A DNA stretch of 64,000 nt from Macrostomum hystrix (lineage: Eukaryota; Animalia; Platyhelminthes). The stretch is from contig CATNEN010000031.1 of NCBI GenBank assembly GCA_950097015.1, positions 558,001-622,000 of the forward strand, given 5' to 3'. Shown in pieces: positions 1 to 64,000 of this stretch (positions within the stretch are counted from its first letter, which is position 1; every line of letters begins with the position of its first letter). The notes under the pieces are model-generated. The model was not told the origin of the DNA. It saw only the letters and a list, made by a program, of their open reading frames with translations, and did no database searches. The translations under genes and the position numbers were made by a program.

Positions 1-49
1 CCCTGCGGTGAGCCAGAAAGCTAAAGATCCAGGTCCAGTTCAGATGCAG

Positions 50-1130
50 GTCCTTCAGTAGACTGTCACACCTTCTCATGGCTCTTGATTAGACTGCCAC
101 TTTCTCATGTTTCTTGGGGTTGACTGCCAATCTCTAATGGTCCTTGAGTTGACTGCCAATCTCTAATGGTCCTTGAGTTGACTGCCAATCTCTAATGGCC
201 CTTGAGTTGACTGCCAATTTCTAATGGCTCGTGAGTTGACTGCCAATCTCTAATGGCCATTGAGTTGACTGCCAATCTCTAATGGCCCTTGAGTTGACTG
301 CCAATTTCTAATGGCTCTTGAGTTGACTGCCAATTTCTAATGGCCCTTGAGTTGACTGCCAATCTCTAATGGCCCTTGAGTTGACTGCCAATCTCTAATG
401 GCCCTTGAGTTGACTGCCAATTTCTAATGGCCCTTGAGTTGACTGCCAATCTCTAATGGTCCTCGAGTTGACTACCAATCTCTAATGGCCCTTGAGTTGA
501 CTGCCAATTTCTAATGGTTCTTGAGTTGACTTCCAATCTCTAATGGTCCTTGAGTTGACTGTCAATCTCTAATGGTCTTTGAGTTGACTGCCGATTTCTA
601 ATGGTCCTTGAGTTGATTGCATTTTCTCATGGTCCTTCAGTAGACAGCTTTTTTCTCATTGTCCTTCTATAGACTACCACTCTCTCATGGTTCTTGAGTA
701 GACTACCGCTCTCTCATGGTTCTTGAGTAGACTACCACTCTCTCATGGTTCTTGAGTAGACTACCACTCTCTCATGGTTCTTGAGTAGACTACCACTCTC
801 TCATGGTTCTTGAGTAGACTACCACTCTCTCATGGTTCTTGAGTAGACTACCACTCTCTCATGGTTCTTGAGTAGACTACCGCTCTCTCATGGTTCTTGA
901 GTAGACTACCACTCTCTCATGGTTCTTGAGTAGACTACCACTCTCTCATGGTTCTTGAGTAGACTACCACTCTCTCATGGTTCTTGAGTAGACTACCACT
1001 CTCTCATGGTTCTTGAGTAGACTACCACTCTCTCATGGTTCTTGAGTAGACTACCACTCTCTCATGGTTCTTGAGTAGACTACCACTCTCTCATGGTTCT
1101 TGAGTAGACTACCGCTCTCTCATGGTTCTT
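50..1130. repeat. 29-bp tandem repeat (minisatellite) with two sub-arrays
   Basis: Unit A GAGTTGACTGCCAATCTCTAATGGYCCTT at ~118-610. Unit B GAGTAGACTACCACTCTCTCATGGTTCTT at ~685-1130. Both have period 29, with degenerate copies at the 5' edge and between the blocks. Confidence 0.95.
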
Positions 1131-2710
1131 TAAAATACTTACGAAGGCCGATCAAATTTTCCTATTCGCACAGCTGTGCCGCCTAGCACAGTGATGCTAG
1201 ATGAGGCTGAGTTCCTCCAACCCGCTAGTCCATCCGTAGCGCGCACCGGTGAGCACAGCCCACTGACTGATGAGTCTAGCTGCTCGGCGATCTCCCTGCC
1301 ACTCTGCCAGCACCATCGTGGCCGCCTTACCGACTGCTCAGCAGAGTTTGAGTGTCCAGTGTGCCGCTCTCTAGCATTATTCGAACAGCTCATCCGCTGC
1401 GAACTGCAGCTGCTTGAGACTGAACAGACGGGCGACTGCAGTATCGGCAATTTCGAGCACTGTCTTCGACTTACCCGATGCCTGATAAGGTACACATGCG
1501 CGCGGGATCAATGAGCAAGCTGCATTAGTGGAAACCTTCTAATGCATATCGATCCTGATCTGCCTGTGCTGAACTGCCTGTAATGCTGTCGGCCTACCAC
1601 TGCGGTGAGCCATCCCCGTAAGCTGTGAGCTCTATCCACTTTCATGGTTGCCACAGTGCATCGGATCTGATAAATAGTTTTTCCTGCTTTCGCTTTAGAA
1701 AATATGCGTGGGGTCTCTGGCCTCATTTAGGTTTGAGAAACTGTCGGCACCAGCCGTGACTTTGTCCATCTTCATGCGCAGCCATTGACATCATTTCGTA
1801 AAATTTATTTCCGCCCCGTTTTCTACCTCTCCGCTCGCTTGAGGCTCGACAGTTGCTCCCACCTCTACTGCTTTATTTTCGCTACATTGCCTCCTGAATA
1901 TAATTTTTTGTGTAGATTTCCGCATCTTACAGGGAAATTCTACTTATGTTTTATTCGTACTCCGAAGCTGACACAATATCCATTGATTCCATTTTGTATT
2001 AAGTTATATTAATTACTTTACCGTAGTTTTTTTATTAGAGAAAGCCCTGAGATTTGTGTGCCGGTGTGCTTTCAACATCCGTTGGTCCGCCAAAATATAA
2101 TACATAAGGAAGACAGTCTTTGATAATATTGTGTACATCTAGTCAAGCCTTATTGGTGAGCACCTGTAATGCGGATCTTATGAAGAAGTCCTTCTGACGA
2201 TGGCCTCATGTCCTTGGATTTGTGTCGTAATTTATGAAATTTACAACCAATTCCATGTTTCGAAGACTCAGATGCTAAAAATAGCATCCCTATTCCGGAA
2301 TACACGTGAAAGTAAAGTATTACTCATTCAAAAAGGTGTCCGGTATTGCAGCAAAGCTTGACAAGATGCTTCTGAATGGGCCAGAAAAACTACCCATCCA
2401 AAAAAATATCTGAGAATTTCAAAGTTGCTATTTTTAGACCCCGAAAGATGCTTCAAAGATGGAGCTCAGGAGCTGTGCAATTTATAGGGTACTGCAGATT
2501 CTTCGCAAGATTTCCCTTGGACTGCTCATATCGAATACTCTGTTGAGACTTGTTGTCTCTAAGTGGCCATTCCGTGGCATTATTGTTAATATTGGTCTAT
2601 AAATACTATGGCTCAGTTAGCTACCTTATTGTTAGTGAATTTGCTAATAAGTTTTAAGCAGATTTTTATTGCTTTCAATCGAAGTTTGTTTTATCCAAAC
2701 CTTGGCCCAG

Positions 2711-3241
2711 ATGTCGTTCGGCTTCATTACAAACATAGTTACTTTTGCGTTGCTGATCACGCTCTTTGGGAAGACGTGTGCTTCACCTTTGAGGTCAGGA
2801 GGGTTCGCAGACTTAGTCAACATCTGCAGCACCCAGCTGGCCCAGCTGTCTATGGAGCAACTATCTACGGGTCAACAAGTCATGTCAATGACTGGCCCTG
2901 GCTCGCTATTTAATAGTCACGCAGCCAGTGTGGTCAGCTCAGCAACCATTGGCCTGGACTCTCCGTGCCCCTTCACGGAGCGGATGGTGTTCGCTATTAA
3001 CGGGAGGCCGTGTATCGGCGGAATGCCCTGCTACATTGACAGGATCTGCAGGTCGACCCGGCCACGGAGCGCCATCGGGGATGAGTCTCTCAGCCACCGT
3101 CACTACCGTTGCAGCAAGAGCAGCAGGTACCCGGAGTATCGCCAATTTGCATTCGTGCACATTGGCTCTTGCGGTGGTGTGCACTTTTATAAGCGAATAG
3201 TGATTCAGCCTGAGGTGTGCCTGCTCATTTACGCTATTTAA
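2711..3241 (+). CDS. Putative secreted Cys-rich protein, possibly IL-17/cystine-knot-like (176 aa, single exon)
   Basis: ATG at 2711 begins a signal-peptide-like segment MSFGFITNIVTFALLITLFGKTCA|SPL. The C-terminal half has SPCPF...C..C...C...YRC...GSCGG...EVC. The family assignment is by eye only. Confidence 0.5.
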   Translation: MSFGFITNIVTFALLITLFGKTCASPLRSGGFADLVNICSTQLAQLSMEQLSTGQQVMSMTGPGSLFNSHAASVVSSATIGLDSPCPFTERMVFAINGRPCIGGMPCYIDRICRSTRPRSAIGDESLSHRHYRCSKSSRYPEYRQFAFVHIGSCGGVHFYKRIVIQPEVCLLIYAI

Positions 3242-5144
3242 CTTGAATTCTGCCCGAATTTTACTTTCCCAATTCTTCCCACCCGTTTAGCCTAATCAGA
3301 TGCTGTGCACTTGACTCAAGAGTAGTAGCCTTTTGGTATCCAAGTCTCCTGATTGATTTTGATGCCCTTACATGACACATTGAAACAAAGAGTGCAAGTA
3401 TGTCATTATTTTTTTTTTCGAATGCGCAATGACTGCCACAATTTAATTTGATTTTTCAGCACATACGAGTAGTACGAGCATTAGTGTGCTTATTTGTCTA
3501 TTTCTTTTCTTTAAAGAAGCTTTCGGTCTTTCTAAGGTACCACAGAAAGAGGGGCTATATTTTAGCTGACATGACCAATAGAAGTGAAATGGCAGAAGCA
3601 ACTGCTATGTAAATCTGGCTACATGAGCTCAACGGGGTATGAAAATAATTTCAGATGGTCGCATATTGCAAAATCTGTTCAAGCTTCGTGCTTAGAATTC
3701 TACAATGAATGGCGCCAAAAAGCGAGATGTACGAGTATAAAGGCTATATTTATCGTGTTAAGAAAGGCGTTTCACTTATTCGAGTAGACGAAACCCTTCA
3801 ATTTATAGAAACCAATGGCTGTGTGCTGCTAAATTTATACGAGCTCGTAAGTGCGTCAGAAGATCCGTTTACGTGAGCATTTTGCCTGTGACTATGCTCT
3901 AATTACGCCCTTTATGCAATAGCTAATTTATGCTCAAGCATGGACTCTGCAGCATCTATTCTCAGATCATTAGTATTCCCCTGAATTTATTTGCTCAACA
4001 AGAAAAACACCGTGTTGTACAGTAGTAATTGTGGCGCATAAATTTAATTTTATGCATGGATTGTACGATATACGCAGATGAAAGTGGCGTTCTGTTCCAA
4101 AGCTTAATCTGTACTTGGATGCAGGGAAATTTCCAGTCAATTCCACTCACCACCCTCACCAGCATTATTTTGTTAATTGTGTAATAAAAAACCTAAAGGT
4201 CGCAGTACGTTCCAAAAAACTGACATTTGACAACTCCCTTACTTTGTTAAGCCAGATCATAAATAAGAAATATACGAGTAAGACGCTGTATTGTAGTGTA
4301 AAATGATTAGAATGATTAGAATGATAACAGGGTGATTATTATTGCTACGGTTATGTTATCGACTATTGTGTCTTTAAAGTGCGGGTTGGTGCTACGAGTA
4401 CAATGTGCGAATGCCAATCCAAAGACTGCTTTTAACTAGGAGCGCAACACCTTGGTTGAAAGGTAGACAATTGGCGGTGGATAATTGACAATGACACAGT
4501 GTGGAGGTGGAGAAGCAAGGTCAGGCTTTAGTGCTCATAAGACAATATGTTGTGTGCAATGCGCTTTGTGACTTTATCAAACGGTGTTACAACTCAACCA
4601 ATTTCTTTAACGGTAAAATATTTGACAACACAGGAATAGCGCATGCAAGCAAGACGATTGTGCTTTCAGCGAATAGTTGAAAAATTATTGTTGACCATGC
4701 GCTGTTTGGCAAGCCTACTCCTTAACGACATGCCAGAATGCCTACTTGTTTTAAGTTCGTAAGATATTGCAGCTTTAAATTATCATTCCGTGCAAAAAGG
4801 TACATCGCGTATTCGGGCAAGCTTGCTGTAATTTTGGGTTTTAAATCGACTTATTGGTGGCTAGTTCACTAAAATGAGAATTAGTAAGACTAACAATCAA
4901 ATAGATAAGCTTACAAACAATAGATATATACGGCACATGTCATACTTATAGTCAACACTAACATGTACGCAGACGAGACAACGTAAAAATATGCTAAGAA
5001 AATCATTGCTTTTTGTAGAACGCGAAAACATAAATGTTAATTTTTTTATACTTCTTACTAGTAGTGGGCTTTGAGAAAAATTATATTGTCCCTTGATTGA
5101 TGATGTCGCGAACTCGATAAACAACGAGGGTCGGAAAGAAGACA

Positions 5145-6218
5145 TCAGCACTCGGCCTTCTCCTCCAGCGGCGCGGTAGCAGCGTGACGCAGCGACTCAG
5201 CCTTGACACTGTCGCCATCTTCGGCAAGCGGGCGCCTCTTTGTGGCCAGCTGGCCGCTAGAAGTTGGCGTCCGCGGCTGCTGTAGATGCGGCTGCGTCAT
5301 GGCCGCAGGGAAACTGGCGCGTTCGACTTCGTATTCATCCTCTTCCGCAGCTTCGTTGCAAAGTGCTGCAGCTTCTTGGTCGGCCAGAAGCTGTAGTGGC
5401 TTGGCGAAGACCAGCTCGTAGATCCAGGCGCCCAGGACCGCGCCGACGTATGGACCTAGCAGCGGCACCCAGAAGTAAAATGACCTCGAGCTGAACACTT
5501 CCGGGCCGTAGCCTAGAGCCAGGGTTGCCAGGCGAGGGGCGAAGTCACGAGCCGGATTCAGACAGGTGCCGGATACGATCGCCTCTGAGACGATGATACC
5601 AGTGACAACCAGGCCGATCAGCAGCGGCTGGAGAGCCAGAGGGGCGTTCAGATTGTTTGGATCTGAGACTGCCCTGGCAGCTAGCAGCAGCAGGGAGGTT
5701 CCGACGACCTGGTCAGCAAAGGCCACTCCATTGTTGATTGCCGGGTTAGGCCCGGTGAAGAAAGTGCCGGCGGTTCCGTTCGGACCAAAGGCAACAAGCT
5801 GGCCTTGATTCAGATTGTTGAAGATCTGGAAGTAAAGCAGGTTAACAATCATAGCGCCCAGAAAGCCGCCCAGGTACTGCGCCCAGTGGTACAGAAGCAT
5901 GTGCTTGAAGCTCATCTTGCGCAGCGTGAACATAGCGAATGAGACCGCAGGGTTGACGTGGCCCCCAGAGAGGCGCAGGCTGAGCATGATGCCAGTCATG
6001 ATACCCAGGCCGTTGCCGATGCCCACAGATGTTATGAAGTTTTTTATGCCTTTGCGTTGAGTGATGGTGGCTAGGCCGCAGCCGAGGTCTACAATGGTCA
6101 CCAGCACCATTGTGCCAACCAGCTCAGAAAAGAATAACTGCGAGGGCCTGTGACGCATCACGAGGCGAGACTCGACTCGCGACCAGGTCAAGCGACGGCG
6201 ATCCTCGTGGGTGGGCAT
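5145..6218 (-). CDS. Aquaglyceroporin (AQP3/7/9/10-like), intronless
   Basis: Two NPA motifs (SGGHVNPAVSFA; GTCLNPARDFAPR, with the glyceroporin-type D after the second NPA) and six hydrophobic helices; TAGTFFTGP; FWVPLLGPYVGAVLGAWIY. First plausible ATG is at 6218 (MPTHED). Confidence 0.93.
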   Translation of the reverse strand: MPTHEDRRRLTWSRVESRLVMRHRPSQLFFSELVGTMVLVTIVDLGCGLATITQRKGIKNFITSVGIGNGLGIMTGIMLSLRLSGGHVNPAVSFAMFTLRKMSFKHMLLYHWAQYLGGFLGAMIVNLLYFQIFNNLNQGQLVAFGPNGTAGTFFTGPNPAINNGVAFADQVVGTSLLLLAARAVSDPNNLNAPLALQPLLIGLVVTGIIVSEAIVSGTCLNPARDFAPRLATLALGYGPEVFSSRSFYFWVPLLGPYVGAVLGAWIYELVFAKPLQLLADQEAAALCNEAAEEDEYEVERASFPAAMTQPHLQQPRTPTSSGQLATKRRPLAEDGDSVKAESLRHAATAPLEEKAEC

Positions 6219-7099
6219 TGGTCGATCTGTGAGTTGGTTAGAGAGGCCGTAATAATACGAGCTAACAGAACAAGCAAAATACACGTCGCACCTTTTAAGA
6301 ATCAGCTCGCGACGTACGAGCTATAAGAACCAAATGTTATAGAATAATAGTTGATTCTTAGTCAACTTCTATCAAATTTTCTAAACTATTTTATACTCGC
6401 TGATTCTGACCACTTCCTTCAGCCGCGCAAAGAGCAAATAGCAGAATACCATAACCTAGTCCTTAAGCTAGCTAGGGGAAATATGAAAAAACATCTTACC
6501 TATTCGAAGGATCTCTTGTCGGAATCGAAGACAGCTCAGTCTGTTTGAGCGGATCCTAAACCGGAGTTCTAGGCTAACTGAGGATAAAGAACAGAGGAAG
6601 GATAAAGGACAACTGAAGAAAGAAAGCGAGGGCTTGGATACCTAGGAGTGGCAGCAGGTAAAATTGTCGAGCGGCAACCAGCTCGATTGGCTGAGTCAGG
6701 CGGTAAATGCAGGTGGGAGGTGATGTCCGGGATGCAGCCTACCTACGTGTAGACTAGAAGGGGCGTGGCAACCGTCACACCATCCTCGTGTGAGCCACAA
6801 GAGCAGAGCACAATGTACGATGCTGGCCCTGTGTCCCGCTGTACTTCTCTGGCCTGCAATCCCAAGGGCTTGGGTCCAGGGGAAGAAGAGAGAGAGGGAA
6901 GGTGAGAATAAGAGAGAGAAGTTGGGGGATTTCGGAAAGGCAGGCAAGTACAATTCCTGATCCTTGCCATTGAGGAATGAAGAAAATATTAGCATAGAAA
7001 GGAATGCCATGCTCATTAGTAGACAAAGGAGTAAAGTTAATACAGGACAGGGAACATGCACCGGAGCAGACTGCCGTCTGTACTCAGATGCGGGCAGAA

Positions 7100-7870
7100 T
7101 CTAAAGCGGTTTAATCTAGTTTTAAAAGGCCTGAAAGGATGAAGACAAAAATATATTTAAGCAATTTTGACTGCATGGAAAATGTGGACTTAAAATAGAC
7201 ATGAGCGAATCTGTCTGCAATAAATGCATAGACTGTAGAGCGGGTGGATTGATTTGAGCTTTCCATGCACCCCAGTTTAAGTCTAAGTGATTGAAGATGT
7301 GGGTTCTATAATGTCGGTGCAGTGGAATGAGCTCACATACTAGGATTAAATCCGACACCTAGGCTAACATTTTGGACTATGCTATGAAAGGTATCTTGTA
7401 CAATTTTGTGCACTGTTACATACAAGCTAATTTAGCGGGGATTTGATGAGAAATACAAGCAAAAATTTGCAGAATACTGTTTGCAGATAGTAGCTTCACT
7501 GATTAGAAAATGCGAGGGTTAATTAGCTACGAGCTAATTGCCTTTTTACACTTACCTTACAGAGTGAAGGTGACAAACAGTAAGTTTTCAAGTGTTTTGC
7601 TTTCTTAATGGCCTCTGTGACTGTTCATACTGACTCTGAGACCTCCCAGGCTTGATAAGAGCTCAAAGTCAGATACGAGCTAAAGAGTCGGTAGAGCTGA
7701 GCTGCACAGGTTGAGGCTTGAGGCCACTGGCTGGCGGGAGGTAAGGGGAGGGGAAGCGGGAGAGTAACAAAACCGGGATAAGAGGGGGCAGCTCCAGCTG
7801 CGGATCTGGCTTGAGCCGGTTTTTGATCATTGAAACATTGTCAGTTTCAAGCACTGAGCCTGTCGAGATT
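7100..7870 (-). mobile_element. Highly decayed CR1/L2-like LINE fragments
   Basis: The minus strand gives NIFLSSSFQAFKTRLNR (~7170-7105), resembling CR1/L2 ORF2 C-termini. It also gives a Pro-rich VQLSSTDS..K.G segment (~7860-7640) resembling the pre-RT linker. Many stops. Confidence 0.35.
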
Positions 7871-8449
7871 TAGTTCAAAGGAGGTAGGCAGTCGAAGATG
7901 TGAAGATGCCAAAGGACTATAAAACACAATGTGAAGAACTCAGTTTTTCTTTGCCAAAGGAATCAACGCCAGTTACTATCTTACCCGCAGTATGGAACTG
8001 GATTCCATGCAAATCTTGTGCTTGTCTAGGAGGGCGTCGCCAATCACTCAATGCACTTTCTTATCTACTTTAATTCTTTACTGTCTAGTCTCATACTGTG
8101 CTCAATGTAAATTTATGCCATTACTCTTGATATTGAAGCGTATTTGCTTCGTTCGGTCCGCGATAATTTTATAGCGTCTGCTCACAAATTTCCATGAGCG
8201 TTGTCAACAATAAAGTACTGCGGCATGCAGATATTTGGAACTGGAAACTAAATTTAGTGTCTTCAATATCCCTTTGCGTTGTTGATACTCTATACTCTTT
8301 GCACTAAAGAAAGTTCTGCGGACTGCTAAGCTGCTAAGCCCACAGCTGTGCAGCAACATACATAAGTACCTTTATTAAATCTTTGCGCCATATTGAACTC
8401 AATTGATTTTGTCGCTGTTTTGAGCACTGTGGTCTAGGACTGGGCAAAA

Positions 8450-10060
8450 TGTTTATAGAATAATGTTCTCTAACAATAAAAAAGTCCCCCCCGATTACAG
8501 TGTCTGGCGCTTTGGCGTAGCAGAAAATGCAGTCCTCGTATATCCTGTCAACTCCTTAGCGGACCCTGCAAGCTGAGCAGCAGAACATTCTAAACAGGCT
8601 GTGCGCAGTAGCTTTCAGCCTGGATTACGTGGCCCGCCAGTTGAAGCCGCCGCCGGCACAGGATGATGGATGGGCATAGCAGCTGGGCCCTCTCGTACAG
8701 GGCCTTGGTGCCGACGATCTCGTCAGCTTGGAAGGCCGCGCGGAGCAGCCCCGAGTGCACCGAGTCCAGCTGCCGCTCTGCCATCAGCGTCCACGTCTCG
8801 GCGTTGCACAACAGGACGGTCTCGACAACAGCCTGCCACAGCCAAGCCCTCTGGCTGTTGGGCAGCGCTATGGACTGGAGTTCGGCGGAATACCGACCGG
8901 TAGGCCGCCCAGGCGAGTTCTCTGCGCCGCCTTAGGTTGTCTTCGACGTTGGGCACCCGAACGCCAAGGTATGTGAACTTCTTGCAGCGAGCGAGCCTGG
9001 TCGTCTGCCTCTCTGCCCCGCAGCAGCACGTCAGGTCCACTGGAATGTCGTCCGGCACGGTTAGCAATGTCGTCCGACGCGTGCCGCCACACTAACAAGC
9101 TTGTCAATCTGGCGCTGGGCGTTTTTTAACTGATGAATACAAAAGTGCGAGGTCGTGTGCGTAGCCGCTTCTCGTTGTGGCGGCGACCGATGGGCCTACG
9201 CAGCAGGACGCCGTCGAAGACCGAGCACCCATTTTAAGAGCTTCACGAATAGAAATGGCGCCTAGGTGTCGCCCTGTAGCACCCCTGACGAGGTTTCGAA
9301 CAGGTCAAACAGGCTATCCGCCGTCTCCACAGCAGCACGCGTGTCGCGGTACAACGACATGATGGCGTCTATGAGCTACTGTGGCACCCAGCAGGCACGA
9401 AGGACGAATGGGAGCGCGACTCTTCTCTATGACACGATCGAGAGCGAGGATCTGAGTCACCGTACCGCGACCGGAATCCGTTCTGTTCGTATCTCAGATA
9501 CGGATGCAGCAGATCGAGACTGCAGATGATCGAGAAGCAGTCGGTTGAATAACTTTGCTGTACAAGTCATCAGCGAGATCCCACGATGGTCTTCTTTCCG
9601 CATCGTCCTGCCTTCTTCAGGATGGGCAAGCACGACATCTCCCGTGGTGATTGGGCTGGTGCTAAATTCTGTCTCAGCTGGCAACGACGTGTCCGTTGGC
9701 AGCTCGAAGCTTGAGGGCAGCGGCGGCGCTGGTGCATTCACGGCGAAGAAGTCGCTCATTCCTGCGCTCCCGTCACCGGCCGGATTCAGCGCCACACGCT
9801 TCTTGCGTCCCATCATTGTCTTAACGGCAGTCCACACTGCGCGGCTTTTCATGTCGGGGCCAGCGGACTGGACAGCGTCGTCGACGGCAAACTACTGCCG
9901 CTCATCTAGAAGACGCACCCGTGGACCGTCGATATTATCGAAGCCGCTCGATGTTCAGCTACCTGAAAAAGTCACCAGGCGGGTAGGGGGCTTGCGGAGC
10001 TGGGTGTTTGCAGACATTGGGTCTAGCCGGTTTAGCAGATCCTTTAGCACATCAGTGTGA
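8450..10060 (-). mobile_element. Decayed RTE-like non-LTR retrotransposon (RT and C-terminal part of ORF2)
   Basis: Minus-strand motifs in order: DHRGISLMTCTAKLFNRLLL; QERIP..VTQILALDR-like; SGVLQGDT*APFLF (~9290-9245); YAHDLALL (~9163-9140, from YADD); KFTYLG; WQAVVETVLLCNAETWT; RRRLQLAGHV. Frameshifts and stops throughout. Confidence 0.85.
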
Positions 10061-10519
10061 GCGATCTCTCGTCTCGTTAAAATAAAAAAAGAATGACTCT
10101 TCGCACATTTCTGGATTTCAAGTTAGTACATCAAGTTAGTAGATTAGTAGTTTAAAATGAGAACCGATCTACTTGCAAGTAGTAATATCGCTGTGGACAG
10201 ATTACCTCGACCTGCTTCTTTTTCCATTATTGTGTACTTCATTCTTGTGTACTTAAAGTATGAATTTTTGCTTTATACTCGTAGCTTTAGTCAAAGAGAA
10301 AATCAATGCGCAGGGCAAATATGCGGCTAGATTCATGAAATTGGTCAGAATTACGTAAGAATTTAATGTAAACTATGGTAATTAAGTCTTACAATCTTTA
10401 TAAAAGATGTCAGAATATATATAACAGGGCAATCTTATAATAGTGAGAATCCAGAGCAGATTTAGCTCGAACAAGGTCAAAGCCTTGACGGAGGCGTCTT
10501 CCTTGTAGCATTCAGACGA

Positions 10520-12818
10520 TCAGTCCATCCGCTTAGCTCGCTGCCTCTCCTCGCGCACCTTGGCGGCTAGGTCGAAGAACAGATTCCGGCCCAGAGCGTC
10601 AGAGGCGCACAGCAGCCCGCCGACCAGGCCGCCAACGAAGCCGCAACTGGCCACGTCTTGGCCGGCGCACAGGAGGCCAGGGACGCCAACGTCTGGTCGT
10701 AGACGAGCACAGCCGTCAGCTGAGGTGCGGGCAAGCCCATGATCCAGGCCGTAGATTTCTCCTTGGCGCGAGCCAATGTAGAAATTGTTGGTAACGGGTG
10801 AACCAATCTCGAAGGCCTCAACCTCCAGGTCGGCTAGCTGCGGGTAGATGGCCTTGGTTTGCTCCCATAGGCGACGGCCGATGGCACCTTTAAAGCTCTC
10901 ATAGTCGGCGCCGCGGTGCTTGACTCGGGCGTCAGACCACTGGGCGAACCATTCCCAGTTGGTGAGTGTCACCAACGCGCAGGTCAGTCGGTCCGGAGCG
11001 GCCCGCTGAGCCCAGGTTGGGTCCTTCAGTGAGGGAAAGGACACAAACATCAGCGGAGCGTCAGAGGCTGCGGCCTCTTGCGGGTCGAGAGCCAGGTAGT
11101 CAGAGATGGACTTGTCCAGATTGGCATCCGTGAATCGCCAGACATTCTGGCGACGCAGGCCGAGCGACTCGACGGGCTGGTCGCTGGAAAGCTTTAGGCC
11201 GACAAACACGGACATGGCGGCCACGCCAATCGGCAAATCAGTCAGAAGGCCAGGCAGGCGACCCTTAGGAATACCGGGTGGCATCAATGCTGCGGTGTTG
11301 TTGAGGCCGGCGGCGGAGATTACCAGCGGTGCTCGAATCTCCGTTTTGCCATTGACAAGCACGCCTTCGATGCGTCCTGTGGCCTGATTGCCAAGCAGCT
11401 GGGTCACGCGAGCTCGAACAAGAACCTCACCGCCGGAGCGCCGAATGACCGGCAGGATTGTGTATGCGATCTCGCTGGCCCCGCCGACAGGGTAAAAGGC
11501 GCCAACGCTCTGGAAGTGATTGAACAGCCAGACCTGCATGACCACGGAAGCCTGGCTGGGTGCGGTGCCATAGTCGCCGAAGCAGTAGCTGAGAACTGCC
11601 CGCAGCTCAGCATTGTCTGTCAGGCGCGCCAAGTAAGAGTCGATGCTATCGTCAAGGTGTCTAAAACATTTCAAATGACACAAGTGAAAGCTGGGAATGC
11701 CACTATTCAGAACTAGTTACTCGTAGCTTGAACCCTTTTAGTCTAGGAAAGGTATATAAATACGAGTTAATAAGCTGACACGTACCTGAAGATTGGAAAG
11801 AAGAATTTCAACAAGCCTGACTTGGCAAGAAATCTACTGAGAGTCAGTGGTAGAAATTTCAAAGCCCAGTAAGGCTCCGAGCCTTTGTGCAGCGAGTCAG
11901 CAAAGTCGAAGAATTTTTTCACTGCCTCAGTGTCGTTCGGAAATCTTTCGCATAGGAGGTTGATGAACTTGCGTCTGTCAGCGCTCACATTGTACACCCG
12001 CTTGTTCTCATCGTCCCCGATCATGATGGTGTCGTAGCAGTCGGGGTCCAGCGGTGCCCAGTCCAGCTGGCCATCAGTCAGCTGCAAGAGAAGGGTCGGG
12101 TGCGCTTGCAAGCTGCTTAGATGCCAAAATTTTGGCTCACCTACAGCAGTCAATCTTGATCAAAACTCATCAAGCTGCTTTCCTGATCAACCCATTAAGC
12201 CTCATCAGCAACTCACCTGGTGAACTTATTAATCCTCATCAAGCTGCTCACCTGCTTAACCCGTCAATACCTCATCAGGATGCTCACCTGCTCAACCTAT
12301 AAGTCCTCATTAAGCCACTCAAATAGTCAACACATCAATTCTCATCAAGCCAATCACCTGGTCAACACATCAATCCTCATAAAGCCACTCACCTGGTCAA
12401 CCAGTACACGCATGTCGCGCCCAGGCGCCATCTCCCCGATGTAGTGAATGCCGACATCGAACTCGTAGCCGCGCTCCCAGAATGTGTGACAGCAGCCACC
12501 AGCCACATCATGCTGCTCCAGCACCAGAACCCGCCGCCCAGCCCTGGCAAGGAGGGCTGCCGCCGAAAGACCGCCGATGCCGGAACCGACAACGATAGCG
12601 TCGAGGTTGTCAGGTACTCGGGCCGGCGAGAAGCCACATTTTAGCGATTCGTCGCGCACCGATTGACGAATCTCCACAGCAGAACGAGCTGGCAGCTGCG
12701 ACGGAGGAATAAACGGGTTTGGCGCCTGGTTGCTGCTGCCTGATAAAAGTCGGCGAAGCAGCCAGAGGATACCACCAGCGATGGCGGCGACTCCAATTAG
12801 AGTCAATGAGGCCCACAT
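10520..12818 (-). CDS. RETSAT: All-trans-retinol 13,14-reductase-like (phytoene desaturase family FAD oxidoreductase); exons 12818-12393, 12081-11786, 11660-10520
   Basis: N-terminal TM segment and the Rossmann motif VVGSGIGGLSAAALLARAGRRVLVLEQHDVAGGCCHTF..GYEFDVGIHYIG. Also YCFGDYG, FYPVGGASEIA, FVSFPSLKDPTW, GEIYGLDH and GQDVASCG. Both introns are GT-AG and keep frame (phases 0 and 2). Confidence 0.92.
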
Positions 12819-13744
12819 CTGAATGTTCTGTGTGGAATCGGACAACTGAACTCTGCAGGCAAGCGAATATGGCCTAAATCAGGTAAATTCTGTTAAAAAT
12901 CTAAATTTCAAATGACTGAGCAATTATTTTTTCGAGGCAGAAACAAAACAACAAGTAAAATAAAAATTAAAATCGAACTTATCTCTACAAAGGATCAGTA
13001 GCAAAGGAAAGGGACAGTGGAGTGGAAAGGCTGTCTAGTTTATAACGAAAAGAAAAAGCCGGTTGAAAGCAGTTGTTAGTGCGAAGTAGCAAAGTCCAAA
13101 CGTCTACTGCCTGCACGTTCTACCCCTGGAATATGGGTAGACTGTAAAGGGTATATGTGCGGCCAGTTGTGCAGCGTACATTGTGTGTTGTAAGTACAGT
13201 GAGAGTGCTGATAATGCGAAATTACGACAATCGGAAGATTTTCAAGCGGTGAGTTGAAAGCTGAGCAGTCTAGCTGGACTTTGCTCACTTCAAGCCTTTC
13301 TTATCGAGCAGCAATTTAAATTTTATCTTTGATTCAAAATTTTATTAAGCATTTCGTTCTTTAAACCTGAGTTGATCAGGTATGAAACGCAGTTTTAATT
13401 CAGTAAGTGTCATTTTTAGCTTTTGGGCTGAATTTAATTTTCATAACAAAAAATAAATAAAAGCTGCCGGTGGGAGATGGACCTTGCCTGTTTAAGGCAC
13501 CTAAATGAGACAAAAGTCCAGGCCAGTGATCTGGAACTGGCATCAACTGTAGGTGCGAGAAAAATCCAATTAGCTCGTAAACAGATAGAAATAAAAATAT
13601 TAGAACTGCACATTTTACTACATTTTGGAAGGGTTAAACGTTGAAAACTATACCGAGACAAAGCCTTACGAGTACATTTAACTGCCTACTTAAGGTTCCA
13701 CTTTAAAACATTCGGCGTTCGCAATAGTTTCGCTGGGGGATGTA

Positions 13745-14617
13745 CACTCAGCAACATTTAAAACCGCCACCCTAGAGCGAGGGAAACGATTCATCTCAAC
13801 TCACTACCACAAATGACGCAATGTGCACCTCAGAGAGGTCAAAAACCGCGAATGACGCAATGCACTCTGCTCACCCACCCCGACTCCGTGGGGTAACCAG
13901 AGAAACGAAAGAGAGTCAAACTACCTGACAGTAGCATGGAAATTCGGGTGTGTTATTAAATAACTGCTGCCTCCAGTGAATTCGCTGCATCGCCCACAGC
14001 TCTCGTGTGGCGCTGTGAGCAGGCGTCAGTCGGGGGCGCTTGCGCATCTTCCGGCAGCGCAGCCCAGCCGCCTAAATTCTCCGTCGAATTGTTTGGGCGC
14101 TCAAGATGTTCCCGCGCCTGCTTCTTTCACCCCAGATGAGTCGAAGCAATGTGGCAGGTAAGGTGGGGTTTCCCCTCACAATTCGCAGCAGTCGCCGATC
14201 AGCCCTTGCTGTGCTGCGCAGATGACGGCGCTGGACTCCACGACTTGCGTGCGCGACACTGCCAGTGTCTCTGGACTTCTGCAGAAGGCTGCGAATCGTC
14301 GAACGTGATCTGCCGAATTGACGGGCTACTGCTCGGATGGACATTCCGGCCTCAAGCATGCCTATGGCTCGCCATCGTTCACCATCGGTCATTCGGCGGA
14401 CCATTTTGGAGATAACGAGTAATACTGGTTACTCTAGATGCATTTTGACTGAGTGGGCTAAATCATCCATTTTGAACTTCGCGATAACCCTTTACCCACC
14501 CCACTCTCCCACGGTAGCTCTCCTTGCAGTCAGGTGCACATTACGTAATTTGCGGCAGTGAGTTGAGATCAACCGTTCCCCTCGCTCTAGGGTGGCGGTT
14601 TTTAATGTTGCTGAGTA
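13745..14617 (-). mobile_element. Tc1/mariner transposon, internally deleted (TIRs plus paired-like DNA-binding domain only)
   Basis: ~85-bp imperfect TIRs (CACTCAGCAACATTTAAAACCGCCACCCTAGAGCGAGGG... / ...CCCTCGCTCTAGGGTGGCGGTTTTTAATGTTGCTGAGTA), flanked by TA at 13743-13744 and 14618-14619. ORF 14404-14072 (MVRRMTDGERWRAIGMLEAGMSIRAVARQFGRSRSTI...SAQTIRRR) is a Tc1/Tc3 bipartite HTH. No DDE domain. Confidence 0.9.
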
Positions 14618-15067
14618 TAATTGGTTTTGTAAATTTTGTTTTCTTTTTTCGTACATTTTTGCACTTTGTTAGTATCTAAATTTGTTATTCTCTTTGTAAA
14701 TCAGCTCAGAGTAGTAACGCACGTCACTCAAGCGTTGGGGTTTTTGTACCGCCTATAAGTTATGTTAGAGTTTACTTAACAAATTCAAACGCCTCGGTCA
14801 ATTGGAATTTTTAACTCAAATATGTTAAGTTAAATTAGTTTAGAATAAGTTCGATCATTGTATATAAATTGCCGTCTGATTTACAACCACAATTCACTGT
14901 GAAACATACCTGCAGTTTTGAGTAGTACAGTTAGCCAATATCTGTTGCTCAAAATCAGTTCGAAGTTTATTTTTATCTGAAAAAAACTAGCCAGTATATA
15001 AAGAATGTATGTGTCGGAACTATATTCCTCCAATTCTTAGCCTTGCATTCCTAATGGACTTTTAGTC

Positions 15068-15307
15068 CATTGACATATAACCAAGTGTGCGTAAACGTCG
15101 CAAGCTCGTGTATAGTTTATGGCCCAAAGGCCATCAAAGAAATAGATTGAAGTGTGCAGTAAATTCCGCAACTGTGCGGTAAATCTTGCCCCACTTGATC
15201 TCCGTGCCATCCCTCTTCTGAGCTACTATGCAGTAAATCCCAGACGGGTATTTTCTATGGGCCGAAGGAGCTGGTCTTGCGCACACACACTTGGTCATAA
15301 ATCAATG
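15068..15307. mobile_element. 240-bp non-autonomous element with the same terminal architecture as the Crypton at 20766-22689
   Basis: Termini CATTGACATATAACCAAGTGTG and CACACTTGGTCATAAATCAATG form an imperfect inverted repeat. Internal TATGG and GTGCRGTAAATYC motifs occur at spacings matching the large element. Confidence 0.75.
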
Positions 15308-16003
15308 CACTAGGAAGCCTAGCAAAAATCTACCATTCAGCACCTTAGTTGCAGCTAAACTTATTTATTGTCTATGACCTCATTCTTTGCGTTTACCACC
15401 TTTATATCTATGTGCAAGACCTCCTCTCTGATACAGGTTGCTCTTAGCTTTGCTCCCCTCTAGCGCGTCCAATATTCTTCTTGCTGCTTTACCTTTTTGC
15501 TTCCACTGCCATGAAATAAACTCTATCCAAACTGCTAATTAGTTTGTTGTCCAAGCGACGGTATGTAACAGTGTGACATTATTAAACTAATACTACGGGG
15601 ACTTGGAGCCCATGAGCAGTTGATTTTTTAACGTTTTTAGCTACGAGTACATTATCTACCTCATATCCGTTTAAGTACAAAAGTATAAAAGTACAGCATA
15701 ATTTTGCGCAAAACAATACTCGGAGATCGACTAGCGACTGTGGTAGAATACTGGATATACTTACTGAATGAAACGTGTAAGGTACTAAAATTCAACATAA
15801 ACAGGATTTGCCCATTTGTTTCTCAAATAGTGTTCATGGCAAGCATTCTAGTTTCGATGCAGTATTGAAATTTAAATGAGGACTCACAGTAACTAATGCA
15901 ACTAAGTTTTTGAAACCGTGAGCAATGGACCATGTTTGATTTTTCGAGGTGACAGACGATGTCTGTTTTCACAAAAATTCTTCATTTATCCTAAAGCTGT
16001 CCT

Positions 16004-19000
16004 TCAAGCATCCTCGTCACCGACTTCCATCGCGACGGCGCCATTCTGAATTGCCATGGCAAGCACTGCGGCTGCAGCTGCCGTGCCGGGCTCAACGCTG
16101 TTGGTTCGGCTGCGCACGTCAGAGATCACCCGCCGGCGCACATCCGGATAGTCAGCCAGCGCGCCCACAACGGCGTCGTGAACAGACACGTAGACGCAGG
16201 ACGACCGATCAGGAAACTCACTGCGCTCCAACATCCGCCGGAACCGGTGAGGGCAGCAGGCGAATAGGAGACTGACACCGGCTTTTTTATAGTCTACGGC
16301 CAGCGTCTGTAGAAAGCGCGCGCCGACGCTGTCGACATAGTTGACACCGGAGCAGTCCAGCACAATGTGGTGCAGGCTTTCGTCTTCGCGGCGTGCCAGC
16401 TTCGGATCAAAACCTGTCAGTTTGGTCAGCTTTTTGCGGAAGTTCTCCACGCTGGCAAAGTATAAGGCTCCGTCGAAGCGGAATACCACCACGCCTGGGA
16501 CCTGCGAGCGTCAGGTGAAGGATTTCTTGCCTATTCCACTTAAAGGACTTCCGTTTCAGTTTAATTCCAAGTAAGCAAAAAATATTGGCATTGAGGAAAC
16601 AATCGTTGGATTCAGAAAAAGAATAGAAATGATGGCGAGCTTGGTTGCTTTGAATATCCCTTCAGCTTTTTTAGAATCATTTAGAATCATTACAATCATA
16701 TGTTAGAAGTACGCATAACGAAGTGGAAGTTAGCGCAACATCTTAAATCTTTGACTCTCAGAAAAACGAAACCAAAGACAACATAATAAAGGATTAGCTA
16801 CCTGCACAGCACATGGATAATATTTGTAGTCTTTGTAGATGTCTGTCAGCGGCAGACGGCCCAGAATCGATACCCTTGGCGACTGGGTTCTGCACACAAC
16901 AGTCAGCAGGCTGTACGCGAAACCGATCACCAAACCATAAGTGACGTTAAGCACAACCACGCCAACAAAGCAGACCGTCCAGATGCTGAAGTCGAACTTG
17001 GAGACTCGATACAGGTGCTTGGCGTCGGCAAACTGCATTAGTAAACCCTTTAACGCCACCACGATGATGCAGGCCAATACAGCGTTGGGCAGCTGGCCGA
17101 ACAAGGGGCCCAGAAATAACAGCACGAACAGCATGAGAGTGGCCGACACAAGGCTAGACAGCTGTGTCTTTCCGCCCAGTTCAGCTTGGACCTGCGTGCA
17201 ATAGGAATCACATGGGCTACATTACTGAGCTGCATATATGGACATACCAAAAAGTGGCTGAAAATTTAGTCCGACATACGAGCGTAAATGCAGCCCATTC
17301 TACGCTTTTTGGCAAATAACATAACACAAGAGAATGCATGGAATATTCCATATTCTAATACGAGGAAAGTACTTTCGGCGCACAAGTGTCTTAATTCCAT
17401 CCGGATCGAGGCCATGAAATTACCACAAATGATCCACAAAAAACGAGTGTATCATTTTAGTTACCATTGTAAACATGAAAATATTATATTGGTAGAAAAT
17501 AGCTGACACGAGCGACTAAAACAACAGGTGAACCAACACGGCTACATAGCATACAATTCACCTGTAGTACGAACGTAGTGATGACAAAATGTAACTAACC
17601 TGAGAGCGGCTCAGCGATCCGGCCGAGAAGTAGCAGCCAAATACAGGCCCGACTGTGTTCACTAAACCGTAAGCGAATAGTTCCTGATTTGCATCCAGTA
17701 GATAGTTATTCTTGTCTGCGTAAATTTTGCACACAGAATAGGTGCAGACGTACATAACTACTGCCAGTAGCGCAGCGTCCTGCAACAGGAGAGGCCAGAT
17801 CCGAACGCTGGGCAGTTGCGGAGCAGCGATGCCGCTCGGAATGGCGCCAACAGTGCGAAGGCCATATTTTGTCTCCAGGTTGGCCAAATGGGAAACGGTG
17901 GTTGCACCCACAACAAGCAGCAGTTCGATGGGCACGGGGAAGCGGCATTTCTGTCGCAGTCGATCACTTAGGAACAGGCGATATACTAGCAGCAGGGCCA
18001 GAGAGATCACGGACACGAGCACGCTCACCGGGTTGGTTTCACCCAGGCGGCGAGCTGCATCAGCGTAGAATACGGCCAGCTCGAAGTGGCTCTCGCGTCG
18101 CGGCACCCGGATGCCAAAGATGGCCGGCACCTGCCAGCGGATTTAGAGTTTGAAGCTGAAGTCAAAGAGCCTGATCAAGCATGCCGCAGTTTGGCTAGCA
18201 AAGTTAACCTTGCTAACATCCCTCATAATATGCCAACATAGCATGCCCCTACGAATTGAAAACCCACCTGTGAGCTGAGCACATGAAGCGCAGCTCCCGT
18301 AGTGAAGCCGGAAACCAGTGGGGTGCTCAAGTACAGAGTGATGAAGCCGAATCTTAGTACTCCTAGTAAAATTTGCATCAGGCCAGCCAGCAGGGTGACA
18401 CTCAGAGCAACCTGGGTTCTGTACCATGCCTTCGCCTCGCCTGATAGTGGGCTGCCTGTTGGCGTTGAGATTGTCTCATTGGCATCCGAAGGCATCGGCG
18501 GTGGGCCGAGGCTGTCAATGAGCTCCTGGGATGGCAGACGACCCGAGCCTCCGGCCAGACGGGACACGGGCTCAGCCAGCATCAGGCTTGCGATGGCAAA
18601 TGTGCCGATGCTCACCTGAATTGTGTTCAGAAATGAGAGATGAGCCTCATTTTCAGATGCTTTCGCATTAAGGGCGACCATGCTCAACCATGGTGGATGG
18701 GTATTATATGCCACAAGCCTGGGCACACTTTAGTTTTTTATGAAATTCGTAAATATATATTTGCAAATATCAGCGCAAAGTTTAAAACTAATATCACTGA
18801 AAGTGCAACTAGCCTACAACCAAGCCCAACCTGCACACCTGTCTCGACGTTCCAAACAAGAAGTACAAGAGAAGCGGCACGAAACCCAGGTAGAGGCCGC
18901 ACACCGGCGGCAGTCCAGCAAGCAGGGCGTAGGCCATGCCCTGTGGGATATTCATGATGCCAACGGTCAGGCCGGCAGCTAGGTCAGACAGCAGGTCGTT

Positions 19001-19399
19001 CCGAGGACGATACGCGCGCATGATGGCTAGGCAGGGCAGCAGGCGGAAGACTGTGGAGCGGACACACTCGCCACTGCATCGAAGGCTCAGCAGCCGACGG
19101 TACAGGAGGCCGCCACCACCACCTCTGCTGCCGCTGAGACCTGCTTGGCGACCACCATCGATACCGTTTCCAGATCTGGGCGGCAGTGTGAACTGGTAGC
19201 GCGCGTCAAAGTTAAACTGCGTGAAGATGGGCCGGCTGACGCGAATTCTCTGCTTGCCAACTGCTGCTGGCCATCCAGAATCGCGGCGACGGTCTTGTCG
19301 TTGATGATGCTGTTGTTGTTGAAGCATCTTGTCCGTATCGCTGACATCGGGTTCAGTCGTCTGAACTTGCAGCTCCTGTTCCTCCACTATGCTGTCCAT
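16004..19399 (-). CDS. SLC26 anion transporter (prestin/SLC26A5-A6-like, ~775 aa); exons 19399-18839, 18615-18268, 18130-17600, 17191-16802, 16501-16004
   Basis: Signature DLAAGLTVGIMNIPQGMAYALLAGLPPVCGLY..FGTSRQVSIGTFA; VSGFTTGAA; ANQELFAYG; GSLSRS; GGKTQLSSLVS. The STAS domain has VVVFRFDGALYFAS...HIVLDCSGVNYVDSVG. Four phase-0 GT-AG introns. Confidence 0.95.
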
Positions 19400-20765
19400 T
19401 ATCGCTCGCTAAACAGCAATTTCCTTAAAATGAAAGCAATTAGTTAGTATATTTATGACTTAACGTCTGACATCTGGATTTGCAGTGAATATCGACGGGG
19501 GTCGTTTTCTAGGATGCTGACAATTTAAAAATAAATTTTCTTAGATTCAGATGTTCTGTTGTCAGGAAACAGGAGCCAACAGAAAAAAAACGCTTTTTTG
19601 GCTTGGGTGCACGTTAGCAAACAAATATAACTGTTATTTCTGGCGCAACACTCATAGAGCAAACTCACTTAAATCCGTTGTTAATATTTGAGAATCAGCA
19701 AGAAATTTTGTCCGTCAAGCTGTGCGAAGCAAACGAGTAACGAAAACGAATTTATGCAAACTCGACTTACATAAGCAAAATATCGCATTATGTAACCTGA
19801 AGTCTGGAGTGCATTGAGCAAAGCTGTAAGTGCCTTTCAAGAACTAAACTAGACAAAGCAAAATACGCATCTAGAGCTAACAAGACACGACTGGCTGCAG
19901 AATATATACATATATACAAATTATGCAAGGCCATATCTAACACTAAAGGAAACAGTCATGAATAAGTATATTTTGTCCACTGACAGAAGCGGCGACGTGG
20001 CTTACCAAAACCAGTTCTTCTTTCTTGTATTCTTGTTACTTAGGAGTTTTTTACTTAAACTTGCCGCCGAGAAACAAAAAATATATGAGGGCCCAGTAAA
20101 AAAGTGAAATTCACCTTTTAAGCAGTTTGCTTGAGAGAATCGAGAAATTCGTAGAGGCATCTCGCTCAGCAACTGATTATGTTTCTGGTCGGAGCTTAAA
20201 TAGCGACAGGAAATATTTTATTCATTCGCTTTACGTTTTGGAGTCTCTCTTATAACTGACTAGCTGCAGAAAGGCGAGCTTTTGTATATTGGCCATTATG
20301 CAGCAGAGATCGAGAGCGACAGACACAATGCGTAGGGACTATCGCTGTCATGCTTCGATGCACACTATGGCCCACTTTTAGGGCTATAGTAAGTAGCTCT
20401 GTTCTTGCAATACTTTTTGTCCACTAAATACAAGCTTTTCGAGCCTGGAGGCCATTGTAAGTCAACTTATTCACTCATTTATAGCACAACGTTCGAGATT
20501 TCAGTACCTGTTGAAACGTTATTTTGCTCAATGGTAAAGTCTTTTACTAGCTGTAGTAAGTCTTAAGGGTCGTCCTAAACGTTCTTTGAAGCGGTCTTAA
20601 TTATTTCAGATAGTGCTAGCCAAACGAGGCGAATTGTCATGTAAAATACGTATTTGCATGACATGTATAATTACGTATAAGGCATATTATAATGCAATTA
20701 CGTATAATTACGTATAATGCATATTTTTAATATAACAGTTCGTGAAAATTACTTCGAGCGCATTT

Positions 20766-22689
20766 TTCATTGACATATGGCCAAACATTCTTAAATTGCT
20801 GACACTATTCATTGTCTATGGCCAAAAAGCAATCCTTCACCAAAAAGCAACGCGACTGTGCAGTAAATCCCAAGCCGTGCTGTAAATTCCAACCACCGTG
20901 CTGTAAATTCCCGCACGTAGTCAACTTATTAAATTTATTTAAGTCAATAGACGAACAAGTGCACATTAGAAAGTGCAACAACAAACAAAGCAAAGTTTTT
21001 ATGGCAAACCCAGTACATCAAGAACACACCTGTTAGTTGCGGCGTCTTTCACATCTTTCCAAATGTGCAGTTGCTGACCGGTGCGTGAAAATTAAAAACA
21101 ACGTGCACGGTTGTTTTCTCAGCATCGTCACCACTCTGGCTTGTAGGCGAGGCATTCTGGGCTCGACGTACCGATCTGTGTGGCTTACAGCAGGCTGTTT
21201 TCGTGGGGGCTCCACGACAGCATCGGTTGTAGAATTCAAGGACTCATGAAGGGAGCCGCACATCTCTTGCATCTCACCGACATAGCGGGATCCAAACCGC
21301 AGGTACCGCTCAACGGTTTTTGTCGCCTTGTGTCCTGTCACCTTGCAAATATCGGACACACTGTGTCCGGCATCTGCAAGTCGCTTGACAACAGTCGGTC
21401 GAACGTTATGTCCAGTTTAGCGCTTGCTAAGGCCGGCATCCTCGCTGATGCGAGCCATCATTCCGGTCAGAGTATTGATGCCGATAGGCTGTTTCCCAAA
21501 ATACCAGTTGCTGTTCTCATAACCCTTCTCTCGCGGCTTCAGAAAAAAGGCGGCTTTAGACGAAGCACCCACAGCAGTTGCTGATGATGTACAGGCAATA
21601 GATTCCTCTCTCTTCACCAAGTACAAACGGAGACACTGCACAGGGCAATGAACATCGGCACTGGTCATTACAGACTCCTTCACATTGCACGAAGCAACTC
21701 TTGTCAAGTCGTTTCCAACATTCTTCACCTTTCCCTCGCGCAAGCGAACAATCTCCCGGCCGTCGGGCGCCCTACCGAAGACAAAGCTATCGGTACTCAA
21801 ACCACGTAGCCACTCTCGTCCTCTGGTCCCAAAGTAGTAAACCGTGTTATAATATACTTCTTGAAGCAGTCTCAACGGAGTAGAACGGTTAAAGTAGGCA
21901 GACAGACGCGCCAAATCCTCAGGATCGATTGCTTCGAAGTGAGACACGGAACCTCCCTCGTTGAAGAAACGCCGTCCGACCGTCTTAAGAGTCTCATTGG
22001 CTCGGTAAAACTCTGGGTCAGCAATGATGTTGAAACTTCTTTGCCGCATGAAGAAGCGGAAAAGCGCGATCCTGAATACATACGAGTGTCGCAGGAGCAT
22101 AAGCCTTTCCATCATGCCTCTTCAATGTCCCGTAGAAATACCACAGGGCGTTATTCAGATCCTCCTTCGTACAGGAAGTCACTTCGAACTTCATGGCCGG
22201 ATATGCAGATACAAACTTCCGAAAGAGGCCCAAGTAGAGAACTTCTTGTCGCTTTGTCCCTTCAACACAGTTGATCTTCTCAAGTTCCTGCAAATCTACG
22301 TCCAACTGCGTCAGTGCAGATTCTTCCTGGCCAGGTCCATCGATCTCCGGTAACAATTCGAAGAGTTTGTTGCTCACCTCGTCGAGATCTTCGGTAAAAT
22401 CGTCAGCGACACCCAGTTGCTCGTCAACCAGTGCCATCACTTCCTGCCAGGCCAAAGCCTCATCAATCTCCATAGACGCAAGACCCGAAATCATTTCATT
22501 CGGAAATTTAGAGTAGTCAATTAGTCTAATGATTCGAGACTTTTTCGGTTGTATTTCTTCGCTCGTCTCTACTTTCTGGCCAAACCTAAATTTCACTTAT
22601 ACCTCTTATAGTCCATGCGTGCGGTAAATTCCAATCTATCTATGTCTATGGCTAAAACCAGAAGAATGCTTTGCCCATAAATCAATGAA
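20766..22689 (-). mobile_element. Tyrosine-recombinase DNA transposon (Crypton-type) with ~28-bp terminal inverted repeats
   Basis: Left end TTCATTGACATATGGCCAAACATTCTT (20766-20792). Right end AAGAATGCTTTGCCCATAAATCAATGAA (22662-22689). These enclose a DUF3504/YR-like coding region. Confidence 0.8.
21033..22596 (-). pseudogene. Crypton-type tyrosine recombinase (DUF3504/QRICH1-ZMYM-like), disrupted
   Basis: LNNALWYFYGTLKRHDGKAYAPATL / FNIIADPEFYRANETL / YFGTRGRE (catalytic R) / HCPVQCLRLYL / WYFGKQPIGINTL / KR*TGHNVRPT (HxxR) / ICKVTGHK (H) / VERY (catalytic Y). One frameshift near 22075 and an in-frame TAA at 21419-21417. Confidence 0.85.
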
Positions 22690-23761
22690 TCTATCACTAG
22701 GTTTCGAGTGCGTAAATAGTCTTGGCACGAGTGCGCGTAGCGTTAAATCTACCATTAACCAGTCGAAACTTCCTCAAGCGCCCATTCCCAGCACATAGAA
22801 AAAGCAGTCCCACAGGCTGCTCCGCAAAAATTGCTGTCGTATTGAACTTGGTGTGAACTTTGCGCTGCTGCTGCAACTGCAACGCTCTCGAAAATAGTAG
22901 ACCTCACCAACTATATCGGCTGGTGCAGAAGGGTCAGCACCAGTGGAAGGGTCGGCACGCCACGCTCGTAGCTACTCAGACAGTGGCCCAGCAGCATCCG
23001 GCTTCTCCAGAAAAGGCTGCGCCGTGGCCAGGGGCAATATCACAATTGTTTTCGACTTTTGACGCTGACATGCTGGCCCTCGGACTCTGCCCCCAGTCCA
23101 CTGCGACCTGTCCCTCACCTGTATTGCAAACGCATGCGGGCAAGGCTGTGCTCTCTGCTTAGTGATATATACTCGTTTGTCCTATCAAAATAAAATAAGC
23201 TCGTATTATCGTGATATATAAACTGTCTCGTTATCAGTTTTGTTTTAGCTGTAATAACAAACCCCGCTTTGTAAATGAACTTTTGTGCTAACTGCAACAT
23301 TACTCACCTAAAAAATGGTATCACTCGAATATAGCGAACGATGCGAGTACACGTAAGTCTTGTACCAGGTCTACAGCGCTCTTTACAGAGAAGTCTGTAA
23401 AGAGAATTCTTTTTTGTTTTTCTACTTAATATTAGCATGTTGTAATGATTCTGTGAACATGCAAGCTTACAAAGAATGCACAAAAATTCAATTATTATAA
23501 GAAACAGTCCGAGCATCATATATATATATCTGGTGCTTTTCATTTCATTGGGAGACACGGCTATAAAAGCCTTGCTAGATAAACAAACAGATTCCAGCAA
23601 CAAGGATAGCTCTTTTGAAGTCACATTTCCAAGAAAATCTCCTGAATACAACAGATACAGTACGAATTCCAACGTCTTCCTATTTAGCAATGAGAGTCAC
23701 AATTAACCATAAATAGCCATCGCGGAGTCAACGAAGGAAACTACTCGTAGTTCTAAAAATA

Positions 23762-24190
23762 TTATTCCGCGGCACCTTCTGTGGATCGTGCCCGCTGACG
23801 GCTATTGTTATCGCCTGTCGGTGACACTTGTGGCTGATTAGCTTGCTTCGAAGCCTCCGAAAATTGTTCATCAGAATTGCTCACTTGCTCATCGACGCAG
23901 TCCTGGGCATCGGTGGAACCGGGCTCATTTCTAGCGTTCGTCTCCTCGTCAGGTTCGCCATTAAGCTGCAGCTCTGTCCATAGAATTGACGGGTGGAGGA
24001 TCACGCTTACAACGTAACTAACAGCCGAAGTAGCCACACCGCAGGTGATGCGAAGTACATCCCAGATGTTATAAGTACCCAGCATCCACTGCAGCATTAG
24101 CATGGAGAAGCTGTCGAGTGCATTGTCCACGGGCTTAACAAACTTTGCGTGGAATACTTTCCATGCGCTGTAGAGAAATTCGCCAGCCAT
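23762..24190 (-). CDS. Hypothetical ORF (142 aa; hydrophobic N-half, acidic C-half)
   Basis: ATG at 24190 and protein-like composition. No recognisable domain; could be an exon or a remnant. Confidence 0.25.
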   Translation of the reverse strand: MAGEFLYSAWKVFHAKFVKPVDNALDSFSMLMLQWMLGTYNIWDVLRITCGVATSAVSYVVSVILHPSILWTELQLNGEPDEETNARNEPGSTDAQDCVDEQVSNSDEQFSEASKQANQPQVSPTGDNNSRQRARSTEGAAE

Positions 24191-25158
24191 TCTTGGTGCC
24201 CTGCTTTGAAAGAACAATATCCCAATTTGAAAAGAGTATATTGACTATAGAAAAAGGGGTCTAGAAAAACAGCTCTAGATATTCTTCCTCAGATCAGTTC
24301 AAGCCATTTGATTTACAATCGAAGGCGCCACATTTGGTCGTAAATTTATTTCCTTCCTGAGGGAATGTACTCGTCACAACTAGATCGATATCGAGTCTAC
24401 TGATTTCTGCTGCATGAATATATAGCTTCCGACCACGAGTGCACGCTGCCTTGCTTCATTCCAACTACTCTGCCAGGGAAAGCAAAAAGACTTCTGTGTG
24501 CTGCTTCGGTTTAGAATGCGAAATAAAATTCAAGGCACTGTATAAGACTCTTTAATCTTCGAGTCCGAAATATACCCACAAGGGTGACCCACAAAGGGGA
24601 CACTGCTTCGACTGAACTGAAAATGCTGTGAGAATCTACTCCTAATTAGAAATATTTTAAACTAGATTAAATGAGTATATAGATCCCGTTCCTATCTGCT
24701 GTTTTTGCTGCCTCTTTTCAAATAAACAATGCCGCCGCATAATCTAGAAACCAAGCTTTTTTAATACAGCAAACTGCACAGTACAGTAAACGATGGCCCT
24801 TTTGTAATGCATATTGTACATGTGCATACAGAATAATGACGTCCGTATTTAATAGTCGCATTTCGTCGACTTACCTTAATGAATTAGACGAAATTAGAGA
24901 TTCTTCAAGCTTCTTCCGTAGTACAAATTCTCTTCTTAAAACTTAACTTCCTAAAACGATGTTCTAACCATGGAGTAGAACGAATAGTTGTTTTAAACTT
25001 CAAACTTTGAATCTCAAGCTTCAAGCTAGCTGCAAACTTTAACGGAATGCGAAGATCTGAAATTCAATCTCCTTGGTCGTATACACCTTTTCACATTCAA
25101 TTTTGCTGAAATTCCAGTTCTAAAAAACTTGCGGATATTCAATTCAGACACTTTGAGC

Positions 25159-25252
25159 CACAGATTCTATAATACCTATTATATTATTCTGGCGGACGCA
25201 GTTTCTATTGCAAATTCGATGAGTGACCAATCTAGGTAATATAGAATCTGTG
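25159..25252. mobile_element. 94-bp micro-MITE with 20-bp TIRs and 8-bp TSD
   Basis: TIR CACAGATTCTATAATACCTA / TAGGTAATATAGAATCTGTG (19/20 match). TSD CTTTGAGC at 25151-25158 and 25253-25260. Absent from the opposite arm of the host inverted repeat. Confidence 0.8.
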
Positions 25253-25986
25253 CTTTGAGCTATGGGTCAGTGCTTACGGAAAATCAATTGAAACAGGCAC
25301 CCTTTCAAAAGCATCAAGATCCGTTCAATTCAAACTATAGGCTTTATTGTCTACGGCAAAATCTCTCTTGCAGGAAGGTGAAAGAATGCTTTGAAAAACT
25401 TCAATAGAAACTGAGTTGTTTCAAAAGAAACTTAATGACGACATAGGTTCATGTCAACGAATACTTGTACAACAGATGGAACGAGTGAGTGAATAAATTA
25501 ATCAAAGAATGTATGAACGACTAAATGAGTTAGTTTTTGAATGAATAAATACATAGTAAAATAAATCAAAAGAATGAAATAATACGAGTTTTACGTCTTA
25601 TTTTACGTTTTACGTCGAGTTTTACGAACTAAACCGGCTAGCCATCAATGGCTTGCCGAGCCAGACATCGTGGCACGTAAGTGAACACGTGCTTAAACCA
25701 AACGCGTGATTAAACTTTCATTTGAAAGTCATCCGCATCGTATTTGCCATCCTCCTCCATGAGATCGTCTGCATCTTCTTCGTCAATGTCAGCAAACAGG
25801 ATTTTTTGACTTTTTGAGAAGGAGCATGTCTTTTTTAATTTCTTCTAAACCATGCCATGCAGTCACTTATAGCAAAACTTTTGACCATTATACTGCATTG
25901 CATAAGTTTTTATTGAAATTACCGTGTTTCGTTTGAAATAGCTATAGTTCTTATTGATTTTCTGCTAACTTCCTAGCTGGCCAGAT

Positions 25987-26219
25987 CAGTGGCGGCGCAG
26001 GACCTCCAGCTGGGGGGGGCGGTGGTTGGGTGGTCAACCCCCCGGCCACCAAAAAAAGGTCTCAGGTGACCACCCACATGCCCCATCATGGGGTGACCAC
26101 ACTTTTGAAAAAATATGGTAAAGTACCAATTTTTTTAAGTGGGTGGTCACCCCCTGAGGGTGGTGAGGGGTGGTCACCCGGGGGCAGCCCGCCCCCCCGC
26201 CCCCCCTGCGCCGCCACTG
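25987..26219. mobile_element. 233-bp hAT-like MITE
   Basis: TIR CAGTGGCGGCGCAGG / CCTGCGCCGCCACTG. 8-bp TSD GGCCAGAT at 25979-25986 and 26220-26227. Repeated GGTGACC/GGTCACC subterminal motifs. Confidence 0.9.
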
Positions 26220-28073
26220 GGCCAGATTTTTCCAAAGACAAAAAGGCGAGTTTGAATTGAACGTGCTCTGTTGCTTTTGAAACGGTGCCTGCTTCTATTA
26301 ATTTTCCGTAAGCACTACTGACCATAGCTCAAAGTGTCTAAATTGAATTTCCGCTAGTTTTTTTGCGTGAAAAGGTGTAGAACGTATGAAAATGTCTACA
26401 TTTTTCTGTATTTATAGATAATAGGTTGTTTTAGTAGATCTTCCTCTTCTACTCTCACGAAGAAACTCCACAAGCGTTTTTGTCATAAAATTTTACTAAC
26501 GTTTCTATTGAAGTGTCTGTCTCTCTTTTCAAGTTTCAGTGTTTTGATTCTGTCAAAATCTGGCCAAGACTACTAATAAAAGTTTTATTGAACCGGCTCT
26601 TTTGTTAAAGAAAGGGACTCTGTTCTTATTGATTTTCTTGAAGCTATGGGCCAGCTCCGCTGGTTTTTTTAGAATGCGAATTTGGTCAAAATGTGGTAAA
26701 AAGGTGAAAGTAGTTAGACTCCAGCAATGGTCCTAATTATTAGTCCATAGTCGAGACAGCCTCGAGGCCATTCAATGCCACCTCGGGTTTTCTAACACGA
26801 GATAGTAGTACAGTAGAGATGTAGTAGTAGACTGATGTAGTAGAGAATGGCTATGTCGAGTGCACAAATGCTTTTGACCGAGGACGCTGTTTTATGATCC
26901 TTTGGGCTCGGTTTTTGAACAGTTTTTGCTATAGGGTGGTGTATTCCTGGCTCAAAATGCGCCCTTAAACTTAAAGTAGTAAGATACAATATAATTTTTG
27001 GCGATTTTAATATCAGATACGACGGTTCATTCTTACGTCTTCGGCTCTAGCCTTACAAGCAGTTGAATGGCCGTCAATGTCAATGTGATTACTAGTAGAC
27101 TATATTGTATGGCACAATAGACCATACACGAGTATTAGTTGTGTAATCTTGTTAGTGTATTCTAGTATCGGTGTCAATGTTTAAGCCTCACTTAAAAATA
27201 ACGGTAGAAAACACAAAAAAACGCTTTCATTTTGCAGGAAGTTTACATCAAAATGTAACATTTAGCATTCCGGTGATTTTATTAAAGATTTTCTTCTTTT
27301 TACATAAGAAGTTTACATAATTACAGGCAAGACATTTAAATATAAAAGAAAGCAAACCACTTCGTATTAGCTAATACGTTTTTTATTGTATTGTCAGCTG
27401 CTCGCTTGTTCAAATGATCATGCATGCTATTACGTTTCCGAGAACAACACATTTAAACGAACAATTTTGACATTTTTAACATGCGACCGATGAGACAAAA
27501 ACATTCGGCTAGCTGCTATTATATTAGGCATCATAAAGCAAAATTGTTGTTAAACACCAAAGTATTGATAATAATAAACAAAAATTGCTGTTTCAAACGA
27601 ATCATATTGTTAGTAGAGTTTACAGAATAAATGTTATATTATTTTATTAGGCCCTTCTGATTACTAAATTGTCTGTACAGAAAGTACTAGTGGGACTTAT
27701 GTCTTTTGTTTGACTGTCGGGGAACATCGTCAAAGCGGAACGTGTCAGCTTTCATTTGACTCCAATAATATTTTGTTTGGACACTCACTAAATTTCAAAA
27801 AATGAAAACCGAAAGTGAAAAAATGAAATTGCATTAAGTCATGTAAGTCAAGAGTCACCAAGGGTAAAAGTGCGCAATCCAGTATAAGACATGGCACCAC
27901 ATCTAGTTCAAAAGATAGGGCGTAAGTATTGAATATATTATCACAGGTTCAATGTATGGCATGAAATTCAAGCTTGCAAATGACCAATGTACTATTGATG
28001 GTATTAATGTGGCCTTCTGGTTTGTTTGGGTCTTAGAAGTTCATAGTGTTAGACAGCCAGGTGGTTTGTATGT

Positions 28074-28509
28074 GGTCCCAGGTCATTTCGGTGACAAGAC
28101 ATTTCGGTGACAGAATTGGTCAGTTCGGTGACAACTATTTTTGCACCTAAATATGCTGAGAAAACAGCCTTCCACGATCCAGCAGCTGCTTAAAGCCTGC
28201 ACTCGCTTTGTCAATCCAAAACTTGAAAAATGATTATTATACACATTTAATTAGGAACAAATAACTATTGAAACTATTGACTACTCATTAAATAATTTAA
28301 TAATTTAACTCATTTAAAGTAAAACCCAGACTTAATCAGAGCGATGCAGCTTCTTATTAATACTTTTAGCATTATTTAATTAATATTTTATATGTGTGCA
28401 TAGGTAAAATGGAAGGCAGTTTTTTAGCATATTTAGGTGCAAAAATAGTTGTCACAAATCTGACCAATTGTGTCACTGAAATGTCTTGTCACCGAAATGA
28501 CCTGGGACC
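28074..28509. mobile_element. 436-bp MITE with ~100-bp TIRs and 8-bp TSD (Merlin/MULE-like GG ends)
   Basis: GGTCCCAGGTCATTTCGGTGACAAGACATTTCGGTGAC...GCACCTAAATATGCT mirrored at 28390-28509. TSD TTGTATGT at 28066-28073 and 28510-28517. Confidence 0.88.
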
Positions 28510-28970
28510 TTGTATGTTGTGGGCTACCCACAATTTAATTTAGAGTGGGAAACTGAAGTGGGAAGCTATGCCAACTAAAGCTTTATTATAAGACAGACAC
28601 CCTCAATGTTTTGATTATTTGGTCATAACTTTTAAGGTAAGTGTCCAAACAATAACAATAGTGTTGGAGTCAAGCAAAAGCTGAAATATGCTACTTTAAG
28701 GTGGCATAAGTGGGGTTTCTTAAACTTTAGTCTTATAAAATATGTTGGTTTTTCAAATTGACTTCAAATTCCACCTGCTTAGTGGGTTGTCAACCCATTA
28801 TCTGTTGTACTTAAAGTGTACCTTTTCAATAAAAAAATAATAATTGTTTAAGCCTGCCCCAATGGGGCCAGATGTGCGGCCAACAGCACAGCTGTAGCTA
28901 CTGCGTAGTGTATCTGAAGACTGCTTATAGCTGTTTAGTCCATGGACTAGGGGACACCATGCCCATCCCA

Positions 28971-29642
28971 TAGTCAGGAAGGTGGGAGAGTGTGCGCTGG
29001 AACAAATTTTTGCCTTTTCAAAAATTGGGCTCTGTGCGCCAACACAAAAACCCTAGTGTGCACTGTGCGCTGGCAGATAAACCCTTGTGTGCACCATTGT
29101 GTGCCCGTCACTACCTGCCTTGCGACAATAAAATACATTTTTTATAGGCCTAACATAGTAACAATTGTTTACTTTTTGTGTGACATAATATATCATATCA
29201 GGTTAATATTAATTATGAGAAATTAAGATCATTAAACTAAAATAAAAAAATCAAATTAAAAAAAATATAATTAAGATTTGATTTTTAAACAACATAAACA
29301 CAAAAACTTAGCTAATGGCAAAAATAAATCTAAAAGAGAATTCATCTTTCATATTTTATTTTACTTTCTGCATTTTATTTTGCAAGAATACAATGTCATA
29401 CTAGATAGGGGGCCTAGAACAGTGAATAGTGTACTGTAACGAGTAACAACTTATATAATTTCATGGTTAACACTGCATGTGGCACGGCGATGGCGGCACC
29501 TACTGCCATGCACCGGTGTCCTCCTGTGTGCGCCCACTGTGTGCCACTGTGTGCCATTGTGCAACGCAGTGCACCAATGTGTGCCAAAAAAATTGAGTGT
29601 GTGCGCCGGAGTTTTCCAACCAAACTGCCACCTTCCTGACTA
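28971..29642. mobile_element. Putative non-autonomous DNA element with 15-bp TIRs
   Basis: TAGTCAGGAAGGTGG at 28971 and CCACCTTCCTGACTA at 29628-29642. GTGYGC/TGTGC-rich subterminal regions and an AT-rich core. No 8-bp TSD; possibly TA. Confidence 0.55.
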
Positions 29643-29669
29643 TTACAGACTTTCCTCAATTACCCCAGC

Positions 29670-29826
29670 TAATACTATTATCTATTTAACAGCTAGGTGA
29701 ACTGAACTGAAACAATGCAGAGTTAAGTGTCTTGCTAAAGGACACAAATTGTTCCAGTGGAGTTGGGAATCAAACCCCTGACCTTCAAGTTGTAAATCCA
29801 ATGCTCTAACCACTAGGCTACAACCT
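29670..29826 (-). mobile_element. tRNA-derived SINE with CORE-like central domain
   Basis: Minus strand: A box TAGCCTAGTGG and B box GGTTTGATTCC, then TTGTGTCCTTTAGCAAGACACTTAACTCTG, similar to the CORE motif TGTGACCTTGGGCAAGTCACTTAACC. Confidence 0.65.
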
Positions 29827-31379
29827 CTTAACCCTTTTAAATTATATGGTAAAGTAGTTAGTTTAAGTCTGTCTTGCATTTTATCTAAATAAAGTTTAAT
29901 TTGTGTTTAAAGTAAAGTTTAATTTAATAAAGTTATTAATTGAATATAAAATTAAATAACCTAATTTTAAGAAGAATGATGATTTATTAACTAATTAACA
30001 AAAACCTAAGCTCCATTGCAAGAATCTAGTTTTTGCTATGCATTTGTTATCATTATCCTAGTGTTTGTTTCCCACAAGGACGATGATAAAAAATTGGGTA
30101 CACACTAAAGCCTAGCACTTAGGCCCACTTGTAATTAAGATAAATAGGATTACTCCTAAATAGGCAGCCATGACTCTATTAAAGTTCAAATCTTTTCATT
30201 GTTTTTCTATGGATAAAATACCAATTCTGTGTCCCACAAAGTGTGGTCATCCAGTGCAAAGGTAGCTATTTCATAGAAAGTTGTTATGCATATACTTGTA
30301 GATAAAAAATGGGTTTATATTTTGAATTCTACACCCATAAAAAACTTCTTATGACATGGATTTATGAATCTACTAAAACTGGAACTGTTTTATTGGATTA
30401 AATTTCAAGAAGCCCCATATGTCAAGTAGCATCAGCTATTACCATGCTCTGCTATATTGACCCTTTAAAGGACTATATATAATCCTTTAAACAAAAAATG
30501 CAGCTCATTGAGTGCTTTACATGGTCACTAGGCCATATAGCCTATGAATCACCAAATAAAGAACCCTAATTTAGCTGTTTTATAGTTATTCTTTTTCTTA
30601 TATGCTGGTGCCTAATCGGTACCTTGGTACCTGTTTGTCAATTCTTTTTTAATGGCACATAAAACATTAGCCACATTGTTTAAGTTGTAACCAATTGAAT
30701 CTGTCTAATTACCCTAGAAGAACTTTGGTAGCAGCTTGTGGACTTTGTATATTTTAGAGGTAACAACTACAAAAAATGTACCCCAGCCACTAGACACCAT
30801 CAACAAACCAATTCATATAATCACAAATAAAAATGATTGGCTCCCTATGCTTAAAATTGTATAGTAGGAAGGCAAGTTTTTGCATAACAGTTCTGTTCCG
30901 AGAACTGTATATTAGGCATTAATACTTGTACCTGTTGTATTCTACAATCCTACAATGTAATATTGTTTCCAGACTTCCAGACTGTTAACTGCTGTCATTT
31001 TACTTGAATTATTATTATATAATAGCATTTTAACAATTTTATTCCTTAATCATACATTAAGGTTTAGTGACGAATTAATATAATTTTATTATATACTTTC
31101 TGCTACTTAATTTTGTGCAAATAGATTAATATGTAAATTGCTGCTTGGCAGAATTGGTTATTTATCGAATTTATTTCTATTGAGATGGTCATCTGACTTT
31201 GCTGACTTTGAGACTTGATTAGTATCAAATAATTATACTTTGATTATATGTTTTCAGGATCTAAATAAATTCGAATGACTAAGCAGACAGATTCAATACT
31301 TTAGGACAAAGCACGGAACTAAAAAGCCATTACAGTCTAGCAAATCACTCGAGTTACTTACTATTAAAATCTAAGAACC

Positions 31380-34300
31380 ATGCTGCCAGCCCTGGATCCG
31401 CTGCACATCCTGGCCCTGCACTGCAACCAGTGTCCGTTTCTAACACTGAGTGTGGCCAGACTATTCGAGCACTGCATGAGTCACAAGGAGTCCAGTGACT
31501 GCACTCTGCTGCAGTGCCAGCAGTGCGGTATTGTCGCCACGCACCGTGGCATCCTTGAGGAGCACACCCAGGCCTGGCACCCCTCTGCGCCGCTCTCAGT
31601 TAGACAAATTTCAACTACCACTGTGCAGGTAATTCATGGCTGTTTAAATTTTCTGATTTCCACATGTGCTAATCATAGCTATTAGCTAGGGTACTAAGCC
31701 ACCATTGTTTTCGATTTGCCTTCCCCTAGGCTGCTGGCTCGCACCCTGGCCAGGACCAGCAGTTTGCCCGCTACGGCTGCCAGTTCTGCAGCTATCGCAG
31801 CGACGATCATTTGAAAATAGCCCGGCACTATCTTGGTGTGCACAACGTCACCAATGTGGACCTGCACGCCAAGGCGGCCGCGGCAGAAGGCTTGAGCGAT
31901 GAGACCGGGCAACAGCAGCGAAGGCATCAGCCACAACAGCCGTCGCCTCTGTCAGCTGCCGCAGTGCAGCTGGTTCAGCTCTCGGCCGGCGCTCCGCAGC
32001 TTCAGCCGGCTTTGTCATCGTCATCGTCAGTGCATACTTCCTCCGCCTCCTCGTCCGCTGCTGCTGCTGTAGCGGCAGCAGCTGTAACTGCTTCGACATC
32101 GCCGCTGTCGACGATTCTCCCGACGGTCACACTGATCAGACAGCCAATGCAGCAGCAACAGCAGTTGCTAATTCAGCCCAGTGCCATTTCTATGACAACA
32201 ACAACGACAGTGTCTTCAACGACAGCCGCCCGCTCAGCCTCTGACGACAGCGGCTACGAGGCTGATCCGCCACTGCCGCTGCTGTCAGGCGTTGGAAAAG
32301 TCGAACTCGCTGACGATTCAGAACCAACAGCGTCTGGCGAGGAGGACTTGGTAAGCAGATTTTGGGTTCTCAACCAGAATTGTTATTTTTTAGGTTTCTC
32401 AACTAGAATCTTCAGCACTTTTTTTAATCCTCATTTTCGATTTCCAACATACCCAGATCTTCATGTTTGACCGCCATTAATTACCCTGATCCGTATCTTT
32501 GACCGCCATTTCGCTGCTTATTCTTGATAGGTAAATATCTGTAAACCGCAAGGCAGCTGATAAATTTGGTTCATGTCTAGGTCCGCATGTATCTGTCTAT
32601 GCATCCCCAGCTAATTGAAATTCCCCTTGCACCGCTCAGTCAGAAAACATTTTGAGCAAAAAAACCAGTACCCCTCTCGGTCCCTGACTGAGCGAATGCT
32701 GTTGTTGCCCCACCTCAATCCGCTTCCCTCTTATTTTCGGCAGTATTGTCGCTTCCCCCGCTGCTGTCGCGCTCCTGCTTCTGTCTTCTGCTCACCTTCC
32801 ACCGGCCCCTTCAGCTCTGTCCTGCAGTGCCGCACGGTCTGCTGGGCTGGGAGGGAGGCTTTGGGTCGGATTGCGCTTGCTTGCCTGCAAACCCCACGCA
32901 AACCGAGCGAGACCGGCCGCCACCCTGTTGGTGGCTTCCCTGTCTCCCCGTCTGTCCCCCAGGCTGCTCTCGACCCTCCGGTCCCCGTTCCCCTTTCGTG
33001 TTGTCCAAAAAGTCCCAGCCTCAGTCGGCGTTGGCTTCCCATTTCCCCTTCCTCTAACGGCCCAACCCCAGCCTCGGGGCTTTGCTGGGTACGTGACGCT
33101 CTCCCCTTCCTCCTTGGCAATGTAATGCGGGGCTGAATGGGGACAGAGGTGCACAGTGGGGCGCAGGAGAGAAATGCGGGGGTCCCCGTAGCTCTTCCCA
33201 AGCTGCCTTCTCCAGCACTAATTCTACAAGCCCTCATCCCCTCCTACGTACCCGCTTCAGAGCCTCGCCACAGCACCCTAGAGGAGGCTCTAGAAGGCTA
33301 AGGGGTGGGGGCTTGGCAAACAACAAGTTGCTTGTCGGGAGCGCGAGGACTGGCAGCGGAGGTGGCGGTACAGAGGCGAAGAAGGGACCCCGGCCGGCTT
33401 GTTTGAAGCTTTAGCTATGGAATATTAGAAATACGCGCATGCCATTGTGGGGCTTTTGCTGCGAAGTGTTCCAGGACTCCCATTCTATAGCCTTGACCCT
33501 TGACCATTAGCCTCGGCTGAAGTGCCACACAGTGTACGAGGTGGCGGCGCTTGAAGCAGCGGAACCTCCCGCTCTTGGCCTGTCATGCCCGGGGCTCTAG
33601 CCCAGCCCAGCTGATTGCAAAGGCCTTTTCAACAACAAGTCGGATTGGGCTGCTCATATAGTTATTCTTTTTACTAACATTATGCAACAAAAGAGCTTTT
33701 TTGAAAAGAACGATTGAAACGCTTTATTCTGACTAATAGTGTTAGCCATTATCGCAAAATTAAGCGCCAATTGTCGGATCTTCAGAAAACGTATGGTGCA
33801 ATAATGGGTACGAACGCAACGTACCATTCCACTAGCCCCTAGATGCGCACGCATACTCTTGGGGAACTTCTCATCTTCAGGCAGTGTACACACTCATATG
33901 CTTTGAGGCATTTGTCCGCAAAGACAGCTTTGTACTCGTATACAGATAATACAAAACAATATTATTTTATAAACTACTCAGACTACTCAGATCGCTGTCT
34001 TTTAAATCCCATTTGTTGTAATAGACCATAATTAAGCATTCGGTTAAGTTAGTGCTTTTAGTAGAGTCAGGCATGGAGAATTGCTTGGGACTATTTGCTC
34101 GGCGGGTGACTGGGCTAAAGCCCCTCGTCTTCCTGCACTGTGCGGTGCAGGCGCAACCGACTTGGATAGTGCCACGCGCCAGTCCGGCTTTTTTCAGGCG
34201 CCCTTGGCCTCCTCTCGTCCTCTCTCCCTTTCCCCTCGTCTGTCATCTCCTGTGCTCCCCAGCTCTAACCCCTAAGGCCCTAACTTCTCTCCCCCTCTCT

Positions 34301-37300
34301 CCTATTGCCTCAGTTCATAGCCGAGAGCCCCCTGCCCCTGTCCATGGCCCGCAGCACATCTAATTGTAATGTACGCCTGTGCGCGTTCTAAGCCTTGGCT
34401 GCATTAGTCAGCCAAGCAACTGCTCTCTGCTCTACTCGCATTTCTAAAGCACTACTCTGTGTCCTATTTTTCAGTGTGTTTTGGGCATTAATTAGAATTC
34501 AGAGCTTGACTTGTCTTGTTTTTTTACAGAGAAATAAACTACTAAATGCTAGATAGTTCCTGCTCCGATCGACCCCTTTCCTGCACCGATCGATCCTTTT
34601 CCTGCTCCGATCGACCCCTTTCCTGCTCCGATCGACCCCTTTCCTGCTCCGATCGACCCCTTTCCTGCTCCGATCGACCCCTTTCCTCCACCGATCGATC
34701 CTTTTCCTGCTCCGATCGTCCCCATTCCTGCTCCGATCGACCCCTTTCCTGCTCCGATCGATCCTTTTCCTGCTCCGATCGACACCTTTCCTGCTCCGAT
34801 CGATCCTTTTCCTTCTCCGATCGACCCCTTTCCTGCTCCGATCGATCCTTTTCCTTCTCCGATCAATCCTTTTTCTTCTCCGATCAATCCCTTTTCTTCT
34901 CCGACCAATCCCTTTCCTTCTCCGATCAATGCCTTTCCTGCTCCAATCAATCCCTTTTCTTCTCCGATCAATGCCTTTTCTGCTCCGATCAGTGCCTTTT
35001 CTGCTCCGATCAATTCCTTCTCTTCTCCGATCAATCTCTTTTCTTCTCCAATCAATCCCTTTTCTTCTCCGATCAATGCCTTTCCTGCTCCAATCAATCC
35101 CTTTTCTTCTCCGATCAATCCCTTTTCTTCTCCGACCAATCCCTTTCCTTTTCCGATCAATTCCTTCTCTTCTCCGATCAATCTCTTTTCTTCTCCGATC
35201 AATCCCTTTCCCTCACCGATCAATCCTTTTTCTTCTCCGATCAATCCCTTTTCTTCTCCGACCAATCCCTTTCCTTCTCCGATCAATGCCTTTCCTGCTC
35301 CAATCAATCCCTTTTCTTCTCCGATCAATGCCTTTTCTGCTCCGATCAGTGCCTTTTCTGCTCCGATCAATTCCTTCTCTTCTCCGATCAATCTCTTTTC
35401 TTCTCCAATCAATCCCTTTTCTTCTCCGATCAATGCCTTTTCTGCTCCGATCAGTGCCTTTTCTGCTCCGATCAATTCCTTCTCTTCTCCGATCAATCTC
35501 TTTTCTTCTCCAATCAATCCCTTTTCTTCTCCGATCAATGCCTTTTCTGCTCCGATCAGTGCCTTTTCTGCTCCGATCAATTCCTTCTCTTCTCCGATCA
35601 ATCTCTTTTCTTCTCCAATCAATCCCTTTTCTTCTCCGATCAATGCCTTTTCTGCTCCGATCAGTGCCTTTTCTGCTCCGATCAATTCCTTCTCTTCTCC
35701 GATCAATCTCTTTTCTGCTCCGATGAATTATTTTCCTGCTCTGATCGATCCCTACTCTTCTCCGATCAATGCCTTTTCTGCTCCGATCAATCCCTTTTTT
35801 CTCCAATCAATCCCTTTTCTTCTCCGATCAATCTGTTTTCTGCTCCGATGAATTCTTTTCCTGCTATGATGGTCCCTTTCCCGGATTGTCTCATTTGATT
35901 GGATTTTCTAACTGTGTGATTCGGAGTGCCGTTTATTGCCTTGCAGCTAGTTCGCCCTTGTCATAGTCTGCCGTCTCTTTCCCATATCTAGGCGGCAGTC
36001 AGGGCCCACCCACCGTGCTCCCTTGCCGCCTGGCCTGAGTCCGGGCTCCTCTGCTCAGCCCTGGCTCAACCCGATCCTCCTTTCCCCACTCTGCCGGGGT
36101 GGAGTAACCAACGCTGGCCCTGGCCCTTGCTTAGTACTCTACCAAGCCCTCTAAGCCCGGTAGGAAAGGCCCTTCTCTCTTTGCTTCCCTCTTCTCTTTC
36201 CCTATGTTCCCCACCCTTTTTACTCTCCTTTACCTCCCGCATCCACCGTTGGGGACTAGACAGACAGTAAAGGGAGAACTGGGGGCGCGGGGGAAGCAGA
36301 ATCGAAAGCTTAGCGACCGACCTAGGCGAGGGTCTCGCAACCCCTCCACTTTCCTTCACCTAGTCCCTAGTCCCGTCCCCAGTGCTTCCCTTGCTAGTGC
36401 GTACATGGGCCGCTTGGGCCCGTCCGCGAGTACCGCAGCAAGCAGAGGCTAAACAGAATGAAGCAGCAGAGCGAGGAGAGAAAGGGGTTCCTCACGCGCT
36501 TCTACCTACTTCTCGATCCGCTGCCCTCAGTGGGTCTCCCCCCACCCCAAAATAGCAGGCCCCACTTCTTCCACCTGAAATTCTTTCAGGGCCTGGCATC
36601 ATTCGGGCCATGAACCGAGGTCTTATCTCTCACTCCCCCTCCCTGTCCCCTGCCCTCCTGTCCGCCTTCTTCCTGGCCCGTGGTTTTTACGGGAGGGTGT
36701 ATTTAAGAGCAGGGGAACCGGCTTGACAACCCCACCCGGATCCATACCTTGGCTCGGCGGCCTTGTTAGTAGTAGCTGAGCTGGGACTGGGAACTTACTG
36801 GCTGCTGTTTAACCAACAGCTCTGTGCCGCTTAACTCCACCAAAGTCTCTTCCAGTCTCCTATGCCACCCATATCGCCCTGCCGCTCCACGTGTGTCCTT
36901 TAAAATCCGCGTCCTGTCCAAAATAATCAAATACTTCAATGTGTGATGTCTGTTTCTGCTTAGGATGGGGTTGCTTAATTGACTCTCAAATCTGATACGA
37001 TTGCTGATTATCAGATTGTCTGATTATCATCGGATTGAGATGCTAACCTTTTTACCCGCATTGCTACGTATCTGTATCTTAATAAACAATTATCAACAAA
37101 CTAAAAATCTGACGAGTGGGAAACTACGAGCATTTAATCCGCTTTATTAAAAAATTTGCCATCGTAGACACGCTATACTACTAGGGATAAGTAGTATGAG
37201 CGATTGTTGCTTAGATATTAAAATTGCGATTTCACTGCAGAATGACAGCGAGATGATCACGGACAATTCGCTGATCATGGACTCTGTGGCTTCAATTCGC

Positions 37301-39333
37301 GGTAGCAGCATACTCACCATGTCGCTGGAACCGGAATTCGACGAGCGAGTCCCTCCCATGATCAATGCCAACTTCAAGGCTTTTTCTGGGCAAGCCACTG
37401 CAGTTGCGCCGGCGGCGGCCGTCACGGCTGCCTCAACTAGTACAGCTGCTTCTGCTGCTGTCGCCACTCCATGCAGCGTCGACTCCAACGACAGATCGAC
37501 ACCGAAGCCTTTGTCTGGCAATCTGACATTTCACCAGGCTACCACCGCCTCAATGGCTTCCAAGTCGGACAAGGATAAGGCGTCGCTGAAAATGGTAATT
37601 TGCCGATAATTAAAATGCACAGTTAACTGTTCTGCATGCTTCCTTTTAAGCAAAATCACTTAGTTGCTTTTGCCAGATTTTTTAATTGCATTTGCCATTA
37701 AATTTAATTACCAGCCTTGGATTATTGTCTGCTTAGGTCGGCTCATGTGTTCAGCTTTAGTTTTAAAATCAGCTTTGATGAGCCCCTGTGTTCAGCTTTG
37801 GTTTTAGGTCAACTTTGGTCAGCCCCTGTGTTCAGCTTTGGTTTTAGGTCAACTTTGGTCAGCCCCTGTGTTCAGCTTTGGTTTTAGGTCAACTTTGGTC
37901 AGCCCCTGTGTTCAGCTTTGGTTTTAGGTCAACTTTGGTCAGCCCCTGTGTTCAGCTTTGGTTTTAGGTCAACTTTGGTCAGCCCCTGTGTTCAGCTTTG
38001 GTTTTAGGTCAACTTTGGTCAGCCCCTGTGTTCAGCTTTGGTTTTAGGTCAACTTTGGTCAGCCCCTGTGTTCAGCTTTGGTTTTAGGTCAACTTTGGTC
38101 AGCCCCTGTGTTCAGCTTTGGTTTTAGGTCAGCTTTGGTCAGCCCCTGTGTTCAGCTTTGGTTTTAGGTCAGGTTTGGTCAGCTCCTGTGTTCAGCTTTG
38201 GTTTTAGGTCAGCTTTGGTCAGCCCCTGTGTTCAGCTTTGGTTTTAGGTCAGCTTTGGTCAGCTCCTGTGTTCAGCTTTGGTTTTAGGTCAGCTTTGGTC
38301 AGCCCCTGTGTTCAGCTTTGGTTTTAGGTCAGCTTTGGTCAGCTCCTGTGTTCAGCTTTGGTTTTAGGTCAGCTTTGGTCAGCTCCTGTGTTCAGCTTTG
38401 GTTTTAGGTCAGCTTTGGTCAGCTCCTGTGTTCAGCTTTGGTTTTAGGTCAGCTTTGGTCAGCTCCTGTGCTGAATGTTATGTTAAATTTGTTTTTGGTT
38501 TGCTTTGATTTTACATGAACATAGGCTTAAGGCACAAAAAGAACGCTAAAATTATGGATATACGAGTATTATACATATTTACAAACAGATGCATCTAAAG
38601 AAAAATAACGTGCTGCGGATAAAAGTTTAATAACAGTTTGGTCTAGTTGGGTTACAAACAGCTTTTGTGTTTGTAGACGAACATGGGCAGTTCAGTCCAT
38701 GGACTGGGGACCCAAATCTCAACTCCAGCTAATGCTGGTACACGTACAAGTTACGAGGTACAGGTCCGATGAGACCTCTCGTATTTTAGTTTTGCTATTC
38801 CTCATCGCCACTGCCTAAAACTCTCCCAGATCCCCGTGGAAAGCTTCGGCAAGCGCTACGAGGTGCTGACCCGCAATCTGCGCCTGATGGGTGGCCGGCT
38901 GCTGATTGGGCAGCGGCTGGATCGGGGTACCCTTGACTTTTCCTGCCAGTGCCGCTTCTGTCGCAGAGTAGTGAAGCTGAGCAAGCCGAAAGCCTACAAA
39001 TTCAAGATTCACCTGCGCACCTGTAAGGAGCGTCGGAAAACTCAGCCGGACGGCACGGCTGACGACACGGATGTCGATACAGACATTGCAACGGACAACG
39101 CGCAGCAATTGCAACAGCAGTCGGGAGCTGCTGCTGTCGAGGAGGATGATGATGAGCTGCTGGAGGACGATGGAGAGCTGGTAGATACTGAGCAGAACAG
39201 TCTGCTGGCTCCGCAGGTAGCTCCGGACAGAGGCGGGCAAGCGGCTGCTGCCAAAGCTGAGTTCTCGGAAGCCGATTGCAAATCGCCACCGTCACTCGGC
39301 CTGGCACTTCCGGCACACGAGATTCCTGCCTGA
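31380..39333 (+). CDS. C2H2 zinc-finger protein (~574 aa); exons 31380-31628, 31730-32350, 37241-37594, 38830-39333
   Basis: Fingers CNQC..EHCMSH, CQQC..EHTQAWH and CQFC..RHYLGVH, plus a C-terminal CRFC...KIHLRTC (BED-like C2HC). Q/A/S/T-rich linkers. Three phase-0 GT-AG introns. Confidence 0.75.
32620..36900 (+). repeat. Pyrimidine-skewed GC-rich decayed repeat segments (32620-33640, 34040-34360, 35980-36900), possibly LINE remnants
   Basis: Composition differs sharply from the AT-rich intron. Weak APE-like traces (GIIRAMN, LDNPTR) near 36600-36740. Not classifiable with confidence. Confidence 0.3.
34555..35860. repeat. 21-bp tandem array with 105-bp higher-order unit
   Basis: Units CTCCGATCGACCCCTTTCCTG (5' part) and CTCCGATCAATCCCTTTTCTT variants (3' part). 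A 5x21-bp block recurs at ~35320-35700. Lies in intron 2 of the ZnF gene. Confidence 0.95.
37748..38470. repeat. 40-bp tandem array (~17-18 copies)
   Basis: Unit GTGTTCAGCTTTGGTTTTAGGTCA(A/G)CTTTGGTCAGC(C/T)CCT, in intron 3 of the ZnF gene. Confidence 0.97.
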
Positions 39334-42300
39334 AGTTCTGATTCTGCTGCTGGAGGCATCTATCTGATCTAAAGCACAGCTTTGTTACGAGTACAACCGA
39401 ACTTTTTCCCACTCATCACTTTGTGCTGCACATTGTGTGAGGCACGGACACGGCTCGCATGAAAATTTTCTATGACAGTGATCTCGTTATGTTTTTGTTA
39501 AATTCGATTAGTTTTCTAATTACTGTTTTGTTTGCGGTCCTGCACTTCGCCCCTTAATCCGCTTTAATAATGTCCCCAGACCTATATACGTGGCCATTTG
39601 TACACCTATCACCTTGATTTGTTAATTTTATTAGATTTCTTTGCTGATTGTAGCCCAATGTGTCTGGGTCCAGATGCTGTTAAAAAATGTGACATATTAA
39701 TCATGCTTTACCGGCTATGACTTTCTACATTTTTCAATCTTATTGTTTGGTGCAATCACTGGAATTTGTAATTCTGCTTGTGATTTTAGTGCGAACGTAT
39801 TTTAGCTTCTCTTAAGTATTTGCTTTTCTCTTTATTGAAGGTCTGATTGTTCTCTGAGCATATTTATTTAGAGTGAGAGCACATGAGAACTTTTTGATTG
39901 TTAAACGATTTGTATTTACTTCCTCTATTATAAAAAATTAGTATCCATTTATATTGTTTCCTCTATTTCATTGAGCTCGGTATTAGCAAATCATATTGGC
40001 TGTCCAATTCTTTTTTTAGTTCGTTTTTGTGTAAACATAGCATAATTATTTGAAATCCGACACTATTAGCTCTCGGAATCCACCCAGAAATCGTTCCAGA
40101 AGAAGCTTAAATAGTTCTCTGCCATCGGAATCCACCCAGAAATCGTCCCACAAGAAGCTTCACTAGCTTTCCGCCATTGGCATGCCAGTTGCATAGCATT
40201 GTACACCATGTGCTCAGCGTTGATTCTGCTAGCTTGGAAAGAGCGAACAATATTGTATCTATAGGATTCTTGACTCTGTATTGCGTGTAAATTATTCTTA
40301 AGCTTTTTCTGTTAAGATTTGTTACATATTGTTACCTTAACATATTATATTTCTTAACTAGCTTAGATGCTTTAAACAAAGCGTAACCAATGGCTGTCCT
40401 GTACATCAACCTGCCTGCTAGTCGATGCAGCTGCATATACATAATCCAACTGTTTTTGCTTCTGTCTCTGTCTGTGCATTTCACTGTTCGCAGCTGGGCT
40501 CTCTCTATTTAGAGAGCTTACGTCTAGGCCGCTGTCTCTAGTGTGATGTGCTACTCATACTACTGGAGTAAACTACTTGTACTGTTATGAAATGTGGTAT
40601 ATATTATTGCTGCACCATTCTAAGTTAGAGTTACTGCTACTACCTTATATTGCTGTTATGTATTTTTTGCAGCGTACTTTTAATACTTTAAATTTGTACT
40701 GCTATAATAGATTTCCGTATAGTATATGTCTTCATGCTTCGGTGGCGGTTGCGAGATGGTTAGCAGAGGATAATGTTTTTGGCCTCTAATTGTAAAATAT
40801 TTCTTGCGTGAAATTGTAAACTAGCTGACAGGTAGGCGCAGCTTTTTGTTTCGTTTGAGTGCATAATGCTAAAAATGGAGCTGAATCTGATCCTGTTCAC
40901 TGCCATTTCTCTGTAATCTGTAGCTGTGTACTGAAAGCGTCTGGCCCTTGCGGTCCGCAGCTTGCTCTATCGCACCTGTCCTCCATGCCTGTCTATTTAC
41001 CATCTCCATTAAATATATCCATGCACATTACGATTTGTCCGAGGCAACCTTGTATGCAGTCCCACTCTGCCAACTAGGCTAGTTCTGTGCCCACTGGTTG
41101 TGGATAAAAGCTAAAGTTTTCATTTTCGCTGCTATTTTAAGGCTGAAAATGAAAAGTGAATTCTTGTAGTGTGTAAGGCCCGTGCTGTGACACGCTGCTG
41201 TGACCGGCTGCCTAGCTTATATGTGCGTCACATTCTTCTCAGCGTTATGCCGTCTTTTAACTGTAGAAAGACCACGGGGGGATAATCGCTGAATATCTCG
41301 ACGATGCTGACTCGGACGGCTTTGAAAACTAGTTCAAAGGACGCTTTCGATGGGGTAAAGCGCGACTGCACATAAACGCCTCTGGCGCAGCCAGTCGCGT
41401 CAGTCGCCTTGTTCGCAGATGATGCTCCTGCATGCAAATGTGCTTCCAAGCGAAGTCACCATGCAGTTCAAATTTGCACTCCGACACCGTGTCTCAGATC
41501 AGTGACAGCCGTCTCCGTGCTCGAGCTTCGTTGGGTCCTTTTACTCGCACAGGCCTATCACCGACAATAAATAACTATTGCCAACCATGTAGGTTGGCCG
41601 AGGGGTGCAACTTTCCTTGCAACTCGGCAGTGGCTAGGTAAAAGCCCCTTGATAATCGCCTCGAGTTCGGCGAGGTTTTTTTTGCCCAGCACTGTCTTCC
41701 TTTCGCAGCGTCTTTTAACAATAACGCTAGTTTGGATGAAAACCTTAGACTCGTTTAGTTTGGCGTGAAGGCCACAGCAGCATAAACCTTGGATGTCAGG
41801 TCACGGTCGGCCTGGAGTCCATAGCTCCCAACCAGCATAGTGATTGTCTGACTTGCTACTCTTGCCATCCATCCGCGGCCAGGTCTCATGCTCAACAATC
41901 AGGCGTTGCCAAACTATACAACTCCACGAAACACCAAGATGTCTGCATGGCCTGAAATTCATTAAATTCATAAAAAATGATTTTCTGCTGCTTCTGTTTA
42001 CGTTCGAGCGTGCTTATAACAACTTACCTCTAATCATTAATATGCCGATTCAACCTAATTGGTTGCGTACTTTTAGCGGCAACACAGCACATGTAAATGT
42101 AAAAAGGAGTGAACTTTTGGAGCGCCCTTTTGTTGGCTGATTTTGTCCACAGTCAAACTGCGAAAGTCATTTTGTCCACAGGCAAATTGTCCGCCGTCAT
42201 TGTCCGTACTCATTTTTTCGGCAGTCAAATTGACTGCAGCAGAATATGTGTCAAATTAGGGCACTCCATTACTCGTGCACGCGTACGGCAGCCGAAGGAC

Positions 42301-45300
42301 GAAAAACCTGCAGGCTAAGGAGGATAAGTCGTACGAGTACTGATTAATATTGGCGGACAATATGTTGTTTATCGATACGGTTAAGCTTATTATCAGTGAT
42401 TGTAAGCTTCCTAGCAAGCTTTCGTGCGTAATGGCCTGAATTGGGCTGATTGACATTACTTTTGACACACCCGAAATATTACGCACAGTTTTTCCGCATA
42501 CACAAAGGGCAGTTTTCATAGAAAAAAGCATAATGACTAAAGCTATGGCTGAACATGCTAGGCTATGAGAGCCGACATAGTCCTTGTTCGTGAGCTAAAC
42601 GAGATACTTTCAACGGACCAATAGGTAGATTTCATGTTTTTGTCTTTAGTATGAAATGAATGGCCTAAAAAAGACCTAGGGCCTACGCTTAAAAAGTAAA
42701 AACGGGACTGTGTTTATTGGCTTTTATTGTACCAGCGCCGCTACCATCACATGTCTGCATATGTTCTGTAATGTTTACAGACTCTGCCTACAAAATTGTG
42801 ACCAGAAAATTCGCACAGACGTAGGGCCTAGCCACATGAGATACAGTAGTTAAAAAATACCTAAGTCTAAAACTTAGTGCTAAATATAAACCCTACCTAG
42901 GCCTAGTCTAGCTACTATAGGCCTACAATAGAGGATTTTTTATTTTAATCCATCATAAAAATACATAGGCCTAAAATAGGGGCCTATTGTAAAATTTTTG
43001 CTTGTTTGGTAATTTCTTACCTACTAACCTATTTATTTACTTAATTACTTGGCCTAATAAAAAAAACAATTATGAAAGAATGTTCAATTTGCTATTTGCA
43101 TGCTGGCACATGGCACTGTGGTGCTGGTGCTGCCAGTGCCATTGATAATAAATATGAAGGCTAGGCCCTATTGAACATTGCTAGTTTTGAACATTGCTAG
43201 TTTTTTGTTCAGCCTTAAACTAAAAAAGTCAAAGGATGTCATTCAAGCTAGCATTATTGTTAAAGATACTATGAAAAGATGACTGTGCTGAGCACAAAAA
43301 CCTTGCCAAACTCAAGGCGCTTATCAATGGGCCTTAACCTAAAATAATTTTTCTAGTAAGCCTATTGCAATATGACCAAGTATGAAATTTATTGACAATC
43401 TTCTAGTTTTGCATGTTTTCTATCTTTCTATCTGAGCAGACTGAATTTCTCTTTCCATTAAATAAGCTAGGCTAAGGCCTAGTTATAAAAAAGTAATGAG
43501 AACGTAAATGATCAAAGCAAACAAAAATTCATTTATTTTTCATACAGTAGGCCTATGCACATAAAAACATGTGCAACCTCCCAAATCTTAGCCGGCCGTG
43601 CGACTTAGTTTTTGCTCTATTTATGACTTAGTTTGCTCTCATTTGCTCTCCTTTTCTCTCCCCTTTTTTCTTTTCTTCACGCCTTTTGTCCCTTGGTCCC
43701 CCCTTTGATTTTTTGCGCTTGGTCAATTGGTTTTTGCGACTTACTTTGCTTGGCACTCGTTTCACCTGGCTGGTTTGGCTAGGTCAGCCGGGTATTGCGC
43801 ATGTATGCACATATATGATATAGCACTATCTTTAGTGCCAAACTATATTTTAGTATCTTTTTATGTTTGTATTTTTTGTACCTTTATCTTTTTCTCACAA
43901 AAAATTTACTGTGGTTGCTGTCAAGTAACATAATGTCCAAATAAGCTGAAATTTTACTCACTACCCCTTAAACATCTTGAATAGTAAAACAGAAAAATTC
44001 TACATGCTGGGAAAATTCAAGCAAATGAAGTTTTGGAATGGCACAACACACTAGACACTAAACATGTAGCTAGCAGAGGCACTCTTTTGCACTCTGCACA
44101 AACAGGCAACCCTTAAGTGCACACACACTTCAGATATTGTATGCAGGCACATGCTCACACAGGTGTGTACATCTGCACTGATTTTCTCATTGTCTAGCAG
44201 TGTACATGTGCTTGATTCCCTGTAGGTTGGCCATCAAGTGTAATTATTGCACAACAAGCTCCCAAGGCTTCTCTCTGCAGTTGCACCCCAAATAAATGTG
44301 GCCTTGCCAGAGAATCAAGCTTAAGGACATTGGCGTGAGAGGCAAATGCATTAACTGCTTTGCCACTAACCCACTGTATAGGCCTAGTTGCTGTTGCATT
44401 CTGTGTTTTTGACCAAGGTTTTGTCACTGGTGGTGCTGCCAATGAATCGCTGCATCAGCTGGATGCAACCTTGGGGGGATACAAGGCTGGCTTTATGAAA
44501 CTCCCGAGTGCTACCAAAAGTGTATTTCCATGGATGACAAAAATGTGAAGCAAGCCAGTCCCAAGCTTGGTGGCACTATGGAGAATGTCAGCAAGAGTTG
44601 TAGCAAATGAAGGTTTCAACTTCCAAATTGTATTTAAAAAACTCATGTGTATACACATTTTAATGGGCTATAAGTTTTGCTTAGCATGTTTAATTGCTAA
44701 GCTGTTTTACTATTCATTAGATTAGATAAGTAAGGGCAAGAGGAGTGAGTAAAATTTCAGCTCATTTTGACATTTCACAGTCCCAAAACTTTTACAACAA
44801 CCCTTCTATATTTGTTTAAGTAGTAAAATATGTTGAAAAAACATTTCAATGAGCTTCCTGCACAAATTCCTAAGTGATTTAATTATTCAGCTTATTTATT
44901 TTTAATTTATACTGCATTATTCATTACTTTATTGTAATTGTGATTGTGTTTAAAAAACTGTCAATGGACTATTGTGTATATTGTCAAAATAGTTATTTAT
45001 ATAATCATTTTATTTTTTATTTTTTTGCTGCAAGTTACCTAGTGGAGATATTCGACAATATTTTAGAAAATTTGTGTATACATTTTTTGATTTATTGGAT
45101 TACTTGGTTTGTATCAATTTTTGTGTAATAGTGTAATCTATTTAATAGAAACCAGTTCACTTCTGTAACAAAACATATTAAAGACAATGTATTTTCAAAC
45201 TTGAATGAAATTTTGTGGATGTGAAGTGATAAATTAAAACAAAGAAAATTAGACAATGTGTTAAACATAATACTTGTAATATAAATTGTGCATGCATGGA

Positions 45301-45464
45301 ACAAAAAACAATGCTTTGCCATCCTAAGCATCACTCAAATAGCAATTAACAATGTAACAATGCGCCTTCAGACCTGTAATACACTGTTAAACTTATACCA
45401 TTCTAAGCTCTCTACTGCAAATAAAAAGGTTTTGGGGTGGCTGAAAAATTATTTACTACTCAAC

Positions 45465-45635
45465 CTCAACTATTGCAATGAGACAATGCCCTGCACTGCC
45501 CATCTGTATTAATTATATTTTCTATTTTACCAAATTTATTGACTACTTGACAACATACCTCAACTATTGCAATGAGACAATGCCCTGCACTGCCCATCTG
45601 TATAAATTATATTTTCTCTTTTACCAAATTGACAC
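45465..45635. repeat. Local tandem duplication, period ~94 bp
   Basis: CTCAACTATTGCAATGAGACAATGCCCTGCACTGCC... at 45465 and 45559. Confidence 0.85.
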
Positions 45636-46308
45636 TTGTGCTCTTTTGGTGCTCTTTTAGCATTTTGTTGAATAGAAAATAAGTTTTTGCCACTGTTCGA
45701 AAAAAAATTTACTGGTTTAAATAATTTTTTGCTATTGCATGTCACTAATGTAATTTAATGAAAATTAATAATAAATATTAGAACGAAAAAATTGTGAATG
45801 TATCAATTTTTACCAAAGTAACTTGTCACTGAAGTGGTCATTGCTGAAATGGACCAGGACCTAATAATGGAAGGCAGAGGACCAGGGTAGACAAACGAAA
45901 AAAAATGCTGAAATTCTGGAGGCAGGAGGGAAGGAACTGAGGGTGGCTGTGGCATCCCCCAGTCTATTGGCAAAGAGTGTGGTATTCACAAAGGCTATAA
46001 AATAATAGTAATAGCTAAATGTAACCATATTTTACTACCAGGTTATATTAAATAAATAAATCAAAAAGTTCAGTACAATAGACTTAATATTGGAAGATCG
46101 ACATAGCTAGTCATTCCTAGGAGCGGGAATTAAAAATGATTATAAAAATTTACTTTTATGAGCATTGTCACGAACACTTTGTTGGAATTAGGCCTATAAT
46201 TAGTCAAAGAAATCAAGGACAAGGCAAATGTTATTAAAAAAGAAAAAATTACATTTGCACTAAAATTCCAGCAAGCAAATGCAAACTTGCCAGTTCACTT
46301 AGCCTGCT

Positions 46309-49063
46309 ATGGGATCTAGAATTCAGGACCTGATAGGCCTGGCTCGGGGCCTGCAGCGCCTAGCCCAGGCCACAGCCAGCTACCATAGGCGCCGGTGTCA
46401 ACCATTTGCTACCAGCCTGACGCAGCAGCTGCCCTCAAATGCAGCCAGACAGGAGGCAGCATGCACAAAGCAGTGGCAGGAGCTATTGGAAAGGAACAAA
46501 ATCGACAGGCCAGCAGTAAGTTTAAGATACACGTGGCTCTTGAATCTCAGTTTTTTCATTCGCTCAAACCTGAAACTATAACCTGATTTTCCGGAATTTT
46601 TGTTTAGAAACAGCTATTCTTGAATCAAATTGTACACGTCCTCAGTCAACTGGAAGCTTATATTCGTTTTTGCCACGGTAATTTAGCCATTTTATGAGGT
46701 CTGTGGCCCAGAGGTCTGTGGCCCAGTACATGGTTCTGTCGTGTATATTCGGCGATGCTTCCTGCTCTCCTATGCCGCATGCAGGAATTCGCTCTGCGCC
46801 GTGTTGACCTGCTGGCTAGACAGTCGGCCATTCTCGCCCGGCACCTAGCGGACTCGCCTGTTGCCAGGCGCCGGCTGTCCCGATCTCTAGGCTGCTCTGG
46901 TGGCACCGACTCCTGCAACACTAACGCCAACTCTTCTGGCGAGGGTGTAAAAAAATCGCAAAATTTCCCCGGCGCTGGGGCAGAAGATCCACGGGATCTG
47001 ACGGCCGGGAACAAGACGCCGACGCTGTCGCCGAAGTCGCAACCGCGCCGTGTTCCCGCCTCCCGGCTTGGCCGGCTGGCGAGCTTCGGCGGCCTGGCCG
47101 TGGGTCTGGGCCTCGGCACTGCTGGCGAGTACGCCAAGCGGGCTCTGGGCGTCGGCGATCATTCGTCTCAGTCCGCCGCTGGCTTGCTGACTCCGGCCAA
47201 CGCTGACCGAATTGTGTCTACACTCTGTCGGGTCCGCGGCGCCGCGCTCAAACTTGGCCAGATGGTCAGCCTGCAGGACGAGGCGCTGGTCGATCCACGT
47301 CTATTGGAGATCTTCGATCGGGTGCGCCGCTCGGCCGATTTCATGCCGCCCAATCAGACCCAGCGGGTGCTCGCAACTGAACTGGGTCAGGACTGGCGCT
47401 CCAAGTTTGCAGAGTTCAATGAAAAGCCGTTCGCAGCGGCCTCGATAGGTAAGCTTAATCTGCAGCGATTTACAGTACAGTACATGACATGTAAGTGAAT
47501 TTCTTGTACTACGAGTATACTCACTGACATCTCTGCCCTTTTGTCCAGGCCAGGTGCACTACGGTCGCTTGCCTGACGGAGAGGAGGTCGCCGTTAAAGT
47601 GCAGTATCCGGGCGTAGCCGAGAGCATCGAGTCCGACATCGACAACCTGATGCATCTGCTACGTATCTGGCAGGTGAGAAGACTTGTACATACATGCCGA
47701 TCATTAGCTCCGCTGTTGCAATCAGTGCCCAAACATCTTCCTGTTTGGGGTTGGAAATAATGTCCTGGGAATTCAACAAAGTATTTTACTGCTTTCGAAT
47801 CTTTCGATGATCCGTTAGGATACATGGGTTTATTATTATTATTATTAATTATTTCATTGGTCAACATACTCAAGATTTAAGATGCTCTGCTCAGCTCACT
47901 GGTGCTTACACACTTAACCTTCCAATCAGATCCTTCCGGCCGGCCTGTACGCTGACAGCGCCATCGCAGTGGCCAGGCGGGAACTGGCCTGGGAGTGCGA
48001 CTATAGGCGCGAGGCCGAGTGCAGTGAACGGTTCCGCGGCCTACTGGCTGACAGCCCCCACCTGGCTGTGCCGCGTGTCCTTCCCCACCTGTCTACTCGC
48101 AAAGTCCTCACGACGGAGCTGGCCAAGGGCCTTCAGCTAGACGACTGCATTCAGTTGGAGAATCAGGACGAGCGGGACTGGCTGGGGTCCGCGCTGCTGT
48201 CACTGTGCCTCCGAGAACTGTTCGAGTTTCGCTTTATGCAGACAGATCCCAATTGGGCCAATTTTCTCTACCAGCCAGGCGGAGGCGGCGGTTCGGGTGG
48301 CCGGCTAGTGCTGCTGGACTTTGGCGCAAGTCGGGAATACGCAGCCAAGTGAGCCGTCCTGCTTCCTATTGAGTCCGAGATGCAAATGGGCATATAGATA
48401 TAGATTTGGGACTCTATCAGTGGGATGACGTTTTGTCTAACAACCCGCGCCCAGGATTCAGGACCTAGATTTTATATCAGATGCTTTTCATAAAGCGTGA
48501 AATTTTGTTTAACTGGAGATTTGGGGTTCAGGTTAGTTGCATTTTTGTATTTATCAGGCATACATCAGCATCACATCACATTCTGATCTGTGACCAGCAT
48601 GCTTAAAAACCAATCAGATCGAAATCGTTGCTCTTCAATGGAGCTCCTCCCTGCCTTTTCTGTAACGCGAAGGTTCGTAGACAACTACCTGCGCGTCATC
48701 CACTGGGCTGCTGAGCGCGACCAGTCACGAATCCTGCACTATTCTAAGCGCCTTGGCTTCCTCACCGGCTTCGAGAGTGCAGAGATGAACCGGGCCCACG
48801 TTGACGCAGTGCTGGCTCTAGGCGAGCCTTTTGCCACCGAGGACCGCTTCGACTTTGGCCGCCAGTCGACAACGCGCACAATTCACAGCCTTGTGCCAAC
48901 CATGCTGCGGCACCGGCTGACTCCGCCGCCAGAAGAGAGCTACTCGCTGCACAGGAAATTGTCTGGCGCCTTCCTGCTGTGCGCCCGCCTGCGCAGCCGC
49001 ATCGCCTGCCGGGCCATGCTGCGCCGCGCCTACGAGGACTATCGCTTCACAGAGCCCGAGTGA
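46309..49063 (+). CDS. COQ8: Atypical kinase COQ8/ADCK3-4 (601 aa); exons 46309-46515, 46785-47448, 47549-47673, 47930-48348, 48673-49063
   Basis: [18 protein letters not shown]; [17 protein letters not shown] (KxGQ); [11 protein letters not shown]; [19 protein letters not shown]; [11 protein letters not shown]; LLDFGA; [24 protein letters not shown]. All four introns are GT-AG and keep frame. Confidence 0.95.
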
Positions 49064-49950
49064 GCAGTGGGCATGCGTGCCTTTCCTGCCGCTTGAATGC
49101 GCATTTAACTGGCTTGCCAGCTGGCTCAAGGCTTTTTAAATCGCTAGCTTCAATGATCTATCTAGGAGTTTTTTAATTAGCGCTGAGCTGGTCCAACTGT
49201 GGATTTGAACTCGGGACAGCTTTCGGCTGTATTCATTGGAACTTTAGTTCTCATTCAGAGCAATAGTTAGAGGAACTGAATGCGAGCGATATATAAGCTA
49301 TCCTTAGTGTACATTTTTCAGAAAAAAAAGATTTTTTATCTACTAGAAGTACTATAAAAGCATCACCTCGCGATTGCCTATTGAATCCTTGTAATCTTGA
49401 AGTCTTCCGTGTAATCGTATTCCAAGTAGTGAATGTTGCCACCATCATCACTGAGGTTGCCTTATACACGTAGATACGTAGACACGGCTTTATGGTCTCT
49501 AAAATCCAGTAATAGCAAGGACTTTCTAGCTCTTAGTCGCAGTCTTTTGCTGATTGGACTCTTGGGTTTGTATTAGCAAGCACATCAGTTCTGCTGGCTT
49601 CTAGCTTGCAAAAATGCGTTTGTATTTGAAGCATGCTTGTTTCTTTTGCTCCAGTTACGTTTTAAATTCGTCACTACAGCACTAGCGCCATCACTGAACG
49701 CTGTTTTGGATATCGTGCACTGAGCTGAAAGGCAAATTTTCGTGTTAGAAATAAATAATTGTTATACAGATTCGGTACGGGCATCTCGAAGGTTGAAGAG
49801 TTCTATTTGTGTAGAAAAGACTGGCGCGTTCTTTGCTACTAGCTCATTTACTGATTGGTTTGCTGTTTAAATAAATACGCAGGTTTGCTCTGACTTATTT
49901 TGATAGCAGGCCAGATGTGCATTATATGCCCCATAGGACAAAGCTGTTAA

Positions 49951-50541
49951 CTATCCAGACATCAGCCTCATTAGTGTGGTCCCGAGGCCAGCGCTACCAG
50001 ACTCTGTCGTCAACGCAAGCGCCGCCGAAGCCTCCTGGAATCGGCGTCGCAGGCGTCGCTGGTGCGAACAGTCGTGAATGACGTAGGCCAGCGGCATATA
50101 GTGTTCGGAGCCGGCCGAGTTTACGTACAGCAGCACGTTGCGCTCGCCGCAGCGGTAGTACGTGCGCACGAGTCGGCGGCGCCGCTCAGTCAGTTGAAAC
50201 GGCTGCTGCAGGCGCTCCCTATAGGCAGTGTAAGCCAGGATCTCGCCCTCAACTATGGTGAATGCGGCCACAAGTTCATATTTTGATTTGCGATTGATTT
50301 TCTCTTCAAAATGGCGCCGCAGCAGCTCCCGGCAGTCGGCGTCCATCTGCTCCGCCTGGTAGTAGGCGCTGGCTACTCTGATTGATGCAGCCGAATCGGC
50401 CGCCGTCGCGCAATCTGCTGCTATCGATGCTTGAGATGATGAAGTGACTGGGGATCCAGCCAGCTGCTGGCGCTCGAATCTCTGTTGATAATGATGCTGT
50501 TGCTCTTGCTTGTAGAGATGCTGGTGATGCTGGAATTTCAC
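49951..50541 (-). CDS. Hypothetical protein, probably a terminal exon (Q/H-rich N-part plus a globular domain)
   Basis: GC-rich open frame (open from ~50627) with protein-like sequence HFEEKINRKSKYELVAAFTIVEGEILAYTAYRERL...LLYVN...PLAYVIHDC. No in-frame ATG near the start; upstream exon not found. Confidence 0.5.
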   Translation of the reverse strand: MKFQHHQHLYKQEQQHHYQQRFERQQLAGSPVTSSSQASIAADCATAADSAASIRVASAYYQAEQMDADCRELLRRHFEEKINRKSKYELVAAFTIVEGEILAYTAYRERLQQPFQLTERRRRLVRTYYRCGERNVLLYVNSAGSEHYMPLAYVIHDCSHQRRLRRRFQEASAALALTTESGSAGLGTTLMRLMSG

Positions 50542-52591
50542 CTGCTGCTGATGTTCCTCATCTTGTGAAAGAATTGGGTGAACCGATAATGGAGAGGTAT
50601 CAGTTACATTCAGGACAATATGGATTTATTAGTTAACTAATTAATACGCGTACTAGTTCTGTTTCTGATATCCAGAATATTATCTATTCTCTGGAGAAAA
50701 ATGTACTTTTGGTAAGTACACGCCGCGATGCGATCAATCGATTAGTTATCCATCCGTCTCTATTCGTGCAACGATTCCAACTGCTGAATTCCACAAGTCT
50801 TAAAAATGTTTCTATGTATTTAAATCTATGTAAACATTTTTCAGCAGAAGGTATTCAAACCGATACCGATGCAGTTTCAGAATGAAAATTACCTATCGAA
50901 TTACACTCGATGCACCCATTTGTAATTTGTTTAGATTTTTATTAAATCTGCTAAGCCTAATTTGCAATTGTTCTACAGTCCGCTATACAGTACAGCAATT
51001 CCACTGTTCCAGAGACCGAAATGCCTGCTCACCGCTGCTGCAGTGCATGTTGGTCCAGACGAGCAGCTACTTCCAATTAGCGATTGCAATCAACAGGTTG
51101 CCTTAAATTGCAAATCGTAGCGTCGCTGTGATCGCTACTCGTAGTCAGATTGTCTTGAAGGTTCTTGAATGCCTTTCTGGGCCAATCCCTGATCAGATCA
51201 GCGGCTAAACTGAGACTACCAATTGGAGAAGCTGTAGCACTCTTGCTCATGCTTCGCATAAGTATGAGACATTCTGCGCCATGTGCCCACGAGTACATAC
51301 CGTGCCTTTTTCACTCATTTAAACTGAAACAGATGCAGTCATGTTATCCGTATTAGTTTTTCGCAACAGGCCTAAAGTTTAAATTTCTATTCAAATTACT
51401 ACAAGTGCATTTACCATTCTGAGCATGCAATCATAGGCGACTACCCGTTTAAGTCTCAATTTTACGCTAACTAATAGCGTAATTGCCTTACGCTATATAG
51501 GTATATTCGAAGCTTTTAATGCGTTGGTAGGAGTATATATTTATACGTTTATCATTAAGAGACATGCTCTCATCACACATTAAACAAGCATCAAAACTTA
51601 CGTTCAGCTATAGGATCCCAAATTTACCTTAGCCTTTCACTTTTTTGCTCTCGCATTCGTGTAAAGTAGACAATTAAAAAAGTTGGCGTGCATTACTATT
51701 AAAAATTACCCACGCAACTCTCCTATAGTATTAATACTCGATTTAAAAAAGCAGCAAACAGTTCGTCTAAAATATTGTTCCTCAAAAGAATAGAATTTGA
51801 AATAATTCTGCTGCAGAATGACATTCGATCAGTAAGGTTGCAATGCAAACGAAACCTCATATTTACATTGTTAGGTAAATAATAACATTCACACACGATT
51901 CATGTTTCAATTGAAACTATTATCTAGCTCATATTCCTTCGAATGTAGGAGTGCAGGCTTAAGAGACTGTTACTTAACGAAGTAAACAAATCATTTGTAA
52001 TGGTAAACGTCCGTTTAATTATAGCCTGTTGTATACTTGTTCAGTCTAAATTTTAAAGTTCAAGAACTCTAAATTACCCTGGCTCTAATACATACATCTC
52101 ATTGATAAAACTAAAATCTTTGGCACAGACTTCCTGACGGGAAAGAACTCAGGTTTTGCTGCAGTCCGAAGCCGTTTAGTGCTAGATCAGTCAGTCCTCA
52201 GTCAGAGGAAATCAGAAATCCTCAGTCAGAGGATTTGCCATTAACGCCCGCAAGGCATGGGTATTAATGGTATATTAACGGGCAAGACTTTCTGCCCGCT
52301 GGGCAAAAAGGTCATGGTGTGGCGGCCAAGCCCGCACGCAGCGCCGTCTGCAGTGCATTCACACTCAAACCTGGGCCTAGCCTAGGCCTAGCCGAGGGGT
52401 GGGAGCACCGCCCGCCGGCGCGCTAAGCCGTGGTGTTTTGACTCACGCCACGCTCTCGCACCTCCCCACGCTCAATATAAAAAGAACTTTTGATAATAAA
52501 TTTGTTTATGCATCTTTTCTCGCCGCATTTCATTTTGCGAGACGCTAAATTGGTGAGCCCGACCGCCCCAGCCGTAGCTGAGGTTACCATC

Positions 52592-53284
52592 ATGACTGAG
52601 TCAGCCGTCGCACTCAAACTGCCCACCTTTTGGGCCTCCCAGCCCAGGGCGTGGTTCATACAGGTCGAAGCCCAGTTCGCCCTGCGTAAAATTACTGATG
52701 ACAACACCAATTATTGCCATGTCATCGCCGCGCTCGACCAGCAGACAGCCGAGCGGCTTCTTGACGTGCTGGAGAAACCGCCAACAGTGGAGAAGTACGA
52801 CGCACTGAAAGCTCGTCTGCTCGGAACTTTCGGCCTCACCCGGGAGAAGAGGGCCAGCCGCCTACTCAGCCTCTCCGGGCTCGGTGATCGACGGCCTTCG
52901 GAGCTAATGGAAGAGATGCTGGCCTTGCTCGGAGACCATCAGCCTTGCCTTATCTTCGAGGAGTTGTTCCGCCAGCAACTGCCTGCCGATGTCCGGATGG
53001 CCATGGCGACCAAAGACTTCAGCGAACCACGCACAGCAGCGCAGCTGGCCGATGAGTTGTGGGCGAGCCACCCGCAGCCAGTGGTTGCCACAGCCCAGCA
53101 GCCTGCCCAGTTGGTGGCCATCGCGGGCCGCAGCGAGACCAACCGCAAGCCCTACCAGGACCGGCAACCGCGGCAGCGCTCAGATGATGGCCTATGCTAT
53201 TTCCACCGCCGCTTTGGGGCGAAGGCCCGTCGCTGCGAAACTCCGTGCAGTTTCCAGGGAAACGGCCAAGCCGGCCGTCAGTGA
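52592..53284 (+). CDS. gag: Gypsy Gag (230 aa)
   Basis: LKLPTFWASQPRAWFIQVEAQF...LGDRRPSELM...CYFHRRFGAKARRCETPC (CHCC-type finger of CsRn1-like Gag). ORF intact. Confidence 0.88.
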   Translation: MTESAVALKLPTFWASQPRAWFIQVEAQFALRKITDDNTNYCHVIAALDQQTAERLLDVLEKPPTVEKYDALKARLLGTFGLTREKRASRLLSLSGLGDRRPSELMEEMLALLGDHQPCLIFEELFRQQLPADVRMAMATKDFSEPRTAAQLADELWASHPQPVVATAQQPAQLVAIAGRSETNRKPYQDRQPRQRSDDGLCYFHRRFGAKARRCETPCSFQGNGQAGRQ

Positions 53285-53301
53285 ACAGCTCGACGGCCGG
53301 C
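53257..53301 (+). promoter_or_regulatory. -1 programmed ribosomal frameshift signal (gag-pol)
   Basis: Slippery G GGA AAC in the gag frame (53257-53263), a 6-nt spacer, then a perfect 10-bp stem GCCGGCCGTC (53270-53279) / GACGGCCGGC (53292-53301). Pol is in the -1 frame. Confidence 0.8.
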
Positions 53302-55040
53302 AGCAACAGCAGCTTGCTACTCATCCCTGACATCCAGACGCGCCGGCGATTCCTGGTCGACACTGGCGCTGAGGTGAGAATTTTCCCCGTCACCGGCACA
53401 GACTCTCGCCTGCATTCACCAGGTCTGCCGCTCTACGCGGCTAACGGCAGCGTCATCCGCACTTTCGGGACGCGAGAGCTCACGCTCGACCTGGGAATCC
53501 GTAGCTGCTCCTGGCCGTTCATCCTAGCAGAGGTCTCTCGCCCGCTCATAGGCGCTGATTTCCTTCGCCAGCACGGCCTGCTGGTGGACCTGCCGCACCG
53601 GCGGCTTCTGGACGCTCGATCGCTTGCCAGCGTGCACCTGCTGGGCAGCACGGGGCCCGGACTGCAGCTCGCCGCAGCCGCTGCTGCGGATCCGTACAGA
53701 CAGCTGCTGGCGGAATTCCCCGCCCTCACCGAGCCCAGTTTTCAGAAGGCCGAGCCTCGCCACGGGGTGGAACACCACATCCCGACCAACGGCCCGCCGG
53801 GTCACGCCCGCCCACGCCGCCTGCCACCGGACAAGCTGGCGGTGGCCAAAGAAGAGTTCCGGCTCCTGGAACAGCTTGGTATTGTGCGCCGGTCCCACAG
53901 ACCGTGGTCCTCGCCGCTGCACATGGTGCCTAAAGTCTCTGGCGGTTGGCGGCCCTGCGGCGACTTCAGGCGACTCAACGACGCCACCGTGCCCGACCGC
54001 TACCCGGTGCCGCACATTCAAGATTTTTCGTCGCGCCTGGCCGGCTGCTCGGTTTTCTCCAAAATCAACTTGGTGCGCGGCTACCACCAGGTGCCGATGG
54101 CCGCCGCCGATGTGCCTAAGACCGCCGTCATCACCCCGTTCGGCCTCTTCGAGTTCCTTAGAATGCCGTTCGGGCTTAAGAATGCGGCCCAGGCTTTCCA
54201 GCGCTTGTCGACTCTGTCTGCCAGGACTTACTCGTAGATTTCGTCTTCGTCTATATAAACGACTTCCGCAGCCCACAGCAACACCTGGAGCACCTGCGTA
54301 CGCTGTTTCAGCGCCTGGCCAGCAACGGTCTCATCGTCAACCCGGCCTAGTGCGAGTTCGAGTTCGGCGGCAGGGAGATCGATTTCCTCGGCCACCGGAT
54401 CAGCGCTGCCGGCGCCGTGCCGCTGCCTGCTAAGGTCGACGCTATCGTCCGTTTTACGCCGCCAGCCACCATCAAGGGCCTGCAGGAGTTCGCCGGAATG
54501 GTCAACTTCTACCACCGCTTCATGCCGGGGGCCGCCCGGCTTCTGCGCCCCATCCACGCGGCCATGGCCAGCAAGGAGAAGCTCGTCCGGTGGACACCCG
54601 AACTGACAGCCGCTTTCGACGGGGCGAAGCAGGCGCTGGCCGCTGCCGCTATGCTAGCGCACCCTCGACCGGATGCGCCCATCGCCCTCACCGTCGACGC
54701 CTCAGACACCGCCGTAGCCGCGGCGCTTGAGCAGCGGATTGGCGGCGCCTGGCAGCCGCTCGCCTTCTTCAGCCGGCAGCTTCGCCCGCACGAGCAGAAG
54801 TACAGCGCGTTCGATCGTGAGCTGCTCGCCCTGTATCTGGCGGTAAGGCACTTCCGCTACTTTTTAGAAGGCCGCACCTTCACCGCATTCACAGATCACA
54901 GGCCACTGGTGGGATTTGTTTTCGTCCGGTGGGATGGCCATCGAGCACCGCTGCAGAAGCCCTACGACGGCCCATTCAAGGTCATCCAGCGGGGCGACAA
55001 GACCTTCCTGTTTGACCTGGGCACGCGACGCGTACAATAG
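53257..55040 (+). pseudogene. pol: Gypsy pol (protease, RT, RNase H, fused integrase C-terminus), disrupted
   Basis: FLVDTGAE; WSSPLHMVPK..WRPCGDFRRLN; GYHQVPM; TPFGLFEFLRMPFGLKNA; VYIND (from YIDD); DASDTAV; FDRELLALY; TDHRPL; PYDGPFKV. Frameshift near 54205 and TAG at ~54348. Confidence 0.9.
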
Positions 55041-57467
55041 TTATTTTACTGCATGTGCTTCTCAAGTTTTTTTAGATGACTTAACTGAGGGCCTATAGTT
55101 TCATACATTTGAAGCAAAGTACGAGCTATATTAGAAGCATAGTTATGGCTGTAGAAGCAAAGTATCTTCAAATCTCGACAGATTATCAAATAAAATAAGA
55201 AACGTTTGCGCGCTGAGCTTCCCGAATTGAGCAGTTGCGAATTTGAGAGCATTGAGCATGAGAGATGTCGATGGAATGACTGAATGAGTGATCAAACATG
55301 CACCCCGAAGTGTCGAGCTGACTTTAGCTTGCTCCTGACTGATGCCAGCTACTATCCTTCTCATAGCCCCTCATCCCTGGTGCTCAGCAGCGGCATCATT
55401 CAGGGCGCGCAGCAGCGGAGCTTAAAAGCGCACGGGGCATACGTTGGCGTGTCCCTATATATATGCAGCAGAGTTTTTTTCAACTGGGCTTGCAGGCCTC
55501 ATCAATATTTAGCGCAGTGCTGGGTTCCTCCGTGTTACTCGTAATTCAGCGCTCACTCTGACGGCACTCGTTCTCTCTTTTCACTAAGAGTGGCCCAGTA
55601 AAAGCCGCCCGCGAACTGCATGGAGGCTCGCAGTTGTATTTCCTCGCAAGTCGATTAATATTGATTGTTAGCCTGCTCTGCCTGATTTGCTTCGCTGAAG
55701 AAGATGAAGCGCAGAGTCTGTTTGATGGCGACAGGGAGATGAATGTTGGCAATAATTCCAGCAGCTGTGCACCTCCATGAGCCAGTTCTTTTTGCTAGAA
55801 ATAAATAATTCAGCAGGATGGGAAAAAAAGTGCGAAAATATACGACCTATTTTCGATCAATTGCTTCGCCTGAGCACCCTATGAGGAGTTCAAATACGAA
55901 TCGCACTGAACCTGTGGGATTGTAGCGGGGCACCTGACCCTCCAAAACTACCTCGACTTTTCGCGAAGGATTTTTTGCGTCCTGAACAGCTAAATTTTCC
56001 AGTCATATTCGCTCATGAAAGCTTTTTATTTAATATAAGTTTAATGTGCTCGTAAATTACCTATAGATTTTCTTCTCAGATTAATTTCATTGTCTCTTGT
56101 CCCATTTTGTCTTGCACAATACTTATCAATGTCGCTATAGTACAAGCACAGACGTGGTAGGTACACTTGAGATTTCAAGCTCAGCCAGTGCAAGACACAC
56201 TGGTCTGATCTGATACTGTTTCAATTAAGAGTATAAATAGAGAAATTATGGCGTCTTTCTGCGTTAGTCTTTAAGTCTATGAGCTTCATATAATTAATCA
56301 TTTACTTTGCCGTGCATGGCCGTAGCCATGTGCTGTTGCTATACTTACCGTGTCTAGCTGCCGTCATTAGATGTAAAGATGGCACTGATGATTTGACATC
56401 TCGGCTTTCTGTATCTTCCGTGTGTCAGAACTGCGTGAACCCTGCCCACTTCCAGTTAGCCAATTCTTTTTGCTAGAAATGAATAATTCTGCAGTACGGG
56501 AGAAGTCCGAAAATTTATACGGACTTATTTTCGATCGATTGCGTCGTCCAAGCACCTATGCTTACAAAAATTAATGCTGAACCCATCGGTGCGGGGTTTG
56601 TTTGTGCCTAAACCCTGAAGCGTACCCTTGTGACGCTTCATATGAGCTTAGCTGCTACTTTTATATTATAATGAGCGTGTAAACAGCATGGACATTGACG
56701 TTAGATTTTCCTTATGGTAATATAACCAAGGACCACTATAGTTATTTAGTTCCATAGTTGTATAGTTTTGTATTTCTACACTAGTCCTTGAATAGCCCCG
56801 AACTTGTTGATTAAACTTCAAGTTGTTACTTCAAATGAAGAATGTGCGAGCTACCTGTCTCTGACCTGGTGTACTAAGGAGATAAAAAATCCTGCGCAAT
56901 TTTTAAATATTTAAACTATTTTGTTCGCTGCTGCACTACTGGAAGCAGTTAAGAAGGATCCGTTATTATATAGAGACTCGCTCTCAAGGAGGAAACAATT
57001 ATCTGCTCTGCAGACAGGCAAAATTGAAGGCAAATTATAAGGGCGTGTCCAAAAAATGCCTGAAATGTCCGAGCTAAGAAATGTGTGAAATTTGTGCTCA
57101 CCTGTGTACAATCGTACATTTTCACTCCTCATTTGCAAACCTTAATTATTCGCTTTTAGAAAGAGGTCTAGGCCACTCACTGCGCCCCTACATCGAACAG
57201 TATTTTTCGCATTCAAAACCGAGCATTTATAGGCCAGTCAATTTGTTCTCTCTCTCGAGCTGGCTGGCGCAGCTACGTGTCAGCAGGCACTAGCTGGGAA
57301 CAGGCAAACCCCGCCGTATCAGCTGCCCAATAGCTGATAAGGCCCCGAGCAGGTGCTCGGAATCTAGTGTCGCAAGTAGACCTAATAGAGCTCGGGCTCT
57401 GTTGTGCATTGCAGCACAGAATTTCCCGAGGCGCAAGGTAGAATAAGGCAAGCCTACACTAGCACAG

Positions 57468-58007
57468 ATGAGCACCGGACAAATGTCCAGCTTGGGCACA
57501 GTGACAGTGCGATCGCTTGAGTCTGATGAGATAAATCAGGCTACAAGTATCCGGAGTTTGAGAACACCTATCTACCGAACCAGCATCGTTCACCTGACTC
57601 TGTCTGGTATTAACAGCCTGTTCACTCTTCTGTTGTTGTGCGCCAAGCTCTTCACAATTATCTTCAATGGAGTGTTCCCGTCCCTGTGGTACCTGAGCTT
57701 CCTATATACCGTGCTGCGCATTCTTCACATCTGCGCCGGCGCCACAGCCTACACCGTCAAAGACGTTTCAAGCGACCATTTGAAGACCCGAGTCAGCATG
57801 GCCTGCGCAGTTTGCGGAATCAGCGTCCTGTTCTCGCTGGGAGAAGCGATTGGCAGGGGATTTGAGACCAATTACTACATGAAGACAAACGACGTGCTCA
57901 ATGGAATTGGTAGTGGAGTTCAGGTGCTACTGAATTTGGGTCTGTGCATCCTCAGCACTATCCTGACTGTGATGTGCGCGACACTGACTGGCAAGCTACA
58001 CGCATGA
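57468..58007 (+). CDS. Four-TM membrane protein (MS4A/CD20-like topology), 179 aa
   Basis: ATG-initiated ORF with four hydrophobic segments (LSGINSLFTLLLLCAKLFTIIF; LWYLSFLYTVLRILHICAGATAY; VSMACAVCGISVLFSLG; IGSGVQVLLNLGLCILSTILTVMCA). Family is a guess. Confidence 0.55.
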   Translation: MSTGQMSSLGTVTVRSLESDEINQATSIRSLRTPIYRTSIVHLTLSGINSLFTLLLLCAKLFTIIFNGVFPSLWYLSFLYTVLRILHICAGATAYTVKDVSSDHLKTRVSMACAVCGISVLFSLGEAIGRGFETNYYMKTNDVLNGIGSGVQVLLNLGLCILSTILTVMCATLTGKLHA

Positions 58008-61000
58008 TCGACAATAATGACCAACTTTCGAATTCTGCCTCAAGCATGCTCGTAAATTTCTGATCTATGCAACTTGCTTTTTTCGGAAAGAACGTTTAAA
58101 TTCTTATTTTTAATCATTATAATATATATGCAGTTTATTCAAGTGCACTTGTACAGGAAGCGCTTGCGAGAGCCCACGATTATGTCGATTCAGATCTTGC
58201 TGACTCAGATGCCAAAAAAGTTTTATGCAGAGTTCCATGGTTAATTATCTGATCGATATACATGCATAGTTGTTTTTAAAACCGGACAGGAAAGGCATAT
58301 TTTTTATAAATAATTAACGAACGTGCGTACTATGTTCATACACATGATACCACTCGACAGAGTCTGCGCCATCCATCACTATAATCAGTACAAGTGCATA
58401 ATTCGCTTTTGCCGCGATGACATTTTAATCATGCCCTCTGCACGTGCAGGGATCGATGCGCTGCTCAGTGCGCCCTCAATAGTGCAGACTTATATGAATG
58501 CGTGAAGCGGGCCAAGTGGTCAATGCCTGCAAGACGTCCTGATCGAGTTCCTTCACGTGAGAACGATCGAACAACGACACTCCGGAACTAACTTAAGCCA
58601 AACGAAGACGAAGTCGCGGCCTGCGAATTGACTCCCTTGCACCTAGCTAAACCTCAGCTCCCTTAATTCTTTTATCATGGCGCCGCAGAGACCAACATGA
58701 CGATCGGAAGGAATTCACGGACAAGGCTGGCGTGCTGCCATCAAGCTACGTCCAACTTTACAGCTGCCTTCCGACAGGGTTAAAGTGAAGAACTTTAAAT
58801 CCATCCGGCTGTACGGCAATTGGGGCGGCGGTCATTGGGGCGGTCCCAATGACCTAACCATGGAAGAAAAGGATCGATGCAGGCATAGAGCCTCTTCTCG
58901 ATCTGCCCCTTTGACAGGTTGAAGACGCGGACGCGGACGAACAACGCTATACAAAAAGACGCATTAGTCTTGTTTAGTTTTCTAATAAAGAAATATTAGA
59001 AATATCTAATACACAAATCGTACCTTAGTCCAACGGTCCCTAAAAAGAATAAAAAAGGCAGTGGCAGAGTGCCTTCTCTGCCAGGGGAAACCCCATTTCC
59101 ACTGTAAAATGTGTCGTTTAGTAGTCTCTGATCAATGTTGGCTGGCCAGGATATTGTTGGGTTTATGTACGTGTGAGGTTACTGGAAAAATAGACAATGT
59201 ACTGTGAAGTGTATAGTGAAGCTTCTACTGTATAGGTTTTAAAGTTATCCGGCACTTATCTCAACGATTATCACGTAATTTTCACGGGTTTGGTTTGAGT
59301 TCGGTAACCAAGTGCGAGTTCGCGCGAATTAAGGTCCAGAACACTGAAAAGACACCGAAAAGACAAATTTTAGCTAAAAAAAATATTATGGTATAGGTAT
59401 ACTACTATTTAGTATATAAAATCGAGACACTATAATGTCAAACATCTAGTCTAGGCCTAAAAGTGGTTAATTTTTCAATCTACGATAAGTTTTACAAAAA
59501 TAAGGAACATTTTCATTTTATGCTTTCATGAATGTTCTATGCTATGGCGATGTCTAGAAGTGATGTCTCTGAGTCGGAGTATTTTAATGTTTTTTTGAAG
59601 GCCCTTTTTATGTAAATTTTAATATCATTCTATTGCCAGTACTAATTTTCCAGTTAAATCAAAGCAGTTCTTAATATGTAGGCCTACTTAGGCATAAATC
59701 TAAAATAAAAATATGATTACGCCTACATAATCAATCACTAGTTTTTTTATATGTTTCGCGTGTCCCAGAAAATGCTTTCAATCCTAGTTTATTTTCTACT
59801 GAAGTAGGCATCCTAAGGTTTTTGTTTTAATCAGATAAAACCACTGAAGAACTCATTTTTGTGTATAGCCTACCCGGCTAGTTAGGCCTAGGTTCATTTG
59901 ATATTCAAATAAATGGTGAATATTTATATTTGTTTTCTTGATTTGTATGATGGTAGTGTTGGTTTACTCTCTGTGTTTTTTGTTTTTACTCTTACTATAG
60001 TTTCTCATTTTCTCTTAATTTATTTGACTTATTCTACTTATCAAAATTTCATTTCTTTCTTTCACAGTCTACTTGTGATTGACTGGCTCACTATTTTTCT
60101 TTCTTTTGTTTTACCTAGGCCTACCAATCTTTCTTTCTGGCCTATCCTTGTATGTATATATCTCAATATCCTTAACTCGTATTTCTCTTTATTTGTGAAT
60201 ATTCCGCTGGCCTAGGCCTAGTATACCATTGTATAGATCATGTAGCTCATGCTAAGTACATGGCAGCAAAATGTGGAAGGCTAGAATATATCCTAAAAAG
60301 GTTTTTCATGTTCTAAATGAAGAAGTGTCTAACACACTTGTATGTACTTAAATGAAATAATGTATTGGACATCAGCATTTTTAATATATTTTATAAAGTC
60401 TAAACATCTATAGCCTAGTATAGCCCTAGGGCCTAGGCTAGGCTAAGGGCCAATTCTAAAATCTCATCAATGGGTAATGAGGCAATTTCTATTTTTAAGA
60501 GAAACTAGAGGCAGTGCCAATGACTGACTCTTGACTGACAGGTCTTGAGCCCTGGACACTATCTACCAATTGCTGCTGTAGTTTGTCCTTGGCATCCCTA
60601 CCAAGAGCAGAGCAGCTCTCTATAGAACTGCTGATGGTGTGAGCCTGTGTGCCTTAGCTTAGTGCCACCCTCCAGCAGTGCCAGCTGATGCTTGTTGGCC
60701 ATTGGCTCTACAGCTACGACAGAGGGTAGCAAACCCACTGGTACTCACCATGCTACACCAGTGGACTAAGCATCTCCAACCACTACACTGGAATCTGATC
60801 TGCCAAACATTAACTGACCCCAAAATTTTGTGACTGCACAAGTATACTAATCTTTGCATCTTATATATATGTAAATTCACTGTGAGGCCAACCATGTATA
60901 TGCAAACCATATATATCAAATTTGGCAGACAACACAAATGTACCCCCAAATTTTTGGGCATATACTAAATGATCCAGACTATGGCTCAGTCTAAAAGTGA

Positions 61001-63654
61001 TGCTTTTTCTTTTCTGTTTATTGCCATAAAACAATTTCTTATCAACATTAAAGTAAGTTAAGACACTAACCAGTTGTGCTTCCATAATCATTGGTACAAT
61101 AATTATATCACATCACACTTTGGGATCTCTGTTTTCATGCTTTCTTGTCATGTTTCACACAATCAGGCTACTTCTTTTGCACCTGTGTTGCCCATCTACA
61201 TGTTTTTTTAACACTTATTCTGATATTTTCTTACTGGAAATCCTTACATGTACTAATTATGTAAAACATTATATAAGCTATGAGAATGAGCCTTTAGACT
61301 TAAGTTGGATGGCATTTTAGATGCTTATATGCATTTTGTGTATAATTGGGCATTTTTTGTTTTTTTATTTACAATTTTTTTGTTGTATAAGCAGAGATTG
61401 TTTGTGCCTACAACTTTGTAGGTTGGGGTTTGTACTCATAGGTAGGGATATAGCAACATATTTCTATTTTGTATACTAAAAAACAAAAAAGTTTTCTGGG
61501 AATCAAAACTTACTTAATTTGTTACAACCACCATGTTCAGATCAGAAGACTTATTTACTAAAACATTCCACAAGCACTTTAAAGTAGCTATGCTAAGCAA
61601 ATTCTTTTGGGTCCCTAAAATCACCATAGATTAGTAAAAGGCTAGAGCTAATATGATGCAACATTTTTATCTTTTTGGCTTTCATTTAAGTCTCTTGAGT
61701 TAAATCACAGATAAGGCATCGTTGCAGTTATTATATTACTTTTTCAGCTACATTGACTATTAAAAAACCAATGGATCTATTAAAAAGAATAGTTGCTGTT
61801 TTGACAGTGTCACCAATCTCTGTGGTTGCTGTTACAGCTACAGTCAGCTTCATCTACTGGGACACTTCACGCACCTACCGAGAGAGAAAGGCTGGTAAGT
61901 ATGTTTTGTGCAAAAATTCTTGAAGCTTTTTTCACTGTTGTCATTTGGCGTTTACTGTTTACAATTTGGTTTTTTCTTTCCCAGCACACACATCACACAA
62001 TTATTATATCTCCCTCGAACTCTGGTCATAATAATAATAATAATAATAATTGCAGGGTTCATGGGTTAAATTTTCCATCAACCCCATTACCACAAGACAA
62101 TTAATTCTATGCAATAGCTGGGACATGCAATGAAGGGAAATTTTAGGCAATGGCACATCATTTGGTGACACAAGACCCGCAGCTAGCGTAGCGAGGAGGT
62201 AATTCTGAATTGAGCCCAGCACACATGCACACAGATACCGTGCGCAAACATACGCTCATACAGGTGTGTACATCTGCTCTGATTTTCTCATAGTCTGTCA
62301 CTGTACACTGCTCTGGTTGGCCGTAAGGTTGGGCGAAAATGGCACAACGGCCAAGCCTTCTCACCACATGGCTGCGCCACAAAGAAATGTGGCCTCGCCT
62401 CGAAATCGAGCTAAGGGAACTTGGTGCGAGAGTGAGGTGTGTTAGACTGCTTTGCTACTCACCCCCCCTTAAAGAGAAGTCGCGTTTCTTGCTCTTATCG
62501 ATGTAATGAGTTTAGAGGCAACAAGGTGAGCCGCGGCACTTTGACGACGTTTTGATTTATCTCGGGAGACGAACCATGGTGATTAGGCGGATGCTAGATG
62601 ACTTAGCCTGTTAAATTCACTAGAACTTAACCTTATTGAGCACGCCTGGACATGCTGGCAACTCTGTACCAGCTGTTTAACGTGCTGCAGGAAGAATGAC
62701 AAGAGAGTTCAATTCAAGACAATAGCCCACAGATTTCGGACTTAGGGCGCGTGGTAGCTGAGTTAGACAATCGTGAAAGGCAAAACTCTACTTACGAGTA
62801 CTCATGGACTGTTACTTTTTAACCTAGCACCATGTTTTTAGAAGTTTTTAGAACTGCCAGGCCAGGGGCCTTGATACTTTTTAGACACTTTCTAAAATGT
62901 GTCAAGTAGTTTATTTCTAACATTTTGTAAGTGTATGCGTGGGATCGAGCTTGGTATGCATTTTCATAATTTTTGCATTTACTTAATGCTTGGTTACTTT
63001 TTGCAGAACTGGAAGAGACATCTAGAAAGGCAAAGATTGCAAGGTATGTTTTCCTAGTGACTGAAATACGAGTATATTTACATAAAAAAATAGGTTTTCT
63101 ATCGGAATTGTGTTTTTATTCCAGAGAGTTAGTGCAACAACAACAGGCTTAGGCTTCAAATTTGCCGGCTAACTGATTTCCTTTGACTTTACTGTAGCAC
63201 TTGGTTCATGTTTTTTGCTCATTGATACTCATTTTGCCTTTCCTGTTGACTGAAATAAATACCGATAATACTGGCTTTTAGTTCCGAAGGAAATCAAATT
63301 CTCTTTGTACGAGTATGTGAGTACCAATTTCATGATCTTGGTCTTTTAGAATGACATGACACTGATCTGATCTATGTCTATATACTCGTAGATATATACG
63401 ATCTGAAACTTTTAACTAACTGAAAAAATATAATCATAAGCAACACATTTGTCTTACAACTTCGTACGCTGATTTAGTCACACAAATGCTGAATAAAAAT
63501 GCGAAATCCAATTTTTTTGACAAACTGACTCTCATATTACGCGACCAAAATGTCCGAATTCATTTTTTGACAACGCATGGTAATATAAAGGAACTGTTAA
63601 TTAACTTTAAACAATTATATTAGGGCTTGAGAAACTATTTTACATTAACGGCGT

Positions 63655-63981
63655 TCAATGGTTCAATTCCGAAAACATGCCCCGCTTAACAAAGTCATAG
63701 TCGGGCAAATCACCAACTGGTCCGACGGCGGCCAGAGCCGGGCAACGGTCATAAACGTACTGGCCAACCACTTCGGCTAGTGATTCCGGCGTCACCCGCA
63801 TGATGCGCTCCTCCAGTTCTGCCAAAGGCACCCTGCGGCCGTAGCACAGCACATGACGGCCCAGCTCCTCGCAAGCTGGAGTAGTGCCGTCTAGTTGCAG
63901 ATATAGACTTGTGAGTAGGGCATCACGCGTGCAGGCCAGATCAGCCGGCTTAATGCCTCTGGCCAGGTGGCGCCAGTCAGC
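63655..63981 (-). CDS. PMPCB: Mitochondrial processing peptidase beta / UQCRC1-type M16 protein, last exon (gene continues beyond the window)
   Basis: ADWRHLARG...LLTSLYLQLDGTTPACEELGRHVLCYGRRVPLAELEERI...YVYDRCPALAAVGPVGDLPDY matches the MPP-beta/core 1 C-terminus. AG acceptor at 63983-63982. Confidence 0.88.
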   Translation of the reverse strand, partial: ADWRHLARGIKPADLACTRDALLTSLYLQLDGTTPACEELGRHVLCYGRRVPLAELEERIMRVTPESLAEVVGQYVYDRCPALAAVGPVGDLPDYDFVKRGMFSELNH

Positions 63982-64000
63982 CTATTAATTAGTTGCGGTC

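Follow-up and report, generated by a model that had tools for sequence, protein, structure and literature searches.

TA-flanked CGAG and CTCG octamers in Macrostomum hystrix as probable excision footprints of a Minos-type transposon

The octamers TACGAGTA and TACTCGTA, i.e. TA-CGAG-TA and TA-CTCG-TA, are very probably (at roughly 85%) the excision footprints of a TA-targeting cut-and-paste transposon of the Tc1/mariner and, more closely, the Minos type. A preliminary description of this DNA had already proposed that they are excision footprints, and the proposal is supported both by a net gain of 6 bp at a TA, seen for the octamer at 54229, and by a genome-wide excess of the word; the genome retains roughly 15,000 such scars.

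Results

Abundance of the octamer and its longer forms

The window, by which we mean the whole 64-kb stretch analysed, contains 21 exact copies of the octamer. Read on the + strand, 13 are TACGAGTA (3464-3471, 3730-3737, 4273-4280, 4393-4400, 13667-13674, 15642-15649, 38561-38568, 39386-39393, 42332-42339, 47510-47517, 62793-62800, 63067-63074 and 63308-63315) and 8 are TACTCGTA, assigned to the - strand (10276-10283, 11718-11725, 23742-23749, 33933-33940, 51136-51143, 54229-54236, 55536-55543 and 63383-63390). Every one of the 21 carries CGAG or CTCG between two TAs, and flanking sequence is unrelated among all of them; an unrelated Tc1 remnant lies 76 bp from the octamer at 13667. This recount agrees in number and position with the preliminary description, whose zero-order expectation of 2-3 copies was also a fair one (zero-order arithmetic gives ~2.3). 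The expectation is 1.15 under an order-3 Markov model and 0.99 in dinucleotide-preserving shuffles, none of 100 of which reaches 21, and the octamer ranks first by frequency among the TA-N4-TA words of the window.

Longer forms of the word are interspersed with the octamers. The 9-letter TA-CGAGC-TA occurs on the + strand at 6256-6264 and 6315-6323, both in an aquaporin intron, and at 7528-7536, 7674-7682 and 55120-55128; a 9-letter variant at 13571-13579 is on the - strand, the + strand reading TAGCTCGTA. The 10-letter variant TA-CGAGCG-TA is found at 17277-17286 (+), and the palindromic 12-letter TA-CGAG-CTCG-TA, in which both ends are retained, at 3838-3849 (no strand assigned). A further TACGAGC begins at 3473, 1 nt on from the octamer at 3464.

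The expected enrichment beyond the window holds: genome-wide there are 16,450 octamers, in symmetric orientations (8,103 forward, 8,347 reverse), against 1,893 copies of the control word TACGGATA, which is matched to it in composition and TA flanks and likewise has a single CpG, a difference of ~9x. The double-end 12-mer TACGAGCTCGTA is found at 263 sites, its control at 4 (66x); the 21 copies read in 20 stretches (one has two) have unrelated flanks, often with further scar words adjacent. For the 9-letter TA-CGAGC-TA the genome-wide counts are 5,124 against 1,203 for the control. Over 220 Mb the excess comes to ~14,500 octamers, ~3,900 nine-letter forms and ~260 twelve-letter forms.

A net gain of 6 bp at a TA

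The octamer at 54229 belongs to a decayed retroelement (DUF7041, RVT_1; 52303-54912, + strand) and falls within its reverse-transcriptase frame; other copies of this retroelement provide the ancestral state for the scar. The window reads GGACT-TACTCGTA-GATTT where the two nearest paralogues, 91-93% identical to the window retroelement (L017 and L018), read GGACT-TA-GATTT, and exactly these 6 bp are missing from 15 of the 15 aligned paralogous copies. That the octamer is a +6 insertion at a TA, as had been predicted, is thus borne out at the one octamer of the 21 that is directly comparable with paralogues. When paralogues of each of the 28 scar sites were sought in the pooled sequence, 54229 alone proved usable, the other 20 octamers having no covering paralogue there. 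At the octamer-rich ends of the window, the search for paralogues matched only a ~320-bp high-copy repeat and no homeologous region, and when indels of 4-12 bp were mined from the repeat copies without bias, repeat-rich loci contained too few scars for a spectrum.

Presence in independent samples

Six scars are present unchanged in independent sequencing runs, indicating that they are not assembly artefacts: the octamer at 3730 in sample X4, those at 4273 and 4393 in samples X2-X5, and the 9-letter words at 6256, 6315 and 7528 in samples X2 and X5. All six scar sites covered by these runs, which consist of transcript-like contigs, carry the scar and none is polymorphic for presence or absence. 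The scars are old and fixed.

A proposed mechanism for the footprint

In the mechanism that we propose, an element with CGAG as its first four bases and CTCG as its last four would insert at a TA and duplicate it. On excision, TA plus a CGAG overhang would stay on each flank of the donor, as 4-nt 3' overhangs like those inferred for Minos; these could pair via their outer C:G and G:C, leaving two central mismatches, and the heteroduplex would be resolved en bloc to CGAG or CTCG by replication or long-patch repair. The empty site would then read TA-CGAG-TA or TA-CTCG-TA, with a net +6 bp, and joining without overlap would give TA-CGAGCTCG-TA. TACGCGTA, the word expected from mixed repair, shows no enrichment (635 sites, below the 2,438 of the control), indicating block resolution in which neither central position is ever resolved apart from the other; a second word, TACTAGTA, was dropped from this test because it is located in a simple tandem repeat. 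Counting against the scheme, the 9-letter TA-CGAGC-TA, though common, is not predicted by simple 4-nt overhang pairing. The overhang chemistry is our inference, and so is the element itself, both that it exists and what kind it is; it may be extinct, rare or non-autonomous.

Search for the source element

No element of the form TA-CGAG...CTCG-TA was found among terminal-inverted-repeat pairs in the window, and shallow searches found no CGAG termini in 30 DDE_3 loci, the best of a set of transposase candidates numbering at least 763, and no CGAG-ended element in a sampled pool of ~307 kb in which recurrent extensions after TACGAG were examined. The tips of the 30 DDE_3 loci are mostly TA followed by TAGC(A/T)TTTTGCAG, and the window's own Tc1 remnant likewise has other termini, TA followed by CACTCAGC. 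Two candidates were tried and rejected: an inner repeat of one locus, TACGAGCAATCAATTT (L062), considered as a possible tip, is rare, with 7 matches of which 6 are internal, and short TACGAGC-N8-38-GCTCGTA sites share no common interior sequence that would mark them as element remnants.

Intact Tc1-like families with other termini are abundant in this genome, and that a CGAG-ended source is nevertheless missing from these searches favours a different TA-specific writer, e.g. a domesticated transposase or nuclease that adds a fixed templated filler, with no CGAG-ended element ever having inserted. The 9-letter variant points the same way, as it shows that understanding of the chemistry is incomplete. 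We consider such a writer improbable, however: terminal inverted repeats predict just such an inverted pair of CGAG and CTCG flanked by TAs, the doubling of the TA is the target-site duplication made on insertion, and we know of no host process that writes a fixed filler at TA.

Placement and target-site preference

The octamers lie in UTRs, introns, intergenic DNA and one dead retroelement. The preliminary description had placed none of them in confidently called host exons; this stands for host coding sequence (ORFs of at least 150 aa), but the octamers at 4273 and 4393 are in the 3'UTR of the last exon of the aquaporin gene, whose mRNA is minus-strand and whose transcript contigs span 4242-6228. 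The octamer at 47510 is 12 nt beyond the end of an ABC1-kinase ORF, probably at the start of an intron. In the gene-rich window the density is ~1 per 3 kb, compared with 2 octamers in 134 kb of repeat-rich loci.

Such a distribution of a short word with TA flanks, enriched in gene-rich regions, missing from host coding sequence and rare in repeat-rich loci, is what might be expected of a protein-binding site, i.e. a transcription-factor or insulator motif under selection in regulatory DNA; the Drosophila DRE, TATCGATA, is a TA-flanked protein-binding motif that offers a parallel. This explanation is very unlikely in view of several observations. The octamer at 54229 arose as a 6-bp insertion within a reverse-transcriptase reading frame. 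Across the 3,891 TA sites of the window the octamers are evenly spread, their clustering not being significant (P ~0.1), and this spread takes in the dead retroelement as well as UTRs, introns and intergenic DNA. The word profile is sharp, with no variant tolerated (each single-mismatch variant has at most 6 copies in the window, against 21 for the exact word), and the 12-letter form, an inverted doubling, exceeds its control 66x.

The base preference around the scars also speaks against a binding site, since it is symmetric and falls outside the word. At ±3 of the TA, A/T is found at 83% for the window octamers (P 0.0016), 82% for octamers outside the window (P 0.0066), 91% for the 12-mers (P 9e-6) and 88% for the 9-mers (P 0.0046), compared in each case with 61% for all TAs, so that the 8-, 9- and 12-letter forms display it independently; at ±1 and ±2 around the scar TAs there is no preference. 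A/T at ±3 is likewise common to the published target motifs of Tc1, Tc3, Minos and SB (PMC2577343, Table 1).

Weakest of all, and scarcely credible, is an origin as pieces of a dispersed repeat or MITE, or as a side effect of base composition, sequencing or assembly: the window does contain high-copy repeats and other over-represented 8-mers of repeat origin, but the octamers have unrelated flanks and, in 20 of 21 cases, no covering paralogue in the pooled sequence, their number in the window is out of reach of the shuffles and genome-wide is ~9x that of the matched control word, and scars recur in independent runs.

Discussion

Comparison with known systems

The closest parallel to excision footprints of this kind is Minos, a member of the Tc1 family from Drosophila hydei, which has a Minos-group Tc1 transposase and whose terminal inverted repeats are long (~255 bp) and begin CGAG. 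Arca et al., writing in Genetics in 1997 (145:267), are said to have described the Minos scar as TA together with the four terminal bases, occurring as two versions that arise via an overhang heteroduplex; the ends of Minos are reportedly CGAG in that account, yielding exactly the two words found here. To our knowledge the Minos description does not include the 9-letter variant that is frequent here. The TA target and the 6-bp footprint that Minos leaves after excision (PMC10992017) correspond to what is seen at 54229, and they provide a precedent for a 4-nt stagger, which the preliminary description had called unusual. The Minos target motif ATATATAT (PMC2577343) agrees with the scars in having A/T at ±3. 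The present case differs from Minos in that the host is not an insect, in that the scars show no preference at ±1 or ±2, and in that the window, the 30 DDE_3 loci and the 307-kb pool yielded nothing Minos-like, whether element, terminal repeat or transposase.

Sleeping Beauty, Tc1, Tc3 and mariner follow a like logic, a TA duplication plus overhang bases with two versions from a mismatched overlap: Tc1/mariner footprints consist of the overhang between TA duplications (PMC3878927), and that of Sleeping Beauty is C(A/T)GTA (PMC3878927, PMC2874221). Their target motifs, like the scars here, are palindromic with A/T at ±3. Their overhangs, in contrast, are of 2 or 3 nt, for a net gain of +4 or +5 bp, and the elements themselves begin with CA or similar bases, unlike the 4-nt overhang starting CGAG of the present scars.

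A second scar family in the same genome, TAGGCCTA (TA-GGCC-TA), has more than 11,000 copies. It is likewise a TA-flanked 4-nt word with a net +6 bp, but it differs from the octamer in its palindromic core, in its strong clustering in kb-scale hot spots and in lacking the ±3 A/T preference (57% against 61%); these three properties imply a different agent or a different targeting mode. Tandem copies of TA-GGCC-TA at a 6-bp offset suggest repeat visits to one site.

Scars as a probable record of excision

Excision footprints are normally examined locus by locus in the laboratory; the scars described here are readable as a genome-wide fossil record of excision. They allow past cut-and-paste activity to be tallied directly, which is beyond the reach of copy counts, and they reveal the end bases, the cut stagger and the target preference of an element that possibly no longer exists. 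The tally does not require the very active family that the preliminary description had postulated, as moderate activity over a long time would give an equal count. The scars are also dated markers that can be ordered against repeat insertions; examples of such relative order are the scar within the retroelement copy and a young Tc1 copy that landed in a scar cluster. For the genome itself, insertion mutations of 6 bp become a class that can be measured, in UTRs and introns as well as in dead retroelements.

We advance, as a tentative and rather doubtful extension, the idea of a ghost Minos-type family that entered this lineage, made tens of thousands of jumps and was then lost completely, leaving ~15,000-20,000 six-base scars as its sole trace. 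If this were true, the scars would preserve the terminal bases of the lost element (CGAG, probably CGAGC) along with its cut geometry and target preference, and a second lost family, the writer of TA-GGCC-TA, would stand alongside it. Under this scenario, DNA-transposon excision would rank as a major source of small in-frame insertions here, and one whose contribution is countable.

Genome-wide enrichment of the octamer

The preliminary description reported at least 21 copies of TACGAGTA (TA-CGAG-TA or its complement TA-CTCG-TA) in the window, and a pattern search of both strands gave exactly 21, all at the positions reported, with a strand split of 13/8. The octamer is the most frequent TA-N4-TA word in the window; the runner-up among the GC-containing words is the palindrome TAGGCCTA with 13 copies, and all remaining words reach at most 6. 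Dinucleotide-preserving shuffled windows contain 0.99 ± 1.10 octamers and in no case reach 21, and an order-3 Markov model expects 1.15. The 45-base flanks on each side are unrelated among the 21 octamers, and the octamer is therefore not a repeat family; over the window's 3,891 TA dinucleotides their clustering is not significant (variance/mean 1.39, P ~0.10).

The enrichment is evident across the whole 220-Mb assembly (42 contigs), in which the window lies at C31:558001-622000, with 16,450 sites (8,103 forward, 8,347 reverse). The reversed word of the octamer, which has no CpG in this CpG-depleted genome, occurs at 8,051 sites; the depletion is marked, as seen for TACGCGTA (635 sites vs 2,438 for its own reversed word) and TACGGATA (1,893 vs 5,149), and it makes reversed-word controls misleading here for patterns that contain a CpG. 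Compared instead with TACGGATA, a matched control of the same composition with one CpG and TA flanks, whose 1,893 sites lie in part in one tandem array, the true enrichment is roughly 9-fold, corresponding to about 14,500 excess copies. The mean density in the genome is about 4.8 octamers per 64 kb; the window is about four times denser, and 134 kb of repeat-rich loci hold only 2. The window is mostly single-copy and contains animal genes for an aquaporin (MIP), a sulfate permease and an ABC1 kinase, together with a retroelement carrying DUF7041 and RVT_1. The scars, i.e. the candidate excision footprints, are evidently concentrated in older, unique, gene-rich DNA.

The window also holds a SINE- or MITE-like repeat of about 320 bp (62146-62470), for which the genome has at least 1,567 candidate copies with ~75% identity. 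A tandem array of ~40-bp period, seen as repeated BLAST matches, lies at 37801-38150, shortly upstream of the 38561 scar.

One octamer shown to be an insertion at TA

One octamer, at 54229-54236, lies inside the retroelement (~52303-54912), which has many copies of 67-93% identity, and at this site, the 1 of 21 at which paralogues can be compared, the +6 insertion at TA that had been proposed is borne out: exactly six bases are missing in 15 of 15 paralogues. In the two closest paralogues, L017 and L018, GGACT-TA-GATTT stands in place of GGACT-TACTCGTA-GATTT in the window, and the same event was found again by an unbiased indel scan. Since the six bases are missing in all copies, the octamer at 54229 is a six-base insertion into a pre-existing TA within the reverse-transcriptase reading frame. 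A binding site evolved by substitution would not give the six-base insertion at 54229. Judging from the alignment, the scar at 54229 postdates the insertion of its retroelement copy.

Excision of Tc1/mariner elements leaves 2- or 3-nt 3' overhangs and a footprint that consists of the overhang between TA duplications, e.g. C(A/T)GTA for Sleeping Beauty (reviewed in PMC3878927 and PMC2874221). A 4-nt stagger, called unusual in the preliminary description, has a precedent in Minos, whose footprint is reported as 6 bp (PMC10992017), and the scar mechanism is thus of a known kind. Our literature search found no account of such scars either at the scale of a whole genome or in Macrostomum.

Target-site signature

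With the scar removed, the bases around the original TA were compared with those around all window TAs. Positions ±3 are A/T in 83% of cases for the window octamers (P = 0.0016), 82% for octamers from other loci (P = 0.0066), 88% for the 9-mer TA-CGAGC-TA (P = 0.0046) and 91% for the 12-mer TA-CGAG-CTCG-TA (P = 9e-6), against a background of 61%; positions ±5 lean to G/C. The ±3 signature is symmetric, is located outside the scar word, and links the forms of 8, 9 and 12 letters to a single agent that chose its targets in the manner of Tc1/mariner. A/T at ±3 is common to the scar sites and to the palindromic target motifs of Tc1 (CAYATATRTG), Tc3 (AWATATWT), Minos (ATATATAT) and Sleeping Beauty (RCAYATATRTGY) (PMC2577343, Table 1); the scar sites, however, have A and T equally on both sides and are undistinctive at ±1 and ±2, so that the position matches and the full motif does not.

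The second scar-like word, TAGGCCTA, is found in the window at 29145, 42898, 42918, 42966, 43548, 44379, 46189, 52383, 59452, 59679, 59883, 60116 and 60213, and these 13 sites form significant clusters (P ~0.003) in the intervals 42.9-46.2 and 59.4-60.2 kb. In the genome as a whole it occurs at 11,338 sites vs 1,968, with kb-scale hot spots and tandem copies offset by 6 bp; the copy at 52383 is extra sequence relative to the paralogues, in a complex alignment (8 bp). Its sites show no ±3 A/T preference (57% vs 61% background), which points to an agent other than that of the CGAG scars.

Proposed joining of the broken ends

The palindromic 12-mer, present at 3838-3849, occurs at 263 sites genome-wide vs 4 for the control, and its flanks are unrelated in the 20 stretches that hold 21 of these sites. 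Two inverted copies of one four-base sequence between two TAs are what is expected when the ends of a terminal-inverted-repeat element are joined without overlap. Around several 12-mers, different scar words are densely intermixed, e.g. CTCG-TACGAGCTCGTA-CGAGCTA-TACTCGTA in the stretch L071; such clusters are expected because every scar supplies a new TA target.

For the canonical scar, two CGAG 3' overhangs would anneal via their outer C:G and G:C pairs, leaving two central mismatches whose separate repair would also yield CGCG and CTAG. The CGCG outcome, TACGCGTA, is not enriched genome-wide with its 635 sites, and within the window TACGCGTA (n=1) and TACTAGTA (n=2, a word counted in the window only, which occurs in a simple tandem repeat) are both near expectation. 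As the mixed words are not enriched, the two central positions are resolved as a block, the outcome that heteroduplex replication or long-patch repair would be expected to give. Arca et al. 1997 reportedly described two versions of the Minos footprint, each made up of the terminal four bases and TA, and attributed them to heteroduplex formation.

The 9-mer occurs six times in the window (6256, 6315, 7528, 7674, 13571 and 55120) vs 0.33 expected, and genome-wide at 5,124 sites vs 1,203; the 10-mer TA-CGAGCG-TA, at 17277 in the window, is also recurrent, and the base following TACGAG is C at 16 of 30 non-octamer window sites. If 4-nt CGAG overhangs were simply paired or trimmed at their tips, neither the 5-nt CGAGC nor the following C would be predicted. 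The 9- and 10-letter forms hint that the element began CGAGC, as Minos does, and was at times cut 5 nt in. With such a cut, the 12-mer would result from pairing of the terminal GC and the 10-mer from a mismatched overlap of 4 nt; even then, a pairing-free join would be needed for the 9-mer.

Search for a source element

Candidates in the assembly number at least 763 for DDE_3 and at least 238 for HTH_Tnp_Tc3_2, and open frames of 340-460 aa are present in many of them. No CGAG start was found at the tips of the best 30 of the at least 763 DDE_3 loci (L033-L062), most of which have the tip TA|TAGC(A/T)TTTTGCAG, common to several lineages. Many of these loci have near-identical long terminal repeats of IR/DR type, with an inner motif GAGCA(A/C/T)TCAATTT in several lineages, and the lineages look recently active. 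The inner TACGAGCAATCAATTT of L062, 27 nt inside the long terminal repeat, was rejected as a tip, being rare and internal in 6 of 7 matches. The internally deleted Tc1-type remnant in the window (13743-14619; 88-nt terminal inverted repeats ~88% alike and ending TA|CACTCAGC, also read as TA|CACTCAGCAAC, HTH_Tnp_Tc3_2 remnant at 13982-14200 on the minus strand) bears no relation to the CGAG scars. Within 6 kb of any TACGAG site in the window there is no inverted partner, and in 307 kb no recurrent sequence besides the scar forms follows TACGAG. Sites of the form TACGAGC-N8-38-GCTCGTA (51 vs 19) were considered as short element remnants and set aside, as their interiors share no sequence. An element with CGAG ends, not found in this shallow search, may be extinct, rare or non-autonomous.

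Age, fixation and rate of scar formation

Eight public runs span 3000-8999, and the four compared behave like assembled transcripts: they show a poly-T terminus at 4243 and a joint of CT..AC type at 6226-6500. Every scar that their contigs cover (3730, 4273, 4393, 6256, 6315 and 7528) is present without a 6-bp gap, and several SNPs separate two of the runs (X4 and X5) from the assembly at the covered scar region; the octamers at 4273 and 4393 lie in the aquaporin 3'UTR. The presence of scars in independent runs indicates that they are real, transcribed when exonic, and fixed among these samples; presence/absence polymorphism, which the preliminary description had proposed to check for, was seen at none of the six covered sites in the compared runs.

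Transcript contigs also give the structure of the aquaporin gene (4242-7653, minus strand), with a 3' end at ~4243 (poly-A), a coding exon to 6226, an intron at 6227-6499 and an alternative joint 6226-7556. Its alternative 5' ends at 6675 and 7653 both run into one 21-nt sequence absent from 3000-8999, either an upstream exon common to the two or a spliced leader.

L055 and L056 have the same sequence, a 3.4-kb locus that the contigs C10 and C41 carry in opposite orientations. At 2090-2120 of L055 a TAGC-type Tc1 copy adjoins, with its right end, TA-CGAGCG-TA, followed by TAT and TA-CTCG-TA, an arrangement indicating that a younger Tc1 copy inserted at a TA of an older, existing scar cluster.

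In the window the exact octamer (21) exceeds any one single-mismatch variant (at most 6), the commonest of which, TACAAGTA, is a CpG decay product; all one-mismatch variants together number 49 vs ~31 expected, an excess about equal in size to that of the exact octamer. We roughly infer a mean scar age of ~0.1 substitutions per site. Under neutrality, the number of fixed scars is the product of elapsed generations and the rate at which a genome gains scars in each generation. Assuming mutation rates of 1e-9 to 1e-8, the rate required for ~15,000 scars over ~0.1 substitutions per site would be only ~1e-4 to 1e-3 per genome per generation. The very active family initially invoked is thus not required, since long-lasting activity with end-joining repair would satisfy this neutral estimate.
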